A stretch of 50,465 nt of DNA, taken from sequence record NC_105618.1. One strand, given 5' to 3'. Position 1 is the stretch's first letter. Each line of letters begins with the position of its first letter. The notes under the pieces were generated by a model, which ran no database searches, had not been told where the DNA came from, and saw nothing but the letters and a program-made list of their open reading frames with translations. This DNA comes from a phage. Position numbers and translations under genes: made by a program. This document shows, one piece after another, positions 1 to 50,465 of this stretch.

Positions 1-525
1 ATGAGTGAACCTAAGAACGCCCCCGTAGTCCAGGGAGGTAATTTCAAAGAGCTATACAAGAAAAAGTTCGGCACTGTTCTTGCTAAAAACCGGGCAATGA
101 CGCCTGAGCAACTATTCGATCTATCAGTTAAGTATTTCGAATGGGCTGAGGACAACGCAATCAAGGCGTCAGAATCAGCCAGCTTTCAGGGTGGCGTTTA
201 TGAATCGCTTGTTCATAAGCCGCGCGTCTTCACCTGGACCGGATACCGACTATTTATCGGTGCAAGCGAGGCTGCAATCATTAAGTGGAAGCGTGAGGAA
301 GAATACAGTGAGGTTATGGAGTTCGTGGAATCCGTAATCAACGAGCAAAAATTTCAGCTTGCCGCAAACGGCGTTATTAACGCCTCATTTATCGGCAAGG
401 ATCTCGGAATCGACAAGCCAGCCTCAATCAACATCGAAAACTCGGCAGCTTCAGCGTCGACCGCCGTCGCCACTACTGAGGACGCAATGAAAGAGGCTGT
501 AAACAGCATTCTTGATATGCTTTAA
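1..525 (+). CDS. putative terminase small subunit
   Basis: ORF directly upstream of terminase large subunit; RBS AGAGGA is formed across the window end/start junction; no diagnostic motif recognised. Confidence 0.45.
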   Translation: MSEPKNAPVVQGGNFKELYKKKFGTVLAKNRAMTPEQLFDLSVKYFEWAEDNAIKASESASFQGGVYESLVHKPRVFTWTGYRLFIGASEAAIIKWKREEEYSEVMEFVESVINEQKFQLAANGVINASFIGKDLGIDKPASINIENSAASASTAVATTEDAMKEAVNSILDML

Positions 526-531
526 CGTTAG

Positions 532-547
532 GGGCGCGCGAGCGCCC
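532..547 (+). other. GC-rich hairpin between first two genes
   Basis: GGGCGC-GCGA-GCGCCC stem-loop without T-run. Confidence 0.4.
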
Positions 548-549
548 AC

Positions 550-2133
550 ATGGGAGACTTAATCATGATTCAATGGGAAGATCTTAACGCAACGCAGAAG
601 TTAGCGATCAAGAAAATGAGCGAGGCTAATTTCGAAAAAATGATTCGGATCTGGTTCCAGCTTATGCAGGCGCAGCAGTTCCAGCCTAACTGGCATCACC
701 TTTACCTATGTCACGAAGTGGAGGAAATTATTGCAGGGAGACGAGGGAATACAATCTTTAACGTCACGCCAGGTTCCGGTAAAACTGAAGTGTTCTCAAT
801 TCACCTTCCGGTGTACGCAATGCTCAAGTGTAAAAAGGTGCGAAACCTTAACGTGTCGTTTGCTGACAGCCTGGTTAAGCGCAACAGTAAGCGCGTCCGT
901 GAGATTATCAGCAGCAACGAATTTCAAGAGCTATGGCCTTGCAAGTTCGGTACATCGAAAGATGAGGAGATGCAGGTTCTTAACGAAGATGGAAAGGTTT
1001 GGTTTGAGTTGATATCCGCAGCGGCTGGCGGTCGCATTACGGGTTCGCGTGGTGGCTACATGACGCCGGGATTCTCGGGTATGGTAATGCTCGACGATAT
1101 CGACAAGCCTGATGATATGTTCTCAAAGGTTAAGCGTGAGCGTACGCACATGCTATTGAAAAACACCATTCGATCCCGTCGTATGCATAACGAGACGCCT
1201 ATTATTGCAATTCAGCAACGACTACATGCCCAGGATTCAACATGGTTCATGATGAATGGCGGCATGGGTATTGAGTTTGATCAGATCTCAATTCCTGCAC
1301 TGGTGACGGAAGAATACGGAAAGACACTTCCTGATTGGTTGCAGCCTTACTTTGCTCGTGATGTTTTATCGTCTGAGTATGTAGAATTGGATGGCGTTAA
1401 GCATTACTCTTTTTGGCCCAGCAAGGAAAGTGTGCACGACCTGCTAGCTTTACGAGAAGCAGATCAGTATACCTTTGATTCCCAGTATCAGCAGAAGCCG
1501 ATCGCGCTGGGTGGCTCCGTGTTTAACTCAGAGTGGTGGACTTATTACGGCAGCAGCCTTGACGCTGACGAGCCAGATCCGGGTAAATATGATTACCGAT
1601 TCATCACTGCCGATACCGCTCAGAAGACAGGTGAGCTAAACGACTACACGGTATTTTGTTTGTGGGGCAAGAAGAATGATAAGGTTTACTTTATCGACGG
1701 CATTCGCGGTAAGTGGGAAGCGCCGGATATGGAGAAACAATTTACCGCCTTCGTGAATCAGGCATGGAGACACAATAAATCAATGGGCGTGCTTCGTAAA
1801 ATCTACGTGGAAGACAAAGCAAGCGGTACGGGCTTAATCCAGAATCTCAGGAAAAAGACTCCGATCTCTATCACTCCATTGCAGCGTAACAAGGATAAAG
1901 TTACCCGAGCGATGGATGCCCAGCCAGTTATTAAAGCCGGGCGCGTGGTTCTGCCAGAAGAGCACCCCATGCTTGCGGAAATTATCGCGGAACACAGCGC
2001 ATTCACTTACGATGACACTCACCCGCATGATGATATCGTCGATAACTTCATGGATGCGGCGAATATCGAATTACTGACAATTGACGATCCTATCGAGCGA
2101 ATGAAGCGACTCGCCGGGATGGTTAAGCGGTAA
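550..2133 (+). CDS. terminase large subunit
   Basis: Walker A-like VTPGSGKTE, Walker B-like MVMLDDIDK, acidic C-terminal nuclease-like region; start may be ATG 565 (GGGAGA RBS). Confidence 0.85.
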   Translation: MGDLIMIQWEDLNATQKLAIKKMSEANFEKMIRIWFQLMQAQQFQPNWHHLYLCHEVEEIIAGRRGNTIFNVTPGSGKTEVFSIHLPVYAMLKCKKVRNLNVSFADSLVKRNSKRVREIISSNEFQELWPCKFGTSKDEEMQVLNEDGKVWFELISAAAGGRITGSRGGYMTPGFSGMVMLDDIDKPDDMFSKVKRERTHMLLKNTIRSRRMHNETPIIAIQQRLHAQDSTWFMMNGGMGIEFDQISIPALVTEEYGKTLPDWLQPYFARDVLSSEYVELDGVKHYSFWPSKESVHDLLALREADQYTFDSQYQQKPIALGGSVFNSEWWTYYGSSLDADEPDPGKYDYRFITADTAQKTGELNDYTVFCLWGKKNDKVYFIDGIRGKWEAPDMEKQFTAFVNQAWRHNKSMGVLRKIYVEDKASGTGLIQNLRKKTPISITPLQRNKDKVTRAMDAQPVIKAGRVVLPEEHPMLAEIIAEHSAFTYDDTHPHDDIVDNFMDAANIELLTIDDPIERMKRLAGMVKR

Positions 2134-2187
2134 TAAATGAGATATAATCAGGGCTGTCAATTGACGGCCCTTTTTATTGGAGGAAAC

Positions 2188-3471
2188 ATGAAAATTGTTA
2201 AACATGATGGATATAACGATATTTTTAACGGCGGTGCAGATGGATCGCCTAAGCCATTCTTTATGTCTGATGCATCATATCACGTCGGTTCTTTCTACAA
2301 CGACAACGCAACCGCGAAGCGAATTGTGGATGTTATCCCGGAAGAGATGGTGACGGCTGGTTTTAAAATGTCAGGCGTTAAGGATGAAAAAGAGTTCAAG
2401 TCTTTATGGGATAGCTACAAACTTGATTCAAGTCTGGTTGATCTTCTTTGTTGGGCACGACTTTACGGTGGCGCGGCGATGGTGGCAATCATCAAAGACA
2501 ACCGGATGTTAACCAGTCAGGCAAAGCCTGGAGCTAAACTTGAGGGCGTCCGAGTTTACGATCGATTTGCTATCACTGTTGAAAAGCGAGTCACCAATGC
2601 AAGATCCCCTCGCTATGGTGAGCCTGAAATCTACAAGGTATCCCCTGGCGACAATATGCAGCCGTATCTGATTCATCACTCAAGAGTCTTTATTGCTGAT
2701 GGTGAACGAGTAACGCAACAGGCAAGAAAACAGAATCAAGGATGGGGAGCGTCGGTATTGAACAAGTCACTGATTGATGCAATCTGTGACTATGATTACT
2801 GTGAATCTCTGGCTACTCAGATCTTGCGACGTAAGCAACAGGCTGTATGGAAGGTCAAAGGTCTTGCCGAAATGTGTGATGATGATGATGCTCAGTATGC
2901 CGCGCGCCTGCGACTTGCTCAGGTTGATGATAACTCCGGCGTAGGCCGTGCGATCGGTATCGATGCTGAGACTGAGGAATATGACGTTCTCAACTCTGAT
3001 ATCAGCGGAGTTCCTGAGTTCTTATCAAGCAAGATGGACCGCATAGTCTCCCTGTCAGGGATTCATGAGATTATCATCAAGAATAAGAACGTAGGTGGCG
3101 TATCAGCGAGCCAAAACACAGCGCTTGAGACTTTCTATAAGCTAGTCGATCGCAAGCGAGAGGAAGATTACAGGCCGCTTCTTGAGTTCTTGTTGCCGTT
3201 CATTGTTGATGAGGAAGAGTGGTCGATCGAGTTTGAGCCTTTATCTGTTCCGAGTAAGAAAGAGGAATCAGAGATCACGAAGAATAACGTTGAGTCAGTC
3301 ACGAAGGCTATCACTGAGCAAATCATCGATCTGGAAGAAGCTCGCGACACGTTGCGATCTATTGCCCCTGAGTTCAAACTCAAGGATGGAAATAACATCA
3401 ACATTCGCGAACCTGAAGAAACAACCGAGCCGGAGCCGGGGTTAGGGGAGAAGTTAGAAGATGAAAATTAA
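2188..3471 (+). CDS. portal protein
   Basis: size and position after terminase; GGAGG RBS before in-frame ATG 2188 (track ORF begins 2137); acidic C-terminal tail. Confidence 0.75.
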   Translation: MKIVKHDGYNDIFNGGADGSPKPFFMSDASYHVGSFYNDNATAKRIVDVIPEEMVTAGFKMSGVKDEKEFKSLWDSYKLDSSLVDLLCWARLYGGAAMVAIIKDNRMLTSQAKPGAKLEGVRVYDRFAITVEKRVTNARSPRYGEPEIYKVSPGDNMQPYLIHHSRVFIADGERVTQQARKQNQGWGASVLNKSLIDAICDYDYCESLATQILRRKQQAVWKVKGLAEMCDDDDAQYAARLRLAQVDDNSGVGRAIGIDAETEEYDVLNSDISGVPEFLSSKMDRIVSLSGIHEIIIKNKNVGGVSASQNTALETFYKLVDRKREEDYRPLLEFLLPFIVDEEEWSIEFEPLSVPSKKEESEITKNNVESVTKAITEQIIDLEEARDTLRSIAPEFKLKDGNNINIREPEETTEPEPGLGEKLEDEN

Positions 3472-4222
3472 TGGCGTTGCAACACAGTGGCGCTATCCTG
3501 AAATGAGCGAGCGCGCAATGTCGCGCTCCCTACAGGATGTAGCAGCCAAGCTAACTGAAAAAATGCGTGACGAATTAAAGCCGATGAAATTTGATGCTAC
3601 CGACGAAGAGATAGATCAGGCAGAAAGGTCATTGCTTGATTACGTTGAATCGCTCATCGCGCCGATTATCGGTTCTCTATCATCCGTTGCGCTCACGATC
3701 TATAAATTCAACTCTAAGCAGTGGCTGCGTATCGCTCGCAATGCTGGAGGCAAGAAGAATCAAGCCGTAATGCTACTTGCCCTGATTGGTCCTACCGCTG
3801 CCGAAAGCTGGTACTCGGGTCAATACAATCTATGGAGATCGCAGGTAACTACCTCTATCAGAAAATTTGCCGCCAATATGGTTACTGACTTCACTGATAA
3901 ACTTCGTGCGGCATCCGGTCAGGGTAAAAGCAAGGATTTTGTTGTTGAACTTGCTAAGGAGCGATTTGGTGTTTACCGGAACTGGGCCAAAAATAGAGTG
4001 TCGGGAATTGTCGGAACATGGAACAGTAGACTGATGCGGCAGCGCATAAAAGACGCTGGCGTATCTTACTATTTCTGGCGCGGGGTGATGGATTTACGAG
4101 AACGTGAAAAACATGTAAGATGGGAAGGTAAGCGCATAGCGGTAGATTCCGATCACGTATTCCCGGGTGAAGAATACAACTGCCGCTGTTGGGCTGTTCC
4201 AGACTTTTCTACAGGAGATTAA
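3461..4222 (+). CDS. minor head / head morphogenesis protein (Mu F-like)
   Basis: C-terminal ...EEYNCRCWAV motif typical of Mu F / SPP1 gp7-like proteins; start overlaps portal stop. Confidence 0.65.
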   Translation: MKINGVATQWRYPEMSERAMSRSLQDVAAKLTEKMRDELKPMKFDATDEEIDQAERSLLDYVESLIAPIIGSLSSVALTIYKFNSKQWLRIARNAGGKKNQAVMLLALIGPTAAESWYSGQYNLWRSQVTTSIRKFAANMVTDFTDKLRAASGQGKSKDFVVELAKERFGVYRNWAKNRVSGIVGTWNSRLMRQRIKDAGVSYYFWRGVMDLREREKHVRWEGKRIAVDSDHVFPGEEYNCRCWAVPDFSTGD

Positions 4223-4224
4223 AA

Positions 4225-5337
4225 ATGAAGGCAAAGCAAAGATTCGATTCAGTAAAAATCAAGGCTCACTTTGATGATAACGGTTTTTTAGTTGACCGCC
4301 CAATCGTGGCGCGAATCGGCGCTCAGGTTTACAAAACGCCGCACGGCGATCGAGTTGAGTTCCGTCCGGCGTCCGAAGTTTTCAAGCAAGATTCCTTGCA
4401 AAGTTTTGCAGGCAAGCCGATCACAGTCGGTCACGTAACGGTGACACCCCAAAATGCTAAGGACGTTGTTGTCGGATCGTGTGCTGGCGCTGGTATTGCT
4501 TCAGGGGTTGGCGTTGAAGTTCCTTTGAGTATTTACAGCGACTACGCGATCAGCAAAGCTAAAGCGAAGGAGGCCGGGGAATTATCTGTAGGGTATACGT
4601 CGGTAGATATTGATAAGCCCGGCTGGGGTTCAAATGAGACTGGAGAATATATCTTCGAAGAGGATATGAAACAGGACGAAGCGCCGCCTGAAGGTTGGGT
4701 GAAATTCGACGCGGTACAAACTAATATCAAGGTCAACCATATTGCCCTAGTTTTTAAAGGTCGTGCGGGAATTGCTAAATTAAATCTTGATGCCGAACAG
4801 GAGTTCCCGTATGATAATAACGTTCAATTAACTAACGAGGACAAGCAAATGAAAAAAATTAAGATCGACTCAGTTGATGTGGAAGTAACCGAAGACGTTG
4901 CGAACCATATCGAAAAATTAACCGCGCAGATTGCCACCATTCAGGGGAAAGCTGATGGCTTCGAAGCTGAGCGCGATGCGCTGAAGGTTAAGGTTGACTC
5001 TCTGCCGGAACTTGTGAAGGCCGAGGTAGAGAAGCAAAAAGCCGATGCCGCCGCACGCGCAGAAGTTACCGCAGTAGCAGAAACCGCAGGCGTCAAACAT
5101 GATGGTCTTGATATCAAAGACGTCAAGATTGCCGTAGTTAAAGCCATGCTTGATAAAGATGTTAGTGAAAAATCAGACGCATATATCGACGCTATGTTTG
5201 ATGTTGCTAAAGATTCTGATATCATGGCTATTCAGCGTAAAGCAGTAAAAGGCGACTCTATCGAAGGCGGTAAGCCGGAAGAGAAAAACGACGCCGCGCC
5301 TGTTACGCCAAATTCACGTTTAAGTAAAGTAATGTAA
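4225..5337 (+). CDS. putative scaffolding / prohead protein
   Basis: AGGAGA RBS before in-frame ATG 4225; Ala/Glu/Lys-rich coiled-coil-like C-terminal half; lies between portal and capsid genes. Confidence 0.5.
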   Translation: MKAKQRFDSVKIKAHFDDNGFLVDRPIVARIGAQVYKTPHGDRVEFRPASEVFKQDSLQSFAGKPITVGHVTVTPQNAKDVVVGSCAGAGIASGVGVEVPLSIYSDYAISKAKAKEAGELSVGYTSVDIDKPGWGSNETGEYIFEEDMKQDEAPPEGWVKFDAVQTNIKVNHIALVFKGRAGIAKLNLDAEQEFPYDNNVQLTNEDKQMKKIKIDSVDVEVTEDVANHIEKLTAQIATIQGKADGFEAERDALKVKVDSLPELVKAEVEKQKADAAARAEVTAVAETAGVKHDGLDIKDVKIAVVKAMLDKDVSEKSDAYIDAMFDVAKDSDIMAIQRKAVKGDSIEGGKPEEKNDAAPVTPNSRLSKVM

Positions 5338-5348
5338 GGAGAAATATC

Positions 5349-5825
5349 ATGGCACAGATTAACGCATCTTATCAGCGCGATATGGCGATCGCTCTTCCGG
5401 GTATGGTTGCCGATACTTCCAAGTACAATATTGACGGCGCCTGTGTCGTTAATGAAGGCGATGTTTTTGTTGGCGCCGCCGTACAGGTTGTTCAAGCTCA
5501 GGCGGTTGATGGTCATAAGTTGGTTAAGGCTCTTACTACCGGAACCACTCCTTACGGCGTGGCGATCCGATCTCACTGGCAGACTGTTAACGCTCAAAAC
5601 CAGATGGTTTATGAAGACGGTGGCGCAATTAACGTGATGACTTCAGGCCGAGTATGGATGCTTTCCAAATCAGAAGAGGCGCCAACTTTCGGCTCTGCCG
5701 TTAAACTTGATGTTGATGGTCAAGAGAAATCTGATGGCACGATCGAAACAACATGGACCTACGCTGGCGGTTGGACTAAATACAAAGATGTTCAGCTTGT
5801 TGAGGTTCAGTTGCATCAACTGTAA
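5349..5825 (+). CDS. capsid-associated structural protein (decoration-like), paralog of 5886-6653
   Basis: AGGAGA RBS; shares YNIDGACV and GRVW..S..EAP motifs with next gene; followed by own terminator. Confidence 0.45.
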   Translation: MAQINASYQRDMAIALPGMVADTSKYNIDGACVVNEGDVFVGAAVQVVQAQAVDGHKLVKALTTGTTPYGVAIRSHWQTVNAQNQMVYEDGGAINVMTSGRVWMLSKSEEAPTFGSAVKLDVDGQEKSDGTIETTWTYAGGWTKYKDVQLVEVQLHQL

Positions 5826-5841
5826 TTAGCGTTTAATATGG

Positions 5842-5871
5842 GGACTATCCTTTTTGGATAGTCCTTTTTTT
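5842..5871 (+). terminator. intrinsic terminator
   Basis: GGACTATCC-TTTTT-GGATAGTCC then T7. Confidence 0.75.
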
Positions 5872-5885
5872 ATGGAGAAATCATT

Positions 5886-6653
5886 ATGGCTTACGAAAAT
5901 TTAATGTTGCGCCCGGCGTGCCCGGGAAATCTTTCTGATACTTCAGATTACAATATTGATGGTGCTTGCGTGGCTCAAGGTGACATTAAGTTCGGCTCGG
6001 CGGTTCAGGTTGTCGGTATCGTTGATGGTATAAAAGTTGTGGCGGCGCTTTCTGATGGTGGAACTCCTTACGGAATCGCTTTCCGTTCCCAATATGAACA
6101 CCTGAGCGGTAAAATCCTCGACGGTGAAGTGTGCAACGTCGTTTCTCACGGTCGCGTATGGACTCTTACTTCTCTTGGTGAGGCTCCCAGCTTGTTCTCA
6201 AAGTTACAGTTTGGGTCTGATGGAGTTGTTACTGGTGGATCTGGTTCCGCAGGTTGGACATTTGCGGGTGGCTTTGTTAAGCATGAAGATGGCTACATCA
6301 TTGAGGTTCAGGTGAAACAAAATTCTTTCATCGTTCCACCGCCTCCGCCCCCTGTCGTTCTTGTTGAATCCGCTGCAATCACCACTGACAAGGAAAGCCC
6401 TCAACCAAACAATGTTACGATCCAGTGTGTAGCTAATGTTCTTCCTGTAAATGCTGATGATAAAACTGGCAAGTGGTCAATCGACGCCATCAATATCGCC
6501 ACCATCGATCCGGACTCAGGCCTTGTGACTCCTGTTGGTGGGGAGACGGTCGGTGATTTCAATATCACATGGACTGCTAACGATGCCAGCAAGACGACAG
6601 CAACCATTGCTTATCGCGTAGAAGCAGTGCCAACTCCAGAGGTTGATGCATAA
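5886..6653 (+). CDS. capsid-associated structural protein with polyproline linker and Ig-like C-terminal domain
   Basis: N-terminal half paralogous to 5349-5825; PPPPPPP linker then beta-rich Ig-like region; own terminator. Confidence 0.45.
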   Translation: MAYENLMLRPACPGNLSDTSDYNIDGACVAQGDIKFGSAVQVVGIVDGIKVVAALSDGGTPYGIAFRSQYEHLSGKILDGEVCNVVSHGRVWTLTSLGEAPSLFSKLQFGSDGVVTGGSGSAGWTFAGGFVKHEDGYIIEVQVKQNSFIVPPPPPPVVLVESAAITTDKESPQPNNVTIQCVANVLPVNADDKTGKWSIDAINIATIDPDSGLVTPVGGETVGDFNITWTANDASKTTATIAYRVEAVPTPEVDA

Positions 6654-6674
6654 CATAAAAACACTTTGACGCTT

Positions 6675-6689
6675 TAACAAAAAGTGCTA
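6675..6689. promoter_or_regulatory. palindromic motif (operator-like) before major capsid gene
   Basis: TAACA-AAAAG-TGCTA. Confidence 0.4.
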
Positions 6690-6697
6690 TTATTGAA

Positions 6698-6724
6698 GCC
6701 GTGAACATAATCACGGCTTTTTTA
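6698..6724 (+). terminator. intrinsic terminator with -10-like loop
   Basis: GCCGTGA-ACATAA-TCACGGC then T-run. Confidence 0.7.
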
Positions 6725-6744
6725 TTAACTACGGAGAAGTAATC

Positions 6745-7704
6745 ATGACTACTAAAAAATTTGATGAAGCAGATAAAAGCAATGTTGAAATGTATCTGAT
6801 CCAGGCTGGCGTAAAACAGGATGCAGCCGCAACGATGGGTATCTGGACCGCTCAGGAACTACACCGCATCAAGAGCCAGTCCTATGAAGAAGACTACCCG
6901 GTCGGCTCCGCTCTACGAGTATTCCCGGTTACAACCGAACTCTCTCCGACCGACAAGACGTTTGAGTACATGACCTTTGATAAGGTTGGTACTGCTCAGA
7001 TTATCGCTGACTATACCGATGACCTGCCTCTGGTTGATGCACTTGGTACTTCTGAATTTGGTAAGGTGTTCCGTTTGGGTAACGCGTATCTGATCTCAAT
7101 CGACGAAATCAAAGCAGGTCAGGCAACTGGTCGCCCACTGTCAACCCGTAAGGCGAGCGCGTGCCAGTTGGCGCATGATCAGCTTGTTAACCGCCTGGTG
7201 TTCAAAGGTTCCGCGCCGCACAAGATCGTGTCCGTGTTCAACCATCCGAACATCACCAAAATTACCTCCGGTAAGTGGATGAATGTCTCAACTCCGAAGC
7301 CGGAAACGGCTGAAGCGGAATTGACTCAGGCGATTGAAACCATCGAGACGATTACTCGCGGTCAGCATCGTGCAACCAACATTCTGATCCCGCCGTCCAT
7401 GCGTAAGGTTCTGGCGATCCGTATGCCTGAAACTACCATGTCTTACCTGGACTATTTCAAGTCTCAGAATGCTGGTATCGAAATCGACTCTATCGCAGAG
7501 CTTGAAGATATCGACGGTGCGGGTACTAAAGGCGTACTGGTGTACGAAAAAAATCCGATGAATATGTCCATCGAGATCCCGGAAGCATTTAACATGCTGC
7601 CAGCGCAGCCGAAAGACCTTCACTTTAAAGTGCCTTGCACCTCCAAGTGTACTGGCCTTACAATTTATCGTCCGATGACTATTGTATTAATCACTGGCGT
7701 GTAA
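6745..7704 (+). CDS. major capsid protein
   Basis: about 320 aa, strong RBS, flanked by terminators, position after scaffold/decoration genes. Confidence 0.7.
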   Translation: MTTKKFDEADKSNVEMYLIQAGVKQDAAATMGIWTAQELHRIKSQSYEEDYPVGSALRVFPVTTELSPTDKTFEYMTFDKVGTAQIIADYTDDLPLVDALGTSEFGKVFRLGNAYLISIDEIKAGQATGRPLSTRKASACQLAHDQLVNRLVFKGSAPHKIVSVFNHPNITKITSGKWMNVSTPKPETAEAELTQAIETIETITRGQHRATNILIPPSMRKVLAIRMPETTMSYLDYFKSQNAGIEIDSIAELEDIDGAGTKGVLVYEKNPMNMSIEIPEAFNMLPAQPKDLHFKVPCTSKCTGLTIYRPMTIVLITGV

Positions 7705-7710
7705 TATTAT

Positions 7711-7739
7711 AGGGACTAACTTAGTTGGTCCCTTTTTTA
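7711..7739 (+). terminator. intrinsic terminator
   Basis: GGGACTAAC...TTGGTCCC then T6. Confidence 0.7.
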
Positions 7740-7753
7740 TTGGAGAAATCAAA

Positions 7754-8044
7754 ATGGCTAAAGAAAAAACTGTTGTTATCGTAAACGTTGGTGTAGCGCT
7801 TCAGATGTTCCGTCTTGAAGATGGCTCATTCGCAAAGGTTCTCCCGGATGAAGAGGTGACACTCCCAGCATCCGCACTTGAATTGCCCGGGCTGCGTTGC
7901 TTGATTGCTCGCGAAGAAATCGAAGTAAAAGACGACAGTGCCACCAACCGGGAAATCCGCGCAGAGATGGCTAAACTTAAAAAACCTGATCCGTGGGATA
8001 AGATGAGCGTAAAAGATCTTGAAGACGGCGGCGAATACTATTAA
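7754..8044 (+). CDS. hypothetical structural protein
   Basis: strong RBS GGAGA, own terminator downstream. Confidence 0.4.
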   Translation: MAKEKTVVIVNVGVALQMFRLEDGSFAKVLPDEEVTLPASALELPGLRCLIAREEIEVKDDSATNREIRAEMAKLKKPDPWDKMSVKDLEDGGEYY

Positions 8045-8049
8045 TCAAC

Positions 8050-8074
8050 AAGGCGCTTAATGCGCCTTTTTTTA
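8050..8074 (+). terminator. intrinsic terminator
   Basis: AGGCGC-TTAA-TGCGCCT then T-run. Confidence 0.7.
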
Positions 8075-8086
8075 TAGGTGGAAATT

Positions 8087-8500
8087 ATGGATCAAGAAAC
8101 ATTAAACAAAGTGGTCGAGCAAATGAGAAAGCTGGTTCCGGCACTTCGCAAGGTTCCAGACGAAACGCTTTATGCATGGGTAGAAATGGCTGAGCTATTT
8201 GTATGCCAGAAGACCTTTAAAGATGCATACGTCAAGGCGCTTGCTCTTTATGCATTGCACCTTGCTTTCCTTGATGGGGCGCTAAAAGGTGAAGATGAGG
8301 ATCTTGAATCGTACTCACGACGCGTTACGTCATTCTCCCTGAGCGGTGAATTTAGCCAGACTTTTGGAGAGGTGACGAAGAACCAGTCAGAGAACATGAT
8401 GCTTTCGACGCCGTGGGGTAAGATGTTCGAACAGCTTAAAGCGCGACGCCGTGGTCGATTCGCATTAATGACAGGACTCCGTGGAGGATGCCACCAATGA
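8087..8500 (+). CDS. putative head-tail connector protein
   Basis: position between capsid and tail genes; in-frame ATG 8087 after AGGTGGA (track starts at GTG 8078). Confidence 0.35.
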   Translation: MDQETLNKVVEQMRKLVPALRKVPDETLYAWVEMAELFVCQKTFKDAYVKALALYALHLAFLDGALKGEDEDLESYSRRVTSFSLSGEFSQTFGEVTKNQSENMMLSTPWGKMFEQLKARRRGRFALMTGLRGGCHQ

Positions 8501-8868
8501 ACTACTCACAGATCGAAAGGATTGCTCGCAAAGGCGTGGCTTTCTTCACCGATGCATCAAGACCTATGAACCTGATAAAGCAAGGTGAATACGGATATGA
8601 TGAAAACGGATTCGAGATCCCACCGATGGAACAGGTTATTCCAATATCCGGCGCGACGCGAAGACCGAACGCGCGTGAGATTGACGGGGAGACTATCCGC
8701 GCCTCAGACCTTTTGGGGATCTTCAATAACGACCATGAAATAAACGAAGGTGACTATATAGAGATTGACGGCGTTCGTCATGTTGTCGTTGATGCTCGCC
8801 CGGTTCAGGCGTCACTGAAACCAGTCGCCTATCGCCCAGTATTGCGGAGGGTATCAGTAGGTGGCTAA
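8497..8868 (+). CDS. putative head-tail joining protein
   Basis: position; GGAGGA RBS; overlaps upstream stop. Confidence 0.3.
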   Translation: MNYSQIERIARKGVAFFTDASRPMNLIKQGEYGYDENGFEIPPMEQVIPISGATRRPNAREIDGETIRASDLLGIFNNDHEINEGDYIEIDGVRHVVVDARPVQASLKPVAYRPVLRRVSVGG

Positions 8869-9304
8869 TTATCAGATTCGTAGATTTCAAGGTGAGATTG
8901 ATGCGTGGATTAAGGCCGCTGAAAGCACGTTAGAACATTCCATTGAGATATTTGTAAGGGATGTTCACGACGCGCTCGTTAGCCGTTCTCCCGTCGACAC
9001 GGGGCGCTTTAAGGGTAACTGGCAGATAACTTTTAACGAAATCCCTAACTACGCATTAAATCGATACGATAAAACTGGCGGCGTCGTCCGTAGTGAGGAG
9101 CAAGCCAAAACTTATGGCATGTTCAGCCGTGGGGGCGCGATAACATCCGTTCACTTCTCAAACATGTTGATTTATGCAAACTCTCTTGAGTACGGTCATT
9201 CACAACAAGCACCAAACGGCGTCGTCGGGCTGGTTGCATTGAGATTGCGATCGTATATGGCAGACGCAATAAAGCAAGCAAGGAGACAACAAAATGCACT
9301 ATGA
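8861..9304 (+). CDS. putative neck / tail completion protein
   Basis: position; GTG start overlapping upstream stop. Confidence 0.3.
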   Translation: MANYQIRRFQGEIDAWIKAAESTLEHSIEIFVRDVHDALVSRSPVDTGRFKGNWQITFNEIPNYALNRYDKTGGVVRSEEQAKTYGMFSRGGAITSVHFSNMLIYANSLEYGHSQQAPNGVVGLVALRLRSYMADAIKQARRQQNAL

Positions 9305-9692
9305 GTTATCAGCGGCGGCGCGAGCCGCCTTTCTGTCGAAGTATAGAGACTTTCCTCACTACATGGAAAACAGGAACTTTACACCACCGAAGGATGGCGG
9401 CATGTGGCTAAGGTTCAACTACATTGAAGGGGATACGCTTTATCTATCAATTGACAGAAAGTGTAAATCTTACATTGCAATAGTTCAGATCGGAGTTGTG
9501 TTCCCTCCTGGTTCCGGCGTTGATGAGGCAAGATTGAAAGCAAAAGAGATTGCTGATTTTTTCAAAGATGGTAAAATGCTTAACGTTGGTTATATTTTCG
9601 AAGGTGCAATCGTGCATCAAATTGTTAAACACGAAAGCGGATGGATGATTCCGGTTCGCTTTACAGTACGAGTAGATACAAAGGAGACTTAA
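9294..9692 (+). CDS. putative tail terminator / completion protein
   Basis: position; AGGAGA RBS. Confidence 0.3.
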   Translation: MHYELSAAARAAFLSKYRDFPHYMENRNFTPPKDGGMWLRFNYIEGDTLYLSIDRKCKSYIAIVQIGVVFPPGSGVDEARLKAKEIADFFKDGKMLNVGYIFEGAIVHQIVKHESGWMIPVRFTVRVDTKET

Positions 9693-9693
9693 T

Positions 9694-10362
9694 ATGCACT
9701 TACCAAATGGCGCGCAAATTTTCGTGGAAACCTCTCGCGGAGAAGAGATCGAGGCGACCGCTGTCACTAACGCAAAAAATCCTGTTGCTACAGTTGCATC
9801 TAAGGGCGACTTGGCAAAAGGTGATTACGTTATTGTAACTCAGTCAACTTGGGCTAAGATGGTTAGTCGAGTACTTATTGTTACCGATGCTCAGGAAACA
9901 AGCATTACTCTTACTGGAATTGACACTACTGATACTCTTGTTTTCCCGGCTGGCGGTACGATGAGCTTTGCAAAAGTTACTGGCTGGACTGAGATTCCTT
10001 GCGTACAGGAGATTGGTCAGGACGGCGGTGAGCAGCAGTACTACACTTATCAGTGTTTGTCCGACGATAAAGAGCAGCAGATCCCGACGTTTAAATCTGC
10101 AATCTCGCTAACTTACACCTTCGCGCACGAATTTGATAACCCGATCTACCCTATTCTGCGTAAGCTGGATTCTTCTGGTCAGGTAACTGCGGTTCGTATG
10201 TATGTTCCAAAAGCGAACGAGATGCGCATGTGGGCTGGCATCTTGTCTTTTAACGACATTCCGTCTACGCAAGTAAACGAAATGGAAACGGTACAACTAG
10301 CCGTATCCCTGAAGGGTGATTTCACTTTCGTTTCATCCTCTCTGGCATCACCTGGTGCCTAA
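9694..10362 (+). CDS. putative major tail protein
   Basis: 222 aa ORF directly upstream of tail chaperone pair and tape measure; AGGAGA RBS. Confidence 0.5.
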   Translation: MHLPNGAQIFVETSRGEEIEATAVTNAKNPVATVASKGDLAKGDYVIVTQSTWAKMVSRVLIVTDAQETSITLTGIDTTDTLVFPAGGTMSFAKVTGWTEIPCVQEIGQDGGEQQYYTYQCLSDDKEQQIPTFKSAISLTYTFAHEFDNPIYPILRKLDSSGQVTAVRMYVPKANEMRMWAGILSFNDIPSTQVNEMETVQLAVSLKGDFTFVSSSLASPGA

Positions 10363-10374
10363 ATCATATCCACA

Positions 10375-10396
10375 GGGGGCTTGCGCCCCCTTATTC
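10375..10396 (+). terminator. hairpin, possible weak terminator
   Basis: GGGGGC-TTGC-GCCCCC then TTATT. Confidence 0.4.
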
Positions 10397-10438
10397 ATTT
10401 CTGTAAAATCATCGTATCAACTTTTCACTATTCTCTTT

Positions 10439-10453
10439 TAACAAAAAGTGCTA
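10439..10453. promoter_or_regulatory. palindromic motif abutting RBS of tail chaperone gene
   Basis: TAACA-AAAAG-TGCTA directly followed by ttaACCAATCAGGAGA and ATG 10476. Confidence 0.4.
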
Positions 10454-10475
10454 TTAACCAATCAGGAGAAATATC

Positions 10476-10793
10476 ATGGCTAAATTTAATTTCGTTCTTG
10501 GTCAACTTCCAGACTTCAAACTTCCAGTCACCTTCACCATGCCTAACGGTGAAGATGCAACGATCATTTTCACTGTACGCCACCTTTCCAGTAAAGAAGT
10601 TCAGGATATGTATGCCAACCAGGGAGAAATGAACGATAGCGAGTTCATTACCAAGATCGCGTCAGGATGGAACCTTGAAGAAGAATTTAACGAAGAAAAT
10701 GCGCGAAAACTGGTTCAGTATTATCCTTCAGCAGCGTACAACCTGACAGCGACTTACATCAAGGCTCTCGCCGGACACCGCGCAAAAAACTAA
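10476..10793 (+). CDS. tail assembly chaperone (G-like)
   Basis: small ORF directly upstream of tape measure, ending at slippery A_AAA_AAC heptamer. Confidence 0.6.
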   Translation: MAKFNFVLGQLPDFKLPVTFTMPNGEDATIIFTVRHLSSKEVQDMYANQGEMNDSEFITKIASGWNLEEEFNEENARKLVQYYPSAAYNLTATYIKALAGHRAKN

Positions 10794-11110
10794 AAAGGGC
10801 GGTCTATCTGTTATATCAGAAGCCGCCAACAGAGGAACAATTGCGATCGGTTGGCTTAAGTCTTTCCGACTATGAAGACGAGGAGCCTGAAACGATAATT
10901 GGCGACGCTGAAATGGTGAAGGCTTGGAATGTTTTTACATCAATGCTCACTCAGTGGAGAAGTTCAGGCGCTGGCGCTTACGGTCTTGATTATAATGTTT
11001 TGCCTATGTTGTTTAAAATCTATAAAATAGAAGATGAAGAACTGGCATTGCAGGACGTTAGGATCATGGAAGCGAAAGCGCTTGAAATGATTGCTAAGCA
11101 GAATAACTAA
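10476..11110 (+). CDS. tail assembly chaperone frameshift product (G-T-like fusion)
   Basis: -1 frame is open from 10790 to 11110 (track ORF 10841-11110); heptamer A_AAA_AAC at 10784-10790 just before the G stop. Confidence 0.5.
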
Positions 11111-11132
11111 GCCGCCGTTTGGCGGTTTTTTT
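11111..11132 (+). terminator. intrinsic terminator
   Basis: GCCGCC-GTTT-GGCGG then T7. Confidence 0.65.
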
Positions 11133-11149
11133 GTATATAAGGGGGTTAT

Positions 11150-14023
11150 ATGGTTGATAAGGTAGCAGGTATATCGCTTGACGTTGATGTGTCGACAGTA
11201 CAGCGCGCCGTCAAGTCATTGAAAGAGTTTTCAAAAGCTAACGACCAAGCCGCTGACTCTATGGGGTCTTTAATCAATGAGGCCGAGGTTGCAAAACAGA
11301 AGGCTAAAGAACACGCTGAGCAACTTAAGCGCCAGCGCAAAGAGTACGAGGCTGTAGAAAAGGCAATCGATCCTACAGTTGCAAAAATGGAGAGGTTAAA
11401 AGTTGCTTCCCAGCAGCTTGATAAACTCTGGCAGCAAGGCGTCGTTCCAGATGACACGTTTTTCCGTTTAGGTGAAATGCTGGATATGCAAAACGCAAAA
11501 CTTGCTCGCAGTCGGGCGATGCTGACGGAAGAAGGTCAGGCGGCATTGCAGGAAGCGAAAGCAAAAGAGCAGGCGGCAGCACGAAGCAAGGCATTCATGG
11601 ATGCCCTGAATGGTCAAGTTAACGCGATCGGAAAGACTCACGCTGAATTGATGGAACTGAAAGCGGCTGAGCTTGGCTTATCGAAAGAAGCAGCGCCACT
11701 AATCGCAAAACTGAAAGATCAGGGTCGGGCAATGAATGCCGCAGGTATTAGCGCAGGGCAATATAGGCAGGCAATGCGAATGCTTCCTGCACAGATTACC
11801 GATGTCGTTACATCTCTTGCGTCCGGTATGCCAGTTTGGATGGTTGCCATCCAGCAAGGCGGTCAAATCAAGGATTCTTTCGGCGGGATCGGCAACACGT
11901 TTAAGGTATTGCTCAGTTATATTAATCCGGTCACAGCAGGTATTGGTGTTCTTGTCGGCTCTTTAGGTCTTCTTGCGAAAGCTGGTTATGACTCTTACAA
12001 GTCAATCACTGATATGCAAAACGCTCTCATTGAGACTGGCGGTTATGCAGGCGTTACGGCTGATGACCTTGATTCTGTTGCCAAAAAGATCGCACAGACA
12101 AGCAACTCAACCGTTGGAAGTGTTCGTGATATTGTAACGGAGTTGGCTAGTTCTGGTAAGTACACCCGCGAGCAGATCAAGAACATCACTAAGGCGACGG
12201 CTGAGTGGTCGGCAGCAACTGGAAAATCAGCAAGCCAAATCATTGCTGAGTTCGACAAAATCGCAAGCGATCCGGTTAAAGGTCTGGAGAAGTTAAACGA
12301 ACAATATAACTTCCTGGAGAAAGGACAACTGACATATATCGACACGCTAAGCCGCACTAAGGGTGAGACTGAGGCGGTGTCTGAAGCCACGAAATTATTC
12401 GCAGAAGTTATGGAGAAGCGAATGAAGTCGATCGCAGACAATGCCACACCTCTTGAAAAAATGTGGAACGATATTAAGCAGTGGTCCTCTGATGCGTGGG
12501 GATGGGTAGGGGATCATACTCTCGGGGCGCTTAACCTGATTATTGATGTGGTTCAGGGTACAGTGATTCAGGTAAAAATGATTCTTGCGAAAGGTGATGA
12601 GTACATATCAAACTTTATCGCATCTGCAATCAAGGCCACGCAATCCCTGCCTGGCATGAGTGATTTTGGTGCTGATGTGCTGAAGGAGCAGGAGAACATA
12701 GTAAAAAGTTCTCGCGACAACTACGACCAGTTGGCATCCGAGCTTGACGCCATTAACGCTCGTGTAGAAAAAGGAGAGATGGGATACGTTGAAGCGATGA
12801 AGCAGCGTCGCACTCTTGAAAAGCAGTACAGTGAGGAAACTAAGGAAGCAATAAGGAAAGAAGCGGAAGAGATCGAGAAGCGAAACAGAGAACGAAATAA
12901 GCAGTCGAAAATTGTACGTTCACCGACAGAGCAATTCGACAAGGAGCTAATTTCACTCAAAGCGCAGCTTAAGGTTTTGCAGGAGCACAAGGAGATCGGG
13001 CAAAAACTTTCCGCACAGAGAAAGGCGCTTTTTACGACCGAGGCTACGATTGCTGTTCTTCGTGAAGCCAGTTCTAAGCGTCAGTTGTCTACGGAAGAAA
13101 AAGCACTACTTGCAAACCAGGAGAAAGTTTTAGAGCTTGCGAAACAGAAGGCTGAGATTGGCGATCAGATTGTTAAGCAGCAGCAGTTGAACGCTCTTAC
13201 CGATAAATCACTGAAATTTGTCAATGATTTGACGGCAGCTACAGAGCAGCTAAACGCGTCTCGCGGGATGAGCACCCGAGAAATGGAACGACAAGCTGAG
13301 TTAGCTAAGATCACCACTGATTATATTAATGCAGGTGGCAGCGAAGGAGATGAGAAACTCCAGAACATGATCAAGGCACAAAATGATTACTATGCCGCTG
13401 AAGATGCCAAGCGTGCTGACTGGTTGGCAGGTGCTGAAAGCGCATTTGCAGATTACGGCGATTCTGCAATGGATATGTATGGTAACGTATATGATATCGC
13501 GTCAAGTTCACTTAACGGAATGAGTGATATGATGACCCAATTCCTGACTACAGGTAAGGCAAACTTTGAGGACTTTGCGAAAAACATCATTAGCATGATT
13601 ATAAAGATGATTGCTCAGATGGTAATCTTCAATACGATCTCAGGCATGATGGGCGGTAAGACGTGGAGCTTTGCTGGAGTGGCGTCGTCTGGTGCTTCTG
13701 CGGCATCACAGGCAACCCCTACGCCTGCCGCCTCCGGTTTTAGGTCTTTATCATCTGGCGTTGCTGTTACCTCGCTTGCTGCCGCAGCTGGTAGTGTAGC
13801 AACATCTGGATTTAACGCATCTAAAGCAGCGCCGAAGGCAGTAAACCAATCAGCAGGCGGGACGGTCGTTGACGTTAGGGGTATGGAGGTTAAAGTTGAC
13901 AACGGTTCAGATCCGAGAGGCATTTCTCAGGGTGTAGAAATGATGTTCAAAAAAATGATTCGTGAGTCTTGTTCTCAGGGCGGTGAGGTTTATAATTACA
14001 TTCAGGAAAAAACAGGAGGTTAA
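11150..14023 (+). CDS. tail tape measure protein
   Basis: 957 aa, long coiled-coil Ala/Glu/Lys/Gln-rich regions, hydrophobic Gly/Ala segment near C-terminus. Confidence 0.9.
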
Positions 14024-14025
14024 TA

Positions 14026-14379
14026 ATGGCGACACTTGACACTTTCGGTTGGTGTACGCAGGTTCAAGGGGGCGGTGGCTCCCTTACCACTACCAATAAC
14101 GACCGCTCCATCCAGTTTGGTAATGGCTACATGCAGCTTGCATCGTCTGGATTTAACACCACTCGACGCGAGTATTCAGTTGTCTATGCCGGGGAAGATT
14201 TCATGGCTGTTTACGGCTTCTGCGATTCTCACCGCATTAAGCCGTTCGCATGGATGCCGCCGGACGGGAAGATCGGGATATGGGTTGTCAAGCCTAACAG
14301 CCTGGGAGCGAAGCCAGTATCACGCGACGTGATGGAGATTAACGTAACGTTTATTGAGCAGTTTACATCTATGAAATAG
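14026..14379 (+). CDS. minor tail protein (lambda M-like)
   Basis: about 117 aa; FGW...FGNGY.Q.A..G.N...Y...W.PP pattern resembling lambda gpM; position after tape measure. Confidence 0.55.
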   Translation: MATLDTFGWCTQVQGGGGSLTTTNNDRSIQFGNGYMQLASSGFNTTRREYSVVYAGEDFMAVYGFCDSHRIKPFAWMPPDGKIGIWVVKPNSLGAKPVSRDVMEINVTFIEQFTSMK

Positions 14380-14393
14380 CTACTCATAACAAA

Positions 14394-14418
14394 AGCCCGC
14401 CTTGCGCGGGTTTTTTTG
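14394..14418 (+). terminator. intrinsic terminator (copy 1 of duplicated module)
   Basis: GCCCGCCTTGCGCGGG then T7, followed by CTGTAGAATGG. Confidence 0.7.
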
Positions 14419-14458
14419 TAGCTGTAGAATGGTTGCTGGTAAACAAGAGGAAAAATCA

Positions 14459-15241
14459 ATGAGCGAAAACAAAAAACTTTATGATGAAGAAAGCGGGAGA
14501 AGCCTGTTTCACAACTGCCTACAATCACTGTATCCTGGCGAGATAATCACCCTTATTGAAGTTGATGGTAGTAAGTTCGGTGCTCAGGTGTACCGATTCC
14601 ACGGGGAGAATATCCAGTACACTCCAGAAGAAATCATGCAGGCCCAGCAAACAGGAACGCTACCGCCGAAAGAAATTACCTTCCGCGGTGAACAGTACGG
14701 CGCGCGACCGTTCGGTATATCCGGGATCTCGTTCGACAGTTCAGGTAAGGCGACAAAACCACAATTAACGGTAGCAAACATTGATAGTCGAGTGTCTGCG
14801 ATGATTCGCGCGTATAACGGATTGATGCAGGCGAAGGTGACAATCTGGATAACTCAAAAGGACTTGATTAAACCTGATGGCTCAATCGCTGATGGTGCTT
14901 ATCGGAAGCTGGTATACTATATCGAACGCCCGAGCTATGTCGATAAGAGTGTTGCACGATTCGATCTCACGTCGCCGTATGATATGGATGGAATCATGAT
15001 ACCGTCACGACTCACGCAAAGCGTTTGCTATTGGGCGCAGCGTGGCTGGTATAAAACAGGGAAAGGTTGCGGATACAACGGGCAAAACGGTTACTTTGAC
15101 AAAGACAATAATCCTGTAAATGATCCCGCTCTCGACTTCTGCCCGGGAACGGTAACTGCCTGCCGCCTGCGATTCGGTGCAAACAATGAATTGGATTTTG
15201 GCGGCTGTGCTGTCGCTTCACTACAGAGGAAAAATCAATGA
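14459..15241 (+). CDS. minor tail protein (lambda L-like)
   Basis: position; C-terminal Cys cluster; AGAGGA RBS before in-frame ATG 14459. Confidence 0.6.
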   Translation: MSENKKLYDEESGRSLFHNCLQSLYPGEIITLIEVDGSKFGAQVYRFHGENIQYTPEEIMQAQQTGTLPPKEITFRGEQYGARPFGISGISFDSSGKATKPQLTVANIDSRVSAMIRAYNGLMQAKVTIWITQKDLIKPDGSIADGAYRKLVYYIERPSYVDKSVARFDLTSPYDMDGIMIPSRLTQSVCYWAQRGWYKTGKGCGYNGQNGYFDKDNNPVNDPALDFCPGTVTACRLRFGANNELDFGGCAVASLQRKNQ

Positions 15242-15972
15242 TTAGTGCAAAAATTAAACTTGAAATTATGACCCACGCTCAAGAAGAATACCCCCGCGAA
15301 TGCTGCGGGGTAGTTACCCAAAAGGGCCGTGTGCAAAAATACCACAGAGTCGATAATGTGCATCGTGATCCTGAAAATCATTTCATGATGGATGCTGTGC
15401 AGTACGCATGTATTGAGGACGATGCGGAATCAACCACGATCGCAATTGTTCATAGTCACACCGGGGACGGAGCTACAACTCTTCCAAGCGCTCACGATAC
15501 GTGCATGTGTAATGAGATGGAAGTGACATGGATTATTGTTAGCGTACCGGAAGGAGATATGCGATTTGTGAAGCCTGAGAAATTACCTCTGATTGGTCGT
15601 CCGTGGTCGTTAGGCTCATTTGACTGTTATGGTCTTGTTATGGCTTGGCACAAAGAGCACGGCGTAGAATTGCGCGATCGAAGGTTGAATTTTGAATGGT
15701 GGAAACCGGAATATGGAATTAATCTCTATCAGGATTATTACAAGCAAGATGGATTCGTTGAGATTCCAGATCAGAATAATCCGTCGCTCGGTGATATGGT
15801 AATCATGCAGATAGGGCAAAATGTTCCGGTGTGGAACCATGCGGGGATTTACCTGGGTGATAATCAGATCTTGCATCACGCATTCGGAAAGCTATCACGT
15901 CGTGATATTTATTCCGGCTGGTATCAGGATCACACGGTTTTAATTGTTCGCCATAAGGATCTTAAATTATGA
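15238..15972 (+). CDS. tail assembly protein (lambda K-like, JAMM/MPN + NlpC/P60-like)
   Basis: ECCG...HSH..D metal-binding motif followed by Cys/His papain-like domain. Confidence 0.7.
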   Translation: MISAKIKLEIMTHAQEEYPRECCGVVTQKGRVQKYHRVDNVHRDPENHFMMDAVQYACIEDDAESTTIAIVHSHTGDGATTLPSAHDTCMCNEMEVTWIIVSVPEGDMRFVKPEKLPLIGRPWSLGSFDCYGLVMAWHKEHGVELRDRRLNFEWWKPEYGINLYQDYYKQDGFVEIPDQNNPSLGDMVIMQIGQNVPVWNHAGIYLGDNQILHHAFGKLSRRDIYSGWYQDHTVLIVRHKDLKL

Positions 15973-16568
15973 ATGATGTAAAAGTAATCAAGTTATCCGG
16001 TTCGCTTGGTAGGCGCTTCGGTGTCTTTCACCGCTTTGCTGTTGACTCTTACCCTGAAGCCATTCGTGCGCTATCCAGTCAGGTAGATGGATTTAAAGAA
16101 TACATGCAGAGCGAGGTGGGATCACGTAGCAAGTTTGCAATATTTGTAGATGGCGTTAACGTTGGACACCATGAAGAGGAAAAATTCAAGTGCGCCAAAG
16201 AGATAAGGATTGTCCCGATCCCGACTGGTTCTAAGTCCGGCGGTCTATTCCAGGTTGTATTGGGTGCTGCAATAATGGTTGCGGCATTCTATACTGGCGG
16301 CGCATCTCTGGCGTTAATGGGCACAATGTCCTCATCACTGTTTATGATGGGCGGCGCTATGGTGCTGGGAGGCGTGATGCAGATGATTTCACCGCAGCCT
16401 GGAGGGGCAAACTTTGAAGTTCAATCAAGCAAGAATAAACCTTCGTACGCGTTCGGCGGTGCTGTCAATACGACGGCGGCGGGATACCCTCTCCCGGTCC
16501 CGTATGGATATCGCGCCGGAGGTGGCGCAACGTTCTCAGCAGGTTCCTATGCTGAGGATATGAGTTAA
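15969..16568 (+). CDS. tail assembly protein (lambda I-like)
   Basis: position before J-like gene; Gly/Ala-rich hydrophobic C-terminus. Confidence 0.55.
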   Translation: MNDVKVIKLSGSLGRRFGVFHRFAVDSYPEAIRALSSQVDGFKEYMQSEVGSRSKFAIFVDGVNVGHHEEEKFKCAKEIRIVPIPTGSKSGGLFQVVLGAAIMVAAFYTGGASLALMGTMSSSLFMMGGAMVLGGVMQMISPQPGGANFEVQSSKNKPSYAFGGAVNTTAAGYPLPVPYGYRAGGGATFSAGSYAEDMS

Positions 16569-16573
16569 AATAT

Positions 16574-16598
16574 ACCCGCCTTGCGCGGGTTTTTTTTC
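16574..16598 (+). terminator. intrinsic terminator (copy 2 of duplicated module)
   Basis: ACCCGCCTTGCGCGGGT then T8, followed by CTGTATAATGG. Confidence 0.7.
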
Positions 16599-16645
16599 GC
16601 CTGTATAATGGGTTCACCGATAAATAGCACAAAAAGGTAAACATC

Positions 16646-19600
16646 ATGATTCAAAAAGTGATAAGCGGATCGAAAGGCGGTTCACCTAAGCCGCATAAGC
16701 CAGTTGAGATGGAAGATAATCTAATCTCAATCAACAAAATCAAGATCCTATTAGCTGTGTCTGATGGCGAGATTGACGAAACATTCAGCCTAAAGCAGTT
16801 GATGTTTAACTCAGTCCCGGTGCAAAACGAGGATGGCTCATTTAACTTCGAGGGAGTAAAGGCAGAGTTTAGGCCTGGGACGCAGACTCAGGAATATATC
16901 AAGGGGATGGAAGATAGCTCTAGTGAGGTAACTGTAAACCGTGAGGTTACTACAGATAACCCATACACGATCTCAGTAACCAACAAAACGCTTTCGGCAA
17001 TCCGTATCAAAATGTTTATGCCTCGCGGCGTAAGAATTGAGAGCAACGGAGACAAAAACGGCGTTCGAGTTGAGTACGAAGTACAGCAAGCGGTTGATGG
17101 TGGTTCGTTTGAGACTGTTCTCACTGACGTAATCGAAGGAAAAACAATGTCTGGTTACGATCGAAGCAGACGTGTAAACCTACCTAACTTCAACAATCAG
17201 GTGATATTCAGAGTCGTTCGTAAAACTCCAGACTCTAACGACTCGAACGTTGTTGACGCGATTCAGGTAAAGAGCTATGCCGAGGTGATTGATGCCAAAT
17301 TCCGTTACCCTCTGACTGGTCTTCTTTTCGTCGAGTTCGATTCGAAGATGTTCCCAAACCAGTTACCTACGATCTCAATTCGTAAGCGCTGGAAGATTGT
17401 AAACGTTCCGTCAAACTATGATCCAGAATCACGAACTTATAACGGAAATTGGGATGGAACTTTTAAGAAGGCGTGGACTAATAATCCGGCCTGGGTACTT
17501 TATGACCTGATGATTAATCAGCGTTATGGGCTTGATCAGAAAGAGCTTGGAATATCTGTCGATAAATGGGCGCTATATGAGGCGGCGCAATATTGCGATC
17601 AGATGGTTCCTGACGGTAAAGGCGGTACTGAGCCTCGCTACCTTTGCGACGTGATAATTCAGTCACAGACTGATGCGTACAAGGTGATTCGAGATATTTG
17701 CTCAATCTTCCGTGGAATGAGCTTTTGGAATGGTGAAAGCATTTCGGTAATCATCGACAGGCCGCGTGAACCTGCGTACATCTTCACTAATGACAACGTG
17801 GTTAATGGTGACTTCTCCTACACGTTCGCAAGCGAAAAGAGCATGTACACGACGTGTAATGTGATGTTTGATGATGAACAAAACATGTATCAGCAGGACG
17901 TTGAGCCAGTATTCGATCGTGAGGCTACTCTAAGGTTTGGTAACAACGTAACGAGCATTACAGCGATCGGTTGCACACGTCGAAGCGAGGCCAACCGACG
18001 CGGGAGGTGGATTCTGAAAACTAACCTCCGCAGCACTACGGTAAACTTCGCTACCGGACTTGAGGGCATGATCCCGACAATCGGAGATGTTGTAGCAATA
18101 GCTGATAATTTCTGGTCAAGTAACTTAACGATGAACCTGTCAGGGCGTTTGCTCGAAGTATCCGGTAGTCAGATTTTCCTGCCGTTCCGCGTTGATGCTC
18201 GCGCAGGTGACTTTATCATCTTAAATAAGCCCGATGGCAAGCCCGTGAAGCGCACAATCTCAAGTGTTAGTGCGGATGGTAAGACTATAGAGGTTAACAT
18301 CGGCTTTGGCTTTCCTGTGAAGCCTAACACGGTGTTTGCAATTGACCGCACCGACATTGCGTTACAGCAGTACGTCGTGACCAAAATCGACAAGGGTGAT
18401 GATGATGAGGAGTTTACCTACAAGATTACGGCGGTTGAGTACGATCCTAACAAGTATGATGAGATTGATTACGGAGTTAACATCGACGACCGACCGACGA
18501 GCATTGTTGAACCAGATCAGATCCCTAGACCGGAAAATGTGCAAGTGTCCTCAGAGTCTAGAATCGTGCAGGGAATGAGCGTAGAAACGATGATTGTTAG
18601 CTGGGATAAAGTGCCGTACGCAGTTTTCTATGACGTCCAGTGGAGAAAGGATAATGGAAACTGGCAGAACGTCCCGCAGACGGCAAACAAGGAGGTTTAT
18701 GTTGAAGGGATTTACGCTGGAAACTATCAGGTTCGCGTGCGATCAGTAGCTGGTTCCGGAACGACTTCGGGATGGTCAAATATCGTCGCAGCGACGCTGA
18801 CAGGTAAGCAGGGTGAGCCTGGTCGACCGATTAACCTTACAGCTACGGATGACGTTGTTTTTGGTATCCGTACAAAGTGGGGGTTCTCTGATGGTTCTGG
18901 AGATACGGCCTATACAGAATTGCAACAGTCACCGGATGGAACGGTTGATAACGCAAGTTTGCTATCTCTTATTCCATACCCGCAGCATGAGTATTATCAC
19001 TCACCAATGCCAGGGGGGAATATCGTGTGGTATCGAGTAAGAACTGTGGACAGGATCGGTAACGTGTCGCAATGGACTGATTTTGTCAGGGGCATGGCAT
19101 CAACAAACGTTGACGATATAATTGGTGAAATTTCTGTAGATATCGAAAACTCACCTGGTTATAAATGGCTTGTTGAGAATGCCACCGATAACTCGGCACA
19201 GAACGCAGCTAACGCAGAGGCAGCAATCGAAAATGCGTTAGCTAATGATAAAGACGCGATCTACATGAAGAAGGAGAACGGAAAGCGAAAAGCTGAGTAC
19301 ACCAAATCTCTTAAGCTGATTGCTGATGAGACGCAAGCGCGAGTGACGTCGATCGAGCAGTTGAAGGCAAGTTTTGACGATCAGATTAGCGCAAGCAATA
19401 GCGAGTTGCGTGAAGTTATAGCGACCGAGACTGGAGCGATATCGCGTGAAATTGACCAACTCAAGGCTCAGATTGGTGACGATATTCAGGCGAGCTTGAC
19501 AGATATCCGAGAGGCTATCGCAAACGAGACTGAGGCCAGAACTCAGGCCGACTTAACGTTAAACGCGAGGCTTGGAAATAACGAGGCGGCACTTGCTCAA

Positions 19601-20098
19601 AAACTTGACTCTTGGAGTAATGCGAGTTCTACCGGGGCGATGTACGGCGTTAAGCTGGGGCTGAAATACAACGGGCAGGAATACAGCGCAGGAATGGCTA
19701 TGTCCCTGATTGGTTCCGGCGCGGCTGTTAAGGCTCAGATTCTTTTTGAGGCGTCACGATTTGCAATCATGACCGGGATGAATGGAAAGACACAATACCC
19801 GTTTGTTGTTGAGAATGGTCAGGTTATTTTAAGTAGCGCGATCATTAAAAACGGATTCATCACTAATGCTATGATTGGAAACGTTATTCAATCGAATAAC
19901 TTCTCTTCAGGTAGTGCTGGATGGATGGTTAACAAGAATGGATCGGCTGAGTTTAATGCGGTTACTGTCAGAGGCAAACTTTACGCAAGTAACGGTGAGT
20001 TTGCATTCAACGGAACGGGTAATACCGTTCAGATTAACAATAACGGCATCACGGTAAACTTACCTGGTGGCGGGAAAGTTGTAGTGGGGAGGTGGTAA
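16646..20098 (+). CDS. central tail fibre / tail tip protein (lambda J-like)
   Basis: 1150 aa; follows the M-L-K-I-like genes; FN3-like region. Confidence 0.85.
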   Translation: MIQKVISGSKGGSPKPHKPVEMEDNLISINKIKILLAVSDGEIDETFSLKQLMFNSVPVQNEDGSFNFEGVKAEFRPGTQTQEYIKGMEDSSSEVTVNREVTTDNPYTISVTNKTLSAIRIKMFMPRGVRIESNGDKNGVRVEYEVQQAVDGGSFETVLTDVIEGKTMSGYDRSRRVNLPNFNNQVIFRVVRKTPDSNDSNVVDAIQVKSYAEVIDAKFRYPLTGLLFVEFDSKMFPNQLPTISIRKRWKIVNVPSNYDPESRTYNGNWDGTFKKAWTNNPAWVLYDLMINQRYGLDQKELGISVDKWALYEAAQYCDQMVPDGKGGTEPRYLCDVIIQSQTDAYKVIRDICSIFRGMSFWNGESISVIIDRPREPAYIFTNDNVVNGDFSYTFASEKSMYTTCNVMFDDEQNMYQQDVEPVFDREATLRFGNNVTSITAIGCTRRSEANRRGRWILKTNLRSTTVNFATGLEGMIPTIGDVVAIADNFWSSNLTMNLSGRLLEVSGSQIFLPFRVDARAGDFIILNKPDGKPVKRTISSVSADGKTIEVNIGFGFPVKPNTVFAIDRTDIALQQYVVTKIDKGDDDEEFTYKITAVEYDPNKYDEIDYGVNIDDRPTSIVEPDQIPRPENVQVSSESRIVQGMSVETMIVSWDKVPYAVFYDVQWRKDNGNWQNVPQTANKEVYVEGIYAGNYQVRVRSVAGSGTTSGWSNIVAATLTGKQGEPGRPINLTATDDVVFGIRTKWGFSDGSGDTAYTELQQSPDGTVDNASLLSLIPYPQHEYYHSPMPGGNIVWYRVRTVDRIGNVSQWTDFVRGMASTNVDDIIGEISVDIENSPGYKWLVENATDNSAQNAANAEAAIENALANDKDAIYMKKENGKRKAEYTKSLKLIADETQARVTSIEQLKASFDDQISASNSELREVIATETGAISREIDQLKAQIGDDIQASLTDIREAIANETEARTQADLTLNARLGNNEAALAQKLDSWSNASSTGAMYGVKLGLKYNGQEYSAGMAMSLIGSGAAVKAQILFEASRFAIMTGMNGKTQYPFVVENGQVILSSAIIKNGFITNAMIGNVIQSNNFSSGSAGWMVNKNGSAEFNAVTVRGKLYASNGEFAFNGTGNTVQINNNGITVNLPGGGKVVVGRW

Positions 20099-20104
20099 AA
20101 TATA

Positions 20105-20128
20105 AGGGGCCGAGTGGCCCCTTTTTTA
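20105..20128. terminator. bidirectional intrinsic terminator
   Basis: GGGGCC-GAGT-GGCCCC hairpin flanked by A-run and T-run between convergent genes. Confidence 0.7.
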
Positions 20129-21091
20129 ATACATGTTCGGAAGAACTATCAACGGAGATTGAATTGCTATGTTCCTGTTAGGCATCACGAATTGCTGTCG
20201 AGAGTAGTTGCCAACAACCTTATTTTTAGCAACTCTTACCTTGTTTCCAGCCATTCTAATCCCGTTCATCCTTACGTGGTTATATCCTCCATTCCCTTCA
20301 ATAAGTGCGCCGCAGTATGATAGCTGAATCAAGCTGTTTCCTATATCCTGATCCCCCGTTCCGATGTTGATTACGCGGTTGTAAACGAATGGCTTATTTA
20401 CTGTAGAAAAAGTAACCTGACCTTGCTTGTTTGTCATTGTTATACCGTTACCGCCGCGAGGTGGAGTGTTATTGAATATAACTAAATCCATAGAAACAGA
20501 GGCTGTTACGTCATCTCTCCCCCCGTATGATGCATTCCTTACCGTGATGTTTGAACCGTCAAATCCAACGCTTACATTAGGATCGTCCCATCTGGCGAAA
20601 GGTATGCCGCTTACTGGCAACTTCATGTTTCCATTTACAGTTATACGTTTTGAGTATTGGCACGTCATTAATTTTGCAACGTTTGATATAGCTGTGAAAT
20701 CAGTAGAGTTTGCAACCAGTAAGCCCTCGTTTCTTGTTCCTACTGGCAATATTTCCATGACAGTACCAGCCCATTGAGGTAGCCCGTTATATGCACTCAA
20801 TGCATCATCGCCTCTAATTATCACTCCGCTATTGCCATTCCTTGATACCGTCGTCGCATAAAACGGATCTGGTATAACAAGTGTCTGGTCGAACACCTCA
20901 ATAACGTCAACAGGTTTTGTGAAAACAACAACAACCTGAGATCCCGGAGTTAATGGAGTATTTACTGTTAACGCCTTGTTTGATTGCGCCCTCTGATTAA
21001 AGTTAGCGCAGAATGACGGTGCGCGAAGCCCTGCCGTTATTTGCATCGCTGGTCGTCCGTCATTGTAGTTTACATATATCCCCTCACCCAT
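20126..21091 (-). CDS. putative receptor-binding protein
   Basis: Gly/Asn/Thr-rich beta-type ORF; AAGGAG RBS before in-frame ATG 21091; translationally coupled to upstream lipoprotein gene. Confidence 0.35.
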   Translation of the reverse strand: MGEGIYVNYNDGRPAMQITAGLRAPSFCANFNQRAQSNKALTVNTPLTPGSQVVVVFTKPVDVIEVFDQTLVIPDPFYATTVSRNGNSGVIIRGDDALSAYNGLPQWAGTVMEILPVGTRNEGLLVANSTDFTAISNVAKLMTCQYSKRITVNGNMKLPVSGIPFARWDDPNVSVGFDGSNITVRNASYGGRDDVTASVSMDLVIFNNTPPRGGNGITMTNKQGQVTFSTVNKPFVYNRVINIGTGDQDIGNSLIQLSYCGALIEGNGGYNHVRMNGIRMAGNKVRVAKNKVVGNYSRQQFVMPNRNIAIQSPLIVLPNMY

Positions 21092-21093
21092 AA

Positions 21094-21324
21094 TTACCAC
21101 TCCTTAGTTTTGACTGAGATCTTACCGCTAAAGTTGCCCTGATTGTCGTCTGATGAAAGGCCTTTGAATCGCATGTCAACTTCTCCAGCAGGTACTTTCT
21201 TACCGTCAATGAATCGCATCATGCAAGATCCGTAAGCGTAAGTAACACAGTCGCCATTCTTAAGATTCTGAGCGCAACCAGTCAGGATGAACGCAGCGGC
21301 GATAATTGTGATTAACTTTTTCAT
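21094..21324 (-). CDS. small lipoprotein, putative superinfection-exclusion (Cor/Llp-like)
   Basis: signal peptide MKKLITIIAAAFILTGC with lipobox LTGC; about 60 aa mature; directly upstream of putative RBP. Confidence 0.5.
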   Translation of the reverse strand: MKKLITIIAAAFILTGCAQNLKNGDCVTYAYGSCMMRFIDGKKVPAGEVDMRFKGLSSDDNQGNFSGKISVKTKEW

Positions 21325-21851
21325 TTGTATGCCCTCGTCGTTAGTGTGTTTGAATTGTATGTCGCATTTACTTTTATTGCAATAGTTCGATTACAATTTT
21401 TTTCGCGTAACAGGTGTCTATTTTTGTAACTGGAAGTGGTGTTACAAAATCGACCTCATTCGACCGCAGGTAGATATGATAAAAACTCTATATAATATAT
21501 ATAGATAGATAATATTTAATTTTAGCTTTATATATATAATTATTGCTGTGTAACAGTTGTCTATCATGTAACAGGTGATTTGATTGATTCGTCAAATTTC
21601 TATCATATATGTTCAAAATTTAATCAATCTTGGTTCTATTCATGGATATCTGTGTATTTATAAGAAAAAGCGGTTACAAGTGTTACACAATATACACCAC
21701 ATAAAATCAAGGTTAATCTATTGATTCCATTGATGCTGGTTGTAACTTGAGCGATATAGACACACGATTACACACCAATTACATGTATTCGATTGACTAA
21801 ACGCTGTTAATGGCTATAATGGATTCATCGTAAACGAAGGAGATAAACGAA
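21325..21851. promoter_or_regulatory. AT-rich divergent control region with repeats
   Basis: 527 bp without ORFs; repeats GTAACAG(G/T)TGTCTAT and TCTATATAATATATATAG; contains sigma70-like promoter TTGACT-16-TATAAT. Confidence 0.6.
21793..21820 (+). promoter_or_regulatory. sigma70-like promoter for recombination operon
   Basis: TTGACT, 16 nt spacer, TATAAT, about 30 nt upstream of RBS of 21852 gene. Confidence 0.55.
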
Positions 21852-22916
21852 ATGTTCCAGGTATTCACATCAAACCAGCTTTCTAATGACGAGTATCATA
21901 GCAATGAAGGTTGGGCGGCAGAGTATGTAAGCGGATCGAGCCTTGCAGAAATTTATCAGACCTGCCCGGCTAACTGGCGATTCAAGAAGAACGAGACAAC
22001 GAAAGCGCTGGAGTTCGGTACTCAGTCTCATACCAACTTCGAGAGTCGCGATCTGTTTACTGCAACTTATGCTCGTTGTCCGGCTCCGTCAGAGTTTAAA
22101 GATCTCATTACTTCGCAAGCTGCACTGGCGGCAAAATTAAAATCCTTTGGCCTGAAAGGTACATCCGGTAAGCAGTACCCTGACCTCATCAAAATGATGG
22201 TTGATTGTGGTGAAGAACTCAATGTCCAATACCTGATTGAACTGATCGCAGAGGCTGAGGCGCGCGCTGAAGGAAAGCAACTCGTTGACGCTGATAAATA
22301 CGACGCCTGCATGAAGATGAGAGCCATACTTGAGCAAAATCCTGATCACGAGGCGTGCATCAACAGCGAAACGGCGCAGCGTGAGATCTCAATCTTTGGT
22401 GAGATATCCGGCGTCAAGGTTAAGGTTAGACTTGACCATCTGGACTACAAAGAGAATGTTCCAGGTCGCGTGCTGACTGGTTATGATGAGAATGGCGATC
22501 CGGTATTCGAAGACGTCATTTTCCCTGAAGCGCTGATTATCACTGACTTCAAAACCACGATGAGCGCCAACCCGCTAGAGTTCCCGAGACTGGCATACAA
22601 TCACGGGTATTATCTTAAAATGGCCTTGCAGCATGACTTATTGCGGCGTGCAATTCAGGCTGGAGCATTTGAAGGAAACTTCCCGGAAGATATCCCGATC
22701 GTAGTTCGATTGCTGGCACAGGAGAAAAAGGAGCCTTACATTGCCCTTGCTTATCGCATGACTATGGAGCAAATCAGAATCGGTCGCAATCAGTATATTA
22801 GCGTGGTACACACTTATAAGGCTTGCTCTGAGATGGACGTTTGGCCTGGATATGCTGGCGACGCAAGCGAGATCGAACTCGAAACGCCGTCATGGGTACG
22901 ATATCAAAACAAGTAA
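21852..22916 (+). CDS. putative recombination exonuclease (PD-(D/E)XK, RecE/YqaJ-like)
   Basis: VRLDHLD ... IITDFKT motifs consistent with D...(D/E)XK nuclease core; adjacent to ERF and SSB. Confidence 0.55.
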   Translation: MFQVFTSNQLSNDEYHSNEGWAAEYVSGSSLAEIYQTCPANWRFKKNETTKALEFGTQSHTNFESRDLFTATYARCPAPSEFKDLITSQAALAAKLKSFGLKGTSGKQYPDLIKMMVDCGEELNVQYLIELIAEAEARAEGKQLVDADKYDACMKMRAILEQNPDHEACINSETAQREISIFGEISGVKVKVRLDHLDYKENVPGRVLTGYDENGDPVFEDVIFPEALIITDFKTTMSANPLEFPRLAYNHGYYLKMALQHDLLRRAIQAGAFEGNFPEDIPIVVRLLAQEKKEPYIALAYRMTMEQIRIGRNQYISVVHTYKACSEMDVWPGYAGDASEIELETPSWVRYQNK

Positions 22917-22944
22917 ACGGCACAAATAGCTAAACAAATAATTA

Positions 22945-22968
22945 ATGAGGTGTTATAATGCACCTCAT
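22945..22968 (+). promoter_or_regulatory. extended -10 promoter element within hairpin
   Basis: TGtTATAAT inside stem-loop GAGGTG...CACCTC. Confidence 0.4.
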
Positions 22969-22990
22969 ACACCAATCAGGAGAAGTTAAG

Positions 22991-23638
22991 ATGCAATTAT
23001 CACCAGAAACAAACGAAATCCTCCCAGCACTGTTTAACGCTCGCAATAAATTTGCGAAAGCAAAGAAGGATGCAAAAAACAATCACCTGAAAAACTCATA
23101 CGCAACTCTTGATGCGATGATGGCGGCAGTTAGCCCAGCGCTAACCGACAACGATATCATGATCCTGCAATCAATGCTTGATACCAGCACGGAAACAACA
23201 TTCCATCTTGAGACTATGCTGATTCACAAATCCGGGCAATGGGCCAAATTCTTCATGATGATGCCGATTGCAAAACGAGATCCTCAAGGTGTAGGTTCCG
23301 CAATGACTTATGCTCGACGCTACTCTCTCGCTGCGGCGCTTGGTATTAGTCAGAGTGACGACGATGCACAGCTTGCAGTGAAATCTGTCAAGGACTGGAA
23401 AAAAGAACTTGATGCGTGCGAAGATATCGAATCACTGAAGGATGTATGGGCCAGCGCCTACCGTCAGACTGACACGGCTAGCAAGTCAATAATTCAGGAT
23501 CATTACAACGCACTGAAGGCGAAGTTTGAGATCGGCAAGGCTCGCGGCATTCGCCCGGCGCAACCGGAACAAAGAAAACAGGTTGAAGCAACAAGCGCTA
23601 AACCTGTACAATCTCAATCAATCACAAACTTCGAATAA
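22991..23638 (+). CDS. erf: putative single-strand annealing protein (ERF-like)
   Basis: position between exonuclease and SSB; AGGAGA RBS before in-frame ATG 22991; family by recollection only. Confidence 0.5.
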   Translation: MQLSPETNEILPALFNARNKFAKAKKDAKNNHLKNSYATLDAMMAAVSPALTDNDIMILQSMLDTSTETTFHLETMLIHKSGQWAKFFMMMPIAKRDPQGVGSAMTYARRYSLAAALGISQSDDDAQLAVKSVKDWKKELDACEDIESLKDVWASAYRQTDTASKSIIQDHYNALKAKFEIGKARGIRPAQPEQRKQVEATSAKPVQSQSITNFE

Positions 23639-23684
23639 TCACCCGGGCGGCTTTGGTCGCCCATAAATTTTAGGAGAGAAAATA

Positions 23685-24107
23685 ATGCATATTATCACTG
23701 GAGAGATCCGAAAAGAACCGAAGATTCTGGAACGTAACGGCGGCAATACTTACATCATCGAACTGGCAGAAAGCTACAAACCGCGCGATGGCGATCGCGA
23801 ATACACAAACTACACGTTCTTTTTTAGTGACGGTGGAAAGCCCGGACTTGCTGACTGGTATCGTGATGCGTTCCAGGTTGGTAGAGTGATCTCAGTATCG
23901 TGCGAAACGTTGAAGATCTCATCCCGTGAGCACAACGGAACTGTTTACAATTCATTGCAGGCGGCTGACTTCCCCAAACTTGTTTTCAGTCAAAGAGGTC
24001 AAGGTAATCAGCAACAACGAGCGCCGAATCAACAGCAACGCACTCAACAGCAATCACAACCAAAACCAAATCCTCAGTCAACTTTCGACGACGATATTCC
24101 GTTTTAA
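23685..24107 (+). CDS. ssb: single-stranded DNA-binding protein
   Basis: Gly/Gln-rich linker and C-terminal acidic tip DDDIPF characteristic of SSB. Confidence 0.8.
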   Translation: MHIITGEIRKEPKILERNGGNTYIIELAESYKPRDGDREYTNYTFFFSDGGKPGLADWYRDAFQVGRVISVSCETLKISSREHNGTVYNSLQAADFPKLVFSQRGQGNQQQRAPNQQQRTQQQSQPKPNPQSTFDDDIPF

Positions 24108-24109
24108 TA

Positions 24110-24140
24110 AGAAAGCCCCGCAATGCGGGGCTTTCTTTTA
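24110..24140. terminator. bidirectional intrinsic terminator
   Basis: AAAGCCCCGC-AAT-GCGGGGCTTT hairpin with T-run, between convergent genes. Confidence 0.7.
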
Positions 24141-26264
24141 TTCTTCTTTGCAACCTGTTGCGTGTGCTTCCTCCCACTCGCTTCTTTTTGCCACGTTTCT
24201 TACTTCTCGCTCCATCCTTTCTAATTCGGTGTTGTAAATGCTGTCAGGTGGCATTTCAACACGGATGCTAACGAAAGTATCATTCGGTATGTCGATCGGA
24301 TCGCCGTTCGAATAACCTTCCTTATCGTTCCTTGCGAACTTCGGCGCACTCTCATGCGTTCGATGGAATGTTTTAAGGATTATTGATCCATCGGCGTTTA
24401 CTTCATAATCAACCCACAATAGCGGCTGCTTGTTTATGTCAACCGGGATTTCGATTCCACCACTAATGCCACCCCAAGCAAGATCGGAGTTCAATCCTGT
24501 GCATCCTTCAATAAGGTACTCGCCAACCCCGATTCGCTGAACGGTGCAGCCCTCAGATTCGTCGTTGGTTTCGAAAGAATCCCTCTTAACCCTCACGATC
24601 GGTGAAGCTCGCTTGATAAATCCATTGACATCTACGGTTGTGTTTTTAGTTCCCCATAGAGCATTGACTTGAACCACGCCATTATTGAGGTCGCTATTGT
24701 TCGCGCCGATAGAGTAAACGTTAGCATTCCTGTAGTCAACTGAAAGTAATCCGAATGTGTCACCTGCAAGCATGTAGATAGCTGCGTTATACTGGAAGTT
24801 AGCTCCACCTGCAGAAGCCGCACCAGTATTACGCATAACCCTAGAACCTCCGGTATCGCGCATTCCCTTAATCCAACTTCCAATATTTGGTTGATTTATA
24901 TCCTTACCAGCACCTATTACCATAGTCTTATCACTATCTATTATAACCCTTCCGTCATATGCAACAGAGCTATCATCTCTCAACTGTAGTGCTCTATTAG
25001 ACGTTCCGTTTTTAAAATGAACATCATTTCCACCAACACTAATATAACCAGATTGATTTGGCCTTCCCTGATCGGAACGCTTAATTGTAATTCCGTATTC
25101 TACACTTGGGGATGCGCTAGTTAGAACCTCCTTCCACGCACCATAATTACCATTATTCATACATCTGAACATCATCCTTCCAGAACTTGAGTAAGATCCA
25201 GAGAGTTGAAATTTGTAATTGTTGCCCTGAGTGCAATTAAATGTTACAACACCCAAAAACTGACCATCACCAATACCGAATGGCTTTCCAAAGTTATCCC
25301 CATTACCAACATAGAATCCATTTGCCAGATTAACAGAATTACCCTCAGATAATGAGTTTACAAGTCCAGCACTTGATTGAAGGCCAAGCCCAAACTTATC
25401 TATATCAAGATTTGTTCTTGCAACGCTTTTGTTTGTCAATCCACTAAGATTACCATCCTTCGTTAACAGGTTGTCAGCGTTAATGCTATTAGCTGCGTCC
25501 TTTGCTTCCTGAGCGCTAACCGATGCCGCATCTTTTGCACTAACAGCATCGTCACGAGCCGCCTGTGCGTCGTTTTTTGCTGAGGTTGCAGTTTGCGCCG
25601 CCGCCTGGGCGTTGTTAACGTAACCTGACAGATCTCCTTTGGCGTCATTGATTGCTTTAATGGCTGCTTTCTCTTCCGTGTCGATGTGCGTAATCGCCGC
25701 TGATTCTTTAGAGCCTACATCTGTGATCGCTTGTTCTTTTGCTGCATTGATGCTACCGACAGCCCCGTCAACAATTTGCTGAACTTGGCCTTTGGTGGCT
25801 TTAGCTTCGTCACGTGCTGCATTCGCTGAGTCGCGAGCAAGTTCCGCTTGATTCTGTGCAGATTCAGCGGCTGATTTGTTCGCCTTAATTTCTTCAACGA
25901 TGCGGTTAAGGTTATCCATATCCAGACTCGCAATGATATCCATTGCCCCGGCAATCTCAGTCTCTTTGCTTTGATAGTATCGAAGCGTCTCAGCGACGTT
26001 TTGAGCCAATCCGTTAACAGTCAGTGAATCGTTAAGCAAGATCACATACTTACCGTCAGAGGCAGTCTGACCGTCGGTAGAGATAGCCTTTAATTCTGTG
26101 TCGCTAACGATATCGCTAATCACCGCCAGCTTAATTGGTTGCTCAAGGAATACGATAGTTGCACCTACGCGAATCAGAGCAAGCTGGTCTTTCCATTTTG
26201 TATCGGTTCCGTGAACCGTTCCGTCTGCATCCATTGATGCTGTACCGCGTCTATATAAAGCCAT
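24138..26264 (-). CDS. tail fibre protein
   Basis: 708 aa; Ala-rich coiled-coil segment; Gly/Asn/Ser-rich beta-type C-terminal region. Confidence 0.65.
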   Translation of the reverse strand: MALYRRGTASMDADGTVHGTDTKWKDQLALIRVGATIVFLEQPIKLAVISDIVSDTELKAISTDGQTASDGKYVILLNDSLTVNGLAQNVAETLRYYQSKETEIAGAMDIIASLDMDNLNRIVEEIKANKSAAESAQNQAELARDSANAARDEAKATKGQVQQIVDGAVGSINAAKEQAITDVGSKESAAITHIDTEEKAAIKAINDAKGDLSGYVNNAQAAAQTATSAKNDAQAARDDAVSAKDAASVSAQEAKDAANSINADNLLTKDGNLSGLTNKSVARTNLDIDKFGLGLQSSAGLVNSLSEGNSVNLANGFYVGNGDNFGKPFGIGDGQFLGVVTFNCTQGNNYKFQLSGSYSSSGRMMFRCMNNGNYGAWKEVLTSASPSVEYGITIKRSDQGRPNQSGYISVGGNDVHFKNGTSNRALQLRDDSSVAYDGRVIIDSDKTMVIGAGKDINQPNIGSWIKGMRDTGGSRVMRNTGAASAGGANFQYNAAIYMLAGDTFGLLSVDYRNANVYSIGANNSDLNNGVVQVNALWGTKNTTVDVNGFIKRASPIVRVKRDSFETNDESEGCTVQRIGVGEYLIEGCTGLNSDLAWGGISGGIEIPVDINKQPLLWVDYEVNADGSIILKTFHRTHESAPKFARNDKEGYSNGDPIDIPNDTFVSIRVEMPPDSIYNTELERMEREVRNVAKRSEWEEAHATGCKEE

Positions 26265-26342
26265 AGTATAAACTCCTTAAGTAAATAGCACGAATTGCTA
26301 AGCACTGATTTTATCATTGTGGTACTGGTCTTGCAATGGGCA

Positions 26343-26365
26343 ATAAAAAACCGCCAGAAGGCGGT
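26343..26365 (-). terminator. intrinsic terminator
   Basis: CCGCC-AGAAG-GCGG hairpin followed by T-run on minus strand after primase gene. Confidence 0.55.
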
Positions 26366-27300
26366 TAAAGTAGGTCGCTTGCTGAGAATAATTTGGCTTG
26401 CATCCCTGAGCGGTATCCTCCAGGATTTGGGATGATTATCTTCAATTGTCGATCGTCTGCCATATATAAAGTCTCTTTGTCTGAAGGTTCACACGCGACC
26501 CTTATCTCCCTTTCTCCTTTGTATCTGTACGCAACCATTTCGAGGTTTTCAGGAGTGAAGCAGGCCCATACCTCTTGTTTTGTGTGAAATGCAATATGCT
26601 GAGCATCAATCCAATTCAGGCATAAGTAGATCGCCTTTTCAGTTTTACCAGTCACAGCAACTGAGCAACTTGTGTATTTCTTCGCATAGAATGACTCTCT
26701 TCCTTCCTCATCAATAATCAAAATATTGCAGAACTCATCATCAAGACCGTCCTCGTGTACAAGTTGACACGGGATAGTGTGAAATAGGCTCTCCCCGCCA
26801 TCGTCGCGACGTTTTACGCCAACGTCGAATGATTCAGTAGGTAGCGACTCAAACATGCTTAGAGGAGTGTTTACTCGCTTCTCTGTGCGCTCCATGACTT
26901 TCATCACCGCTTCATGATCTGCCATCATGACATTGACGCCCGATACCGGAGTCCGGCGCGCTTTCTTGTTTGCCTTGACGATGTATTCCTGCGGAACTTT
27001 TCCGAGAAATCTTCCCAGGATATTTATGCATTCGCTATACGGCATACCAGTTAATTTCATCAACCAACCTATCCCGGAGTCGTTACCGCACGAGTTGCAG
27101 ATTGCACCGCCGTCTCCTGGGGTATTCAGATTGTCGGTCCAGCGAAAACGGTCCTTACCTCCACAGTTAGGGCAAGGCTGATGCTTCTTGTTGAATACCT
27201 CGTTAGGCAATCCGCAGACTGACTGAAAAGCCTCACGCCATAACCCCTTCATATACGGCAAGACGTCCTCTTTCTGAAACATCATAAACTCTTCGTTCAC
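26365..27300 (-). CDS. DNA primase (zinc-binding, P4-type)
   Basis: CPNCGGKDRFRW ... CNSCGN zinc-binding motifs typical of phage/plasmid primase N-terminal domains. Confidence 0.65.
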   Translation of the reverse strand: MNEEFMMFQKEDVLPYMKGLWREAFQSVCGLPNEVFNKKHQPCPNCGGKDRFRWTDNLNTPGDGGAICNSCGNDSGIGWLMKLTGMPYSECINILGRFLGKVPQEYIVKANKKARRTPVSGVNVMMADHEAVMKVMERTEKRVNTPLSMFESLPTESFDVGVKRRDDGGESLFHTIPCQLVHEDGLDDEFCNILIIDEEGRESFYAKKYTSCSVAVTGKTEKAIYLCLNWIDAQHIAFHTKQEVWACFTPENLEMVAYRYKGEREIRVACEPSDKETLYMADDRQLKIIIPNPGGYRSGMQAKLFSASDLL

Positions 27301-27310
27301 TTCCAGATCT

Positions 27311-27350
27311 CCAAATAAAAAACGCGTAGAAGGATGTTAACCCGCTACGC
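27311..27350 (-). terminator. intrinsic terminator
   Basis: ACGCGTAG...CTACGCGT hairpin followed by T-run on minus strand. Confidence 0.55.
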
Positions 27351-27360
27351 GTCGTTTGTT

Positions 27361-27813
27361 TTAACTAAAAATGCTATTTGTCGTTCCAATATCTTCCTTC
27401 TTCACGACCCGCATAAACTTCTTGTTTTTGCAGCGCTTCTCAAGGCACTTTCCGTTCCCATCAAACTTCAGATCGAATCGCAGCCATGCGGCCCGAAATC
27501 CTTTGCAACCCTGTCGGCGATAAGCACGATGCGCCGCTTCAGCGCCTTGCCAGGAAATCATATTTCGATCCTTCCAACCTTGAACCGTCTGGTTGCTAAC
27601 TTTCAGAGCCTTTGCACAAGCCGCCGGACCACCATAATATTCAATAAGAGCATCCAATCGCGCCCTCAGTCCTGCGCGCGTTTCTTCTTTATGGATATAA
27701 AATCCGCAGCGCTGGCGGGGCTTTTTGTCTTTACCGCGTCGTGTTCCGTTGTTACCATTGATGTGACGTTTATCGATTTCACCAGTAGACTCTGCGATAC
27801 GTTTCATATTCAT
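27361..27813 (-). CDS. putative HTH DNA-binding regulator
   Basis: KALKVSNQTVQGWKDR helix-turn-helix-like segment; in-frame ATG 27813 preceded by AGGAGA; palindromic motif lies in its 5' leader. Confidence 0.45.
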   Translation of the reverse strand: MNMKRIAESTGEIDKRHINGNNGTRRGKDKKPRQRCGFYIHKEETRAGLRARLDALIEYYGGPAACAKALKVSNQTVQGWKDRNMISWQGAEAAHRAYRRQGCKGFRAAWLRFDLKFDGNGKCLEKRCKNKKFMRVVKKEDIGTTNSIFS

Positions 27814-27827
27814 CTTAATTCTCCTGT

Positions 27828-27870
27828 AGCACTTTTTGCTAAAAACGTTTACTGTATGCCGTGTATTATA
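27828..27870 (+). promoter_or_regulatory. palindromic-motif promoter module (helicase operon)
   Basis: TAGCA-N5-TGCTA, 22 nt, TATTAT; overlaps RBS/start of divergent HTH gene. Confidence 0.5.
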
Positions 27871-27894
27871 TCGTAAACGATACAACGATTCAAA
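27866..27894 (-). promoter_or_regulatory. sigma70-like promoter of HTH regulator gene
   Basis: minus-strand TTGAAT, 17 nt spacer, TATAAT; approximate coordinates. Confidence 0.45.
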
Positions 27895-27907
27895 GGATTA
27901 AATAGCC

Positions 27908-29926
27908 GTGACAATTAACATCAAAAAGCAAATCGCATTACTTGGCGAGGACTATATAAAACGCACTCAAGAACGATTCACTGTTGGTGAGGTCGTTCCG
28001 TATCCGTACCAGGTTGTTGCTTATGCTGAGATCGCAAAACGCCTATCAAATTATGAGCATCCATTCTTTGTTAAAGCGTCAGTATCGGCGGGTAAGACCA
28101 TCATTTTTGCTATGGTTGCAAAGCAGTGTCAAAAAATGGGCTTGAAAATGCTTGTGCTGGCACGCCAGGGTGAGATTGTCGATCAGGATAGTGAAGAGAT
28201 CGACAATTTCGGAGTGACTAACTCTATATTCTCAGCGTCACTTGGAATCAAGTCTTGCTACTTCCCGATCGTGGTAGGCTCTGAGGGCACTGTTGCAAAT
28301 GGTTTAAATAATGAGTTGGCTGATTTTGTCCCTCACGTAATCGGGATAGATGAATGTCACCAGGTGGATTGGGAAGACCTTGCGCAAGCCATAGACGGAA
28401 AGGAAACAATGGAACAGATGCGGGGAGAGAAAGGGAAGATTATCATGGACGGTGATACTCCTCTGATTGGTAATGATGGAAAGCCTCTTCTTGGAACTAA
28501 GCGAAGCCAGTACACGATCGTAATCATGGAGATGATGCGTCGCTGTAAAGAGGTTCACGGGCATGACCTCAGAATATTTGGAATGACTGGATCTGAATTT
28601 AGGGGAGTTGTTCCAATCCTAGTTGAAAATCCAAAAGCATTGGGATTCTGGCGCGAGCGAGTTACTGATATCGACACTAACTATCTTATTGAGTTTGGCT
28701 CTGTCGTTCCGACGATATTCGGCTCAACAGACGGAGTTCACTACGATCTGGATAAGTTCAAGGCGTCTAGCGAGGACGGGGTTCAGGACTTTACAGAGAA
28801 AGATATGAAGGCGATGGAAGATGAGATCCTTCATGATAAATCTCTGACTCAGCGAATCATGCAAATGGTTGCCAAAAAGGCTGAAGAGCGTAACGCTGTT
28901 TTGATTACGTGCGCCGGGGTGCGTCACTGTAAAGAGGCTGCTGCGGCACTTCCTCCAGGGAGCACCTATGCAATCATCACTGGCGACACAGACACAAAAA
29001 CTCGCAAGAAGATTCTGGATGACGTAAGGGCTGGGAAGATTAAATATACCTTTCAGGTAATGGCGCTAACGACTGGCGTTAACGTTCCAAATTGGGATTT
29101 CAGTGTCATACTTCGAAAGATAGGATCGCTCACGCTGTTAATTCAACTTTTGGGTAGGGGTATGCGACTGCTTAAATCCTGGCAGGTTGCTGAAGGGATG
29201 GTTAAGCAAGACCATCTTGTATGGGATTTCGCTGGCACTATGGATGAGTTGGGGCAGCTTTATTTCGATCCGATACTTGAGCAGGCACAATTTCAGAAGC
29301 GATTCGAAAACGGCAAAGACCCGAAAACGTGTCCGAAGTGTGGTTGCGTAAATAGCTTTTACGCTCGCCGATGCGTTAACGTTATCGACGGTGAGCGATG
29401 CGATCACTTCTGGACTTCTCAGATTTGCGAGGACCAGGTTGATGAGCGAACCGGGAAAATCCTTGTTAAAGGTTGCGGTGCCGAGAATGACGTTGTCGCG
29501 AGAGTATGTCGTTGTTGTGATGTTTCTCTCGTCGATCCTAACCTGAAGTTGTCCGGTAAGGCGTACACCAAGAATGACTGGTACGAGGTAAAGAATTTTG
29601 AGGTTACGCTAACCAAAAACCAAAAGGGCATTATATACAAATACACGCTGATTAATGATGACGGTGATGAGTTCAAGGCGTATGAAAAATTCTTCCCTGA
29701 GTCAGACTCTAAGATTTGCGGTACGCTATGGAAAACAAAAGGTGTATTACCTCATGTGTCAGATCCTAAAATGCGCCGCTACTTTATCGGAATGAAGAAC
29801 GCCATAAAGATCGTGCAATACTCTCATCATATAGCGCATCCGGTACGCGTTACTCATAGACGCAACCAGAAGAAAGAGGATATTATTTCACGCAAAGATT
29901 TCGGTATGGAGGATATCCCGGAATGA
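27908..29926 (+). CDS. ATP-dependent helicase (SF2, DEAD/DEAH-like)
   Basis: Walker A SVSAGKT, DEAH-like IDECHQ, C-terminal Cys clusters. Confidence 0.8.
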   Translation: MTINIKKQIALLGEDYIKRTQERFTVGEVVPYPYQVVAYAEIAKRLSNYEHPFFVKASVSAGKTIIFAMVAKQCQKMGLKMLVLARQGEIVDQDSEEIDNFGVTNSIFSASLGIKSCYFPIVVGSEGTVANGLNNELADFVPHVIGIDECHQVDWEDLAQAIDGKETMEQMRGEKGKIIMDGDTPLIGNDGKPLLGTKRSQYTIVIMEMMRRCKEVHGHDLRIFGMTGSEFRGVVPILVENPKALGFWRERVTDIDTNYLIEFGSVVPTIFGSTDGVHYDLDKFKASSEDGVQDFTEKDMKAMEDEILHDKSLTQRIMQMVAKKAEERNAVLITCAGVRHCKEAAAALPPGSTYAIITGDTDTKTRKKILDDVRAGKIKYTFQVMALTTGVNVPNWDFSVILRKIGSLTLLIQLLGRGMRLLKSWQVAEGMVKQDHLVWDFAGTMDELGQLYFDPILEQAQFQKRFENGKDPKTCPKCGCVNSFYARRCVNVIDGERCDHFWTSQICEDQVDERTGKILVKGCGAENDVVARVCRCCDVSLVDPNLKLSGKAYTKNDWYEVKNFEVTLTKNQKGIIYKYTLINDDGDEFKAYEKFFPESDSKICGTLWKTKGVLPHVSDPKMRRYFIGMKNAIKIVQYSHHIAHPVRVTHRRNQKKEDIISRKDFGMEDIPE

Positions 29927-30339
29927 TTACAGATAAAGGCGATTACTTAGAGTTTTACGAGCGAGATCCTAGCGACACTCGAAAGGAGGACGCTCATCAA
30001 GTAGATTGCGTGTCCTGGTTGAAATACAATTTTCCTCAGCTTCTATTTTGGCACACAGTTAACGAAGGTGAAAAAACAATCACCTCGGCACTTAGGGATG
30101 AGCAGGCTGGATTGCTTAAAGGCGTATCAGACTTCGTTATCCTGATAGGTGTAAACTCACGCTACCCGTTTGCAGCTATCGAACTCAAGCGAGTTAATAA
30201 GTCCGGAAAAGGAAAGGCATCACCAGTCAGCGATAAGCAAAGGGAGTTTCTCAAAAAGGTTCGGGATCGCGGTGGATTCTCTGCCGTTGCATACGGATTT
30301 GAGCAATTCAAGCTGGCGATATACGATTTAACTAAATAG
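29923..30339 (+). CDS. VRR-NUC domain nuclease
   Basis: about 138 aa; GVSDFVIL ... IELK pattern consistent with a D...(D/E)XK core of VRR-NUC proteins. Confidence 0.6.
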   Translation: MITDKGDYLEFYERDPSDTRKEDAHQVDCVSWLKYNFPQLLFWHTVNEGEKTITSALRDEQAGLLKGVSDFVILIGVNSRYPFAAIELKRVNKSGKGKASPVSDKQREFLKKVRDRGGFSAVAYGFEQFKLAIYDLTK

Positions 30340-30379
30340 CACTTTTTGTTAAAACCGCCGGAATGGAATCTGGCATTAT
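30337..30379 (+). promoter_or_regulatory. palindromic-motif promoter module
   Basis: TAGCA-N5-TGTTA, 22 nt, CATTAT; upstream of Dam gene. Confidence 0.45.
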
Positions 30380-30406
30380 TATCTCACCGAAACGAGAGGA
30401 CTAAAA

Positions 30407-31120
30407 ATGAAAGACTTTAATGATATCGAAACAATCGACTTTGCAGAAACTGGGTGCTCATTCACTCGCGAAGCAATAGCATCAGGCGGTTATTATCAAG
30501 CATTGAAAACGCCAACCTGCAAAGAGATTTCTGGTCGTCGATACAAGGGAACAAATACGCCGGATGTTGTTCGTGATTTATGGTCAACTCCACGCGAGGT
30601 TATCGCATACCTTGAGGGTCGCTACGGAAAATATGATCTCGACGCTGCGGCAAGCGAAGAAAATAAAGTTTGCGAGAAGTTTTATTCCCAGGAAACAAAC
30701 TGCTTAAAACGTTGGTGGGGTAAAAATAAGCACGTATGGTTAAACCCTCCTTACAGTCGACCTGATATATTCGTCAAGAAAGCGATTGAGCAAATGGAGC
30801 ACAACAACCAGATCGATATTCTTTTACCTGCCGATAACTCGACTGCGTGGTTTACTGAGGCTCGACAGCACGCGGCTGAAATCATCTGGATTGAAGCTGA
30901 TTTGACTGAGGATATTGACGGCAATGAATACGCACGATCCGGTCGTCTGGCTTTCATATCAGGTGAAACTGGAAAAGCAGTAGACGGCAACAACAAAGGT
31001 TCGGTGATTTTTATTATGCGCAAACTTAAAGAAGGTGAGACGCAACAGACTCACTACATCCCAATCACAAGCATTTGCCCTTCTGTCAAAAACAAACGAG
31101 CAAAGGTGAGGAAAGTATGA
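30407..31120 (+). CDS. dam: DNA N6-adenine methyltransferase (phage Dam-type)
   Basis: DLDAAAS and NPPYS catalytic motifs. Confidence 0.8.
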   Translation: MKDFNDIETIDFAETGCSFTREAIASGGYYQALKTPTCKEISGRRYKGTNTPDVVRDLWSTPREVIAYLEGRYGKYDLDAAASEENKVCEKFYSQETNCLKRWWGKNKHVWLNPPYSRPDIFVKKAIEQMEHNNQIDILLPADNSTAWFTEARQHAAEIIWIEADLTEDIDGNEYARSGRLAFISGETGKAVDGNNKGSVIFIMRKLKEGETQQTHYIPITSICPSVKNKRAKVRKV

Positions 31121-31368
31121 TGAGCGAAAAAATGGTTCCTGTTAAATTAACTGATCAATGGTTATGGCTTCTTTATCGCGCTACGTGCTGCGAAATTATG
31201 GAGCAAAGCGGATTGACTAAGGATGTTATTGGCTGCGATCTGTGGGAGTTCACCAGTTCTCTTGATATGTCTTTCGATGAGATAAAAAATGAATATATCG
31301 AGCATTGGCCTTTGATTATCCAGAAAGACGTAGAGGAACTTAAAGCCGATACAATCTCACAGCACTAA
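31117..31368 (+). CDS. hypothetical protein
   Basis: ATGA overlap with Dam stop; in-frame ATG 31117. Confidence 0.4.
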   Translation: MMSEKMVPVKLTDQWLWLLYRATCCEIMEQSGLTKDVIGCDLWEFTSSLDMSFDEIKNEYIEHWPLIIQKDVEELKADTISQH

Positions 31369-31402
31369 TTGCTAAAAATACCCGGCGAAAGTCGGGTATA
31401 GT
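31360..31402 (+). promoter_or_regulatory. palindromic-motif promoter module
   Basis: CAGCA-N5-TGCTA, 22 nt, TATAGT inside hairpin ACCCG...CGGGT. Confidence 0.5.
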
Positions 31403-31434
31403 TATTTCATCAAAACGAAATGAGGAATCAGAAG

Positions 31435-31644
31435 ATGGCACGCATTAACGCAAACTTTTTCAATATCGCTCAACAGTCAGCAAAGATGGCTGTTCATATC
31501 ACTGACAAGAAAGGCGGCAATTTTGATTGGGATATTGCCATGAACTTCCTTAAAATGTCCTATTACCTATGCTCAGTCAAAGATGTTGAGTGTTTTATTG
31601 AAAGCGTAGAGAAACTAACCAATGCTGATAAAAAAACAAGGTAA
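31435..31644 (+). CDS. hypothetical protein
   Basis: GAGGA RBS before in-frame ATG 31435. Confidence 0.4.
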   Translation: MARINANFFNIAQQSAKMAVHITDKKGGNFDWDIAMNFLKMSYYLCSVKDVECFIESVEKLTNADKKTR

Positions 31645-31894
31645 ACGAGAGGTTTGGGAGCACGCGAAGGAATGCGGAATCTCAGACGATATAGCACTAA
31701 TAGCGAAATATTTCGATATAAAGGATGTTAGCATTATCTCAAATGGCAAGATTTCATTTATGGAAGATATGCCGAGAAAAATGCATAGAGTGCCAGCAAC
31801 TCCGTCACTTGAGTTTTATCGTGAAGAGGGAAAGAGAATTGAGCGAGAACGAAAAACAGCAAAGAACAACAAGTCTTCCAGGCTTAAACATTAA
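31622..31894 (+). CDS. hypothetical protein (overlaps next ORF)
   Basis: track ORF; overlaps 31725-32126 in another frame, cannot both be fully coding. Confidence 0.25.
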   Translation: MLIKKQGKREVWEHAKECGISDDIALIAKYFDIKDVSIISNGKISFMEDMPRKMHRVPATPSLEFYREEGKRIERERKTAKNNKSSRLKH

Positions 31895-32126
31895 CGAAGA
31901 CGATTACCAGGCCATATGGATCGGAAAGAAGAAGGTTAAGAAAATCCCTTTCTCTGATTGGTTGCCTCCTGACTTCGTTAACGCGCTGTGTACCATAGGG
32001 ATCGATCAGGAATTGCATATAGGTTATTACTCACCTGGTAGAAACAGTATGATGCTTGAGGTTGACGGAAAGCTAGTTGAGTTTAAATCGTCAGATCTAG
32101 GATTCTGGTTAAAGGCTGTGGCATGA
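31839..32126 (+). CDS. hypothetical protein (possible TTG start)
   Basis: purine-rich GAGGGAAAGAGAA before in-frame TTG 31839; alternative is ATG 31725. Confidence 0.25.
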   Translation: MSENEKQQRTTSLPGLNINEDDYQAIWIGKKKVKKIPFSDWLPPDFVNALCTIGIDQELHIGYYSPGRNSMMLEVDGKLVEFKSSDLGFWLKAVA

Positions 32127-32204
32127 ATCTTTATTTTGCTGTAGTATTAACACCGCTAATTTCATTTTCAGTAATGTATTTCATTATCATGTAAGGATTA
32201 AAAT

Positions 32205-33356
32205 ATGTCACAAGCTAAAATCACTACCGAGCAACTTATCGAAGAGCGCATGAGCGGACTTACACTTCGCGAGATTGCGGAAAAGTACGGCATGCACATT
32301 CGAACTGTTGAAGCTCGTCACGCAAAACTTGCAAAGGAAGGTCACTTCCACGGTAACGAGCATGTTGCTAAGAACGTACCGGAAGGATTCATGGTAAAAG
32401 GCACATCAACGATGATTCGCGGCGATGGGACCGAGGTAGTGCGATGGGTTAAGACCGATCAGGACCGTGAGAAGATTGCGGCAATGATGGAAGCAGCGCG
32501 TATTGCATTCTGTGAAGACTTGCCGAGAGCAAAACCAACTGAGCTACTCACATCGCAAGGGCTTACAACCGCTATTGGCAAGCTGGCACTCTACCCGGTG
32601 TTCGATCTTCACATTGGCGCGCTTGCTCACAAGCATGAATGCGGAGAGAACTACTCTACAGACGTAGCGGAAAAAGTGCTGAATGACTTCTTTAACTACG
32701 CGATCGATATTGCCCCGAACGCAGAGAAGGCTGTTCTGTTAATCGGCGGCGACTTCCTTCACTCAGACGGTCTTGATGCTGTCACCCCGGCAAGCGGTCA
32801 CGTTCTGGATCAGGATTCACGATATGCGAAATTGGTGCATGTGGCTATTCGATCGGTGCGAAGAGCTATCGACAAAATGCTGACTAAACACAAAGAGGTC
32901 GAAGTTCAGGTTATCGAAGGGAACCACGACCAGGCCGGAATGATTTGGTTGCGCGCTGCAATGGCTGCATACTATGAAGATGAGCCGCGAGTATTCGTTG
33001 ACGTTAGTCCTATGATTCTTCATAAGACCCGCTGGGGAAATACCTTGTTGGGATACACTCACGGTCACACGATGAAAAAGGCAGACACGCGACTTGCAGC
33101 GATGGCGGCAGACTTCCGTGCAGACTTCGGTGAAAGCAAATACGTGTATACTCACAGCGGACACTGGCATCATCAAACAATCACAGAGCACTCTCTCGGT
33201 ATTGATGAGGTTCACGGTCAGCTTGGGGCGAAAGACGCATACGCCGCGCGGGGCGGGTGGCGCTCATATCGCCAGGCGGCGGTAATCGTTTACGATAAAC
33301 AGTTTGGTGAAATCGGTCGATTCATCTATCGTCCAGAAATGACAGGATCGCACTAA
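32205..33356 (+). CDS. HTH domain fused to calcineurin-like metallophosphoesterase
   Basis: N-terminal LTLREIAEKYGMHIRTVEARH HTH; phosphoesterase motifs FDLHIG, GGDFLHSDG, GNHD, GHTH, GHWHH. Confidence 0.65.
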   Translation: MSQAKITTEQLIEERMSGLTLREIAEKYGMHIRTVEARHAKLAKEGHFHGNEHVAKNVPEGFMVKGTSTMIRGDGTEVVRWVKTDQDREKIAAMMEAARIAFCEDLPRAKPTELLTSQGLTTAIGKLALYPVFDLHIGALAHKHECGENYSTDVAEKVLNDFFNYAIDIAPNAEKAVLLIGGDFLHSDGLDAVTPASGHVLDQDSRYAKLVHVAIRSVRRAIDKMLTKHKEVEVQVIEGNHDQAGMIWLRAAMAAYYEDEPRVFVDVSPMILHKTRWGNTLLGYTHGHTMKKADTRLAAMAADFRADFGESKYVYTHSGHWHHQTITEHSLGIDEVHGQLGAKDAYAARGGWRSYRQAAVIVYDKQFGEIGRFIYRPEMTGSH

Positions 33357-33390
33357 TCGCTAAAAACTCCCGAAGGGATTCTGGTATAGT
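33348..33390 (+). promoter_or_regulatory. palindromic-motif promoter module (degenerate half-sites)
   Basis: TCGCA-N5-CGCTA, 22 nt, TATAGT. Confidence 0.4.
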
Positions 33391-33419
33391 GACCACATAG
33401 AAAACAAAGAGGGTATTTC

Positions 33420-33596
33420 ATGAAACGAGTTAAATGCATCCGAAATGATTCAAAAACGCTTCCATTCCGCGTAAATCAGATCTATAGTGTTGGTTATAAT
33501 TTCGGTGGTGGATTGTTTGAGATTTACGATGGTAGAGGTTCAACAATCCAAGCTCCTCTGAACGGTCATTACCTGGAATTTATTGAGCTAGATTAA
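33420..33596 (+). CDS. hypothetical small protein (58 aa)
   Basis: AGAGGG RBS; not in track (<60 aa); followed by terminator. Confidence 0.3.
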   Translation: MKRVKCIRNDSKTLPFRVNQIYSVGYNFGGGLFEIYDGRGSTIQAPLNGHYLEFIELD

Positions 33597-33616
33597 CAAT
33601 ATCATTCATAACCTTA

Positions 33617-33648
33617 CGGGCTGGCATGGTTTACATGCTGGCCTTTTT
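33617..33648 (+). terminator. intrinsic terminator
   Basis: GGCTGGCATG...CATGCTGGCC hairpin then TTTTT. Confidence 0.5.
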
Positions 33649-33714
33649 GCGTTGTGTCAAATATATTTGAGGGTTAAAATCAACTCACCTGTTCAAAAAA
33701 TAAATGGTGATATT

Positions 33715-33930
33715 ATGAAAGAGTTTTTAACTGCGGCGACGTCCAGCACTGGCGGTGCTTCACTAGTCGGTGCCGCTACTGGGCAACTTTATATTGCTGG
33801 CGCTACATTCATTTGCTTTCTTCTTTTTGGCGTATGGGGCGCGTACTGGAAGTATCGAGATAGCAAGGCAATCCAGGAGGCGCTAAACGATGGCGATCTT
33901 AATAAGGCGCTTAGGATTAGGGGGCGATAA
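33715..33930 (+). CDS. putative pinholin
   Basis: 71 aa, two hydrophobic segments (Gly/Ala-rich then [15 protein letters not shown]), GGTGA RBS, overlaps endolysin start. Confidence 0.5.
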
Positions 33931-34418
33931 TGGGATTAAAAAATAACGTTATAGGCGCATCGATCGGTGCTGCTTTGACTTTGACACCTACCCTACTGGA
34001 ACGAATCGAAGGTATAGAATACGAGGTTTATTACGATATCGCCGGAGTCCCTACCGTATGCAGCGGAATAACCGGGCCGGACGTCATACCTGGTAAGAAA
34101 TACACTAAGCGAGAATGCGATGCATTACTGATAAAACATATCGGCGTCGCTCAGCGATACGTTGACAAAAAGGTGAATGTTGATATTCCGGTAACGATGC
34201 GCGCGTCACTGTACAGCTTCACTTTCAACGTTGGTACTGGCGCGTTCGGATCTTCTACAATGCTTAAGCTAATAAATCAGAGTAAGCACAAGGAAGCGTG
34301 CAATCAGTTATGGCGATGGGTATACTACTACAACCCAAAAACCAAAAAGCGCGAAGTGTCTAGAGGACTCAAGAGCCGACGCGCTGAAGAATACGCGTAT
34401 TGCGTTAAGGAATTATGA
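33930..34418 (+). CDS. SAR endolysin (T4-lysozyme-like glycosidase)
   Basis: N-terminal Gly/Ala/Ser-rich signal-anchor-release segment; catalytic-region pattern [22 protein letters not shown]. Confidence 0.8.
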
Positions 34419-34819
34419 TGAAACTGAAGAAAACGTGCATTGCGATTGCAGTGGCTTTTGGTGTTATTTCCCTATCCGGTTGCTCGACTGCATCTGCCCT
34501 GAGCGGTTTAATCGGATCTAAACCGGAAGTTACAGCACAAATCGGAGAGGAGAACACAAAGCAATTAGCAGGAGTAACCGCAAAATCCGAAGATAAGCGA
34601 GATGTTAAAGTTGAGAAGTCCAATGTAGGAAAGATTGACTCTTCCTTGAAGAAGTCAATTGAAGTGTCAACAATTAAGGCCAACACGGTTAACGCTGAAA
34701 GCATCACGGTAACAAAATCGGAAAACTGGTACGATGCTATAGTTGGCTGGATTCTCGTTTTTATCGGTCTATTGCTGGTTTATTTTTCACTTCGTAAGGA
34801 CGAAAAAAAGGAGGCTTAG
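34415..34819 (+). CDS. unimolecular spanin (u-spanin)
   Basis: N-terminal lipoprotein signal with lipobox LSGC plus C-terminal transmembrane helix; directly follows endolysin. Confidence 0.7.
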
Positions 34820-34834
34820 CCTCCTTTGTTATTT
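34806..34834. terminator. bidirectional intrinsic terminator
   Basis: AAAGGAGGC-TTAG-CCTCCTTT hairpin flanked by A-run and T-rich run. Confidence 0.6.
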
Positions 34835-34940
34835 GTACCTTTTGACGTGGAGTAGCAACTCACCTTCCTGATCGCAAAGATTGTGCTCACTGTCGTTGTT
34901 GGCCCTCATTGAAGTGAGCAACAGACTCAACAACCCTTGC

Positions 34941-35348
34941 TCAAATTCTTCTTTCGTAAGCTGGAGCCTTGCGCACAATTCGACGTTCCGATCTATCAAC
35001 GTTTCTACGTTCGCTAAACAAGTCTTCATCACTCATTTCTCCAATGTGCATCATTTCCCATGTATATCGATTGTTGTAGCCATCAATACACATAAGCCTC
35101 ATCATTACCGGGCGCTTAATTTTCCCCTTGCACCAGTAAACCCCATCCTTGCGATCCAAGTAACCCTCAGTCACGCAACGAGCGCAAAACTCCTTAGATA
35201 GCGCGCTTGTAAATTCACGGCGAGTCATTCCGGCGGCCTTAGCAAATCGCTCACTTTCCTTGTGGGCGTATATAAATTTCGCTATGTGCTGCCGGGTGTA
35301 TTTGTCGTAACCTTCGCAGAACCGGAACAGATCTAAAAGAAGAAGCAT
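34941..35348 (-). CDS. hypothetical protein (possible DNA-binding)
   Basis: track ORF; basic C-terminus; coupled to upstream gene stop. Confidence 0.4.
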   Translation of the reverse strand: MLLLLDLFRFCEGYDKYTRQHIAKFIYAHKESERFAKAAGMTRREFTSALSKEFCARCVTEGYLDRKDGVYWCKGKIKRPVMMRLMCIDGYNNRYTWEMMHIGEMSDEDLFSERRNVDRSERRIVRKAPAYERRI

Positions 35349-35352
35349 ATTA

Positions 35353-36921
35353 TTAACCCATCAGTCGAGGATTGATGAAAACAATATCATCAATACGGCA
35401 AGTGTAGTTCATTTCTTCGAGCGTGATCAGCAAACTATCGATTCGCTCAGCTACTTTCTGTTGACCATTAAACGGCGTAACGTTCCGACACTTCGCAACG
35501 ATGCTATGAATCGGTGCTCGGCCTTTGTTCTTCTTCGCGATCTCAGTGATAACATCAATCAGCTTTCGAGATTCAGCCTCATCACCAGCATACCCGGCTG
35601 CGCTTGCGGACGAAAGATAAGTCCTGGAAAGCTCATTGAAAATCATAATCGCTTCCTGCATTGTCTCAAGATCAATCTCACGATTAGATCGGTTCGGTGA
35701 TTCGCCCTCCCAATTCTTGATCGTGTGAAGAACTGAAGCAATGCGCAAAGCGTGCTTATCGAACTTACCAAGATGACCGCGTAGCATTGAGTGAGAGTAT
35801 TTCCCCCCGGCGGCGAAATCCGGCTCCATAGCCTGACGCGCCAGGTTTAATTCACGCATAGCGTTACGGCTAACAGAAAGAACAACGTTTTCCTCCTTCA
35901 TGATGTTATGCACAAGTCGGTAATATTTGCTAACCAATCCGCGATCGACTTCCTTATACAGTGCATCACCATTTTCATCGCAAAGAATACGAGTACCTAA
36001 AAGCGGTTCCTCGCGAACCAACAGGAAACGCTCAGATACACCGATTCCTCGCTGGCCTGCATCCATTATACCCTTGATTGTTTCATCCTGAGCAATTACG
36101 CAGATCGAACCTACCGGGCACAGAGACAAGTTGTTGTCCTGATTTGAGCGAGCTACCTCCATATGGTTTTTATCCCACGCCTTAAGAATAAGCTCACTGT
36201 TAGATTTCTTATCTGAACCGCCATACGTAAGCCCGAGCAATGTATTTATTGCCGTTGCCTCATCAGAGATAACGGAAAAGTGGCCCTGAACAGCGGCTAC
36301 TTTCGCAAGACCTTCCGGTGTAGGATCTGATACAGCAAAAACAATATCAGCCATCTTCTTGATCTTCTCTTCCAGTTTTTCTTTGTCCTCGTACAGTGCC
36401 GCAGTCGTATTACCCTTCGGGTCGTTTTTAATTTCCTTCTCGACCTGACGTAGCTGACTGGTTAATCGGGTGCGTTCCTTTTTGCGCTCTTCATTCAGTC
36501 GCTGAATCTCCGCACGCATAGGTGTAATCGCCGCTGAGTTAATCGCGGATTTACCTGTTGACGGTGGCTGGCTGATTACCATGTAAAGAGCGGTCGGTTG
36601 CTCTTCTCCGTGATATTGCACCCAAAACTTACCGAGCATCGCGGCTGAGATGCACCCGATGAAATGAGCGTACGCGGATGACACCGGGAACTGGACTGAT
36701 TCAGCTTTTGCTTTTGCATATTCGAATACCAGGTTATCGCCACCTAACGAAATCAGAGGGAACTTATCGTTGCCGCTATTGATATCGATCGGATCTTGCC
36801 AAAATGAAACTGAGTCACCATAGCTGTTTTCACGAATTGCGATCGCCACCGGATTAACTCCAGTGCTATTGGCGATCTCAATAATCTGTTGGTAATTCAG
36901 TTTTGGCTTAATATTAAACAT
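35353..36921 (-). CDS. putative P-loop ATPase
   Basis: deviant Walker A QPPSTGKS and Walker B-like FSVISDEAT; AAGGAG RBS before in-frame ATG 36921 (track start 36984 runs through promoter module). Confidence 0.55.
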   Translation of the reverse strand: MFNIKPKLNYQQIIEIANSTGVNPVAIAIRENSYGDSVSFWQDPIDINSGNDKFPLISLGGDNLVFEYAKAKAESVQFPVSSAYAHFIGCISAAMLGKFWVQYHGEEQPTALYMVISQPPSTGKSAINSAAITPMRAEIQRLNEERKKERTRLTSQLRQVEKEIKNDPKGNTTAALYEDKEKLEEKIKKMADIVFAVSDPTPEGLAKVAAVQGHFSVISDEATAINTLLGLTYGGSDKKSNSELILKAWDKNHMEVARSNQDNNLSLCPVGSICVIAQDETIKGIMDAGQRGIGVSERFLLVREEPLLGTRILCDENGDALYKEVDRGLVSKYYRLVHNIMKEENVVLSVSRNAMRELNLARQAMEPDFAAGGKYSHSMLRGHLGKFDKHALRIASVLHTIKNWEGESPNRSNREIDLETMQEAIMIFNELSRTYLSSASAAGYAGDEAESRKLIDVITEIAKKNKGRAPIHSIVAKCRNVTPFNGQQKVAERIDSLLITLEEMNYTCRIDDIVFINPRLMG

Positions 36922-36948
36922 CACAATAAACTCCTTAGTTGACGGTGT

Positions 36949-36993
36949 AAATGATACACCGCCAATGGTACACGCGTTTTGCAAAAAGTGCTA
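36949..36993 (-). promoter_or_regulatory. palindromic-motif promoter module
   Basis: minus strand TAGCA-N5-TGCAA, then hairpin CGGTGT...ACACCG with TATCAT. Confidence 0.45.
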
Positions 36994-36997
36994 TTGG

Positions 36998-37414
36998 TTA
37001 TAAGTATTTGGCCTCAAAGGTTGTGCCGTCTGCGATACTAAAACCAACCTCTTCGCGAAATAAGGTCCAGCGACAACCATCTTCATCAAAGATGTAACCA
37101 GCTACTCCACCGAGAGCGCGACCGCTTTCAACCTGGTAACGCTTGCCAACTTTGAATGATTTTTTCATTGGGTTGCGATGGTCAAGCCCGGTGCACTTGA
37201 GTGTTTTGGTTTTAAGTTCAGTGAATTTTGCGAAGAAGATTTCATCAGATCCGTGAATCTGTAATTCATCGTGCTTTTCAAGTTTTAAATACTTACCACA
37301 CTTTAACTTAACCTCACGAGTACCATCGTAGCGCTCTCGACCTTTGTACAGGTTGTTAACTTCAAATCCTGTGATTTTGTCTGCGGAAGTACATTTAAGT
37401 TTGATGGATTTCAT
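36998..37414 (-). CDS. hypothetical protein with repeated K.KC...GK.Y domain
   Basis: two copies of small motif shared with ORFs 44097, 45595, 46658. Confidence 0.5.
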   Translation of the reverse strand: MKSIKLKCTSADKITGFEVNNLYKGRERYDGTREVKLKCGKYLKLEKHDELQIHGSDEIFFAKFTELKTKTLKCTGLDHRNPMKKSFKVGKRYQVESGRALGGVAGYIFDEDGCRWTLFREEVGFSIADGTTFEAKYL

Positions 37415-37450
37415 TGCGTTAACTCCTGATTGGTTATCTTGAATAAGGTC

Positions 37451-37496
37451 ACTTTATCAAATGACCTTACGGCAATATTAACAAATCGTGCTATTT
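37451..37496 (-). promoter_or_regulatory. palindromic-motif promoter module
   Basis: minus strand TAGCA-N5-TGTTA, 22 nt, TAAAGT in hairpin AAGGTCA...TGACCTT. Confidence 0.45.
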
Positions 37497-37707
37497 ACCA
37501 GGGAATATAATCATCGTCGTCATTATCACCAATATCATCGCTTGGCATCTCGAAGTCGGGATTATATTCACTTTCTGCGTCCATATCCATATTCCCTAGC
37601 GCGTCGTCAAGCGTAATTTCTTTATATGCAACCTTGATACACCATTCCGCACTAAGCCCGGCATCGAGCGCGGCAAAATAACGGGTCCAGAAATTATCCT
37701 GTTCCAT
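37495..37707 (-). CDS. small highly acidic protein
   Basis: 70 aa, C-terminal DDIGDNDDDDYIPW; very low predicted pI. Confidence 0.45.
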   Translation of the reverse strand: MEQDNFWTRYFAALDAGLSAEWCIKVAYKEITLDDALGNMDMDAESEYNPDFEMPSDDIGDNDDDDYIPW

Positions 37708-37710
37708 TAA

Positions 37711-37935
37711 TTAGCTCCATGAATTAATGTAAATCGAGTTAGCCTCAAGCGTTGCGCGAACATCCGCATCTGTTGCATTTACTAAGCGCGATCCTGGTGT
37801 GCTGCCAATAACATTATTACCGTTCCGAGACTTAGTTACCGTCATTGAAATAAAACCGGAAGACTTATCCATTTTGATAACTACACGCCCTTTCGCGTTC
37901 AGATGCTTGATGATATTCTCAACTTTAATGCTCAT
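37711..37935 (-). CDS. hypothetical protein
   Basis: track ORF with upstream palindromic promoter module. Confidence 0.45.
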   Translation of the reverse strand: MSIKVENIIKHLNAKGRVVIKMDKSSGFISMTVTKSRNGNNVIGSTPGSRLVNATDADVRATLEANSIYINSWS

Positions 37936-37961
37936 TTTTAATTCCTTTGTTTCGTTTGGTG

Positions 37962-38013
37962 TGGGAGTAATATACCTTACTCCCTGTTTATTGTCTTTAG
38001 CAATTAGTGCTAT
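37962..38013 (-). promoter_or_regulatory. palindromic-motif promoter module
   Basis: minus strand TAGCA-N5-TGCTA, then hairpin GGGAGTAAG...CTCCC with TATATT. Confidence 0.45.
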
Positions 38014-38152
38014 CAGTATTCGGAAATTACTTTACACTCTTTGATTGTTCCACCTAGAACTACTTTCTGCATCATTGCTTTTTGGTGGCTATCATAAACT
38101 CGAACATTTTTTACGCTGTTAAATTTGCCAGTATAGAAAGTGTGAATATAAA

Positions 38153-38539
38153 TCATTTTTTACCGTCCCATGTTTGATACGCAGTCACAAGGTTAATGCT
38201 ACGGTCGAACTCGTCAATGCTAAGCGATCCGATTCGAACCAGTTCTTTATCATGCTTAATATCGATCATCCGGCTATATGGATGACCTGGCACGTATTTG
38301 AACAGTCGCTTTCTGTCAGCAATATCAGCGTTGATTCCATAGAATCTTCCTACTGCCGCCTTCACGCGCTCCATGATGTTTTTTTCGTGGATTGCTGCCG
38401 CGTTATTAAGCGCTGCAACCGTGCTTCCGTTAATCTTCGGTGATTTCGTTGTGATTTTATAAGTGTGGCTCATTATTCCCCCTAACCAGTCAGGATAGCT
38501 TTCTCGCTTCATCAATGATAACAGGTTCGAGACGCTCAA
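38153..38539 (-). CDS. hypothetical protein
   Basis: track ORF, TTG start. Confidence 0.4.
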   Translation of the reverse strand: MSVSNLLSLMKRESYPDWLGGIMSHTYKITTKSPKINGSTVAALNNAAAIHEKNIMERVKAAVGRFYGINADIADRKRLFKYVPGHPYSRMIDIKHDKELVRIGSLSIDEFDRSINLVTAYQTWDGKK

Positions 38540-38690
38540 GTCTAACTCGGAACGTGTTCATAAATCCTTCGTTATTCTTCAGTAGCTCGAATGCGTCTGT
38601 TGCCTCAATTGAGCTATTTCCCATGTAGGCAACTACGCTCTTTTGCGTCTTGCGTGAGATCGCAACCACTCGGTAGATATTATCACTCAT
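38490..38690 (-). CDS. hypothetical protein
   Basis: in-frame ATG 38690 overlapping upstream stop (ATGAGTGA). Confidence 0.35.
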   Translation of the reverse strand: MSDNIYRVVAISRKTQKSVVAYMGNSSIEATDAFELLKNNEGFMNTFRVRLERLEPVIIDEARKLS

Positions 38691-39054
38691 ACAATGCCTC
38701 CTTAACACGATCGGCAATGCAGGAGTTTACAGTGATTGAGTAGTTAGCCACGCCCCATAATGCAATATTGCCAAGCTCGGTACGCATAGATGGATTATTA
38801 AGCTGAATGATTGTCTCGCCAGTGTGGTTATCGACGAAGCGAGACACGCCAGAACGGTCCACCACGCGCGTTACGCGACTCACACACTCCATTGCATCAC
38901 TTACACCATAATAAGCGCTAATGGCGGCTCTCACGGCCTTCTCTTGCTTGTTATAAATCTTGCGCGCGATGTTCTCGATCGCAACGTGCTCTTTATCATC
39001 AGTCTTGATTGCCGTGCTGGCTGAGAAGTCAAGGTCAGTGAACTTCTTAAACAT
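38683..39054 (-). CDS. hypothetical protein
   Basis: in-frame ATG 39054 preceded by GAGGAAAGAA; promoter module upstream. Confidence 0.4.
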   Translation of the reverse strand: MFKKFTDLDFSASTAIKTDDKEHVAIENIARKIYNKQEKAVRAAISAYYGVSDAMECVSRVTRVVDRSGVSRFVDNHTGETIIQLNNPSMRTELGNIALWGVANYSITVNSCIADRVKEALYE

Positions 39055-39085
39055 GATTCTTTCCTCGCTTGCTGTTGATGGGATG

Positions 39086-39127
39086 ACTATACCAGCCATC
39101 ACGGATTCGCGTTTAGCAAAAAGTGCT
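39086..39127 (-). promoter_or_regulatory. palindromic-motif promoter module
   Basis: minus strand TAGCA-N5-TGCTA then TATAGT. Confidence 0.45.
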
Positions 39128-39299
39128 ATTCGATGATCTCTTTCTCAACAATCGTTGTGTAGTCGTACATGCTCTTTCCGGCGCGAATCTGTTCCTTCAT
39201 TCTGTTCTCGTACTGCTTTGCCTTCTTTTCATCAAGGTGAACAGTCTCTACATATTCACCCTCATATTGAACGCCGCCCATAACGATATATACGATCAT
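39123..39299 (-). CDS. hypothetical small protein (58 aa)
   Basis: ATGA overlap with upstream stop; not in track. Confidence 0.25.
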
Positions 39300-39676
39300 A
39301 ATCTTTCCTCCAGGATTTCACGGATACGGTTGATTGCGTCCATCTTATCGCAATCCCAACGAGTCGTTCCGTTATCCGGTCGTTCTTCGAACGCGAGACT
39401 TACCTCTTCGAGAAGGTTGTCAATGATAGCCTCCTTCTCGTCACCGTCCAGCTTTCCGAACTCAACCGATCCTACGTAACGATTGATATAAGCGATCATG
39501 CTTTTATGCTCTTTAATGGTAAAGATATCCGTGATACTGATCCCGGTATCGCGTTGCGTGATAACAACACGGTTGCTGGGGTGGATTGTCCCGCCCACTA
39601 GGCGATTGCAAATCTCAACCGTGAAACCTTTCTCATTTGCGCTATCAATTGCTGCCTGAAGTTTTGAATCTGTCAT
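39296..39676 (-). CDS. hypothetical protein
   Basis: track ORF; CCAATCAGAGGA leader. Confidence 0.45.
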   Translation of the reverse strand: MTDSKLQAAIDSANEKGFTVEICNRLVGGTIHPSNRVVITQRDTGISITDIFTIKEHKSMIAYINRYVGSVEFGKLDGDEKEAIIDNLLEEVSLAFEERPDNGTTRWDCDKMDAINRIREILEERL

Positions 39677-39707
39677 CTCGTCATTCCTCTGATTGGTTGA
39701 TGTGTTA

Positions 39708-39750
39708 AATATACCCCGATTACCTTCGGGGCGTTTAGCAATTCGTGCTA
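39708..39750 (-). promoter_or_regulatory. palindromic-motif promoter module
   Basis: minus strand TAGCA-N5-TGCTA, 22 nt, TATATT in hairpin CCCCGAAGG...CGGGG. Confidence 0.45.
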
Positions 39751-40086
39751 TTAAGCGATATCGAACTCAGCGGCATATGCTTTCTTGAAGCCAGCTTCAC
39801 GCATGGTGCGCTTGCTGATTTTGCGCGGGAATTTGTACTGGCTGTTGGGTTTAACCCACCAAAAACAGGCAGTTTCACGAACGATTTCATATTTACCGTA
39901 ACGGGTGAAGATGTCACGTTCAGCGTCAGGCTGATAAATACAGGTCAGGAATTTAGCTGCATTTTCTTCAGTTTTGATTTCTTCCCATACGAAGGAATCC
40001 ATACCGTTAACTTTGCAAGCTACCATGATGTACTCAACGCCGTTTTCGATTTTGATGATTTCGTTACCGCGATTTTCGTATTTCAT
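39751..40086 (-). CDS. hypothetical protein
   Basis: track ORF with upstream promoter module. Confidence 0.45.
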   Translation of the reverse strand: MKYENRGNEIIKIENGVEYIMVACKVNGMDSFVWEEIKTEENAAKFLTCIYQPDAERDIFTRYGKYEIVRETACFWWVKPNSQYKFPRKISKRTMREAGFKKAYAAEFDIA

Positions 40087-40124
40087 TTTCCTGCCCCTGA
40101 TGTGTATCTCGTTTCGATGAGGTA

Positions 40125-40167
40125 ATTATGCCAAATCACACCGATCGAGTTTTAACAAAAAGTGCTA
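40125..40167 (-). promoter_or_regulatory. palindromic-motif promoter module
   Basis: minus strand TAGCA-N5-TGTTA, 22 nt, CATAAT; overlaps 3' end of methyltransferase ORF. Confidence 0.45.
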
Positions 40168-40865
40168 TTTGCAATTGCTTTGAAAAATCCACGTGGCGAC
40201 AGCGATCGTATCAACTTCGTTTTGGCAGACTTGCCGCCCAGCTTGTTATGCTGCGCAGAGTACCCGTCAGGCAGGCTTACTGGCTTTCTCTCCGGCATGA
40301 CAAAATCGTCCGAGGTCCAAAGACACGTCTTTTTCGGATAAGCATCGCGCGGCGCAATATACATCGGGAACCAGGGGTGCGAGTCATTCTCAGGAAGGTA
40401 GCCGCCATACTCCCAGGGATTGAATGAGTGATCTGGTTTTCTCCAGGCAGATGACAGAACGCTAACCGGATTCTCAATGATGTAAGTCACGCCCAGGGCA
40501 TCGCCAATATTCGCAGCAATCCGGGCGGTGGCAACAGCCTTCTCCTGGAATAACGGATCACGCTCACGCTTACTTGCAAAGTGCGCAGCGCCACTAACAG
40601 CTAGGTCAGTGCATGGAGGAAAGGCCATGATTAAATCCGGCTTGCCATACACACCAGCGATAGCATCACGTTCGAACTTCTCATCAATGAAGACGTTCAC
40701 ATACTCAATGTTCGGATGCTCTACCCTGGCATTGTACTTTGCATAATCTCCGTGATCTGCCCCGTCAAAGTTGAATCACATCACCTTATGACCTCGCTTT
40801 GCCAGTTCATGACCAGCAAGGCCGGAACCGTCGAATAATGACCAGATTAATTTCACTTGTTGCAT
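40152..40865 (-). pseudogene. DNA cytosine-5 methyltransferase-like gene interrupted by in-frame TGA
   Basis: N-terminal 29 codons (LFDGSGLAG, motif I-like) end at in-frame TGA about 40776-40778; downstream frame continues with AFPPC (motif IV-like) and IIENP (motif VI-like). Confidence 0.5.
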
Positions 40866-40879
40866 TCTCCTGATTAACC

Positions 40880-41014
40880 TTATCGCTTACCCTGACCGTT
40901 GCAGGCTTGGCACGTGATTCTCTGCATTTTCCAGACCCCAGGGACTTCAGTGAATAACGGAACCATGTTAAATCCACGACCAGCACACTGACTACAAACC
41001 TGTTTTACTCTCAT
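40880..41014 (-). CDS. small zinc-ribbon protein
   Basis: 44 aa with CSQC ... CQAC; in-frame ATG 41014 with CCAATCAG-type leader. Confidence 0.35.
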   Translation of the reverse strand: MRVKQVCSQCAGRGFNMVPLFTEVPGVWKMQRITCQACNGQGKR

Positions 41015-41048
41015 TTCTGCTTCCTCTACTGATTGGTTGATGACCAGA

Positions 41049-41092
41049 ACTATACCCTGCCAACATGGATAAGTCGTTAGCAAAAAATGCTA
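41049..41092 (-). promoter_or_regulatory. palindromic-motif promoter module
   Basis: minus strand TAGCA-TTTTT-TGCTA, about 23 nt, TATAGT. Confidence 0.45.
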
Positions 41093-41701
41093 TTCCAATA
41101 ATTGCTCATTATTCCATCAATAGTGGAATAGTTGGAATAATTGCGATCCCGATTGATCTCGAATGATGAAACGTGATTATTGCATGGTGTGCAACAGTTG
41201 GTTGATTTGTTGCTGAGAATGCAATGATTGTGAGAGGGAGGATTTAGTGTTACCCGGTTCGCCTGGTAGTCATCTCCATTTTTAGCAAAAAGTGCTATCG
41301 ATTACACTTTAACTTGTCACGACTGTAATATTTGTCTAGAATCGCCATTGTGACAAAATTACACACTGTGACGCCTCTAAATATACATATAGATATATGT
41401 ATCTATATAATATATATAGTGTTTTTTTTATTTATATATATAGATAATTATATTGTAATAGCTGTGTATAGTTGTCTTACATTGTCTAGCGTACTGTTGG
41501 CATATTTCTATCTGCATGTTTATATATACAGTAATTTTTTGTGAGCTATATATTTCTATAGTGACTCTATACAGCTAGACAAATGTTACACAGCTTAAAA
41601 TTGGCTCGCAGGCGTTGACATATCTGCATTGCGCTGTCACAATGGCAATTGTTGACGCGTTATGACACCATTTACACACGAATAGACAAAGAGGTTATAT
41701 T
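41084..41701. promoter_or_regulatory. AT-rich divergent control region with repeats
   Basis: about 618 bp without ORFs of 60 aa or more; shares TCTATATAATATATATAG and GCTGTGTA..AGTTGTCT blocks with 21325-21851; GGAATA(A/G)TTG repeats. Confidence 0.6.
41283..41297. promoter_or_regulatory. isolated palindromic motif in control region
   Basis: TAGCA-AAAAG-TGCTA with no -10-like hexamer at the usual spacing. Confidence 0.35.
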
Positions 41702-42217
41702 ATGAGCAATACCAATCAGGAATTAAAAATCACCGACATGATTCGACTAACCTGCGACGCAATGTATCGCGACAAAGGCATGAGTGAGTTCTCTTTCGTG
41801 GCTGATGATATGGCCCTGGAAGGCGCGCGATTCTATTTCCGCAATCAGGATGTAAGCGATAGCGATCTTGAGTCTGCCGCTGCCGGATGGGTGGACCAGA
41901 ACCAGGCGGAGGTAGAGAAGCGATTCAAGTCTGCTTTCATCACTCCGATCATCACCCGTCACTTTTGCAAATATGGCAAGGTGGCAAAGGTTAAGGTAGG
42001 CCGAAATGACGCAGCAATCACAATGATAACGGTTATCGTTACAGACGAAGAGGTTCCTGTGAAGAAGCGCCGCAGTCGGAAAAAAGTTAGCCTGGCCGAC
42101 TGCCTGGACTCGTTTGACGTTGATGTTAGTAAGATGGGCGATAGCGAGTTAATGGTTCGCGATGTAAATGAGATCGTGCGCCAGATGAAAGCGCATATCG
42201 AAAAGTGTGGACTGTGA
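41702..42217 (+). CDS. hypothetical protein
   Basis: track ORF, AGAGG RBS. Confidence 0.45.
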   Translation: MSNTNQELKITDMIRLTCDAMYRDKGMSEFSFVADDMALEGARFYFRNQDVSDSDLESAAAGWVDQNQAEVEKRFKSAFITPIITRHFCKYGKVAKVKVGRNDAAITMITVIVTDEEVPVKKRRSRKKVSLADCLDSFDVDVSKMGDSELMVRDVNEIVRQMKAHIEKCGL

Positions 42218-42232
42218 GCACTGAACGGTAAA

Positions 42233-42275
42233 TAGCACTTTTTGTTAAAACCGGATCGGGATGGCTTGGTATAGT
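42233..42275 (+). promoter_or_regulatory. palindromic-motif promoter module
   Basis: TAGCA-N5-TGTTA, 22 nt, TATAGT in hairpin GGGAT...ATCCC. Confidence 0.5.
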
Positions 42276-42306
42276 TATCCCATCGGCAACGAATTAGGAA
42301 ACGAAG

Positions 42307-42501
42307 ATGGAAACGCAAATTGACGTAGTGGTTGTTCAGCGCGATTCAACTCACGAGAAGGGTCTGTTCAAGAAAGGAACCAAAATCACTATCGACCTTG
42401 AGGATATGGTTGCGTATCACTCGGGTCTTACCTGGAATGTGGTGCGAGTTGGCAGCGACTACAAACTCAAAGGCTTTAACACTTACTTTGCTGAGGCTTA
42501 A
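42307..42501 (+). CDS. hypothetical protein
   Basis: track ORF. Confidence 0.4.
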   Translation: METQIDVVVVQRDSTHEKGLFKKGTKITIDLEDMVAYHSGLTWNVVRVGSDYKLKGFNTYFAEA

Positions 42502-42503
42502 TC

Positions 42504-42971
42504 ATGACGACTATCACCGTATTTCTGGCTAAAGATGAATTGGACGGCGAAATGTCATTCTTCGCGTTCGAGCATAAAACCGGATCGCACTGGCACACGT
42601 ACACTCATTACACGGTCATCGCAATTGAGGCTTACGACGGCGATTTCACTGACAAGCTGAGTAATTTTATTGAAGCGGTTAAGGCTGGCGACGGCTGCGA
42701 GTGGAAAGAAGATCATGAAGTTATGCGAATGTATGAGATGATTGATCCGGTTCGCCTTGAGTCTTTCGAGCTTGGTTCTGGCGTGACCATTAAGGTGAGA
42801 AAGTCGGGTGAGTTATTGCCAGGAATGCGTGTGCTGACTGGTTACTCAGGACGTAAGGTATGGCGCACTGTATCCAAGATTCGCCAGCGATCGGCAACAT
42901 GCTACAGCGTATTCTTTGAAGATGGTTGGAATATGATGTCAGGAAGTGAAGTGAAGTATCTCACCAAATAG
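42504..42971 (+). CDS. hypothetical protein
   Basis: track ORF, coupled to upstream gene. Confidence 0.45.
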   Translation: MTTITVFLAKDELDGEMSFFAFEHKTGSHWHTYTHYTVIAIEAYDGDFTDKLSNFIEAVKAGDGCEWKEDHEVMRMYEMIDPVRLESFELGSGVTIKVRKSGELLPGMRVLTGYSGRKVWRTVSKIRQRSATCYSVFFEDGWNMMSGSEVKYLTK

Positions 42972-43011
42972 CACGAATTGTTAAAACAGGATCGGGGTAT
43001 CTTGCTATAGT
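42969..43011 (+). promoter_or_regulatory. palindromic-motif promoter module
   Basis: TAGCA-N5-TGTTA, 22 nt, TATAGT in hairpin GGGGTA...TACCCC. Confidence 0.5.
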
Positions 43012-43049
43012 TACCCCATTGAAACGAGATACCAATCAGAGGAATTACA

Positions 43050-43313
43050 ATGTCAATCGTCAAGAATCGCAAAGCAATCGAAGCTACCCGTCACAACAAG
43101 CAATACGCGATTTTCATCTCCCGCCACTGCTCAAACATCAATGGTGGCGTGCAGTATCGCCGCTATGCAGTGATTGAGCTTTCCCCGTACATTTACAAGG
43201 AGTATCGCGAAGAAAAAGGTAAGTGGGTTGAGATTGAAGGTTTAACGAGTTTCTTGATATGGAATGGTGAATTTCAGGGTTATGACGATATCAGCACTTT
43301 AATTGAGGAATAA
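43050..43313 (+). CDS. hypothetical protein
   Basis: track ORF; CCAATCAGAGGA leader. Confidence 0.45.
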   Translation: MSIVKNRKAIEATRHNKQYAIFISRHCSNINGGVQYRRYAVIELSPYIYKEYREEKGKWVEIEGLTSFLIWNGEFQGYDDISTLIEE

Positions 43314-43319
43314 ATAATT

Positions 43320-43547
43320 ATGCCACGTTACAGCAACCTAACTCAACTAACCCGCGTCAACGGGCACATGATCCCGGCAAAATCCACTCACTACGCAATG
43401 GGCGCAAAACACGGAGTCTATTTCAAGTGGCGCGGTCAATGGAACTTCACGGCGGTGAGTAATTTCTACATGCGCGTTCCGGGCGATGACCCGCAATCGG
43501 TAGTAGAAAACTCAATCGGTGACAACAAGATCGAGGTGATGAAATGA
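43320..43547 (+). CDS. hypothetical protein
   Basis: track ORF. Confidence 0.4.
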   Translation: MPRYSNLTQLTRVNGHMIPAKSTHYAMGAKHGVYFKWRGQWNFTAVSNFYMRVPGDDPQSVVENSIGDNKIEVMK

Positions 43548-43654
43548 ACTTCAATACAATTGCCCTATGGTCTGCCGTCTGGTTCTTCTGCATGGGTCAT
43601 GCCATTGTTGGGATCGTAATCATGTTACTACTGTGTGCCGGAGCTTTTGAATGA
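43544..43654 (+). CDS. hydrophobic micropeptide (36 aa, one TM helix)
   Basis: MNFNTIALWSAVWFFCMGHAIVGIVIMLLLCAGAFE; ATGA overlaps with both neighbours. Confidence 0.3.
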   Translation: MNFNTIALWSAVWFFCMGHAIVGIVIMLLLCAGAFE

Positions 43655-43824
43655 TGCGCATTCTAATTTGCATGATGGCGGCAGTCGCCATAACTATCCT
43701 GGTTGTGTCCGGCTGCGGAGAGGTAAAACAGCGATGCCATGAAACCGGGAACCAGGTTACTACGTTCGTGATGGTCGGCAACGTATTGCTACCAATCACA
43801 TCAAATGAGATCACTTGCGAATAG
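43651..43824 (+). CDS. mini-lipoprotein (57 aa)
   Basis: signal peptide MMRILICMMAAVAITILVVSGC with lipobox VSGC; mature about 35 aa with 3 Cys; not in track. Confidence 0.4.
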   Translation: MMRILICMMAAVAITILVVSGCGEVKQRCHETGNQVTTFVMVGNVLLPITSNEITCE

Positions 43825-43833
43825 GATTTAACA

Positions 43834-44025
43834 ATGGCTGATTTTATGCACCAAATGATTGCAGTATTCAAAGGCAGTGATGATGAGGAAGTTAAAGAGT
43901 GCTTTACCGTTGACAAGCCTTATAACGCGTCACTAACCAGCTTCGGGAATATCTCATTGCTTGATGATAATGGCGATCCCTGGATATTCGACGAAGACAC
44001 TGATTGCTTCGAGATTAAAGAATAG
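43834..44025 (+). CDS. small acidic protein
   Basis: 63 aa, Asp/Glu-rich. Confidence 0.35.
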   Translation: MADFMHQMIAVFKGSDDEEVKECFTVDKPYNASLTSFGNISLLDDNGDPWIFDEDTDCFEIKE

Positions 44026-44066
44026 CACTTTTTGTTAAAACTCAATATTGGGGTTGCGATATAGTA
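44024..44066 (+). promoter_or_regulatory. palindromic-motif promoter module
   Basis: TAGCA-N5-TGTTA, 22 nt, TATAGT. Confidence 0.5.
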
Positions 44067-44096
44067 ACTCCATCGACAACGAACGAGGACGAGAAC

Positions 44097-44585
44097 ATGA
44101 AAATCAAATTACTTTGCACTGGCGGTTACAAAGGCTTTACTCGCGACCTGGAAGCGGACCCTATCGTGGTTGACGCTGTGAAGTGTGATGATAGCCTGGG
44201 CGGCTACCGCGTTAATGTTGACGACCTGGTTAAAGCTGGCGTGTACGATCTGGATTATGGACTTTCGGTTAGCCCGGTAGTCGGCCCGGCAGATTTCAAC
44301 GAGAAGGACGGAACGATGTTCTTTTTCGATCGGGAAGTCCAGGCAAACATCAAGCCTCGCAAGGTTCGACTTCTCAACAATGGCGGTTATCCTATGCGAC
44401 CAGGTTATGAGAATCGCACGTTCCCGGTGATTGTTGACTTTGAAGAAATCACCGCGCACTTAGCTTATATCAACGGTGAACAGCTTAATGCTGTTGGATT
44501 CGTGGGAGGCATGAATCAAGAGGCGCTATGCTTCTTCCACTGTAAAGCCGAGCCGTTCGATATTGAGTGTGAGTTAGTATACTAA
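44097..44585 (+). CDS. hypothetical protein
   Basis: track ORF; N-terminus MKIKLLCTGGYKG resembles repeated small-domain family. Confidence 0.45.
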   Translation: MKIKLLCTGGYKGFTRDLEADPIVVDAVKCDDSLGGYRVNVDDLVKAGVYDLDYGLSVSPVVGPADFNEKDGTMFFFDREVQANIKPRKVRLLNNGGYPMRPGYENRTFPVIVDFEEITAHLAYINGEQLNAVGFVGGMNQEALCFFHCKAEPFDIECELVY

Positions 44586-44626
44586 GCACGAATTGTTAAA
44601 AGGGGATTTGGCCTGACTGGTATAAT
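44584..44626 (+). promoter_or_regulatory. palindromic-motif promoter module
   Basis: AAGCA-N5-TGTTA, 22 nt, TATAAT in hairpin GGGGAT...ATCCCC. Confidence 0.5.
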
Positions 44627-44657
44627 CCCCTACATCAACCACTAAGAGGAAGTCATT

Positions 44658-45164
44658 ATGTTGAGATTAGAAGATGTCAAATTCCCGATCAAATTTATCA
44701 GCTTTGGTTTCGGTGAAATTACGTTCATCAATGAAGGCAGGGGTACATGGGCCACTGAGGAAGTATCTCAGCTTAAGCTGGAATGGTTTATTGACAGGCA
44801 CAACGAAGTGAATAAAGAAAATTCACCAAATAAGGACTACCACTACATTATGAGTGACGGCCGGGATTCGTACAGCATGTATGATAATTGGAAGTTGGAA
44901 GGTTCAATATTCAACGGTGTAAAACCAGAAATCAAGCCGACGCTACAATGCACTCAGATCGAGAACATGCCATTGAGCGCTACGCTAAAAGGTGTCCAGC
45001 TTGATAGCGAATCCTGGCTTGAAATTACCGCCACACCGAAAACTATTGAGGCGCACGACGATATCATCACGCTGTTGCTGCATCACGGCGGTTTCAAGTA
45101 TAAGACGTTATCAGGTGAAATCAGCATTAAGCGCGGAACGCTTGTCCGCTACGAGGTGAAATAG
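44658..45164 (+). CDS. hypothetical protein
   Basis: track ORF, GAGGAAG RBS. Confidence 0.45.
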   Translation: MLRLEDVKFPIKFISFGFGEITFINEGRGTWATEEVSQLKLEWFIDRHNEVNKENSPNKDYHYIMSDGRDSYSMYDNWKLEGSIFNGVKPEIKPTLQCTQIENMPLSATLKGVQLDSESWLEITATPKTIEAHDDIITLLLHHGGFKYKTLSGEISIKRGTLVRYEVK

Positions 45165-45228
45165 TGAGCAATTGGCATAACGAACATGTAATGCAGTTTT
45201 ACCGTAATCGCATCAAGAAAGTTTTGAA

Positions 45229-45271
45229 TAGCACGAATTGCTAAACCTTCCGCAAGGCCATTTGATATAGT
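45229..45271 (+). promoter_or_regulatory. palindromic-motif promoter module
   Basis: TAGCA-N5-TGCTA, 22 nt, TGaTATAGT in hairpin AGGCCA...TGGCCT. Confidence 0.5.
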
Positions 45272-45310
45272 GGCCTTATTGAAGCAGGGCAACCAATCAG
45301 AGGAATCATC

Positions 45311-45598
45311 ATGAGCAAGAATCATAAGTTAAAAATTGCCCCGGTCCATTTCATCGGTGTAATGAACGGCACCAAAACGGCAGAGTTCCGCATCAATGAC
45401 CGCAACTTCCAGGTTGGTGATATCCTTGAGCTACGAGAGTTCGATCGCGATGAGTTTACCGGGTGGGAAGTTCACGCTAGGGTATCCGATGTTACAGACG
45501 TGACTCCTTACATCGATCGCGGGTATGACGAGCAACAGTGCGACTTCACGCAGTACGTGATGTTATCAATCAAACCTTACAGATGGGTTAGACCATGA
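45311..45598 (+). CDS. hypothetical protein (possible ASCH/PUA-like fold)
   Basis: 95 aa; pattern AEFRINDRNFQVGDILELRE; assignment by pattern only. Confidence 0.35.
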   Translation: MSKNHKLKIAPVHFIGVMNGTKTAEFRINDRNFQVGDILELREFDRDEFTGWEVHARVSDVTDVTPYIDRGYDEQQCDFTQYVMLSIKPYRWVRP

Positions 45599-46233
45599 AA
45601 TTTGAGTGCGTATCAAGTAGCGGATCTGGTTTCAAGTGTGGTAAGGTCTACGAAGGCGCTAGCGTCAATGACAATAGCTTCGTTATCACGGATGAGCGAG
45701 GTAGAAATGTTAACGTTGTCCGGCGTCACGAATACCAGGAAATATTCCTGCCGTATTGCGGTAGCTCAAAATATATCTTCCATCGAATCGTAGATGGTGT
45801 TAAATTTAAAGACGTAATCGAAGCAATCAACCAACTGCATAATAAAGAGGTAAAATTTATGAAATTCGAATGTATCAGTGATAACACCAAAAAATTTACC
45901 GTTGGCAAAATCTACGACGTGCCTACTGAGCACGCAAAGCACACTGTAGCGCTGACCGACGACACGGGCCGCCACCGCATTGCAACCGTAACGCACAACG
46001 GTGAAGGTCTTCGCTGGAATAGCGGCGGCACTAAGTTCGCAACTTTCGGCAAAAAGCGCAAGCGTACTTTTTGCGTAAATGGCAAGGTTGCAGCAAACAA
46101 GATCCACAACGTCAAGCCGTCGGAAGTTGACCGTAAGCCAGCACTGAAGTTTGAAGAGAAAGCGGATTTGTCTGGCCTAGCTATCGCTCTTGTTCTCCTG
46201 GTCGCTTCGATTTCGCTGATGTTCATCATGTAA
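45595..46233 (+). CDS. membrane-anchored protein with internal tandem duplication
   Basis: two MKFEC(V/I)S...GK(V/I)Y repeats then C-terminal TM helix LSGLAIALVLLVASISLMFIM. Confidence 0.45.
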   Translation: MKFECVSSSGSGFKCGKVYEGASVNDNSFVITDERGRNVNVVRRHEYQEIFLPYCGSSKYIFHRIVDGVKFKDVIEAINQLHNKEVKFMKFECISDNTKKFTVGKIYDVPTEHAKHTVALTDDTGRHRIATVTHNGEGLRWNSGGTKFATFGKKRKRTFCVNGKVAANKIHNVKPSEVDRKPALKFEEKADLSGLAIALVLLVASISLMFIM

Positions 46234-46240
46234 TTTTAAC

Positions 46241-46274
46241 GGGGAATCGGCTCTGAGCGGTTCCCCTTTCTTTT
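46241..46274 (+). terminator. intrinsic terminator
   Basis: GGGGAA...TTCCCC hairpin then TTTCTTTT. Confidence 0.55.
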
Positions 46275-46286
46275 GGAGAAAACACT

Positions 46287-46397
46287 ATGCCAGACTTTTC
46301 CAACTGGAATAACGAGCCGCCATCATTTCATGAGTTGCTATTCTGCCTCCTGGTCCTGACATTATCTCTTAAGGGTGTTTTATGGCTACTATCATGA
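46287..46397 (+). CDS. possible hydrophobic micropeptide (36 aa)
   Basis: GGAG RBS; MPDFSNWNNEPPSFHELLFCLLVLTLSLKGVLWLLS; approximate coordinates; competes with track ORF 46382-46600. Confidence 0.2.
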   Translation: MPDFSNWNNEPPSFHELLFCLLVLTLSLKGVLWLLS

Positions 46398-46584
46398 CAG
46401 CAGAAGATGCAGCGCTTGACGCAGTGGAAGGAATGCGCCCAAATACCTCCAGAATCGCACACTACTACAAATCTGAGGTGTCGGCAGTGCAATTGGTCCA
46501 CGAAATTTTAAGGCTCCCACAAGTCGATTCAGCGCGCGTGGTGACGTGCTTAAAAAATTATTTTTGCATCACTATTAAAACGAA

Positions 46585-46627
46585 TAGCACGAATTGCTAA
46601 AACCTATCAAGGGGAATGCGCTATGAT
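46585..46627 (+). promoter_or_regulatory. palindromic-motif promoter module
   Basis: TAGCA-N5-TGCTA, 22 nt, TATGAT in hairpin GGGGAAT...ATTCCCC. Confidence 0.5.
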
Positions 46628-46657
46628 TCCCCTACACCAAAAAACGAGGGAACACTC

Positions 46658-47104
46658 ATGAAACATTTGATTTGCATTGAAACACCTAACGATGAATACA
46701 CCCTGCACGGCATCGGAATGTTCAAAGGTCACTACATGACAGCAAGTATTTATGATGCGCGTCGCGGCGATGGCGATCTGATGATTACCTCAAAAGAGGT
46801 TAATCCGTACATCATGCAGAATCTTGGAAATAACGAATATATGGCCTACGGCTGCAACGCGGTGTATAAGCATATCAAGATCCGCAAGCGTGTCGTGCGA
46901 TCATTCAAGAAAATTGCAATGAAACACTGGAAGATGAGCAAGAAAGATGCCGGACATTGGGCGCGTGACGTTGCATATTCATACTTCTACCGTAACGGCG
47001 AATCCTGCTACTTTCTGATCGATGAACTTATGGAAAACTACGGTGGCGACTTCAGTCAGGGTAGCTTTGATGACTGGGCCAACTATGAGATCAGTTGCTG
47101 GTAA
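46658..47104 (+). CDS. hypothetical protein
   Basis: GAGGGA RBS before in-frame ATG 46658 (track start 46616 lies inside promoter module). Confidence 0.45.
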   Translation: MKHLICIETPNDEYTLHGIGMFKGHYMTASIYDARRGDGDLMITSKEVNPYIMQNLGNNEYMAYGCNAVYKHIKIRKRVVRSFKKIAMKHWKMSKKDAGHWARDVAYSYFYRNGESCYFLIDELMENYGGDFSQGSFDDWANYEISCW

Positions 47105-47147
47105 TAGCACGAATTGCTAAAACTTGCTCAAGGGTATTTGATAGAAT
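47105..47147 (+). promoter_or_regulatory. palindromic-motif promoter module
   Basis: TAGCA-N5-TGCTA, 22 nt, TAGAAT in hairpin. Confidence 0.5.
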
Positions 47148-47186
47148 GCCCTTCGTTGAGTTAAGCAACCAATCAGAGGAATTACT

Positions 47187-47390
47187 ATGAAAACTATTAA
47201 CGGAATGAGCAACGAAACGAGAACGCAGATCGTTAACATGCTAATCGGTATGGCTGACGATATTCAGAATAGCCAGGTCGTTATTGATTCATGCAATCAG
47301 ACTCGCGAGAGTAAATTTGAATCATCCGGCTACAAAATTGTTGAAGAAGAATTAACCATCAAAATCATTCGCGTACAGGAGAAAGCATAA
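47187..47390 (+). CDS. hypothetical protein
   Basis: track ORF; CCAATCAGAGGA leader. Confidence 0.4.
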   Translation: MKTINGMSNETRTQIVNMLIGMADDIQNSQVVIDSCNQTRESKFESSGYKIVEEELTIKIIRVQEKA

Positions 47391-47923
47391 TGGATAAAAT
47401 CACAATTTGGGGCCAGACAATCAACCTGTTTCTCGGCCCGCGCCGCGTAGCAATCTTTGACTTTGATGGTACACTTAGTGACGGATCCGGTAGACTTCAT
47501 TTGCTGCCGACAAAAGATTTGCACTTGACTGAAAGCTGGTCCGAGTTTAACCTCGCGGCAATATTTGACAACCCTATCCAAAGCACGATCGATGTGATGA
47601 ACTCTATGTTTGCCGCTGGTTATCATGTGATCATTTTAACCGGGCGAAGTGATGAGGTGCGTTACGCATCTGAGTTGTGGCTTAAGCATCACGGCGCTCG
47701 ATATGATTACCTGATTATGCGACCACACACCGATAACCGGAAAGACACAGTAATGAAAGAAGAGGCGGTGCGCGCGATCGGCATTGATAACATTCTGGCG
47801 GCCTGGGATGACTCACCGCAAATTATTCCATTATTCCGCTCACTTGGAATAACCACTTACGCTGTAGTTGACTATGGCGATAAAGTTCACGATCATTTAA
47901 AATCTCACGGGGTAGATGAATGA
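47390..47923 (+). CDS. HAD-family phosphatase (polynucleotide 3'-phosphatase-like)
   Basis: HAD motif I DFDGT; VIILTGRS and AWDDSPQ motifs resemble the T4 Pnk phosphatase domain. Confidence 0.65.
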   Translation: MDKITIWGQTINLFLGPRRVAIFDFDGTLSDGSGRLHLLPTKDLHLTESWSEFNLAAIFDNPIQSTIDVMNSMFAAGYHVIILTGRSDEVRYASELWLKHHGARYDYLIMRPHTDNRKDTVMKEEAVRAIGIDNILAAWDDSPQIIPLFRSLGITTYAVVDYGDKVHDHLKSHGVDE

Positions 47924-48030
47924 ACCTGTACGAATTTATTGCAGCGCATCCGGTATTAACGGTTATCATTCTGCTAATCATCAATCACACCATCATCAAT
48001 GTGGCAAAATTATTTTTAGGGAGATACTGA
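47920..48030 (+). CDS. hydrophobic micropeptide (36 aa)
   Basis: MNLYEFIAAHPVLTVIILLIINHTIINVAKLFLGRY; ATGA overlap with phosphatase stop, ends 1 nt before kinase ATG. Confidence 0.25.
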   Translation: MNLYEFIAAHPVLTVIILLIINHTIINVAKLFLGRY

Positions 48031-48031
48031 C

Positions 48032-48604
48032 ATGAAAACAGCTATCATTTTAAACGGTGCGCCTGGTGCGGGAAAAGACACTATAGGGTGCATCCTGGCT
48101 GACACTTACGATCATGTAGCGCTACGCAGCTTTAAAGCTCCAATGTTTGAGATTGCCCGAGCAATCTTGGGTGAGACTAATTTCGAGTATTTCATGTTCT
48201 TGTATGAGGACCGTCGCTATAAAGAAGAGCCAGCATCAATCCTGAACGGTAAAAGCCCACGCCAGTTTATGATCTGGATTAGCGAGGAGGTCATCAAGCC
48301 GCAGTTCGGAAATCGCTTCTTCGGTATGCGAGCGGAAAGCAAGGTGAAAGAGTCGCACTCCCTTTCGGTATTTACTGACGGTGGATTCAAAGATGAGATC
48401 CTACAAATGATTGAAGGTGATATCCAGGTTAAGCTATGTCGAATCCATCGCAACGGTTGCAGCTTTGATAACGACAGCCGAGACTATATCTATCTTGACG
48501 ATATGATCGGGGTCAACGGTTATCAGGAATGTGACTTCTTTTCTGTCGAAGGCCATCCAGAAATTACCGCTCAGCACATAGCCGCCACGTTCATCAACAA
48601 GTAG
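48032..48604 (+). CDS. P-loop kinase (polynucleotide kinase or dNMP kinase-like)
   Basis: Walker A GAPGAGKDT. Confidence 0.6.
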   Translation: MKTAIILNGAPGAGKDTIGCILADTYDHVALRSFKAPMFEIARAILGETNFEYFMFLYEDRRYKEEPASILNGKSPRQFMIWISEEVIKPQFGNRFFGMRAESKVKESHSLSVFTDGGFKDEILQMIEGDIQVKLCRIHRNGCSFDNDSRDYIYLDDMIGVNGYQECDFFSVEGHPEITAQHIAATFINK

Positions 48605-48644
48605 CACGAATTGCTAAAACGTCGGTGGGGTGATTTGATATAGT
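48602..48644 (+). promoter_or_regulatory. palindromic-motif promoter module
   Basis: TAGCA-N5-TGCTA, 22 nt, TGaTATAGT. Confidence 0.5.
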
Positions 48645-48676
48645 TACCTCATCGACAACGAAGAGAGAAAATCGAA

Positions 48677-48886
48677 ATGATGGTATCAACTGATAAGTTT
48701 TTCACTTGCACTAAAACTTCTGAAGTATTCGAACTGGTTCATACTGATAATGGCGATTTCATGCATGACGGTTGCGACGTTTTTATCGAAGTGAAAGAAA
48801 GCGACTATGATGACGGAGTTTATTATAACCCGACAGTGAACACTCAGTTTTTTACACCGATCGAAGAGGAAGGAGAAGAGGCATGA
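48677..48886 (+). CDS. small acidic protein
   Basis: 69 aa, acidic C-terminus EEEGEEA. Confidence 0.4.
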   Translation: MMVSTDKFFTCTKTSEVFELVHTDNGDFMHDGCDVFIEVKESDYDDGVYYNPTVNTQFFTPIEEEGEEA

Positions 48887-49227
48887 TTACGATCAACCTG
48901 TCAGATAAGCAAGCGCGCGAACTCTTGGACACGATTGGTGAACAGCTTCACGTAAAAGGTGCTGCGGCTGAACTACTTAACCAGATCGAAAGGCAGCTTA
49001 CCCCAGCATCAACAAACCAAGCTGAGTTTGCAGCCTGGAAAAGCGAGCGAATCCTGCCAAATATCATCAAGGCATGGAAGCGCAAGCATAAAAAAGAAAT
49101 CAATGTTGAGGATTTATTTGCCGATGAATTAAGTCCTTCAAAGGTTGCTCAATACCAGTTGCGATACATGGAATCAGTTTGCAATCAGGTTTTAGGTGTT
49201 AACTTTTCATTTGGGAGAGGTAAATAA
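48883..49227 (+). CDS. hypothetical protein
   Basis: track ORF, translationally coupled. Confidence 0.4.
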   Translation: MITINLSDKQARELLDTIGEQLHVKGAAAELLNQIERQLTPASTNQAEFAAWKSERILPNIIKAWKRKHKKEINVEDLFADELSPSKVAQYQLRYMESVCNQVLGVNFSFGRGK

Positions 49228-49457
49228 TGTTCGGTTTAAGCGAGGCGGAGTGGAATGTTGTAAAGCGTGCCGCGAAAGAATTAAACAAATTCGTCAGCGG
49301 AATGAAGAAAGAAGATCGCAAGAACGATAAGATCATGATTGATGTAATCTCGACTCACCACAAAAAGGTCGAGCCACTCATCGACCGATATAAATTTGTA
49401 TGGACTGCCGGGTACATTGCTGGGCGCGTAGGGAACAAAGAAGGGGATTACGAATAA
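49227..49457 (+). CDS. hypothetical protein
   Basis: track ORF, GGGAGAGG RBS. Confidence 0.4.
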   Translation: MFGLSEAEWNVVKRAAKELNKFVSGMKKEDRKNDKIMIDVISTHHKKVEPLIDRYKFVWTAGYIAGRVGNKEGDYE

Positions 49458-49660
49458 TGGCTAACTTACCGAAGAAAGGCGAGCAGGTTCGATGTGTCAC
49501 TTCACGCAATAGCGATGCTTTCTCTGCTGGTTGTTCTTACGATGTGGAAAAGGTTAGTAAAGCAAAGAGACTCGTATATGTGTACGGCGACGATGGAAAC
49601 TTGCATGAGATTGATTACCCGCAGGATATGACTAAGGGACAATTCGAAATTAATGATTGA
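49457..49660 (+). CDS. hypothetical protein
   Basis: AAGGGGA RBS before in-frame ATG 49457. Confidence 0.35.
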   Translation: MANLPKKGEQVRCVTSRNSDAFSAGCSYDVEKVSKAKRLVYVYGDDGNLHEIDYPQDMTKGQFEIND

Positions 49661-49824
49661 CCTGAATCGCTGAGCGGTGATAGTATTAATCCCGTAGACA
49701 GACGAGGCGCAAAGAAGCGCAACGCGTGAGACGATTCTCACACTTCCAGCTAACAAGCTCGGTTGCATAGTGGTTAAGCAACGCCGCAGACCCGTAAGCG
49801 GCAACAATTCCAGAGGATTGCATA

Positions 49825-49986
49825 ATGCAAAATATCAAAGACGAATCAGTCAAAATCGAAATTAAAGTAACTCGCAACGGCAAAACGACTCGTTATAAAA
49901 AGCGGTTAAATCCTGGAGAGGCCGTTATTGGTCGCATCGATGGCGTTATGATTAAGGCGCAAGAAGATGAAGCGATTCAAAGTTAA
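49825..49986 (+). CDS. hypothetical small protein (53 aa)
   Basis: GAGGA RBS; not in track; approximate coordinates. Confidence 0.3.
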   Translation: MQNIKDESVKIEIKVTRNGKTTRYKKRLNPGEAVIGRIDGVMIKAQEDEAIQS

Positions 49987-50153
49987 ATTAATCATTCGAA
50001 AGATGGGGATGTTTTGCCAATCATGCAAACAATCTTTCGAGACTGAATTATCAGCAACCAGTCAGGCAGAAGCCATCACGAAAGCAAAAAAACTTTCCGG
50101 CGCTAACCTTGACACTCACAAAATAAATATTGAATTAATCAAGGAGATTTAAC

Positions 50154-50381
50154 ATGACAATTTTTTTATTGATTATCGCTGGTGTCGTTATTTTTGGTGC
50201 TGGTTTGTTTGCTTGCTTCGTACTTGTGGCATACGCAATGGCTATGGAAGCGAAGGATAAAACTGGTGTATGGCTAACCTACTCTCCCAAGAAGGACCAA
50301 TGGGAAATGATTGGCGACCTTGCTCACTGTTACTCTAAAGCACGGCTTCACCATAAAGGAATTAAACGACGATTGTCGTGA
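50154..50381 (+). CDS. small membrane protein
   Basis: N-terminal TM helix MTIFLLIIAGVVIFGAGLFACFVLVAYAMAM; AAGGAGA RBS; terminator downstream. Confidence 0.4.
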   Translation: MTIFLLIIAGVVIFGAGLFACFVLVAYAMAMEAKDKTGVWLTYSPKKDQWEMIGDLAHCYSKARLHHKGIKRRLS

Positions 50382-50389
50382 TAAACACT

Positions 50390-50413
50390 AACCCGCTTCG
50401 GCGGGTTTTTTTA
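50390..50413 (+). terminator. intrinsic terminator
   Basis: ACCCGC-TTCG-GCGGGT hairpin then T7. Confidence 0.7.
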
Positions 50414-50424
50414 TGCCTGCAATA

Positions 50425-50447
50425 TGGTAAAATAGCAATAAATGTTA
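50425..50447 (+). promoter_or_regulatory. extended -10 promoter plus palindromic operator upstream of gene at position 1
   Basis: TGgTAAAAT followed by TAGCA-N5-TGTTA, then AGAGGA RBS completed by ATG at position 1. Confidence 0.45.
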
Positions 50448-50465
50448 AACAAAGAGGATGGATTT

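Follow-up and report, generated by a model that had tools for sequence, protein, structure and literature searches.

The window, NC_105618.1 (50,465 nucleotides), is a complete Tunavirus (T1-like) genome. Its first gene, terS, is annotated as the terminase small subunit gene in Vc1 and BUCT705. An earlier note on this DNA had placed one palindrome at operator-like positions by terS, the major capsid gene and the tail chaperone gene. The sequences were found exactly at 6675-6689, 10439-10453 and 50433-50447. The + strand at 6675-6689 reads TAACAAAAAGTGCTA and is identical to 10439-10453, whereas 50433-50447 reads TAGCAATAAATGTTA. We named the three copies sites A, B and C (Table 1); 20 nt (TTTAACAAAAAGTGCTATTA) are common to sites A and B.

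An asymmetric intergenic repeat

The "palindrome" is the core of a 21-nt intergenic repeat known from TLS and T1, and it is not a symmetric operator. In a table of 23 units, the motif was an asymmetric, one-directional 20-mer, ATAGCACnnnnTGYTAAAAC (the box). Its invariant positions 7 (C) and 11 (T) were complementary in 0 of 23 units, positions 4 and 14 in just 13, and the conserved AAAAC tail had no mirror. The core has 5+5 dyad symmetry with half-sites 10 bp apart. The box-to-(-10) distance was 18 nt, three times 19 nt, and the orientation of the box relative to the -10 was the same in all 23 units. Across the genome, TARCA-N5-TGYTA had 20 matches versus 0.19 expected from shuffles, and near-perfect boxes numbered about 26 per 50-kb genome. 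Most canonical early units scored 25-37 bits on the early-site matrix.

The TLS paper described a 21-nt intergenic direct repeat, aaATAGCACnnnTTGnTAAAA, with many copies, stated to be present in T1, Rtp and Rogue1 too (PMC11447400). The copies run with transcription, about 76 nt 5' of start codons. Its function was left open, with UP element, enhancer and stoperator as options, and no marbox connection was drawn. The box has the same sequence, many intergenic copies and, at early genes, the same co-orientation with transcription. A difference is that sites A and B are reversed and site C abuts the start codon, all of them at late promoters.

Table 1. Promoters, boxes, terminators and genes discussed in the text
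Feature	Coordinates	Strand	Details
terS, terminase small subunit gene, first gene of window	1-525	+	ORF; tblastn matches in relatives
P_mcp, sigma-70 promoter of major capsid gene	6666-6693	+	TTGACG, 16 nt, TGc-TATTAT
Site A, box ATAGCACTTTTTGTTAAAGC	6671-6690	-	reversed relative to capsid gene; core 6675-6689
Terminator-like hairpin with T-run	6695-6720	+
Major capsid protein gene	6745-7704	+	ORF; annotation of relatives
Terminator 3' of major tail protein gene	10374-10391	+	annotated in SA12KD
Rightward promoter-like element, tail chaperone/tape-measure operon	10381-10409	+	TTGCGC, 17 nt, TAAAAT
Leftward extended -10	10411-10420	-	tTGaTACGAT; exactly 18 nt from site B box
Site B, box ATAGCACTTTTTGTTAAAAG	10435-10454	-	core 10439-10453
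Tail assembly (tape-measure) chaperone gene	10476-10793	+	ORF; annotation of relatives
Site D promoter and box	16602-16643	+	TGtATAAT; promoter 3' of terminator
Site E promoter (side tail fibre gene) and box	26285-26336	-	TTGCAA, 17 nt, TAAAAT (26336-26308)
Canonical unit, 5' of primase gene	27334-27377	-	box, 18 nt, TAACAT
150-aa protein, Cro-like HTH	27361-27813	-	PHROG 2856 'transcriptional regulator'; rival candidate binder
Site F region	27826-27893		box 27826-27845 (+); two opposed promoters
Canonical unit, 5' of dam methylase gene	30336-30379	+	box, 18 nt, CATTAT
Canonical unit	31359-31402	+	ACAGCAC..., 18 nt, TATAGT
Canonical unit	33347-33390	+	ATCGCAC..., 18 nt, TATAGT
Canonical unit	36951-36994	-	box, 18 nt, TATCAT
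Canonical early unit	37451-37494	-
Canonical early unit	37969-38013	-	spacing 19 nt
Canonical early unit	39086-39129	-
Canonical early unit	39708-39751	-
Canonical early unit	40125-40168	-
Canonical early unit	41049-41093	-	spacing 19 nt; box and flank carry 16 nt identical to rob (AGCAAAAAATGCTATT)
Box without -10 at canonical distance	41279-41298	-	divergent early control region
Canonical early unit	42232-42275	+
Canonical early unit	42968-43011	+
Canonical early unit	44022-44065	+
Canonical early unit	44583-44626	+	TAAGCAC..., TATAAT
Canonical early unit	45228-45271	+
Canonical early unit	46584-46627	+
Canonical early unit	47104-47147	+
Canonical early unit	48601-48644	+
Terminator 5' of terS	50390-50407	+
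terS promoter, extended -10	50425-50433	+	TGgTAAAAT
Site C, box ATAGCAATAAATGTTAAACA	50432-50451	+	forward; core 50433-50447

Copies at the late promoters

P_mcp has 10 of 12 consensus matches plus the TG, is annotated as a promoter in phage SA12KD (96% identical) and is conserved down to 53% capsid protein identity. Its start is predicted at about 6699-6701 from the -10 spacing of micF, inside the 5' arm of the terminator-like hairpin. The earlier note had site A preceding this promoter region; it sits inside the promoter, at about -30 to -11, where it takes up spacer and the opening 3 nt of the -10. Conservation of site A extends across Drexlerviridae. Of 24 related loci, 22 had its core, as did a Webervirus, and TTARCA-N5-GTGCTAT was kept in the spacer as far as P_mcp itself was traced.

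Site B had been described as lacking the 22-nt/-10 arrangement of the early units. The arrangement is present on the minus strand, where the leftward -10 has site B as its class II-type site and the unit interlocks with the rightward promoter. Counted from the rightward start, the box covers +19 to +38, and the SD (10464-10468) is 9 nt away. Site B was found in Tunavirus and in two genera with 63-65% tail protein identity. In relatives, T1, A2, T6 and the TG of the leftward -10 were invariant (TACGAT, TAAGAT, TAGGAT, TACAGT) and the 18-nt spacing was kept, whereas the spacer sequence was wholly changed. More distant relatives lack site B and have a simple promoter at the same place, with TATAAT for the rightward TAAAAT. 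A leftward promoter unit in competition with the rightward promoter describes site B better than a simple operator does.

At the terS promoter, site C extends from about -9 to +11 and so takes in the -10 and the predicted start site, which the earlier note had already described as overlapped. Its match was weaker (13.6 bits on the early-site matrix). Of 24 related loci, 17 carried the site, usually as ATAGCACTAAATGTTAAAC, a closer match to the box. Distant relatives have TGgTATAAT or TGcTATAAT and no box. Sites B and C are both conserved in Tunavirus and its nearest relatives.

Three further boxes between promoter and start codon, absent from the earlier list, strengthened the case for operator-like positions. 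The site D box (ATAGCACAAAAAGGTAAACA, 16624-16643) lies at about +8 to +27 and abuts the ATG (16646) of the central tail fibre gene; the region was found in 44 loci, and nearly all of them, including that of TLS, had a box-like ATAGCAC or ACAGCAC here. The site E box (26285-26304, forward on the + strand) runs opposite to the side tail fibre gene and occupies about -4 to +16; the SD and ATG (26264) come after it. Tunavirus keeps this box, and several other genera carry it in modified form. For the helicase promoter (-10 TATTAT, 27864-27869) the site F box is in class II position; it also lies at +13 to +32 of the opposing regulator-gene promoter (TTGAAT, 17 nt, TATAAT, 27893-27865). The two -10 hexamers overlap, and almost every related locus with an identified regulator gene had this layout. 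In all five late-gene promoters examined, a box lay within -30 to +38 of the predicted start.

The earlier note had proposed that one protein activates early promoters and represses or times structural operons, and had taken absence of the motif in close relatives as evidence to the contrary. Sites A, B and C are kept in relatives, which makes dual control plausible. We infer that the box may regulate both early and late promoters. Positions, conservation and precedent favor this part of the proposal, but the motif is not a symmetric operator. Dual activation and repression through one type of site is documented for MarA, SoxS and Rob.

Resemblance to the marbox

MarA, SoxS and Rob are stress regulators of E. 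coli, monomeric AraC-family activators whose binding site is the marbox; Klebsiella has RamA. The phage genome was scanned with the marbox consensus GCANNWWNTGNNAAA, as defined in PMC12052159, giving 21 perfect matches versus 0.95 expected. A second consensus, AYNGCACNNWNNRYYAAAY (PMC2064960), gave 22 matches with at most one mismatch versus 1.12 expected. Sites A, B and C were all among the marbox-consensus matches. In the 23-unit table, each specified consensus position was matched except Y19, which is mostly A in the box. The degenerate positions also behaved as the consensus predicts: position 10 was A or T in 23 of 23 units, and position 14 was C or T (13 and 10 units, respectively). A3 and T11, conserved in the phage boxes, are absent from both consensuses.

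The geometry also matched. In E. coli MG1655 the micF promoter reads ACAGCACTGAATGTCAAAAC, 18 nt, TAGAAT, 7 nt, +1, and the phage units share this layout of 20-mer, 18 nt and -10; RamA is a class II activator at micF, binding at about -41. Marbox sites centered from -35 to +25 are classed as core-promoter-overlapping. A marbox within the pbpG promoter spacer leads to repression by MarA, SoxS and Rob, and the rob promoter is repressed by MarA and SoxS. In the rob promoter (cAGCAAAAAATGCTATTAT) the box-to-(-10) register is the same as at site A, and 16 nt of it are identical to phage positions 41078-41092 plus one flanking base (AGCAAAAAATGCTATT, + strand). The known MarA target sites xseA-guaB (GCATTTTTTGCAAAA) and mdaB (GCACATTTTGCTAAT) resemble the phage boxes.

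Consensus fit, asymmetry and fixed orientation are thus shared with the marboxes of MarA, SoxS and Rob. Forward boxes are centered near -41.5 as at micF, and a reversed box in the spacer or across the core promoter goes with repression. In the host, one site type likewise serves activation (micF) and repression (pbpG, rob, purA, hdeA). The differences are that the phage sites lie on a virulent phage genome rather than the chromosome, that the numerous phage copies are near-perfect whereas host sites are degenerate, that the box adds A3 and T11 and has A at 19, and that most early units have a covarying hairpin whose loop or 3' arm holds the -10.

By sequence, asymmetry, orientation and spacing, the repeat could well be a marbox through which a host factor turns early genes on and structural genes down; we give this reading an even chance. 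MarA, SoxS or Rob would be the likeliest binder, rather than a phage protein. The reading draws on sequence match, geometry, enrichment and conservation, from which both binding and the sign of its effect at each site are predicted. Instead of a -35, about 20 early and middle promoters have a forward box near -41.5, 18 nt 5' of a -10 that is often extended. With this micF class II geometry, the factor would recruit RNA polymerase there. At late promoters, the box is placed where a bound protein would hinder polymerase. At site A it would act from the P_mcp spacer and -10, as in MarA/SoxS-repressed pbpG and rob, and at site C from over the terS -10 and start. At site B, polymerase recruited to the leftward class II unit, whose -10 is one base from that of the rightward chaperone promoter, would exclude the rightward promoter. 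While the factor is available, early genes would be on and structural operons damped. Later relief could come from titration by replicating genomes, each with about 26 boxes, and from decay of Lon-labile MarA and SoxS after host shut-off.

Several points count against the marbox reading. Unstressed cells contain little MarA or SoxS, and most Rob activity requires inducers, so dependence of some 20 promoters on them is not obviously advantageous. A monomer at +19 to +38 would be a weak roadblock at site B, and repression there rests on the putative leftward promoter. The departures at A3, T11 and position 19 and the weaker site C also weigh against it, as does the degeneracy of the consensus, which has 17,730 E. 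coli sites at two or fewer mismatches (PMC12052159). One record with identical boxes names Vibrio cholerae as host, and the start of the phage HTH gene abuts a box. If true, the marbox reading would explain a T1-like repeat of open function.

Other binders and readings

It is unlikely, in our estimate, that the 150-aa phage protein reads the box and that the marbox resemblance is coincidental. Such a protein would bind TAGCA-N5-TGCTA as a dimer, activate early and middle promoters from about -41.5, and repress its own and late promoters, timing the programme. It matched the P22 Cro-type HTH (E = 7e-5) and the PHROG 'transcriptional regulator' family (E = 4e-76), and its family was found in Drexlerviridae-type contigs only, thus co-occurring with the box. 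In every genus examined a box adjoins the start of the gene, and in nearly all loci with the gene the box lies between its sigma-70 promoter and SD, an autoregulation-like position. The core dyad with its 10-bp half-site spacing fits a dimer, but positions 7 and 11, positions 4 and 14 and the unmirrored tail do not, and a symmetric dimer has no need of a fixed orientation. The predicted recognition helix varies strongly between lineages (SNQTVQGW versus CCVRLTNAY) while the boxes are identical. The exact micF geometry would have to be chance, and with no phage protein at infection the strong capsid promoter would then be unrepressed. A Pfam scan of 40 phage ORFs turned up no AraC-type protein, and the 150-aa protein, the sole phage HTH candidate, fits poorly. 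A host factor is more likely than a phage regulator.

The lambda PR/PRM logic, with its Cro/CI operators, offers a parallel. Each of sites B and F is shared by two opposed promoters whose -10s overlap or lie side by side, so occupancy would favor one promoter and exclude the other, and a Cro-like gene lies beside site F. In contrast to lambda, the phage is virulent, its box is single and asymmetric rather than a set of tandem symmetric operators, and the box stays invariant while the HTH recognition helix varies.

We consider it quite improbable that only the early units function and that the copies at late genes regulate nothing. Site A would then be an extended -10 (TGCTATTAT) and an A-rich spacer resembling a reverse box by chance, and sites B and C relics of promoter cassettes moved by inter-repeat recombination. 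Late promoters in other genera do use TGCTAT(T/A)AT as an ordinary extended -10, the site C match is weak, and the distant relatives missing B and C use simple promoters there. However, the site A motif persists to 53% capsid identity although spacers need no specific sequence, and at site B the box, the 18 nt and the critical -10 bases persist while the spacer diverges fully. Sites D and F were conserved in nearly every locus examined, with E kept in Tunavirus and modified elsewhere. One random match is expected per genome, so a box at all five late promoters is unlikely to be chance.

It is very improbable that the box works without a dedicated regulator, as an UP-like element or direct polymerase contact, a stoperator-like site or an RNA-level signal: at -51 to -32 it overlaps the proximal UP subsite region, its center and tail are A/T-rich, and the TLS authors' options point this way (PMC11447400), but the invariant G4, C5, C7 and G13 are foreign to UP elements, copies 3' of starts or reversed (A, B, E, F) cannot be UP elements, a common RNA-level role is unlikely because forward and reverse copies yield different RNAs, no Rfam family matches the box, and no lysogeny-type repressor or lysogeny module that would suit a stoperator is evident in the phage. 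The analogy with mycobacteriophage L5 stoperators, suggested by the same authors (PMC11447400), holds for the many short asymmetric sites, mostly aligned with transcription in short intergenic regions. L5 stoperators are found in transcribed DNA, where a lysogenic repressor acts through them to stop elongation, whereas most boxes of the T1-like phage lie 5' of a -10 at a fixed 18 nt, an activator geometry.

The 21-nt repeat and its match to the marbox

The window holds the complete genome of a T1-like phage (Tunavirus, Drexlerviridae). Its late region is 96% identical to Escherichia phage vB_EcoS_SA12KD, and a single 1-kb query from that region matched >500 related records. Numbering begins with the small terminase gene (terS); the sequence upstream of terS is therefore found at the end of the window.

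The earlier note had described a palindrome near the major capsid gene (site A), the tail chaperone gene (site B) and terS (site C). The three sites were present where it had placed them, and their sequences were read directly. The sequence TAACAAAAAGTGCTA is present at 6675-6689 and again at 10439-10453, and the identity of these two sites extends to 20 bases once the flanks are counted; positions 50433-50447 read TAGCAATAAATGTTA. The motif TARCA-N5-TGYTA occurred 20 times in the window versus 0.19 times expected from dinucleotide-preserving shuffles of it.

Twenty-eight copies of the 20-nt box (ATAGCAC-nnnn-TGYTAAAAC) were gathered in the window. For 23 of them, a -10-like hexamer (A2, T6 and at least 4/6 matches) was located 18 nt downstream of the 20-mer (19 nt in three), and the orientation of box and -10 was identical in 23/23 units. 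Base counts in these units were A19, T20, A22, G23, C23, A23 and C21 at positions 1-7; T or G, A or T, and A or T at positions 8-10; T23, T19 and G23 at positions 11-13; C13/T10 at position 14; and T21, A23, A23, A21, A15 and C11 at positions 15-20. The motif was thus asymmetric and not a palindrome. Dyad symmetry was restricted to positions 2/16, 3/15, 5/13 and 6/12. It failed at the conserved C7/T11 pair, which was complementary in 0/23 units, while positions 1/17 and 4/14 were complementary in 2/23 and 13/23 units, respectively. The AAAAC tail was conserved and had no mirror in the box.

Sites A, B and C are atypically placed copies of a 21-nt repeat of the T1 family. The re-annotation of phage TLS described an intergenic direct repeat of this length, consensus aaATAGCACnnnTTGnTAAAA, whose 18 intergenic copies are oriented like the transcripts and located ~76 nt ahead of start codons (PMC11447400). 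Its authors reported the same repeat for T1, Rtp and Rogue1, offered a stoperator, an enhancer and a UP element as guesses, and placed repeat function among their open questions on T1-like phages (PMC11447400). Sites A and B match the consensus on the minus strand, and site C matches it on the plus strand with A replacing C7. Unlike the TLS copies, sites A and B are reversed relative to their flanking genes, and site C ends 14 nt from the ATG.

Other identities of the box were checked. Type I restriction targets EcoKI (AAC-N6-GTGC) and EcoBI were rejected, as direct reading gave AAC-N5-GTGC. A -35 hexamer was rejected because the 3' half, TTGCTA, is 22 nt from the -10, which is too far. Rfam gave no family match in the window. 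An IMG/VR scan for ATAGCACNNNNNTGNTAAAAC gave 30 single matches, apparently by chance, and T1-like contigs were absent among them.

The box fits the marbox, the E. coli site of MarA, SoxS and Rob, in the forms AYNGCACNNWNNRYYAAAYN and GCANNWWNTGNNAAA. Two published marbox definitions, both derived without reference to phages, were tested. For GCANNWWNTGNNAAA (PMC12052159), the window contained 21 perfect matches versus 0.95 expected; for AYNGCACNNWNNRYYAAAY (PMC2064960) with at most one mismatch, it contained 22 versus 1.12 expected. Sites A, B and C were all among the marbox-consensus matches, with one mismatch each (position 19 in A and B, A7 in C). The degenerate marbox positions behaved as predicted: position 10 was always A/T and position 14 was always C/T.

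Host promoters were compared with the phage unit. The micF promoter, read from E. coli K-12, consists of ACAGCACTGAATGTCAAAAC, 18 nt, TAGAAT and 7 nt before +1. The phage unit consists of ATAGCAC-nnnn-TGYTAAAAC, 18 nt and TATAGT, so it equals micF to the base pair in the layout of 20-mer, spacer and -10. A3 and the AAAAC tail, which are outside the marbox consensus, are common to both. The activator of micF is located at ~-41, and the promoter belongs to class II, in which a forward marbox overlaps the -35 region with its centre between -36 and -55. The early units and site B (minus strand) have the class II geometry of micF, whereas sites A and C differ. At the class II promoter of fumC, a perfect 19-mer is located ~17-18 nt from the likely -10 and directly after a terminator, as in many phage units. 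The known MarA site of xseA-guaB (GCATTTTTTGCAAAA) is nearly identical to individual phage boxes. A clean box/-10 geometry was not found in the inaA upstream region.

Repressed host promoters also offered parallels. A marbox in the promoter spacer of pbpG leads to repression by MarA, SoxS and Rob, and the rob promoter is repressed by MarA and SoxS. The E. coli K-12 rob promoter reads cAGCAAAAAATGCTATTAT, with box and -10 in the register of site A; its marbox lies "backward" between -35 and -10. The rob promoter region (NC_000913.3, 4635311-4635400, minus strand) is CACTGAATGCTAAAACAGCAAAAAATGCTATTAT. It shares a 16-nt exact match, AGCAAAAAATGCTATT, with phage positions 41078-41092 plus one flanking base, and a micF-like element, CACTGAATGCTAAAAC, lies upstream of this match. 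The repeat itself and marbox regulation are already known; equating the two, and the late-promoter placements, were not found in the literature searched, in which no paper linked T1-like phages to MarA, SoxS or the marbox.

Boxes at late-gene promoters

Besides sites A-C, boxes were located at the genes for the central tail fibre (site D), the side tail fibre (site E) and a 150-aa Cro-like phage protein, the regulator (site F). P_mcp denotes the capsid promoter.

Coordinates of the boxes and of neighbouring or related features in the window
Feature	Coordinates	Strand	Layout
Site A (capsid)	6671-6690	minus	inside P_mcp, TTGACG-16 nt-TGcTATTAT (6666-6693); ~-30 to -11
Terminator-like hairpin + T-run	6695-6720		starts 2 nt after P_mcp -10
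Site B (tail chaperone)	10454-10435	minus	then 18 nt and tTGaTACGAT (10420-10411); +19 to +38 of predicted rightward transcript
Rightward -10, TAAAAT	10404-10409	plus	one base from leftward -10; TTGCGC 17 nt upstream
Site C (terS)	50432-50451	plus	~-9 to +11; overlaps last two bases of extended -10 TGgTAAAAT; terminator upstream
Site D (central tail fibre)	16624-16643	plus	between TGtATAAT promoter and ATG
Site E (side tail fibre)	26285-26304		~-4 to +16 of minus-strand TTGCAA-17 nt-TAAAAT promoter
Site F (regulator/helicase)	27826-27845		class II for helicase promoter; +13 to +32 of opposing regulator promoter
Strong box (30 bits)	41279-41298	minus	no -10 at canonical distance
Sigma-70-like promoters	41314-41342, 41382-41411, 41615-41643		adjoin the strong box
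Weaker intragenic box	30727-30746	plus	dam methylase gene; -10-like hexamer at 19 nt
Weaker intragenic box	31691-31710	plus	small ORF; -10-like hexamer at 18 nt
-10 within inverted repeat	42258-42281, 45254-45278, 48621-48656		also most other early units
AACCAATCAG(A/G)GGA leaders	10455-10468, 37420-37440, 39680-39700, 45290-45305, 47165-47180, others		just upstream of start codons

P_mcp is among the two or three best sigma-70 matches of the genome, and the SA12KD annotation calls it a promoter. P_mcp and the core TTARCA-N5-GTGCTAT of site A are kept in 22/24 related loci, down to 53% capsid identity, and were also observed in a Webervirus. According to the earlier note, the box precedes the terminator-promoter region; it does lie ahead of the hairpin, but it is inside the promoter itself. 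The hairpin would terminate upstream read-through. The predicted P_mcp start (~6699-6701) falls within the 5' arm of the hairpin, and transcripts initiated at P_mcp would therefore have an incomplete stem and escape the terminator. A leftward promoter at site A was rejected: the candidate TGtTATGCA is at 18 nt, but both the window and most relatives have a base other than T at its position 6.

Site B forms a canonical unit on the minus strand, contrary to the claim that the 22-nt/-10 arrangement is absent outside the early blocks. The box had also been described as abutting the chaperone ribosome-binding site. It is close, at 9 nt from the SD, and it is part of a predicted minus-strand promoter unit as well. 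The site is kept in relatives, where the spacer is still 18 nt long with a wholly different sequence, the TG is kept, and the leftward hexamer varies only at positions 3-5 (TACGAT, TAAGAT, TAGGAT and TACAGT). In distant relatives, TATAAT occupies the place of the rightward -10, directly after a terminator. From their positions, the leftward and rightward promoters would be mutually exclusive. A leftward transcript would run antisense into the 3' end of the major tail gene, and the terminators called in this region included none on the minus strand.

As the earlier note had stated, the terS box overlaps the predicted start. It was observed in 17/24 related loci, where ATAGCACTAAATGTTAAAC is the most common form. 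In more distant relatives, terS still has the terminator and a TGgTATAAT promoter, and the box is absent. The region of site D was found in 44 loci; nearly all of them, including TLS, have a box-like element at this position. At site F, the two -10 hexamers overlap, and the layout is kept in nearly all related loci in which the regulator gene was found. Relative to predicted starts, sites A, C and E have the repression geometry (spacer or core promoter, centre -35 to +25). For 5/5 late-gene promoters examined, a box was located between -30 and +38 relative to the predicted start.

A different arrangement was observed upstream of the side tail fibre gene in other genera. The order there is a terminator, TGCTATTAT (or TGCTATAAT), 11 nt, TTAGCAAAAAGTGCTAT (or TTAACAA..., by locus) and the SD. 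A box half-site doubles as the extended -10, followed by a full reversed box.

The protein reading the box and its possible role

Pfam scans of 40 phage ORFs (30 early, 10 middle) found no AraC/XylS domain. The only HTH-type matches in these ORFs were the Cro-like match in the 150-aa regulator and sub-threshold matches in a 383-aa ORF (32205-33356). The 383-aa ORF fell into the PHROG "DNA repair exonuclease" family (E = 5e-157) and was rejected as the regulator, despite the annotation "sigma-70 region 4 domain" of a Webervirus homologue.

The 150-aa protein (27361-27813, minus strand) is the one real candidate reader of the box among the phage ORFs scanned. Its family is confined to Drexlerviridae-type contigs, with no homologues found outside Drexlerviridae. 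A Cro/CI-type dimer would require an operator with dyad symmetry, but symmetry is lost at C7, at T11 and in the AAAAC tail. Among 13 aligned homologues, the predicted recognition helix was SNQTVQGW in the window versus CCVRLTNAY in phage Vc1, and it varied where the boxes are identical (Vc1 and Webervirus); the invariant part was the N-terminal NGNNGTRRGKDKK motif. The HTH assignment itself is a sub-threshold Pfam match, and a PDB sequence search gave nothing meaningful.

The regulator gene is located between the primase and helicase genes. The invariant N-terminal INGNNGTRRGKDKKxR and a Cys-containing C-terminal half are both better conserved than the HTH, suggesting that the main role of the protein may not be sequence-specific operator binding.

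An element contacted by RNA polymerase only, or UP-like, accounts for fewer conserved positions and placements. A UP element would be A/T-rich, free of any invariant G or C, and active solely from a position upstream of the -35; in the box, G4, C5 and G13 are invariant, C7 is present in 21/23 units, and some copies are reversed or downstream of predicted starts. Non-functional relic copies at late genes likewise account for fewer of them. None of the three explanations covers as many conserved positions and placements as a marbox does. The asymmetry, the micF identity and the non-conserved recognition helix make a conserved host protein like MarA, SoxS or Rob (in Klebsiella, RamA) the favoured candidate reader.

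Escherichia, Shigella, Klebsiella, Salmonella and Citrobacter hosts encode a MarA-family protein. As a caveat to a MarA-type reader, Vibrio phage Vc1 (MT360682.2), a member of Drexlerviridae with V. cholerae as recorded host, has identical boxes and at least 10 box-18 nt-(-10) units in 25 kb. Two other phages do not discriminate on host range: the Webervirus BUCT705, a "Stenotrophomonas" phage, has these boxes as well, and Vibrio phage pA2SJ1 shares the terminase alone and has no boxes.

With a MarA-type host protein as reader, the most likely mechanism would be that factor already in the cell when infection begins brings RNA polymerase to ~20 promoters without a -35 in front of early and middle genes. 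The same factor would occupy the boxes overlapping late promoters (A, C, D and E), and it would drive an interfering promoter at B, and at F against the regulator gene. Relief later in infection is purely inferred. Replicating genomes, each with ~26 high-quality boxes, would titrate out the factor, and MarA and SoxS, which are short-lived substrates of Lon, would decay without replacement once the host is shut off.

More tentatively, and as a reading less likely than not, T1-like phages may wire their whole temporal programme to host mar/sox/rob. Through the ~26 near-perfect marboxes per genome, some 20 promoters of early and middle genes would then be activated in the class II manner, and the late promoters studied here (those of terS, the capsid, the tail chaperone and both tail fibres) would be repressed. 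Replicated genomes would be a decoy sink, drawing MarA, SoxS and Rob away from promoters of the host. Titration, together with decay of the Lon-labile activators after host shut-off, would set the time of the early-to-late switch, without a phage-encoded timing regulator.

The marbox identity of the repeat, for which sequence, statistics, geometry and conservation argue, would be of high interest if confirmed. It would turn the question of repeat function in T1-like phages (PMC11447400) into a directly testable one. If the marbox identity holds, virulent enterobacterial phages of a large family would be dependent on, and responsive to, the host regulators of multidrug efflux and porin down-regulation. 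Under the wider scheme, if true, antibiotics, bile, salicylate and oxidants that induce MarA/SoxS/Rob would directly reprogramme infection. The marbox identity would also bear on phage-antibiotic combinations, on phages using MarA-induced TolC as receptor, and on the ordering of early and late expression in a phage that has no RNA polymerase, sigma factor or obvious late activator of its own.

Other features of the early region

The strong box at 41279-41298 is located in a divergent control region between two early blocks. The two weaker intragenic boxes may be internal promoters.

In most early units, an inverted repeat of 6-15 bp contains the -10 (tTGnTATAGT) in its loop and 3' arm. From copy to copy the arm sequences change with complementarity kept, and z was -2.2 to -6 in 7/10 tested. 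The SA12KD annotators called these hairpins rho-independent terminators, yet most have no T-run. Such hairpins may terminate or help to process read-through RNA while sharing DNA with the next promoter.

The AACCAATCAG(A/G)GGA leader was observed at many early and late genes, and it may be an extended ribosome-binding or translational-enhancer motif. The early ORF at 42307-42501 (plus strand) matched Pfam PF25180, "phage antiviral trigger protein Gp54" (E = 9e-36).

Follow-up and report, generated by a model that had tools for sequence, protein, structure and literature searches.

A predicted LptD-type receptor-binding protein and exclusion lipoprotein encoded next to the tail-tip gene of a T1-like siphophage

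The window analysed here is the sequence of a T1-like coliphage, 50,465 nucleotides long (NC_105618.1). Its J-like tail-tip gene (1150 aa, 16646-20098, plus strand) is convergent with two minus-strand ORFs that encode a lipoprotein of 76 aa and a protein of 321 aa (Table 1). The ORF list and the sequence agreed with the preliminary description of this DNA in the coordinates of the pair, in its lipobox (LTGC) and in its orientation towards the J-like gene. Both ORFs are real genes, since their profile scores lie above the family cut-offs, which rules out chance ORFs. The 321-aa protein matched PF20051 with 409 bits (cut-off 25, E 1.5e-122), its residues 4-297 aligning with profile positions 1-290 of 291, as a full-length member. 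The lipoprotein matched PF24052 with 86.2 bits (cut-off 27, E 1.5e-24, residues 3-76). Matches to phrog_1265 (E 3.9e-120) and phrog_4281 (E 5.3e-36) were found for the 321-aa protein and the lipoprotein, respectively. The former is indeed Gly/Asn-rich, as described earlier (N 10.6%, G 10.0%), with valine at 10.9%.

The 321-aa frame runs from an ATG at 21091 to a stop codon at 20126-20128. An in-frame GTG at 21100 would extend it to 324 aa; homologues begin with MGxGI at the ATG. The TAA stop codon of the lipoprotein gene (21096-21094) ends 2 nt ahead of this ATG, and the last codons of the lipoprotein gene contain an AAGGAG motif. Given this gap and this placement, close coupling of the translation of the two genes is plausible as read from the sequence, and the coupling asserted earlier is retained in this weaker form.

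Table 1. Features of the locus, with positions in the window.
Feature	Position	Strand	Description
J-tip specificity part	19883-20098	+	Likely docking site of the RBP; left part of an exchangeable specificity cassette
Bidirectional intrinsic terminator	20104-20123	.	AAGGGGCC-GAGT-GGCCCCTT; 8-bp stem with 6 GC pairs; T-run on both strands
Receptor-binding protein (RBP) gene	20126-21091	-	321 aa; DUF6453/PF20051; Rtp44 / RBP-Oekolampad family; predicted terminal receptor LptD in the LptDE translocon
Shine-Dalgarno sequence of the RBP gene	21100-21105	-	AAGGAG, inside the 3' end of the lipoprotein gene, 8 nt upstream of the ATG at 21091; read from sequence
Lipoprotein gene	21094-21324	-	76 aa; PF24052; Rtp45 family; predicted superinfection-exclusion lipoprotein
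Lipoprotein signal peptide	21277-21324	-	aa 1-16
Predicted lipidated Cys17	21274-21276	-	
Mature lipoprotein domain		-	~59 aa, with Cys26 and Cys34
AT-rich divergent control region	21325-21851	.	Between the lipoprotein operon and a recE-like exonuclease gene
Candidate sigma-70 promoter	21354-21382	-	TTGCAA-17 nt-TACAAT; 9/12 consensus matches; 30 nt ahead of the lipoprotein ATG
Divergent promoter-like site	21793-21820	+	TTGACT-16-TATAAT

The terminator, which lies where J and the RBP gene converge, scored as such on both strands. The element is annotated in phage SA12KD and conserved in ISF002 and Oekolampad. On the other side of the pair, the 527-bp control region has a GC content of 31%, versus 45.5% for the window, is ~93% identical to its T1 counterpart and holds four of the window's seven TGTAACA/TGTTACA heptamers. 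The whole candidate promoter is identical in ISF002 and T1; in Oekolampad, its -35 element (TTGCAAT) aligns and the flanks are poorly conserved. Promoter-like matches in the control region showed no excess over shuffled sequence (six found, 5.8 expected). The earlier statement that both genes are driven from this AT-rich region is no more than plausible, with the composition and the candidate promoter in its favour and the count of promoter-like matches against it. The two genes would form one short operon that has its terminator in common with J; we infer their co-transcription and the timing of their expression.

Rfam, at the gathering threshold, gave no match anywhere in the window, PADLOC gave none, and NCBIfam gave only a sub-threshold match to the signal peptide. 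In a blastn search ('distant' setting) of complete E. coli genomes, the operon had no match at the DNA level, and no sign of a prophage moron was seen.

The 321-aa protein is the homologue of a structurally solved RBP. In a phmmer search of all PDB chains, it matched 9rpt_C/9rpw/9rqi (E 1.9e-173) without gaps over residues 1-321 at 79% identity. These chains are the RBP of phage Oekolampad (Bas18) on LptDE, determined by cryo-EM at ~2.8 A (Dunbar et al. 2025, PNAS; PMC12685063). The 67 of 321 residues that differ (21%) are evenly distributed along the chain, and a changed loop preference or receptor would be a conceivable consequence. Gln299, which forms a hydrogen bond with LptD Ser350 in the Oekolampad complex (PMC12685063), is conserved. 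AlphaFold2, run on the single sequence, returned a pLDDT of 30 and a pTM of 0.18, values too low for a usable model. One published definition of LptD-specific RBPs asks for an identity of >30% with a coverage of >99% when they are compared with RBPs of phages whose LptD dependence was assigned by experiment (bioRxiv 10.64898/2026.04.02.716166), and the end-to-end alignments of the window RBP lie within these limits: identity was 79% to Oekolampad, 43% to MSK, as to ISF002, and 33% to Rtp44. The receptor-prediction models of the same preprint made no incorrect positive calls among 49 test phages (bioRxiv 10.64898/2026.04.02.716166). Rtp44 is itself 96% identical to the RBP of the LptD-dependent phage Bas01 (PMC12685063), and OzMSK, near-identical to MSK, was found to be LptD-dependent by deletion of LptD loop 11 (PMC13035648).

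Position agrees with homology. In the LptD-targeting RBP family of small siphophages, as here, the RBP gene lies directly downstream of the gpJ homologue, converges with it and has a small lipoprotein gene ahead of it. The order lipoprotein, then RBP, convergent with J, is common to Oekolampad, ISF002 and Rtp. The unannotated MSK sequence has an RBP ORF and a convergent J ORF, with a lipoprotein homologue just upstream of the RBP.

The lipoprotein begins with MKKLITIIAAAFILTG|CAQ, in which the lipobox L-T-G-C ends at Cys17, and it matched LPAM_1. In E. coli Lol sorting, Asp at position +2 is the signal for retention in the inner membrane. Residue +2 of the lipoprotein is Ala, not Asp, so it carries no such signal, and its predicted destination is the inner leaflet of the outer membrane. 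By phmmer, it matched PDB chain 9rps_D, which is Rtp45 (E 1.1e-9). Its identity to the homologues in ISF002, Oekolampad (bas18_0026) and Rtp (Rtp45) was 93%, 67% and 41%, respectively. Invariant positions in the four-way alignment with these proteins included Cys17, Cys26, Cys34, G24, T28, A30, G32, V44-P45-A46-G47, D50, R52 and E75-W76, and the VPAGEVD.R motif was invariant as well. Cys26 and Cys34 correspond to the Cys30-Cys38 disulfide of Rtp45.

Compared with the Tunavirus ISF002, J is 97% identical overall and diverges in its last ~70 aa, which include an Oekolampad-like patch; nucleotide identity to ISF002 regains at least 82% only below ~19870. Compared with T1, J is near-identical through ...ITNAMIGN (aa ~1079) and unrelated thereafter. 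PF09327 spans J aa 983-1118. The end motif AFNGTxNTVQINNNGITVNLPxGGRVVVGxW is common to the five LptD-type phages compared, more loosely in Oekolampad, and absent from T1. The J tip of the window bears this LptD-type motif and co-varies with the RBP subtype, which gives indirect support to a place of the RBP on the virion, at the tip of the central tail fibre. The C-terminal stretch of J (Table 1) is the likely docking site of the separate RBP.

The mosaic edges of the cassette are sharp. One lies at J codon ~1080 and the other at RBP codon ~28 or exactly at the lipobox cysteine. The J body, the first ~27 codons of the RBP gene, the lipoprotein and the control region of the window are shared with ISF002, and the RBP body and the J-tip patch have been exchanged relative to ISF002-type Tunaviruses. 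As the nearest relatives differ (Tunavirus type for the lipoprotein, Dhillonvirus type for the RBP), the pairing of the two was not co-inherited. A tblastn match between RBP residues 1-34 and Citrobacter phage HCF1, considered as a portable N-terminal adaptor, was dropped because it lies in an unverified assembly in which the gene is cut off.

With high confidence, we regard the two genes as an allele, specific for LptD, of the cassette that determines receptor choice in T1-like siphophages (Drexlerviridae). As judged from its sequence, the 321-aa protein most likely attaches the phage to LptD, the exporter of lipopolysaccharide in the outer membrane. The separate ancestry of the two genes is a point against this reading. 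For LptD binding, the exclusion mechanism and resistance mutations, we draw on papers on homologues. The locus downstream of gpJ, which is hypervariable, has been recognised as the receptor-specificity locus of Drexlerviridae (Maffei et al. 2021; bioRxiv 10.64898/2026.04.02.716166). It is improbable that the RBP encoded here now recognises a different protein of the outer membrane or depends on a co-receptor, which would mean that LptD is not the (sole) terminal receptor. RBP families can change specificity, a fifth of the residues differ from the solved protein, the RBP body and J-tip patch were exchanged as described, and Bas01 combines an LptD-type RBP with a J tip through which it needs NupG as a second receptor (bioRxiv 10.64898/2026.04.02.716166). 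However, every family member tested (Bas01/02/14/18/19/20/25 and OzMSK), down to 33% identity, uses LptD. Gln299 is retained, the J tip has no extension, as seen from its length and its identity to ISF002, and the lipoprotein encoded with it is homologous to Rtp45 and has 93% identical copies beside MSK-type RBPs.

The lipoprotein also raises the question of Cor, which blocks FhuA in T1, phi80 and N15, and of lysis proteins. Either identity, in place of an LptD blocker, is very unlikely. The signal peptide is identical to that of T1 Cor in 17 of 17 positions by BLASTP, phrog_1119 (Cor) was matched with E 5.9e-6, and PF24052 gave T1 Cor a weak, sub-threshold score (17.7 bits; cut-off 27). Yet the phrog_1119 match spans residues 1-33 only, the proteins are unrelated past the lipobox, and DNA identity collapses right after the Cys codon. 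FhuA-type RBP genes (ST31/ST32-like) are absent from the locus, and the mature part can be aligned, both cysteines included, to Rtp45 as well as to the superinfection-exclusion (SE) protein of Oekolampad. A homologue in Chapo is annotated as a unimolecular spanin (u-spanin), a class defined by an N-terminal lipobox and a C-terminal transmembrane domain. The C-terminus (...GNFSGKISVKTKEW) is hydrophilic and has no hydrophobic segment, so the lipoprotein is not a u-spanin, and no spanin family in Pfam or PHROGs was matched. The phrog_1265 label ('membrane protein; moron, auxiliary metabolic gene and host takeover') and many records, several of them in RefSeq ('membrane protein' or 'hypothetical protein'), would make the 321-aa protein a moron or membrane protein with no part in the virion. 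This is scarcely credible beside its distant Kuravirus homologues, which are encoded among the tail genes, immediately behind that of the tail needle.

An LptD-directed pair would work as follows. The separate RBP, presumably carried on the virion at the J tip, would enter the LptD barrel from outside, at its extracellular opening, and contact extracellular loops 3-5 and 11, and this contact would lead to irreversible adsorption and DNA delivery. The 76-aa product would be exported, lipidated at Cys17 and sorted to the outer membrane, where it would bind the periplasmic side of LptD. A hairpin pushed up the barrel lumen would displace extracellular loop 4, and the displacement would block RBP binding. 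The lipoprotein may thereby exclude superinfecting LptD-dependent phages and keep progeny virions from being lost to cell debris. The solved structure of Rtp45 with LptDE places it on the periplasmic face, from which it prevents RBP binding; its exclusion function rests on structure, and no plating phenotype was found in that paper (PMC12685063). The Oekolampad SE protein could not be expressed, and its function was inferred (PMC12685063).

The preliminary description had proposed an RBP and superinfection-exclusion pair, which is well supported by these homologies, the match to the Oekolampad chains being the comparison with known RBPs that it had suggested. Its further claim that the locus sets host range is overstated. 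The locus would set the terminal receptor, an essential and conserved outer-membrane protein. The region in which the window phage differs from its closest relative, SA12KD, is the lateral tail fibre (24138-26264), and lateral tail fibres of such phages have been linked to O-antigen recognition (Maffei et al. 2021).

The two-gene cassette reading is already published for close homologues and the mechanism was solved in 2025; nothing mechanistic is new here. The gain lies in annotation, in which genes labelled 'hypothetical protein', 'membrane protein', 'lipoprotein' or 'u-spanin' become an LptD-type RBP and an exclusion lipoprotein. For this Tunavirus lineage, LptD becomes the predicted terminal receptor in place of FhuA, the receptor of T1. 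Laboratory strains that are 'T1-resistant' through tonA/fhuA would not protect against such a phage, and deletion of LptD loop 11 should (PMC13035648).

We also consider, tentatively and without favouring it, a broader proposal in which the locus is one case of a portable three-part LptD kit (J-tip domain, DUF6453 RBP and PF24052 lipoprotein) that reassorts at fixed junctions. The proposed junctions are the two codons and the lipobox cysteine named above as mosaic edges. All three parts are carried by Kuravirus podophages. In SU10, the J-tip domain is found in gp18 (the tail needle), the unassigned gp19 is the DUF6453 protein, and another part of the genome encodes a distant lipoprotein of PF24052. 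LptD might then be the unrecognised terminal receptor of Kuraviruses and gp19 their missing needle tip; no literature linking these Kuravirus parts to LptD was found. If the proposal were true, the exclusion lipoprotein of one lineage could serve the RBP of another, with cross-exclusion among all LptD phages.

Among known systems, T5 offers the comparison drawn in the preliminary description, which had pointed to T5 and T1-like phages. The logic is the same in pb5/Llp: the central fibre bears a monomeric RBP at its tip, and a small periplasmic lipoprotein acts on the same receptor from inside. However, the T5 receptor is FhuA, not LptD(E). Its transporter is TonB-dependent, and Llp acts on it through long-range allostery; Rtp45, in contrast, pushes extracellular loop 4 aside physically. 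By phmmer against all PDB chains, the RBP matched only 9rpt at E<=0.01, and the lipoprotein, at E<=1, matched only 9rps besides a chance hit. The window pair is not a member of the pb5 and Llp families, and the likeness is one of analogy.

T1 belongs to the same genus and shares the J body, the recE control region and the lipoprotein signal peptide, to the extents given above. At the same site, however, it carries ST32-ST31-cor, that is, two plus-strand genes and Cor, which are unrelated to the RBP and the Rtp45-like lipoprotein; the T1 receptor is FhuA, and ST32-ST31-cor is the FhuA allele. The 'hand-like' RBP family (PMC12309495; PHROG 425) is different from the DUF6453 family. Judged by its place (second ORF downstream of J) and its label ('membrane associated protein'), it appears to match T1 ST31.

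The RBPs of MSK/OzMSK and of ISF002/Sfin/SH6-type Tunaviruses are of the same family and locus as here. Their RBP body is only 43% identical, the window belonging to the Oekolampad-type subfamily, and with this goes the divergence of J over its last ~70 aa. Rtp has a two-gene operon of the same two Pfam families downstream of and convergent with rtp43, its J homologue. It differs in the low identities of both proteins (33% and 41%), in a 1-base overlap of the ORFs instead of a 2-nt gap and in its control region, which holds an additional gene, rtp46. The closest likeness to the RBP is that of the Dhillonvirus Oekolampad, whose RBP (bas18_0025) and SE lipoprotein (bas18_0026) have the same gene order and orientation to J, with a conserved terminator and promoter -35 element. 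Its backbone is nevertheless that of a Dhillonvirus and not of a Tunavirus, its J is only 36% identical, and the lipoprotein of the window is closer to the Tunavirus type.

Homology to solved complexes indicates that the two minus-strand genes convergent with the J-like tail-tip gene very probably encode a receptor-binding protein (RBP) for LptD, a subunit of the outer-membrane LPS translocon LptDE, and a lipoprotein that blocks LptD. The 321-aa protein was a full-length member of Pfam family DUF6453 (PF20051; 409 bits, cut-off 25) and also matched phrog_1265. Its single match among all PDB chains was the LptDE-bound RBP of Oekolampad (Bas18, a Dhillonvirus; 9rpt_C, also 9rpw and 9rqi; E 1.9e-173), with a gap-free alignment over residues 1-321 of both chains and 79% identity. 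According to the study reporting these entries (Dunbar et al., PNAS 2025, PMC12685063), the Oekolampad RBP enters the open-state LptD barrel deeply and contacts EL3-5 and EL11, and the single LptD mutations Y671N and D352Y abolish both RBP binding and infection. Gln299, named there as a contact residue, was conserved in the 321-aa protein.

More distant relatives were the RBP of phage MSK (43% identity) and Rtp44 of phage Rtp (33%). For OzMSK, which is near-identical to MSK, LptD dependence was established via a designed loop-11 deletion (PMC13035648). A 2026 preprint on 1,050 genetic screens (bioRxiv 10.64898/2026.04.02.716166) found that this locus can encode RBPs of four unrelated families, one specific for each of FhuA, BtuB, LptD and YncD; with families defined there by >30% identity and >99% coverage, the 321-aa protein belongs to the LptD family. 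Its 67 substitutions relative to the Oekolampad RBP were spread evenly along the chain. We consider a shift of this allele to another receptor unlikely, since LptD is the receptor of every family member tested and the accompanying lipoprotein resembles Rtp45.

This lipoprotein, of 76 aa, belonged to PF24052 (Phage_lipoprotein; 86 bits, cut-off 27), and its only meaningful PDB match was Rtp45, the lipoprotein of phage Rtp (9rps_D, E 1.1e-9). The preliminary description had proposed an RBP and superinfection-exclusion pair, and solved homologues exist for both members. Identity was 93% to the lipoprotein of the Tunavirus-type relative ISF002, 67% to Oekolampad bas18_0026 and 41% to Rtp45. The predicted LTGC lipobox was borne out by a textbook lipoprotein signal peptide (MKKLITIIAAAFILTG preceding the cysteine); this cysteine and Cys26/Cys34, which correspond to the Rtp45 disulfide pair, were invariant across the aligned lipoproteins. 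Rtp45 was solved at the periplasmic face of LptD, between LptE and LptM, where its hairpin rises through the lumen and shifts EL4 by up to 20 Å, a displacement incompatible with RBP binding (PMC12685063).

Two other identities for the lipoprotein failed: that of a Cor-type protein, to which the likeness was limited to the signal peptide, and that of a u-spanin, whose C-terminal membrane anchor was absent. Homologues are labelled 'u-spanin' in Chapo and 'Cor superinfection exclusion protein' in vB_Ec-G8, and those of the RBP 'membrane protein', 'hypothetical protein', 'putative tail protein' and, once, 'exonuclease'. The database reading of the 321-aa protein as a 'membrane protein / moron' conflicts with the structure of its homologue in complex with LptDE. 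Seven 'Campylobacter phage' records (e.g., A123 and A121) held the lipoprotein-RBP pair at 58-64% identity, which seems odd for that host.

The region was 99.7% identical in nucleotide sequence to Escherichia phage vB_EcoS_SA12KD (Drexlerviridae, Tunavirinae, Tunavirus) and was also present in four further Tunavirus-like genomes (90-95%). In its neighbourhood, a tail-tip block of the T1 type gave way to a divergent block of recombination genes. Both ORFs were present at the positions and on the strand first proposed; the convergence with the J-like gene and the Gly/Asn-rich composition of the 321-aa protein (10.9% Val, 10.6% Asn, 10.0% Gly) were likewise upheld. The lipoprotein stop codon (21096-21094) precedes the ATG of the 321-aa ORF by 2 nt.

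Features of the locus and its surroundings, with the matching parts of Kuravirus comparison loci
Feature	Position (nt)	Strand	Remarks
K-like gene	15238-15972
I-like gene	15969-16568
J-like gene	16646-20098		1150 aa; domains FNIII-A_GpJ, Phage-tail_3, Phage_Tail_Tip
GC-rich hairpin	20104-20123		between convergent J and 321-aa genes; T-runs follow on both strands
RBP gene	ATG 21091, end 20126	minus	321 aa
Lipoprotein gene	21094-21324	minus	76 aa
Shine-Dalgarno AAGGAG	21105-21100		strong; 8 nt upstream of ATG 21091
Promoter-like element TTGCAA-17-TACAAT	21382-21354		best placed in control region
GTAACA-type motif cluster	21392-21691
Exonuclease VIII, Erf-like and SSB-like genes	from 21852
Lateral tail fibre gene	24138-26264	minus	708 aa; Phage_tail_C_2 domain at residues 541-672
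Kuravirus parts, phiEco32 (L007)	4689-6690
Kuravirus parts, SU10 (L009)	7089-9090
Kuravirus parts, Paul (L008)	2441-2722

The 527-bp control region upstream of the lipoprotein gene was AT-rich as described (31% GC vs 45.5% in the whole window). The promoter said to drive both genes from it is putative, since a scan found promoter-like sites to be no more numerous than in shuffled sequence; ISF002 and T1 had the best-placed element in identical form, and Oekolampad aligned with its -35. The GTAACA-type motifs, TGTAACAG(G/T)TG plus complement, may serve as operators for a phage regulator or may be origin-like repeats. Four of the seven TGTAACA/TGTTACA heptamers in the window fell within this intergenic region, and the 11-mer, with one mismatch allowed, occurred six times in the window vs 1.1 expected (other two loose matches at 41190 and 41580).

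Oekolampad, ISF002, Rtp and MSK share the order lipoprotein then RBP, convergent with J, whereas T1 carries another allele at the same site, where ST32 and ST31 lie on the plus strand and cor on the minus strand. The site is the hypervariable receptor-specificity locus that Maffei et al. (2021) described. Nucleotide identity to ISF002 was 85-94% across the control region, the lipoprotein gene and the first ~27 codons of the RBP gene, fell to about 40% at ~21010 and exceeded 80% again only at positions below ~19870, which lie in J. Overall, J was 97% identical to ISF002 J, with divergence in the last ~70 residues, where Oekolampad-like patches such as NNFSSGSAGW and AEFNAVTVRGKLYAS were found; compared with T1 J, it was near-identical to residue ~1079 and unrelated beyond. 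The control region and lipoprotein signal peptide showed ~93% DNA identity to T1 (21325-21851 and 21274-21324 vs 5620-6387 of the T1 locus L006). The signal peptide matched that of T1 Cor at 17 of 17 residues, lipobox Cys codon included, and similarity was lost exactly past that codon; the junction between signal peptide and mature domain thus acts as the right-hand boundary of the receptor-specificity cassette, whose extent, judged from the sharp identity edges against ISF002 and T1, is about 19883 to about 21273. The nearest relatives of the RBP body and of the lipoprotein differed, which fits a lipoprotein acting on the receptor, not on the RBP. T1 J has one more 29-aa copy of a tandem coiled-coil repeat (...REVIATETEALSREIDQLKAQIGDDIQASLTDI...) than J of the window (19346-19520), and this copy explains most of what the two proteins differ by in length.

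The suggestion that this locus sets host range was overstated, as LptD is essential and conserved and the clear difference from SA12KD lies in the distal lateral tail fibre. The first 290 aa of that fibre were 94% identical to SA12KD, whereas the distal two-thirds were unrelated. The window thus comes from a phage other than SA12KD, and the two differ in a part expected to mediate primary host recognition.

By homology, the RBP would cap the J fibre and bind LptD. In Lol sorting, Asp at position +2 of a lipoprotein is the inner-membrane retention signal, and Ala at this position suggests that the lipoprotein, once exported and lipidated, would be sent to the outer membrane. There it would lock LptD in a conformation unable to bind the RBP, so that further LptD-dependent phages would be excluded and progeny spared adsorption to debris. 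As the genes form one compact two-gene unit, the RBP would be produced along with the exclusion factor, probably by co-transcription.

Kuravirus podophages (phiEco32, SU10, Paul and others) held three parts matching this siphophage LptD kit. A tail-needle protein, gp18 in SU10, contained PF09327, the Pfam domain of the J tip (95 bits), and the gene directly after the needle gene (SU10_019 / phi32_21, 343 aa) was a true DUF6453 member (SU10_019: 83.5 bits; E 4.9e-9 to 9rpt_C). The third part, encoded elsewhere in the genome, was a strong PF24052 lipoprotein, Paul_110 (122.8 bits; E 3e-15 to Rtp45). The SU10 structure paper nowhere mentions gp19, one modelling paper notes that the Kuravirus spike may be capped by a further protein, and our literature search found no paper linking Kuravirus phages to LptD. 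We regard this match as a lead, not as a finding on the window.

Near-identical sequences are already in GenBank, where they are poorly annotated, and the system type, the LptD receptor and both mechanisms are already published. Rtp45 acts on LptD by a steric mechanism, whereas T5 Llp acts on FhuA allosterically (PMC12685063).

Follow-up and report, generated by a model that had tools for sequence, protein, structure and literature searches.

Two gene-free regions in the genome of this phage are related copies of one another, and each carries a TA-rich core flanked by short repeated words and followed by a promoter. The window analyzed here is a complete Tunavirus (T1-like) genome of 50,465 nt (NC_105618.1). 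In it, a 527-bp gap at 21325-21851 (Region I), with a cor-like gene on its left and recE on its right, and the right part of a second gap (Region II; module at 41277-41675) are colinear paralogues over approximately 400 bp. Judged from its sequence, Region I is to date the strongest candidate for a T1-type replication origin or master control site. We tentatively favor a reading, possible though short of probable, in which Regions I and II are paired iteron-plus-unwinding-element origins, or an origin and an auxiliary site, next to strong early promoters.

Anatomy and paralogy of the two regions

The original prediction described Region I as an ORF-free control gap between a lipoprotein operon and a recombination operon, and this description holds, with the open reading frames inside it being 41-46 aa long and none of them credible. 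The coordinates of all the sequence features it named were reproduced to within 1-2 bases, including the near-consensus promoter TTGACT-16-TATAAT, two copies of GTAACAG(G/T)TGTCTAT (21407-21421 and 21550-21564) and further TGTTACA-type repeats. The features of both regions, together with the genes that figure in the argument below, are as follows.

21094-21324, minus strand: cor-like lipoprotein gene, superinfection exclusion (ORF list; PHROG 4281 and 1119, Cor; lipoprotein/Cor annotation in relatives)
21354-21382, minus strand: candidate leftward cor promoter (Pcor), TTGCAA-17-TACAAT, 9/12 in the consensus scan, in a segment almost invariant in 17 Tunavirus sequences
21386-21450: left cluster of TTACA-type words, with positions kept in IME347 and SRT8 and base changes common to sites
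21407-21421: composite palindrome copy 1, TAACA-GG-TGTCTA, within the left cluster
21424-21447: inverted pair TTGTAAC-N10-GTTACAA, within the left cluster
21487-21545: TA-rich core, candidate DNA unwinding element, with low duplex stability and invariant in Tunavirus
21547-21577: right word cluster adjoining the core, aligned with GCTGTGTATAGTTGTCT of Region II
21550-21564: composite palindrome copy 2, within the right cluster
21567-21577: GTAACAGGTG, within the right cluster
21578-21630: block ATTTGATTGATTCGTCAAATTTCTATCATATATGTTCAAAATTTAATCAATC, nearly invariant in the conservation profile
21671-21785: promoter-side words, comprising the next four features
21671-21691: GGTTACAAGTGTTACACAA, promoter-side word
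21714-21726, minus strand: IHF consensus site, the only one found
21738-21748: GGTTGTAACTT, promoter-side word
21766-21785: GATTACACACCAATTACATG, two words just upstream of the PrecE -35
21793-21820, plus strand: rightward promoter PrecE for recE-erf-ssb, TTGACT-16-TATAAT, 11/12 consensus matches, with a conserved leader and a ribosome-binding site downstream
21852-22916, plus strand: recE-like exonuclease, right neighbor of Region I
21852-24107, plus strand: downstream operon of recE-like exonuclease, Erf annealing protein and SSB (Pfam DUF3799/PDDEXK and ERF; PHROG SSB)
34941-35348, minus strand: T1 gp10-like candidate word-binding protein, 135 aa, winged-helix-like model
35353-36921, minus strand: DUF3987 (SF6, MCM-related) putative replicative helicase (Pfam DUF3987, E = 1.7e-42)
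41277-41675, plus strand: paralogous module, right part of Region II (colinear nhmmer match to positions 47-457 of the Region I profile)
41393-41452: Region II core
41402-41419: Region II 18-mer TCTATATAATATATATAG, identical to 21487-21504
41575-41589, minus strand: composite palindrome copy 3, two mismatches to the 15-mer
41615-41643, plus strand: Region II promoter TTGACA-17-CACAAT with TG, at the end of the module

A G+C content of 30% or less is sustained over hundreds of bases only in Regions I and II of this genome, and in the near-identical record SA12KD the two regions are the only annotated gene-free gaps longer than approximately 300 bp. The least stable 60-bp duplex segments genome-wide are 41393-41452 in Region II (z = 5.8) and 21483-21542 in Region I (z = 5.6), against z = 3.6 for the next unrelated segment, so that by duplex stability both cores behave as the unwinding element of an iteron-type origin should. 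The Region I core is invariant across the 17 Tunavirus sequences, whereas the neighboring cor gene varies. Its TATAAT-ATATATAGATAG is retained in IME347 and SRT8 and its CTATATA box in the TLS, Rtp and Webervirus copies. From the block at 21578-21630, TGAT.CG.TCAA.TTTCTA is retained in IME347 and SRT8 and CAWATTTCTATC in Region II.

The core of Region I is flanked on both sides by 10 TTACA words in 527 bp, a density of 19 per kb compared with 2.2 per kb for the genome. Regions I and II together contain all seven genomic copies of TATATATA, five of the seven of TGTTACA, five of the seven of TTGTCTA and six of the seven of TTACACA, and the enriched words give P values of approximately 0.000-0.018 against composition-matched first-order Markov simulations. 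A word array lies beside a candidate unwinding element, as in an iteron-type origin. Region I ends in PrecE, the best sigma-70 promoter match genome-wide in the consensus scan, with -35 and -10 elements retained in IME347, SRT8 and TLS and a promoter annotated in SA12KD, Chapo and T1. A leftward Pcor is plausible from its consensus match and would make the two promoters back-to-back, both being recognized as consensus matches only. The motif scans found no DnaA boxes (TTWTNCACA) in either region and no CRP-like TGTGA-N6-TCACA sites; GATC, of which the genome has 266 copies (5.4 per kb), is missing from Region I and shows no clustering. We have therefore rejected a DnaA-dependent, oriC-like origin.

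A formal alignment of the two regions, the check named beforehand, bore out their similarity, with a Smith-Waterman score of 50 compared with 24.5 +/- 2.9 for shuffled sequences (maximum 40). Because MAFFT chose a poor register for the two regions, we relied on local alignment and a profile search instead, in which the Region I profile matches Region II colinearly over approximately 400 bp (E = 3.6e-4; 4.3e-6 in SA12KD). The first 18 bases of the core, TCTATATAATATATATAG (21487-21504), are found exactly in Region II, giving two genomic occurrences where 0.04 are expected, and GTAACAG(G/T)TGTCTAT has three genome matches, the third with two mismatches, where 0.09 are expected. The 18-mer therefore upholds the earlier claim of a block nearly repeated at about 41.4 kb, although a single short block understates the extent of the paralogy. 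The regions also have non-TA blocks in common (GCTGTGTA.AGTTGTCT, CAWATTTCTATC and ACAARTGTTACACA), while their word preferences partly differ, with GTTACA present 7 times in Region I versus once in Region II and TGTCTA 3 versus 4 times. The left part of Region II has separate repeats of its own, TATTCCA/TGGAATA and ATTGCA, near the record starts, and these are also present in Klebsiella phage 1513.

A different repeated non-coding element of the Drexlerviridae, the 21-nt intergenic repeat of TLS type (aaATAGCACnnnTTGnTAAAA), has been described previously (PMC11447400). About 25 copies of this repeat occur in the window, two of them in Region II, and a search of the window for ATAGCACnnnTTGnTAA gave 28 matches, none of which is in Region I. 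It comprises a palindrome, TAGCA-N5-TGCTA, before an extended -10, with one per gene cassette, and is a different element from Region I. As a separate observation, RNAalifold missed a variable hairpin in the DR cassettes, for which a hand-specified structure showed covariation.

Conservation and concerted change across the Drexlerviridae

Four complete genomes, which span three subfamilies plus Webervirus, were scanned over their full length, and in each of them the best genome-wide match of Region I is Region II. The best scores are 50 in the window (median 20), 63 in TLS, 141 in Rtp (123 bp, approximately 80% identity) and 171 in Klebsiella phage 1513 (140 bp, approximately 88% identity), and Region I aligned directly with Region II scores 96 for SRT8 and 69 for IME347. 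Region II sequences from other genera were fetched via terS with 10-kb flanks, terS being used as the anchor because the gene immediately right of Region II has an identity of only 14-16% between genera. The two-copy module was found in 21 of 26 IMG/VR genomes, and in the other five the DNA upstream of terS stops at a contig or record end within 10 kb. Regions I and II are more similar inside one genome than Region I is between subfamilies, which points to either homogenization or a shared trans-acting factor.

The order of module, promoter and downstream operon is conserved in a single orientation, which is always that of the operon itself, whether this is recE-erf-ssb or the early operon that runs towards terS. 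The distance from core to start codon is approximately 240-345 bp, with 142 bp in Rtp Region I. In TLS no leftward gene adjoins the copy and the divergent layout is absent, and in Webervirus the module sits inside the replication cluster, with the primase on its left and recE on its right. The divergent control region of the original prediction is consequently credible for the window, given a plausible Pcor and a near-consensus rightward promoter, but its divergence is not a conserved property.

Words are found on both sides of the core in every genus examined, and of the 26 TCTTAC words in the phage 1513 genome, 14 fall in its two modules. Each genus has its own flanking words, and orthologous sites change in concert: GTAAC of the T1 type becomes GTAAT in SRT8 at 6 of approximately 8 orthologous sites, and GTTACA in T1 and IME347 corresponds to ATTACA in SRT8, a natural specificity swap. 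This concerted, genus-specific change argues that the words are protein-binding sites, probably co-evolving with their binder.

Pfam matches show that the phage has genes for a primase and for two helicases, one of SF6 and one of SF2, the SF2 gene being followed by a VRR-NUC gene. Members of the DUF3987 family have been described as replicative helicases in which the C-terminus forms a winged helix (PMC4889955), and helicase activity has been demonstrated for one family member (PMC11724360). The DUF3987 gene forms one operon with the gp10-like gene. The AlphaFold2 model of the gp10-like protein (pLDDT 73, pTM 0.70) has the topology H-H-H(43-60)-beta hairpin; a Foldseek search with it gave no significant match, the top matches being winged-helix domains, all with E of at least 0.6. 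Its predicted recognition helix reads FTSALSKEF in T1-type phages and IME347 and FVSLMSKEF in SRT8, in parallel with the split in the words. We tentatively regard this gp10-like homologue as the best candidate for the word binder. Its co-variation with the words is weak: the same pattern, with T1 resembling IME347 and unlike SRT8, is common to the gp10-like helix, the DUF3987 C-terminus (whose columns are the least conserved among four genera compared) and the TerS HTH, and locus L048 and TLS are one helix residue apart yet have different words. The gp23-like Cro-type HTH protein (PHROG 2856), which is encoded between the primase and the helicase and is the one annotated "transcriptional regulator", would be the natural choice for the second regulator of the original prediction. 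It was rejected as word binder, as IME347 and SRT8 have the same HTH in this protein but different words. PDB sequence searches with the gp23-like and DUF3987 proteins returned nothing useful.

A model for origin function and the alternatives to it

The anatomy of Region I suggests that the original description, operators and/or a replication origin, is apt, and enables us to propose how paired origins might work. In this model, a phage-encoded sequence-specific protein, for which the winged-helix-like gp10 homologue is the best candidate, would bind the words, TGT(T/C)(A/T)(A/C) half-sites exemplified by TGTTACA and TGTCTA that are in part paired as ACA-NN-TGT palindromes. The DUF3987 SF6 helicase would then be loaded at the TA-rich core as this melts, with a T7-gp4-type primase providing primers and host DNA polymerase III elongating them. 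The Region I core would lie between the candidate back-to-back promoters Pcor (leftward) and PrecE (rightward), and that of Region II between the leftward DR cassettes and the 41615 promoter; with the cores so placed, divergent transcription could add negative supercoiling and so aid melting. It is plausible that the words closest to PrecE also tune that promoter. The cumulative GC skew, with a local minimum at Region II but a local maximum near Region I, speaks against this model, although it is confounded by gene orientation. The T1-like genome papers in our search, a set outside which the founding T1 (2004) and Rtp (2006) genome papers fall, report no origin, and the origin proposals in the T1-like genome literature searched are GC-skew guesses only.

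Some of the evidence sits less comfortably with origin function. The T1-type words are short and degenerate, with a core of 5-6 bp, and the module is co-oriented with its operon and ends in the operon promoter even after the Webervirus rearrangement, an arrangement no less expected of a promoter-control element than of an origin. The main rival, which we consider somewhat unlikely, is a long-range transcriptional control region, in which the words are operator or activator sites through which a phage regulator jointly switches the two strongest host-type promoters, PrecE and the early rightward promoter, the TA-rich core is a bendable or UP-like element or a nucleoid-protein site, and no replication starts. 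Such a region would be expected directly upstream of an operon, co-oriented with it and at the fairly constant core-to-start distance seen here; it would end in a strong promoter, as Region I does in the best of the genome; and the near absence of the words from the remainder of the genome is what a small regulon predicts. Moreover, the two words at 21766-21785 adjoin the PrecE -35, and in Region II composite palindrome copy 3 precedes the -35 by 26 bp. However, most words sit at a distance of 100-400 bp from the promoter, with no word overlapping a -35 or -10, and it is not obvious what a repressor would do with a strictly conserved 60-bp TA core of minimal stability that lies 300 bp upstream. 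The annotated gp23-like regulator fails to co-vary with the words, and approximately 25 other promoters of the genome use the different upstream palindrome TAGCA-N5-TGCTA that is missing from Region I.

Quite unlikely, in our estimate, is a packaging or recombination site at which nothing initiates, be it a TerS array like the pac sites of P1 or SPP1 or a programmed break or fork-arrest site feeding RecE, Erf and SSB. The P1 pac site consists of repeat clusters on either side of a central region, a description that these modules also fit; Region I is directly upstream of recombination genes, and the TerS HTH, like the words, groups the T1 type with IME347 and sets SRT8 apart. The Region II copy is approximately 100 bp to the right of the record starts of T1, JMPW1, Shfl1 and SH2, but these starts, a proxy for genome ends, fall at approximately 41166-41267 and thus outside the module, and the repeats in the left part of Region II (TATTCCA/TGGAATA and ATTGCA) are better pac candidates. 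No record in the collection starts at Region I, and T1 has been described as having one pac site. That Region I encodes a product, either a 46-aa protein or a non-coding RNA, is highly improbable. The ORF at 21584-21724 is open in 17 of 17 Tunavirus sequences and annotated in T1 as CPTT1_049, but it starts with TTG, is disrupted by indels in IME347 and SRT8, and has substitutions of 9, 18 and 12 by codon position with no third-position bias; minus-strand ORFs are broken in several relatives. Across the whole window, an Rfam 15 scan gave zero matches at the gathering score and a tRNA/tmRNA scan was likewise empty, and RNA folding z-scores, which range from -2.5 to +1.5 over the two strands of each region, are unremarkable. 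Least probable of all is an AT-rich spacer whose similarity to Region II arises from low-complexity TA runs. Although (TA)n supplies part of the score, and the value of 50 in the window is only moderately above the best shuffle, this explanation is already contradicted by the shared non-TA blocks, the far higher scores in Rtp, phage 1513 and SRT8, the recurrence in IMG/VR genomes, the greater conservation of Region I than of its neighboring gene and the concerted change of orthologous words.

Known systems and significance for T1-type phages

The closest likeness to paired origins that we found is in the Bacillus phage SPP1, a virulent pac-type siphovirus with two similarly organized origins, each of repeats and an AT-rich unwinding element, and one protein that binds both (PMC6316719). 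Its oriL and oriR, bound by gp38, are likewise two distant copies, with one of them intergenic among late or accessory genes. SPP1 encodes a 5'-3' exonuclease, annealing protein, SSB and junction resolvase for the switch to concatemers, and here recE-erf-ssb adjoin Region I. The SPP1 origins nevertheless have no sequence or protein homology to the modules described here. Their repeats are direct, whereas our words occur in both orientations and are partly palindromic; oriL is inside the initiator gene, whereas both of our copies are intergenic and promoter-linked; and SPP1 uses a DnaB-type helicase and loader in place of a DUF3987 (SF6) helicase, SF2 helicase and T7-type primase. Furthermore, origin function in SPP1 is demonstrated, whereas ours is deduced from sequence.

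The satellite phage P4 has two separated cis sites, ori and crr, that share octamer words and are bound by the alpha primase-helicase, a single protein with AEP primase, SF3 helicase and winged-helix parts. The likeness to our modules lies in two separated sites with the same short words, and the TLS word TGTTCAC resembles the P4 octamer TGTTCACC, a resemblance that may be coincidental. P4 crr works in either direction, whereas our module is always oriented the same way. Transcription-linked phage origins include the T7 primary origin, T4 oriF and oriG, and the PR-activated lambda ori. These resemble our regions in having an AT-rich melting region beside strong promoters, and T4 and T7 have more than one origin; they differ in lying downstream of the activating promoter without iterons, whereas our cores are upstream of or between promoters and flanked by word arrays.

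By analogy with SPP1, whose oriR has been proposed to work by fork arrest (PMC6316719), the two copies might also divide the labor between them, an extension that we think unlikely. Under this reading, early theta replication would start from the Region II copy, which lies within the terminal redundancy at the mature genome's left end, and the Region I copy would be a programmed fork-arrest or break site that switches the mode of replication. The same protein would bind Region I, upstream of recE-erf-ssb, and replication would be handed to the recombination proteins for the switch to concatemers. If this were true, a cis-acting replication-mode switch would have been kept together with the recombination operon across the Drexlerviridae.

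T1 belongs to the seven classical T phages and is notorious for contaminating laboratories. For phages of its type, our analysis supplies exact coordinates for two candidate cis elements, definitions of their words and candidate binders which, together with the natural specificity swap, make the question of where T1-type replication starts and how it is controlled directly testable. The module coordinates also provide handles for engineering T1-type phages, or for blocking them.

Architecture of Region I and its second copy

The genome is that of a complete T1-like phage of 50,465 bp (genus Tunavirus, family Drexlerviridae), 99.5% identical around Region I to Escherichia phage vB_EcoS_SA12KD and ~91% to T1. 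To the left of Region I lie genes for a cor-like lipoprotein and a membrane protein, both leftward, and to the right the rightward recE-erf-ssb genes. Region II, the second control region (~41015-41701), lies between a leftward early operon and a rightward early operon leading to the terminase genes. Only these two regions sustain a G+C content of 30% or less over hundreds of bases, and in the annotation of the near-identical SA12KD record no other gap without genes exceeds ~300 bp. Strong terminator-like hairpins at 20104-20123 (called on both strands) and 24109-24137 bracket the cor and recE operons, so that Region I and its flanking operons form a self-contained unit inserted between tail genes.

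Features of the module
21382-21354 (-): candidate cor promoter at the left end, invariant in the T1 type
21407-21421 and 21550-21564: two copies of GTAACAG(G/T)TGTCTAT
21487-21545: TA-rich core at the module centre
21793-21820 (+): recE promoter at the right end, followed by a conserved leader and a ribosome-binding site
41277-41675: paralogous copy of the module in Region II
41575-41589: third, inverted copy of GTAACAG(G/T)TGTCTAT

The sequence features of the original prediction were confirmed and extended, and its interpretation is partly supported. The near-consensus promoter TTGACT-16-TATAAT (11/12 matches) is the top sigma-70 match of the genome, and both predicted copies of GTAACAG(G/T)TGTCTAT are present; with the inverted copy there are three matches against 0.09 expected. 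The block proposed to be shared with Region II proved to be an identical 18-mer, TCTATATAATATATATAG, at 21487 and 41402 (0.04 expected). Five of the seven genomic TGTTACA repeats fall within the two regions, as do all seven copies of the octamer TATATATA, 5/7 of TTGTCTA and 6/7 of TTACACA; this enrichment holds against composition-matched Markov simulations. On formal alignment, a Region I profile made from 17 distinct Tunavirus copies matched Region II in the same genome in colinear order, its positions 47-457 aligning with 41277-41675 (E = 3.6e-4; 4.3e-6 in SA12KD). The common blocks extend well past the TA run and comprise CGATTACA, TGT(T/G)ACAAAAT, the 18-mer, ATATATAGATAAT, GCTGTGTA.AGTTGTCT, CAWATTTCTATC, ACAARTGTTACACA and a TTAC cluster near the promoter.

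The two cores are the least stable duplex segments of the genome (z = 5.6 and 5.8 in 60-bp windows; 3.6 for the next, unrelated segment). The core of Region I does not vary within Tunavirus, while the adjoining cor gene is highly variable. A TATAAT-ATATATAGATAG or CTATATA box together with an (ATT)n/TATATATA box was seen in all genera examined, and on both sides the core is flanked by arrays of short words, in both orientations, that are genus-specific.

Conservation across the Drexlerviridae

In each of the four complete genomes that were scanned over their full length, the best genome-wide match of Region I was Region II.

Flanking words and Region I-Region II scores (direct alignment scores for SRT8 and IME347)
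T1 type (window, Tunavirus): [TG][GA]TTACA and TGTCTA, two half-sites forming TAACA-NN-TGTCTA palindromes; score 50 (genome median 20)
SRT8 (Sertoctavirus): ATTACA; score 96
IME347 (Badaguanvirus): GTTACA, GTGACA; score 69
Rtp (Braunvirinae): GTTAC(G/A)C; score 141 (123 bp, ~80% identity)
TLS (Tempevirinae): GTGAACA, TGGAACA; score 63
Klebsiella phage 1513 (Webervirus): GTAAGAT/ATCTTAC, perfect palindromes; score 171 (140 bp, ~88% identity)

Loci from IMG/VR, obtained via recE and via terS and then paired, gave 26 genomes. In 21 of these the region upstream of recE best matched an AT-rich segment 8-9.6 kb upstream of terS (scores 52-114; next best 23-50; background ~20), every time in the orientation of terS. 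The five failures were loci where a contig or record end cut the DNA upstream of terS to under 10 kb.

Word positions are kept among the T1 type, IME347 and SRT8, and at 6 of ~8 orthologous sites SRT8 has GTAAT in place of GTAAC. In Webervirus, 14 of 26 genomic copies of TCTTAC lie inside the two modules. The words are putative binding sites of a sequence-specific protein, for which their concerted change is the strongest evidence. Region I resembles Region II of the same genome more closely than it resembles Region I of other subfamilies, which indicates homogenisation or a common trans-acting factor.

The left neighbour of Region I varies by genus: the T1 type has cor in this place, TLS a tail-fibre gene, and Webervirus the primase gene. 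The recE block of Webervirus is also turned round with respect to the structural genes. Throughout, the module remains linked to and co-oriented with its downstream operon. Of the proposed divergent control region, the repeats, promoter and kinship with Region II stand, whereas the divergent layout is thus not the conserved property. In phage 1513 recE-erf-ssb directly follows the regulator and primase genes (39675-43867, compared with 21852-29926 here), the AT-rich module having moved together with recE.

Candidate binding proteins and a separate repeat cassette

The gp10-like protein (135 aa, 34941-35348) is tentatively the better candidate for binding the words. Its gene directly follows that of a DUF3987 protein (35353-36921), a group placed in SF6 as MCM-related replicative helicases whose C-terminus forms a winged helix (PMC4889955), helicase activity having been demonstrated for one member (PMC11724360). 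An AlphaFold2 model (pLDDT 73, pTM 0.70) has a winged-helix-like topology with a long third helix (residues 43-60); its best Foldseek matches were winged-helix domains, none significant (E >= 0.6). In the T1 type and IME347 this helix has the sequence FTSALSKEF, in SRT8 FVSLMSKEF; among 33 genomes its variants mostly track the word classes. The T1 type, IME347 and SRT8 divide in the same way at the C-terminus of DUF3987 and at the TerS HTH, and between locus L048 and TLS the helix differs at one residue, yet the words are unlike.

The annotated transcriptional regulator between the primase and SF2 helicase genes (27361-27813, -; 150 aa; PHROG 2856, with a weak match to a Cro-type HTH) is unlikely to bind the words, its HTH being the same in IME347 and SRT8 despite unlike words and unlike between the T1 type and IME347 despite common words. 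It is conserved across subfamilies (53-55% identity), has no solved relative, and combines a basic N-terminal arm (DKRxINGNNG.RRGKDKK), the Cro-like HTH and a C-terminal part that is conserved and contains Cys. We consider it a candidate regulator of a different element, the TAGCA-N5-TG(C/T)TA palindrome, which corresponds to the intergenic '21-nt direct repeat' known from TLS. This cassette has 28 matches in the window (3.1 expected; ~25 sites), none of them in Region I.

Examples of the cassette
39050-39129 (-)
41077-41093 (-) and 41282-41298 (-), in Region II
42232-42311 (+)
44022-44101 (+)

About 10 nt downstream of the palindrome lies an inverted repeat of variable sequence, in which 5/6 pairs change on both sides (covariation score reached by 0/500 shuffles). 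It surrounds a TGnTATAGT-like extended -10; next come a leader resembling CATCGAAACGAG and a ribosome-binding site. A normal -35 would sit nearer to the -10 than the TTGnTA does (~23 bp), so the palindrome resembles a site for an activator or repressor.

A possible replication origin and its rivals

Region I contains a genuine, conserved element that almost certainly acts in cis as a site bound by a protein. Our tentative preference is that it is a replication origin, possibly aided by transcription from the flanking candidate promoters. A low-stability core flanked by word arrays for one specific protein, present in two copies, would constitute the anatomy of an iteron-plus-unwinding-element origin. 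In SPP1, also a virulent pac-type siphovirus with two similar origin copies, oriL and oriR carry similar repeat arrays and an AT-rich unwinding element bound by gp38; fork arrest at oriR is proposed to switch replication to recombination-dependent concatemer synthesis, which involves an exonuclease, an annealing protein, SSB and a resolvase (PMC6316719). In the present phage the genes immediately downstream of Region I are recE, erf and ssb, and the SF2 helicase gene is followed by one for a VRR-NUC nuclease. It is this origin-like anatomy and precedent, the unique low-G+C gene-free gaps and the lack of a reported origin that favour origin function. An oriC/DnaA-type origin is excluded by the absence of DnaA boxes from both regions and of GATC from the 527 bp of Region I; in the genome GATC is very common (266 sites, 5.4 per kb), and the phage encodes a Dam-type methylase.

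The main rival, a long-range operator array co-regulating the two strongest host-type promoters, fits well with the constant module orientation and promoter linkage; we regard it as somewhat unlikely, and neither function precludes the other. A pac-like or fork-arrest role is improbable. The left part of Region II (41085-41270) is probably a pac/terminase recognition part distinct from the Region I-like module: it has its own repeats (four TATTCCA/TGGAATA, inverted ATTGCA/TGCAAT pairs and two GATC), and TATTCC/GGAATA words recur in Region II of phage 1513. The T1, JMPW1, Shfl1 and SH2 records start within this part (~41166-41267), and one T1 record labels its initial 2800 bp, the size of the T1 terminal redundancy, as a repeat region. 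That Region I acts through a gene product is very improbable. As predicted, no credible gene lies inside it, and Rfam and tRNA scans and folding z-scores gave no signal. The 46-aa CDS at 21584-21724 (+; CPTT1_049 of the T1 GenBank record), with a TTG start, is probably no gene; open in 17 Tunavirus sequences, it shows no third-position bias (substitutions 9/18/12 by codon position) and is disrupted by indels in IME347 and SRT8. Least probable of all is a chance pattern with no specific element.

A replication origin is thus the best-supported reading, although unproven. The papers on T1-like genomes consulted found no origin or offered a guess from GC skew. In the literature searched, to which the 2004 T1 and 2006 Rtp genome papers did not belong, only the TLS paper pairs Drexlerviridae with iterons, stating that such repeats are absent from TLS. 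This kind of element is already known; what appears to be new, within that coverage, is its recognition in T1-like phages as a module of two copies found throughout the family, with words that differ by genus, and the naming of candidate proteins that may bind it.

Follow-up and report, generated by a model that had tools for sequence, protein, structure and literature searches.

Introduction

Which protein sets the order of gene expression in the T1-like phages, and at which DNA site does it act? These phages are common laboratory and industrial contaminants as well as candidates for phage therapy, and they time their transcription with hardly any sigma70 promoters in the genome. The question is raised by a locus in the phage sequence NC_105618.1, all 50,465 nucleotides of which are referred to here as the window. 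At 27361..27813 on the minus strand, with its ATG at 27813, lies a gene for a 150-aa regulator with a helix-turn-helix (HTH). Divergent from it, at 27908..29926 on the plus strand with a GTG start at 27908, is a helicase gene encoding ResIII and Helicase_C domains. A sequence-only reading of this locus proposed that the HTH protein is an early regulator which controls its own synthesis and, by binding a palindrome found in its leader, switches on the phage promoters that carry the same sequence.

The HTH gene is pir

The window region is 97–98% identical to T1-like Tunavirus phages such as SA12KD, Sfin-1 and LeonhardEuler, and the local gene order is that of T1: tail fibre, primase (minus strand), HTH gene (minus strand), divergent helicase, VRR-NUC nuclease and Dam. 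The open reading frame at 27361–27813 is 96.7% identical over 150 aa to T1 Orf23 and is assigned to phrog_2856, "transcriptional regulator", in PHROGs (E 3.6e-76). It is flanked by the primase and the divergent helicase genes, and the intergenic region carries a sigma70-type promoter and a copy of the motif, the arrangement that marks phrog_2856 genes in the Drexlerviridae. On sequence grounds, the reading frame is the counterpart of T1 Orf23 in a sister phage, an early HTH regulator of the Cro fold.

Laganenka et al. (2019) named T1 Orf23 Pir, for "prophage induction regulator" (PMC6737242). In GFP reporter assays in E. coli, Pir activated the hol and dam promoters and repressed its own promoter and that of recE, and CRISPRi directed at pir blocked lysis (PMC6737242). 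The pir promoter was active in phage-free cells and in a cell-free system, and it was repressed by cAMP-CRP, the cell-free system included (PMC6737242). A second T1 regulator, Orf65, repressed pir and activated its own promoter, which was reported to be independent of Pir (PMC6737242). A later letter disputes the lysogeny claim of this work, not the reporter data (PMC8262962). The 2019 paper defined no binding site for Pir and made no connection to the repeated motif described below (PMC6737242), and the literature search brought up no study that took Pir further. Since the reporter assays had been published, an autoregulated early regulator that activates other phage promoters was already known; the expectation that the HTH protein regulates itself is borne out by its T1 orthologue, which represses its own promoter in those assays (PMC6737242). 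Between T1 Pir and the window gene nothing of substance differs, as both have the primase–pir–helicase order, the promoter and the leader motif. The pir-like gene itself is ordinary and known.

Homologues of Pir are carried by 824 isolate-phage records, every one of them T1-like. A profile search of 1.8 billion representative proteins returned about 15 full-length Pir cluster representatives together with generic Cro-like matches. Scans of the IMG/VR and JGI metagenomes gave no distant relatives of Pir, and searches of isolate phages gave ordinary T1-like phages only. Two metagenomic T1-like Logan contigs, designated L005 and L006, were obtained by exact look-up; their Pir proteins are only about 35% identical to the window protein and differ in the N-terminal insertion. 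In the annotation of T1, Pir is the sole product labelled as a transcriptional regulator.

Fold and conserved parts of Pir

Pfam gave sub-threshold matches only, at aa 54–84 (P22_Cro, 23.3 bits against a cutoff of 30.2, and YdaS, 19.2 against 30), and no match of the AraC type. An AlphaFold model based on 33 homologues, with a pLDDT of about 95 at aa 40–130, has a Cro-type five-helix HTH core at aa ~43–100, in which the helix-turn-helix is formed by aa 63–70 and 74–83. Structure prediction was expected to show a DNA-binding domain, and since the model has this HTH core, the predicted fold contains one. Proteins of the AraC/XylS class, to which MarA belongs, have two HTH motifs in a domain of about 100 aa, whereas the Pir model has a single HTH.

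The best-conserved parts of Pir are not the recognition helix but the N-terminal arm, with the sequence DKRxxNGNNGTxRGxD, and a small C-terminal segment, RxDLxFD. The arm (aa 1–35) is basic, and the confidence of the model there is low (pLDDT ~55). In six phages helix 3 reads NQTVQGWKDR, NQTVQGWKER, IQVVQQWRKR, CVRLTAYRLR, RHRVARWVEK and GLRMVLWKQK, with zero invariant positions. Compared with lambda cI at PRM, P22 c2 and related regulators of the Cro/cI fold, Pir has in addition the 35-residue conserved arm and a C-terminal extension. It also differs from the lambda cI and P22 c2 type in having no conserved set of symmetric operators, and in that the recognition helix varies though the candidate site stays the same.

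The pir and helicase promoters share a −10 region

A promoter scan placed the −35 hexamer of pir, TTGAAT, at 27888..27893 and its −10 hexamer, TATAAT, at 27865..27870, both on the minus strand. The sequence-only reading had described this promoter, TTGAAT-17-TATAAT, as near the sigma70 consensus and as needing no activator. It matches the consensus at 10 of 12 positions, and its T1 counterpart is active in reporter assays without phage proteins (PMC6737242). The equivalent promoter in phage TLS is P57, one of just three intergenic sigma70-like promoters in that genome (P01, P51 and P57) (PMC11447400). Near-consensus sigma70 promoters are also few in the window, where about five are intergenic (pir, recE, erf, capsid and the left-end early region).

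Between the pir promoter and the ribosome-binding site, as had been noted, lies a perfect TAGCA-N5-TGCTA palindrome, TAGCACTTTTTGCTA, at 27827–27841, which corresponds to about +18 to +32 of the inferred pir transcript. The Shine-Dalgarno sequence, AGGAGA (27820..27825, minus strand), begins one base downstream of this 15-mer and stands 6 nt before the ATG. The motif-dependent promoter that serves the helicase gene has a −10 hexamer, TATTAT, at 27864..27869 on the plus strand, exactly 22 nt after the 15-mer, and no −35 hexamer. The centre of the palindrome falls at about −41/−42 from the predicted helicase start, in agreement with the proposal that it doubles as the −42 element of the divergent promoter.

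The two −10 hexamers, on opposite strands, overlap by 5 bp. Both this arrangement and the TATAAT of pir are kept in T1, in Klebsiella phage KP36 and in the two metagenomic contigs. Because of the overlap, the pir and helicase promoters are physically coupled, with room for one polymerase at a time. The sharing of a −10 region by these promoters appears to be unreported.

A repeated, oriented promoter element

The window contains 11 perfect copies of TAGCA-N5-TGCTA, against 0.03 expected. It is the sole enriched palindrome of the form 5-Nx-5 both in the window and in T1, where there are 10 copies. When one or two mismatches were allowed in the search, the palindrome proved to be the symmetric core of a longer, oriented sequence, aATAGCAC-N3-TTG(C/T)TAAAAc. 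Beside pir this element, gTAGCACTTTTTGCTAAAAAC, occupies 27826..27846 on the plus strand and points toward the helicase gene. A site matrix made from 19 copies gave 29 sites in the window at a threshold of at least 12 bits. Copies precede the helicase and primase genes, the dam operon and most of the small early genes, on both strands. Of about 21 window copies of the promoter type, 17 are followed after exactly 22 nt by a −10-like hexamer (TATAGT or similar), and have a start codon 45–67 nt beyond the 15-mer. Many copies of the element have a hairpin around the −10.

The layout beside pir recurs in T1, KP36, Vibrio phage Vc1 and the two distant metagenomic contigs; L005 and L006 keep the gene order, the TATAAT of pir, the leader motif and further copies of the form ATAGCAC..TTGCTAAA with a −10 at the usual distance. 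Promoter-type copies from these two contigs, the window, T1, KP36 and Vc1 were pooled, 77 in all. Positions A2, G3, C4, A5, T10, G12 and A15–A17 are essentially invariant among them. At position 13, 44 copies have C and 32 have T, an alternation which breaks the palindrome; only 27 of the 77 copies (35%) are perfect palindromes. The mirror positions 3 and 13 are complementary in 57% of the copies, positions 6 and 10 in 1%. Since so few copies are palindromic and the pair 6/10 is hardly ever complementary, the element is asymmetric and palindromy is not the property that has been conserved. Judged from the sequences, this asymmetry would fit a monomeric reader with two DNA-contacting parts better than a symmetric dimer of the Cro type.

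A second copy at the locus, TAGCATTTTTAGTTA, runs from 27376 to 27362 on the minus strand (22.4 bits with the site matrix) and overlaps the stop codon of pir. It is followed by a −10 hexamer, TAACAT, at 27339–27334 on the same strand, and the 22-nt spacer between them holds a GC-rich hairpin (fold z = −4.6). The annotation of phage SA12KD has a terminator at the corresponding place, and the stretch 27334..27376 on the minus strand is likely to be the terminator of pir combined with the promoter of the primase gene.

The same element was described in the 2024 re-annotation of TLS as a 21-nt direct repeat, aaATAGCACnnnTTGnTAAAA, of which the window palindrome is a subset (PMC11447400). The repeat aaATAGCACnnnTTGnTAAAA occurs at 21 places in TLS, and T1, Rtp and Rogue1 have it too. 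No function was assigned to it; one of the repeats, DR11, falls within the leader of the TLS homologue of pir and adjoins promoter P57 (PMC11447400). The TLS repeats and the window element have the same TTT, GAA and TAA spacer groups. The TLS report describes the repeats without the fixed distance of 22 nt to a −10, the match to the marbox considered below, or a link to the HTH protein (PMC11447400). The exact 15-mers did not occur in the literature searched. A scan with ATAGCACNNNTTGYTAAAAC for motif-rich phages that lack Pir gave almost only T1-like contigs of 46–53 kb, together with single matches at the level of chance.

Two familiar promoter types were considered for the element and rejected. 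Sigma54 promoters have a sequence of the type TGGCAC-N5-TTGC; the TAGCAC..TTGC of the phage element has AG in place of GG, its two blocks are 2 bp too close together, and it has a sigma70-type −10 at a fixed distance. As a −35 hexamer, TTGCTA would be separated from the −10 by a spacer of 22 nt, which is too long.

Likeness to the marbox

The marbox is the site read by the host activators MarA, SoxS and Rob (in Klebsiella and Salmonella, by RamA). It is non-palindromic and oriented, with the pattern GCAnnWWnTGnnAAA, and in class II promoters a forward marbox overlaps the −35 region, its centre lying between −36 and −55 (PMC12052159). Beside pir this pattern occupies 27829–27843. Taking the helicase start from its −10, the element has the layout of a forward marbox centred at about −41, within the class II range, and the same centre lies at about +22 of the inferred pir start. 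The window has 21 exact matches to the marbox pattern against 0.95 expected, and among the 77 pooled copies the pattern is present in 60.

The likeness was also found in the reverse direction, by applying the phage matrix to E. coli promoters. Over 1.4 kb of K-12 marRAB sequence, no site other than the marbox, CGATGCCACGTTTTGCTAAATCG (12.9 bits), reaches 3 bits, and on micF the matrix ranks the class II marbox, ACAGCACTGAATGTCAAAAC (10.0 bits), first. The equivalent 15-mer of micF precedes TAGAAT by exactly 22 nt, and the annotated 5′ end comes 7 nt further on, so that the spacing is the same as in the phage. RamA has been placed at about −41 on micF (PMC8811837). The phage element thus has in common with class II marbox promoters such as micF the pattern, the forward orientation, the absence of a −35 hexamer, a centre near −41 and 22 nt to the −10.

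The phage copies are unlike host marboxes in several respects. There are about 20 of them in a genome, that genome belongs to a virulent phage, and they lie far closer together. Relative to host marboxes they have extra conserved positions, A2, C6, T10 and T14. In an older 20-bp marbox consensus, the equivalent of position 13 is a pyrimidine. This position, at which the phage copies alternate between C and T, is left free in the marbox pattern (PMC12052159).

A MarA homologue encoded by the phages themselves was considered and rejected: with MarA as the tblastn query, no match better than E = 0.07 was obtained in the window, T1, Vc1 or KP36. No published link between T1-like phages and the marbox, or MarA, SoxS or Rob, was found in the literature searched. 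That the promoter element of this family is, by its sequence, a putative marbox appears to be unreported.

Which protein reads the element

The T1 fragments used in the published reporter assays were scanned with the site matrix. Of the two fragments activated by Pir, that of dam contains a forward motif scoring 33 bits (its counterpart in the window is at 30337..30351, plus strand), and that of hol has no site reaching 8 bits. Of the two repressed by Pir, that of pir carries its copy in the leader, and that of recE again has no site reaching 8 bits; in the window, the sigma70-type promoter of recE (TTGACT-16-TATAAT, 21793..21820, plus strand), equivalent to TLS promoter P51, is likewise without the motif. 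The best copy in any of the reporter fragments scanned, at 34.7 bits, is in the T1 orf65 fragment, whose promoter is independent of Pir; the window counterpart is a perfect forward copy at 46585–46599 (plus strand), ahead of the Orf65 homologue at 46658–47104 (plus strand). A different operator for Pir was not evident, since no k-mer of 7 or more is common to all four Pir-responsive T1 fragments. The pir and recE fragments have GCTATAAT, CGTTTACG and GTTGTAAC in common, a weak similarity that is conserved in neither KP36 nor L006. With responders both with and without the motif, the published data back Pir as a regulator but do not map cleanly onto the motif.

These results can be set against the proposal that Pir, made first from its sigma70 promoter, binds the motif directly, activating from about −42 in the manner of lambda cI at PRM and repressing its own gene from the leader. 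It might do so as a Cro-like dimer on TAGCA-N5-TGCTA, or asymmetrically through its N-terminal arm; the likeness to the marbox would then be convergence or mimicry. Dimers of the Cro/cI fold can activate from −42, a point in favour of Pir and to be counted against a host protein, and the half-sites have their centres 10 bp apart. Pir is the sole annotated regulator in T1, the palindrome is the only one of its kind to be enriched in the genome, and all 824 phage records with Pir are T1-like. Pir and the motif occur together in T1, KP36, Vc1, L005, L006 and TLS, thus in every clade examined, and a copy always adjoins pir. The arm of Pir is conserved as strictly as the motif itself, and it may be the part that reads DNA. 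That Pir alone raises expression from the T1 dam reporter, in which the forward motif is the only notable feature, is most simply understood if Pir acts on the motif. The claim that Pir switches on the motif promoters is supported at dam, but it fails at orf65, where a perfect motif is independent of Pir, and hol is activated with no motif. The assignment of the palindrome as the operator of Pir agrees with the perfect copy in the leader of the autorepressed gene, but less well with a family-wide palindromy of 27 in 77 copies and flanks that are asymmetric, or with the match to the marbox, which in pattern, orientation and spacing together would be an unlikely coincidence. Helix 3 also counts against Pir, because a protein that reads about 20 fixed sites in each genome would be expected to retain the residues that contact bases. 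In a test for co-variation of helix and motif the motif did not vary, and the result shows only that helix 3 is not tied to it. Since helix 3 varies and the motif does not, either helix 3 is not the motif reader, although the arm might be, or the motif is read by a conserved host protein. Direct reading of the motif by Pir is considered doubtful; its role as an autoregulated early regulator is real, but Pir is probably not the only protein to read the motif.

Another phage protein might read the motif, and the candidate in Tunavirus is Orf65. Its published effects fit the motif positions, since orf65 has a forward copy near −42 and pir has one past its start. Its homologues are, however, confined to 65 phage records and are lacking in KP36, which has 16 motif promoters, and it has no recognisable DNA-binding domain; the AlphaFold model is too poor to help (pLDDT 51). 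A role for Orf65 is improbable. As a MarA-like protein Orf65 was rejected, having no sequence match in Pfam or the PDB and, as its sole strong PHROG, phrog_10642 of unknown function. At least as hard to credit is an element with no dedicated binding protein, acting through an UP-like or displaced −35-like contact with RNA polymerase, or an inhibitory "stoperator". The stoperator, the enhancer site and the UP element were the options listed for the TLS repeats (PMC11447400), and there is an A-tract on the promoter-proximal side of the element. Yet TTGYTA, 22 nt from the −10, is too far away to be contacted as a −35 hexamer, the invariant GCA, TG and AAA positions are typical of base-specific protein contacts, and the fixed spacing and orientation to the −10 in 17 of the ~21 window copies argue for a positive promoter element rather than a stoperator. 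These explanations are not fully exclusive of one another.

The reading preferred here, with a probability of roughly 0.45, is that a host protein of the MarA family is the main reader and that Pir is a Cro-like early regulator which possibly shares the site. Because the sequence, orientation and spacing are those of a class II marbox, a monomeric activator of the MarA/SoxS/Rob/RamA type is the most likely candidate. Binding of the palindrome by a host factor, which the sequence-only reading named as the finding that would overturn it, is a live possibility to judge from the element. The conservation of the motif in Vc1, a phage of Vibrio, may tell against a host reader. Taken together, the original interpretation is partly supported: the assignment of the palindrome to Pir is putative and faces a strong rival.

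If a host activator is the main reader, the locus could work as follows. RNA polymerase at the shared −10 would serve either the pir or the helicase promoter, never both at once. A protein on the element at about −41 would draw polymerase to the helicase promoter, and the pir promoter would be turned down, both by competition for the −10 and by an obstacle at about +22 of its transcript. Shut-off of pir would not depend on the identity of the binding protein, because an occupied element favours helicase and disfavours pir. Pir itself would act mainly in a Cro-like shut-off of a few immediate-early sigma70 promoters, and may also read the element alongside the host activator.

Significance for the T1-like phages

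Pir is the one experimentally supported regulator in this system and was already known; what is added here is the marbox-like element and the shared −10 region. It is possible, though somewhat short of an even chance, that the approximately 20 early and middle promoters of the Drexlerviridae are genuine class II marbox promoters, so that most non-structural expression is wired to MarA, SoxS, Rob or RamA of the host, and that Pir is a Cro-like switch which has a part in this input or adjusts it, by way of the −10 common to pir and helicase. Should Pir read the sites instead, recognition of a marbox-like sequence would fall to a Cro-fold protein, which might act on the mar-regulon promoters of the host as well. 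If the sites are read by MarA, SoxS or Rob, phage expression would be tied to the antibiotic and oxidative-stress response of the cell, and phage development would be sensitive to salicylate, bile, redox stress or resistance mutations of the mar type. Such a connection could matter for combinations of phages with antibiotics and for phage growth in the gut, and dependence on MarA, SoxS, Rob or RamA could help to explain why the family is nearly confined to the Enterobacterales.

Central triplet classes and the second regulator

Throughout the window, copies of the motif, the oriented promoter element with the core TAGCA-N5-TGCTA, fall into discrete classes according to the central spacer triplet, which is TTT, GAA or TAA. 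In all six phages, the copy at the helicase promoter belongs to the TTT class. Of the T1 sites, those that respond to Pir (dam and pir) are likewise of the TTT class, and the Pir-independent site at orf65 is of the GAA class. Separate triplet classes could have separate readers.

T1 Orf65 is reported to be a second regulator, with pir as a repressed target and its own gene as an activated one (PMC6737242). Its homologue lies at 46658-47104 on the plus strand; it has no match in Pfam and no sequence match in the PDB, and its only PHROG family has unknown function. Homologues are confined to 65 phage records, and the AlphaFold model is poor (pLDDT 51).

Elements of the Pir-repressed promoters

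The T1 promoters of pir and recE, both repressed by Pir, have in common GCTATAAT, CGTTTACG/CGTAAACG and GTTGTAAC. The CGTTTAC/GTAAACG elements are kept in the window, where the shared regions are 27840-27880 (pir) and 21815-21845 (recE). Within the pir promoter, an inverted repeat, CGTTTAC-N20-GTAAACG, flanks the -10 shared with the divergent helicase promoter and could be a separate Pir operator. Enrichment of the shared elements is weak, and they are missing from KP36 and the metagenomic contig L006.

In the minus-strand pir transcript, the palindrome at 27827-27841 can fold into a stem of 5 bp with a 5-nt loop (UAGCA-AAAAG-UGCUA), one base 5′ of the Shine-Dalgarno sequence. This predicted stem-loop might influence how well the mRNA is translated or how stable it is.

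Two sites in the window hold AT-rich clusters of TATAT-type palindromes: 21489-21540, upstream of recE, and 41400-41445, in the divergent region equivalent to the end of the T1 genome. The same clusters are present in T1 (233-267 and 30015-30057), and they may have a role as an origin or in packaging. Pir/helicase regions of the T1-like type also occur in about 20 records labelled Campylobacter jejuni phages (public MG0656xx, A113, A134 and others); the host given for the MG0656xx entries is probably wrong, and the phages are probably T1-like phages of E. coli.

Inverted repeats and reverse-oriented copies

In the majority of motif-dependent promoters of the window, the -10 hexamer lies inside, or immediately after, a short GC-rich inverted repeat such as GGGGTAtcttgcTATAGTTACCCC or AAGGCCAtttgaTATAGTGGCCTT: 27362(-), 31360, 36979(-), 37479(-), 37998(-), 39736(-), 42233, 42969, 44023, 44584, 45229, 46585, 47105 and 48602. 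The arms vary from promoter to promoter with complementarity kept, and folding of the 48 nt downstream of the 15-mer gave a mean z of -3.2 (z < -2 in 15/20). Some copies fall at the same place as annotated terminators, and promoter and terminator are therefore fused there.

At late genes the motif is found in reverse orientation (6675-6689, 10439-10453 and 26286-26300). Ahead of the major capsid gene, one reverse copy occupies the spacer of TTGACG-16-TATTAT and creates, with its GTGCTATTAT end, an extended -10 (TGnTATTAT); this copy is also kept in T1 and Vc1. Another sits immediately 5′ of the tail chaperone gene's ribosome-binding site, and the third has a sigma70-like promoter on one side and the tail-fibre ribosome-binding site on the other. 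Binding of a factor there should have a repressive effect, suggesting early repression of late genes.

Follow-up and report, generated by a model that had tools for sequence, protein, structure and literature searches.

Between 27,828 and 48,644 of the T1-like phage record NC_105618.1 (the window: 50,465 nt, one strand), about 20 early genes are preceded by copies of a short repeat, TAGCA-N5-TGCTA, and the modules that these copies form are collected in Table 1. A sequence-only reading of this DNA had noted at least 12 copies on the plus strand and 8 on the minus strand, all co-oriented with the downstream gene. Indeed, we count 12 plus-oriented repeats between 27.8 and 48.7 kb (27827, 30337, 31360, 33348, 42233, 42969, 44023, 44584, 45229, 46585, 47105 and 48602) and 8 minus-oriented ones (36979, 37479, 37998, 39114, 39736, 40153, 41078 and 41283), and every one of the 20 is oriented toward the next gene. 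Over the genome, the repeat (TAGCANNNNNTGCTA) is matched exactly at 11 sites (0.03 expected) and, when one mismatch is allowed, at 24 (1.3 expected); neither count was ever reached in shuffled sequence. Further complete modules lie beyond this range.

Table 1. Promoter modules, marboxes and the candidate regulator gene (d, gap in nt from the marbox 15-mer to the hexamer)
Feature	Coordinates	Strand	Marbox	Hexamer	Score (bits)	Remarks
Module, antisense-directed, late region	10404..10454	-				complete; beyond the range; conserved in T1 at 18833
Module before Erf-like gene	22917..22966	+	GCACAAATAGCTAAA	TGtTATAAT	16.6	complete; beyond the range; d=19
Module before primase gene	27327..27377	-	GCATTTTTAGTTAAA	TAACAT	12.8	complete, weaker; beyond the range
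gp23-like HTH protein	27361..27813	-				phrog_2856; weak P22_Cro match below Pfam cut-off
Module before helicase gene	27826..27876	+	GCACTTTTTGCTAAA	TATTAT	17.3	d=20; predicted start 27876
Module before Dam methylase gene	30336..30386	+	GCACTTTTTGTTAAA	TGgCATTAT	15.7	d=20
Module	31359..31409	+	GCACTAATTGCTAAA	TATAGT	18.2	tight spacer hairpin (31378-31399, class B, terminator-like)
Module before small gene upstream of holin	33347..33397	+	GCACTAATCGCTAAA	TGgTATAGT	15.0	d=20
Module before 523-543 aa helicase-like gene	36944..36994	-	GCACTTTTTGCAAAA	TATCAT	16.5	
Module	37444..37494	-	GCACGATTTGTTAAT	TGaTAAAGT		12-bp hairpin around -10; folding z = -5.5
Module	37962..38013	-	GCACTAATTGCTAAA	TATATT	18.2	hexamer one nt more distant
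Module	39079..39129	-	GCACTTTTTGCTAAA	TGgTATAGT	17.3	d=20
Module	39701..39751	-	GCACGAATTGCTAAA	TATATT	17.2	class B spacer hairpin
Module before DNA methylase gene	40118..40168	-	GCACTTTTTGTTAAA	TGgCATAAT	15.7	
First leftward module	41042..41093	-	GCATTTTTTGCTAAC	TATAGT		hexamer at 23 nt
Consensus marbox, large intergenic region	41281..41298	-				no hexamer
Module	42232..42282	+	GCACTTTTTGTTAAA	TGgTATAGT		hairpin around -10
Module	42968..43018	+	GCACGAATTGTTAAA	TGcTATAGT		
Module	44022..44072	+	GCACTTTTTGTTAAA	TATAGT		hairpin with two G.U pairs
Module	44583..44633	+	GCACGAATTGTTAAA	TGgTATAAT		
Module	45228..45278	+	GCACGAATTGCTAAA	TGaTATAGT		9-bp hairpin, loop TGATAT
Module	46584..46634	+	GCACGAATTGCTAAA	TATGAT		
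Module	47104..47154	+	GCACGAATTGCTAAA	TGaTAGAAT		micF hexamer
Module	48601..48651	+	GCACGAATTGCTAAA	TGaTATAGT		15-bp hairpin (-22 kcal/mol)
Marbox immediately before ribosome site of first late gene	50432..50449	+		TGgTAAAAT		lies over this -10; same arrangement in T1 at 8365
Reverse-oriented marbox, late region	6673..6690	-				inside plus-strand TTGACG-16-TATTAT promoter-like site; conserved in T1 at 15069

The spacing of a -10-like hexamer to the repeat is nearly fixed, as had been claimed. A YAnnnT hexamer (TATAGT, TATAAT, TAGAAT, TATGAT, TATTAT, CATAAT and others) starts 22 nt past TGCTA in 17 of the 20 copies and 23 nt past it in 2; the copy at 41283 has no such hexamer. The spacing is conserved in related phages: among 400 unique copies from ∼25 related genomes, 295 have the hexamer at exactly 22 nt and a further 34 have it at 21 or 23 nt; the background is 2.5%. 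The reported lack of a conventional -35 was also borne out, as the best match to TTGACA at 16–18 bp spacing averages only 2.4 of 6 positions. Modules carry G-14 in 87%, TG in 48% and A+1 in 85%. The early region shows no excess of canonical -35/-10 promoters (34, with 38 expected), and the large intergenic region around 41281..41298 is the sole location of good ones.

These features suggest that each copy would be a class II marbox promoter for the host (sigma-70) RNA polymerase, whose core is a putative extended -10 (T-15 G-14 n TATAGT) without a -35. The predicted start is the conserved C-1/A+1, and a leader of 27–40 nt that contains a Shine-Dalgarno site would follow. The repeat, 20 bp long (ATAGCAC-N4-TGYTAAAAC), would then cover approximately -50 to -31, with its centre at about -40/-41 from the predicted start, in agreement with the class II activator geometry of the sequence-only reading.

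That reading had further taken the repeat for a symmetric site of a dimeric HTH protein, and here our results differ. The dyad is partial and its conservation asymmetric in the 400-copy set: C-44 is invariant yet has a T as its mirror-image base, the half-site TGYTA may carry either C or T, and the A-tracts on the two sides of the repeat lie on the same strand. We therefore rejected the dimer operator on these grounds and on the match of this strictly oriented repeat to the marbox, the site of monomeric two-HTH AraC/XylS activators. Scanning with the published MarA consensus GCAHWWWWTGYYAAA (PMC6900184) returned 24 sites with at most one mismatch (13 perfect, 1.5 expected), which are the phage repeats; since many repeat copies are one evolutionary draw, this match is a single coincidence test, though a very improbable one. 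The repeats fit a second consensus, gcannwwntgnnaaa (PMC12052159), at 15 of 15 positions. Similarly, with a matrix derived from 87 MarA/SoxS/Rob/RamA sites mapped by ChIP-seq in Salmonella (PMC10268841 Table 1), the phage repeats score 15.6–18.2 bits, in the top tier among real sites (median 10.7, maximum 17.9). Matches of at least 12 bits number 29 in the phage and 3.7 in shuffles, and the 15-mer of module 36944..36994 is identical to a Salmonella RamA/SoxS ChIP site.

Placement agrees as well. In E. coli micF (ACAGCACTGAATGTCAAAAC-18 bp-TAGAAT), which passes the module scan used for the phages, the gap from 15-mer to hexamer is 20 nt, the same as in the phage modules; it is 20 nt in nfo and 19 nt in fumC. 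In the literature, class II sites are forward-oriented and lie around -41; their promoters lack a -35, and sigma region 4 is displaced. Judged by sequence, the repeat is best read as an asymmetric, strictly oriented and near-optimal marbox, aligned to the base with that of micF, rather than a symmetric dimer operator, and we consider the explanation as a whole, a host activator included, rather probable. Contrary to a suggestion of the sequence-only reading, the architecture is not undescribed: the repeat is already published for T1-like phages, and micF and other class II marbox promoters of the host have this promoter layout. In the searchable literature, we found no link between the two.

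The module is widespread in Drexlerviridae, with 12–26 per genome and exact spacing in 80–95%. Identical 20-mers with the same spacing occur in two phages outside this family, Murrayvirus IME_EC2 and Hungariovirus C130_2, in which replication enzymes are the only proteins common with the present phage; we found in them neither a gp23 homologue (tblastn, E up to 1) nor any other small protein in common. Promoter modules are missing from Klebsiella phage BUCT541, although its replication module is similar, and thus the element tracks lineage in addition to host. Among the ORFs scanned, which included part of the small early ORFs, none was of the AraC family, and none of 30 ORFs scanned matched the MotA or AsiA family. 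The gp23-like protein is the only obvious phage DNA-binding candidate for a rival regulator; a phage binder with a novel fold and marbox specificity may exist.

A host activator is the most economical explanation, because no AraC-type phage protein was found among those scanned and IME_EC2 and C130_2 carry the element without a common regulator. MarA, SoxS or Rob, the activators of stress response and antibiotic resistance in the host, would thus probably drive the phage early genes through a micF-like marbox, although we infer the start sites, actual binding, activation and the host origin of the binder from sequence. One HTH of a monomeric AraC/XylS-type activator would contact GCAC at -47..-44 and the other TAAA at -36..-33. 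Candidates are Rob, which is always present, MarA and SoxS, with RamA in addition where the host is Klebsiella, Salmonella or Citrobacter. Any of these would replace the missing -35 contact and recruit RNA polymerase, as has been demonstrated structurally for Rob, SoxS and RamA at micF. Some 20 such promoters would serve virtually every early, replication and lysis gene; if so, the non-structural programme of the phage is tied to the host mar/sox/rob stress regulon. Against this, Rob is mostly sequestered in unstressed cells, MarA and SoxS are scarce, and T1 grows very fast; the known classical T1-resistant mutants are in fhuA and tonB only. Activator dependence may be partial, since the extended -10 may let the promoters work without an activator. 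Our search of the literature found no binding, start-site or expression data for T1-like phages.

Many modules have a second feature, new here: hairpins built from the positions that the promoter leaves free. The spacer at -24..-16 is complementary to the discriminator at -9..-1, two promoter segments otherwise unconstrained. Complementarity is greater within a module than across modules (17.5 versus 12.3; none of 5000 permutations as high), there is an antidiagonal covariation signal, and folding z-scores reach -6. Non-Watson-Crick positions are G.T in 34 cases and A.C in 4, and the hairpin would form on the sense strand, in read-through RNA coming from the upstream gene. Superimposed on the promoter, the hairpin most likely acts as a stabiliser of the 3' end or as a weak insulator. 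The 75-nt stretch at module 45228..45278 on its own matches hundreds of Klebsiella and Salmonella phages.

A phage-encoded activator (the gp23-like or another dimeric HTH protein, or an unrecognised small early protein), with the modules as phage-specific middle promoters in line with the sequence-only reading, would account for the partial dyad symmetry; the conserved HTH gene, annotated in T1 as a transcriptional regulator, adjoins module 27826, and dozens of early ORFs lack a functional assignment. We consider it unlikely, given the asymmetric conservation and strict orientation, the same 20-mer and spacing in two phages without a gp23 homologue, and the convergence on the exact host marbox, orientation and micF spacing that it would need. 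That no activator exists, the repeat serving RNA polymerase directly, as a UP-like site for alpha-CTD or as a displaced substitute for the -35, is improbable: A-tracts at -52..-50 and -35..-32 and an extended -10 able to function without a -35 agree with it, and the TLS paper (PMC11447400) names a UP element among its proposals, but the near-invariant G and C (GCAC, TG; ∼2 bits) are unlike A/T-rich UP elements, and TTGCTA, 22 nt from the -10, lies 5 bp beyond the reach of sigma region 4.

No less improbable is negative action, with the repeats as stoperator-like roadblocks or as decoys titrating MarA/SoxS/Rob from host stress genes during phage replication. The marbox at 50432 covers a -10 and leader, a position that suits repression better than activation, and that at 6673 sits in a promoter spacer; twenty sites on hundreds of genome copies would presumably exceed the activator pool, and stoperators are suggested in the Stevie (PMC4319613) and TLS (PMC11447400) papers. 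In ∼75% of copies, however, the repeat is forward-oriented at a fixed distance from a -10, which is the signature of activation, and T1 is virulent with no repressor known. An RNA function, in which the repeat (a 5-bp hairpin) and the downstream hairpin form a processing, stabilising or antitermination signal and the hexamer is a loop motif rather than a -10, fits the sense-strand-specific covariation with G.U pairs, the variation in TGYTA that preserves G-C or G.U pairing, and the abundance of terminators in T1-like genomes. We regard it as very improbable: the hairpin is limited to about a quarter to a half of modules, comes in two different registers and has arms restricted to positions free in the promoter; no Rfam family matched; and the repeat, G-14, A-11/T-7 hexamer and CA start are conserved in the manner of promoter DNA.

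A host-activated marbox promoter would resemble several known systems. T4 middle promoters have a good -10, no -35 and a TGCT-containing upstream box, and their activator replaces sigma region 4 contacts, as proposed here; that activator is phage-encoded, acting at the MotA box with sigma appropriation by AsiA. Centred at -30, the MotA box lies ∼12 bp from the -10; in the present phage the gap is 22 nt. The PeSL cassettes of T4-type phages (Arbiol et al., 2010) reportedly consist of a strong early promoter and a stem-loop, and are short, intergenic and numerous between small early genes. PeSLs have an ordinary -35/-10 and separate terminator hairpins; in the present phage, hairpin and promoter are interlaced, and a putative activator site is added. 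Class II CRP promoters of the galP1 type have an activator centred at -41.5, an extended -10 and no -35. CRP binds as a dimer to a symmetric 22-bp site, whereas the phage site is asymmetric and oriented. The gal class II structure is cited in PMC8811837.

The repeat itself was reported earlier for T1 (Roberts et al. 2004), Stevie (2015; PMC4319613) and TLS (2024; PMC11447400). The 21–22 bp intergenic direct repeat of T1-like phages (consensus VWATAGCAYKWWTTGYTAAAAV / aaATAGCACnnnTTGnTAAAA) is the element described here, co-oriented with transcription, ∼76 nt before start codons and with A/T/G subgroups. Its function is left open there (stoperator, enhancer or UP element), and the TLS text lists it as an open question; Roberts et al. 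2004, as quoted by a later paper ('perhaps enhancers'), may already tie the repeat to promoters. Unlike the present analysis, the accessible text of these papers does not mention the fixed -10, extended -10, marbox or hairpins.

The closest likeness is to class II MarA/SoxS/Rob/RamA promoters of Enterobacteriaceae (micF, nfo, fumC), which, like the phage modules, have a 15–20 bp asymmetric marbox in forward orientation (PMC10268841, PMC8811837). In promoters of the micF type, as in the phage, the marbox overlaps the -35 region and is centred near -41, the -10 hexamer follows after 20 nt, and no -35 is present. The phage differs in that its marboxes are near-consensus whereas host sites are degenerate, that ∼20 copies lie within 22 kb of a virulent phage, and that many of its modules are overprinted with an RNA hairpin.

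The sequence belongs to a T1-like phage (Tunavirus, Drexlerviridae) that is collinear with T1 and about 92% identical to Escherichia phage vB_EcoS_SA12KD. The TAGCA-N5-TGCTA repeat is strongly over-represented in it, with 11 exact copies where 0.03 are expected and 24 copies with at most one mismatch where 1.3 are expected. Between 27.8 and 48.7 kb, 12 copies lie on the plus strand and 8 on the minus strand, and all share the direction of the next gene, which agrees with the sequence-only reading (at least 12 plus-strand and 8 minus-strand copies, co-oriented with genes). In 17 copies the distance from TGCTA to the start of a YAnnnT hexamer is exactly 22 nt, in two more it is 23 nt, and copy 41283 has no such hexamer. 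Further modules of repeat and hexamer are found beyond this region at 22917, 27327 and 10404. We collected 120 motif-carrying viral contig stretches, and about 25 related genomes yielded 400 unique copies. The hexamer lies at 22 nt in 295 of the 400 copies (74%) and at 21 or 23 nt in another 34, against a background of 2.5%; among about 40 chance singletons in unrelated contigs it occurs once. Thus, the 22-nt distance from the second half-site that had been read from the window holds in most copies from related genomes.

The repeat has been described before, and the promoter type that we propose for it is also known, so the earlier view that the architecture was undescribed does not stand. The genome announcement of Stevie reports 16 copies of VWATAGCAYKWWTTGYTAAAAV, with the role given as unknown, and its citation of Roberts et al. 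2004 credits T1 with a comparable 20-copy repeat (PMC4319613); in the Stevie sequence record the copies are annotated as repeat_region features. In its passages on the repeat, the 2024 re-annotation of TLS (PMC11447400) gives the sequence as aaATAGCACnnnTTGnTAAAA, about 76 nt upstream of start codons and split into subgroups (A, T and G), puts forward stoperators, enhancer sites or UP elements as roles, and lists the function as an open question for T1-like phages; those passages mention none of MarA, SoxS, AraC, the marbox or the hexamer. The repeats of the window match the 21-22 bp direct repeats so described for T1-like phages, in consensus (aaATAGCACnnnTTGnTAAAA), in intergenic location and in co-orientation with transcription. 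They begin about 77-90 nt upstream of the ATG, because the leaders run 27-40 nt past the predicted start. No transcription start maps for T1-like phages turned up in the literature searched. What appears to be new in that literature is the link between the known repeat and the known promoter type.

The dyad of the repeat is only partial. The invariant C-44 faces a T at the mirror position, the invariant G-47 faces C or T at -37, AAA tracts flank the repeat on both sides on the same strand, and orientation to the gene is strict. This asymmetric conservation and strict orientation rule out a symmetric operator for a dimeric helix-turn-helix (HTH) protein, the role in which the palindrome had first been cast. 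Monomeric activators with two HTH motifs each, namely MarA, SoxS, Rob and RamA, bind the marbox, an asymmetric site. We compared the repeats with marbox definitions that were derived without any phage. GCACGAATTGCTAAA and GCACTTTTTGTTAAA fit the definition gcannwwntgnnaaa (PMC12052159) at 15 of 15 positions, and the MarA consensus GCAHWWWWTGYYAAA, quoted in PMC6900184, has 24 sites in the window with at most one mismatch (13 of them perfect) compared to 1.5 expected; these sites are the phage repeats. [quoted passage not shown] The phage repeats score 15.6-18.2 bits, in the top tier of the real sites, which have a leave-one-out median of 10.7, a 90th percentile of 16.0 and a maximum of 17.9 bits; matches of at least 12 bits number 29 in the window and 3.7 in shuffled sequence. 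The repeat at 36977 is identical to a ChIP site bound by RamA and SoxS. We consider it likely that the repeat is a functional marbox-type site. As a separate observation, the same Table 1 of PMC10268841 places RamA and Rob peaks inside Salmonella prophage genes (gpP; cII region), so there is at least one case in which marbox regulators occupy phage DNA in vivo.

The anatomy of the module, numbered from the predicted start, is given in the Table with the other features; T-15 and G-14 read as an extended -10 element. As had been noted from the sequence, a recognisable -35 is absent: over three spacings (16-18 bp), the mean of the best TTGACA match is 2.4 of 6 positions, and the corresponding mean for Salmonella class II promoters is 1.9. 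Promoters of the ordinary -35/-10 kind show no enrichment in 30-50 kb (34 versus 38 expected), and good ones cluster solely in the intergenic region at 41.3-41.7 kb; the promoter-like sites of that region are probably immediate-early promoters. This scarcity fits the surprise of the TLS authors, who report just three sigma-70-like promoters (PMC11447400). We consider it very probable that the modules are sigma-70 promoters.

Features of the window and of the consensus module (module positions counted from the predicted start)
Position	Strand	Feature	Location or detail
Module -52 to -31		aAATAGCAC-N4-TGYTAAAAC	
Module -30 to -16		Free sequence	
Module -15/-14		T and G	G in 87% of modules, TG in 48%
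Module -12 to -7		TATAGT or similar hexamer	
Module -6 to -1		Free, C-rich	
Module -1/+1		C and A	C in 71%, A in 85%
Module leader		Semi-conserved AUCGAaAACGAG, Shine-Dalgarno site, then start codon	Start codon 27-40 nt past predicted start
Within 27.8-48.7 kb		Replication and lysis genes	Helicase, VRR-NUC, Dam methylase, exonuclease, holin, endolysin
Within 27.8-48.7 kb		Two divergent arrays of small early genes	Flanking the 600-bp intergenic region at 41.1-41.7 kb
41100-41700		600-bp intergenic region	Sole strong -35/-10-like sites: 41314 TTGTCA-17-TAGAAT; 41615 TTGACA-17-CACAAT with TG
41281-41298		Consensus marbox without hexamer	In the 41100-41700 intergenic region
31378-31399; ~33366-33376; ~39707-39725		Class B hairpins	Promoter spacer
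50392-50465		Terminator (50392-50413), then TGgTAAAAT extended -10	
50435-50449		Marbox	Overlaps TGgTAAAAT -10 and leader; ~5 nt before ribosome site of first late gene
6650-6730	+ (promoter-like site)	Reverse consensus marbox in spacer of TTGACG-16-TATTAT (TGc) promoter-like site	
10404-10454	-	Complete marbox and TGaTACGAT module	Antisense, late (tail) region, towards terminator of upstream gene
45293-45300; 47169-47176; 43032-43039; 10458-10465		CCAATCAG, examples	
1331-1338; 3782-3789; 15589-15596; 19706-19713; 28463-28470; 31954-31961		CCAATCAG	Antisense to genes

Several other promoter classes were considered and rejected. The stretch TAGCACG..TTGC in the repeat resembles the sigma-54 sequence TGGCACG-N4-TTGC; the sigma-54 consensus is GG-N10-GC at -24/-12, and TAGCACGAATTGC is AG-N8-GC, 2 bp short of it, with a -10 present besides. 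Similarly, TTGCTAAA resembles the T4 MotA box TTTGCTTTA, yet its distance from the -10 is greater by one helical turn (22 nt in the phage modules, whereas the MotA box of T4 middle promoters is about 12 bp upstream), and none of the 30 ORFs scanned matched a MotA or AsiA family. The likeness between TAGCATTTTT and the AraC I1 half-site is superficial only. An UP element, which is A/T-rich at -40 to -60 and needs no G or C, is contradicted by the near-invariant GCAC and TG.

Many modules carry a spacer (-24 to -16) complementary to the discriminator (-9 to -1), with a loop TGnTAT. The complementarity is module-specific (17.5 within modules versus 12.3 across modules, with 0 of 5000 permutations reaching the within-module value), and over the 295 modules the antidiagonal excess of Watson-Crick pairs is 13-20 points, with all six core pairs in 49 modules where 2.6 are expected. 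In a 91-sequence alignment the same helix outdoes all shuffles and all slid registers, and folding energies run from -9 to -22 kcal/mol with z-scores down to -6. The positions that are not Watson-Crick are G.T in 34 cases and A.C in 4, so the structure belongs to one strand, the sense strand, which together with the lack of an encoded phage RNA polymerase speaks against an N4-type hairpin promoter or a cruciform. Because the predicted start sits at the 3' edge, the hairpin must form in read-through RNA from the upstream gene. In class A hairpins the arms surround the -10 and are followed by AUCGAAACGA with no U-tract; class B hairpins are tight, G+C-rich and terminator-like in look, lie in the spacer and abut a U-rich -10 and discriminator, which could double as the U-tract of an overlapping terminator/promoter. 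One of these, at 31378, passes a terminator scan. Such hairpins are labelled terminators in other sequence records, the hairpin of phage IME_EC2 sits in the 5' leader and not around the -10, and no Rfam family matches. The arms occupy exactly the positions that a promoter leaves free, and our tentative view is that the hairpins, overprinted on the promoter, stabilise the 3' end of the upstream message or weakly insulate it and, equally tentatively, play no part in promoter recognition.

If the repeat is a marbox, its binder might be encoded by the phage or by the host. No AraC-family protein was found by Pfam among 20 ORFs (111-383 aa) of the early and replication region, nor by PHROGs among ten ORFs (86-171 aa), six of them outside the Pfam scan. 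Searches by tblastn of four phage genomes with approximate MarA and SoxS sequences gave noise only; for the one weak match, IME_EC2 gp22 (E = 0.006), Pfam shows no likeness to AraC. Among the ORFs scanned, a gp23-like protein (27361-27813, minus strand; phrog_2856) is the only obvious DNA-binding protein of the phage; it contains one HTH, and its match to a Cro-like family falls short of the Pfam cut-off. Its single-sequence AlphaFold model is unusable (pLDDT 39), and a search for a PDB relative found none. Modules with the same 20-mers and spacing also occur outside Drexlerviridae, in Enterobacteria phage IME_EC2 (Murrayvirus) and Escherichia phage C130_2 (Hungariovirus), which are podovirus-like and combine P22-type virion genes with a T1-like replication module. 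Neither complete genome has a gp23 homologue. IME_EC2 and the window have in common only the primase, helicase, VRR-NUC, two methylases, exonuclease VIII and Erf, and the small HTH protein differs from one to another of the three lineages. There is no change in the 20-mer, although the proteins around it have diverged to 30-47% identity, and no phage regulator is shared; a conserved host protein would therefore be the best explanation of what binds the 20-mer, although an unrecognised phage protein with marbox-like specificity could do so. Vibrio and Pseudoalteromonas relatives have no modules, but Klebsiella phage BUCT541 lacks them as well, and so the host-range comparison does not discriminate. 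Several public records have host labels that seem questionable: twenty entries named 'Campylobacter phage' are T1-like, 'Stutzerimonas phage STP9' shares 95.6% identity with coliphage C130_2, and the gene order of 'Acinetobacter phage AB4P2' is oddly permuted.

Some marboxes of the window are placed differently (Table). The arrangement at 50392-50465 is also found in T1 before terS (T1 8365), and the position of its marbox would suit repression by the same factor. At 6650-6730, a canonical terminator hairpin directly follows the promoter-like site, and T1 keeps the arrangement upstream of its major head gene (T1 15069). The antisense module at 10404-10454 is conserved in T1 (18833, TAAGAT) and may be a promoter for antisense RNA. 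Apart from the marboxes, the octamer CCAATCAG occurs 16 times in the window versus 1.6 expected, with nine copies in 5' leaders directly upstream of the Shine-Dalgarno site (aACCAATCAGaGGAa) and six antisense to long genes.

We propose that sigma-70 RNA polymerase would use the extended -10 of the modules, with a marbox-binding monomer at -50 to -31 replacing the -35 contact. The candidate activators are constitutive host Rob and, in stressed cells, MarA, SoxS or RamA. Taken whole, with a host-encoded binder, this proposal is one that we favour with some reserve. The module promoters might need no activator; most Rob is sequestered when cells are not stressed, and classical T1-resistant mutants are not known to include the genes of these activators. 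A broader reading, which we hold only tentatively and think somewhat doubtful, is that T1-like phages, and at least two genera with unrelated capsids that share the replication module, use about 20 class II marboxes of super-consensus quality to subject nearly all transcription of early, replication and lysis genes to the host mar/sox/rob(/ram) stress and antibiotic-resistance regulon. In that case, phage expression would rise in cells stressed by bile, salicylate, oxidants or antibiotics, as well as in multidrug-resistant clinical mutants of marR, ramR or soxR. The activators would also be titrated by phage DNA as it replicates, which would shut down the host response, and, because some marboxes occupy repressing positions at late promoters, the titration could time the early-to-late switch. 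A common, therapeutically used phage family (Tunavirus of E. coli, Webervirus of Klebsiella, and relatives in Salmonella and Citrobacter) would then read the antibiotic-stress regulators of its hosts, which would predict ties among marR/ramR/soxR multidrug resistance, gut signals such as bile, and phage productivity, and the modules would be a source of compact activator-responsive promoters. What the repeat does in T1-like phages has been recognised as a question since 2004, restated by the TLS paper in 2024, and a marbox in micF geometry makes this twenty-year-old question directly testable.

Class II marbox promoters have a forward site that overlaps the -35 and clusters near -41, with no recognisable -35, and cryo-EM structures at micF show sigma region 4 displaced by the activator, be it RamA, Rob or SoxS (PMC10268841, PMC8811837). 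The marbox of the phage modules is centred at -40, with the predicted start 7 nt past the hexamer, and overlaps the -35 region; the class II geometry put forward from the sequence is thereby upheld. In the upstream stretches fetched for sodA and inaA, there was no forward matrix match of at least 6 bits. The promoters of nfo and fumC, reportedly assigned to class II by Martin et al. in 1999, have by the matrix gaps of 20 nt, the same as the phage modules, and 19 nt, respectively. E. coli micF is laid out as ACAGCACTGAATGTCAAAAC, 18 bp, TAGAAT, 7 nt and +1, and it passes the scan used for collecting the phage modules. Its gap of 20 nt from the 15-mer to the hexamer equals the phage distance of TGCTA plus 22 nt, the trailing AAAAC is common to both, and the orientation is the same, since all hexamer-bearing modules, like micF, read towards the gene with GCAC distal and AAA proximal to the -10.
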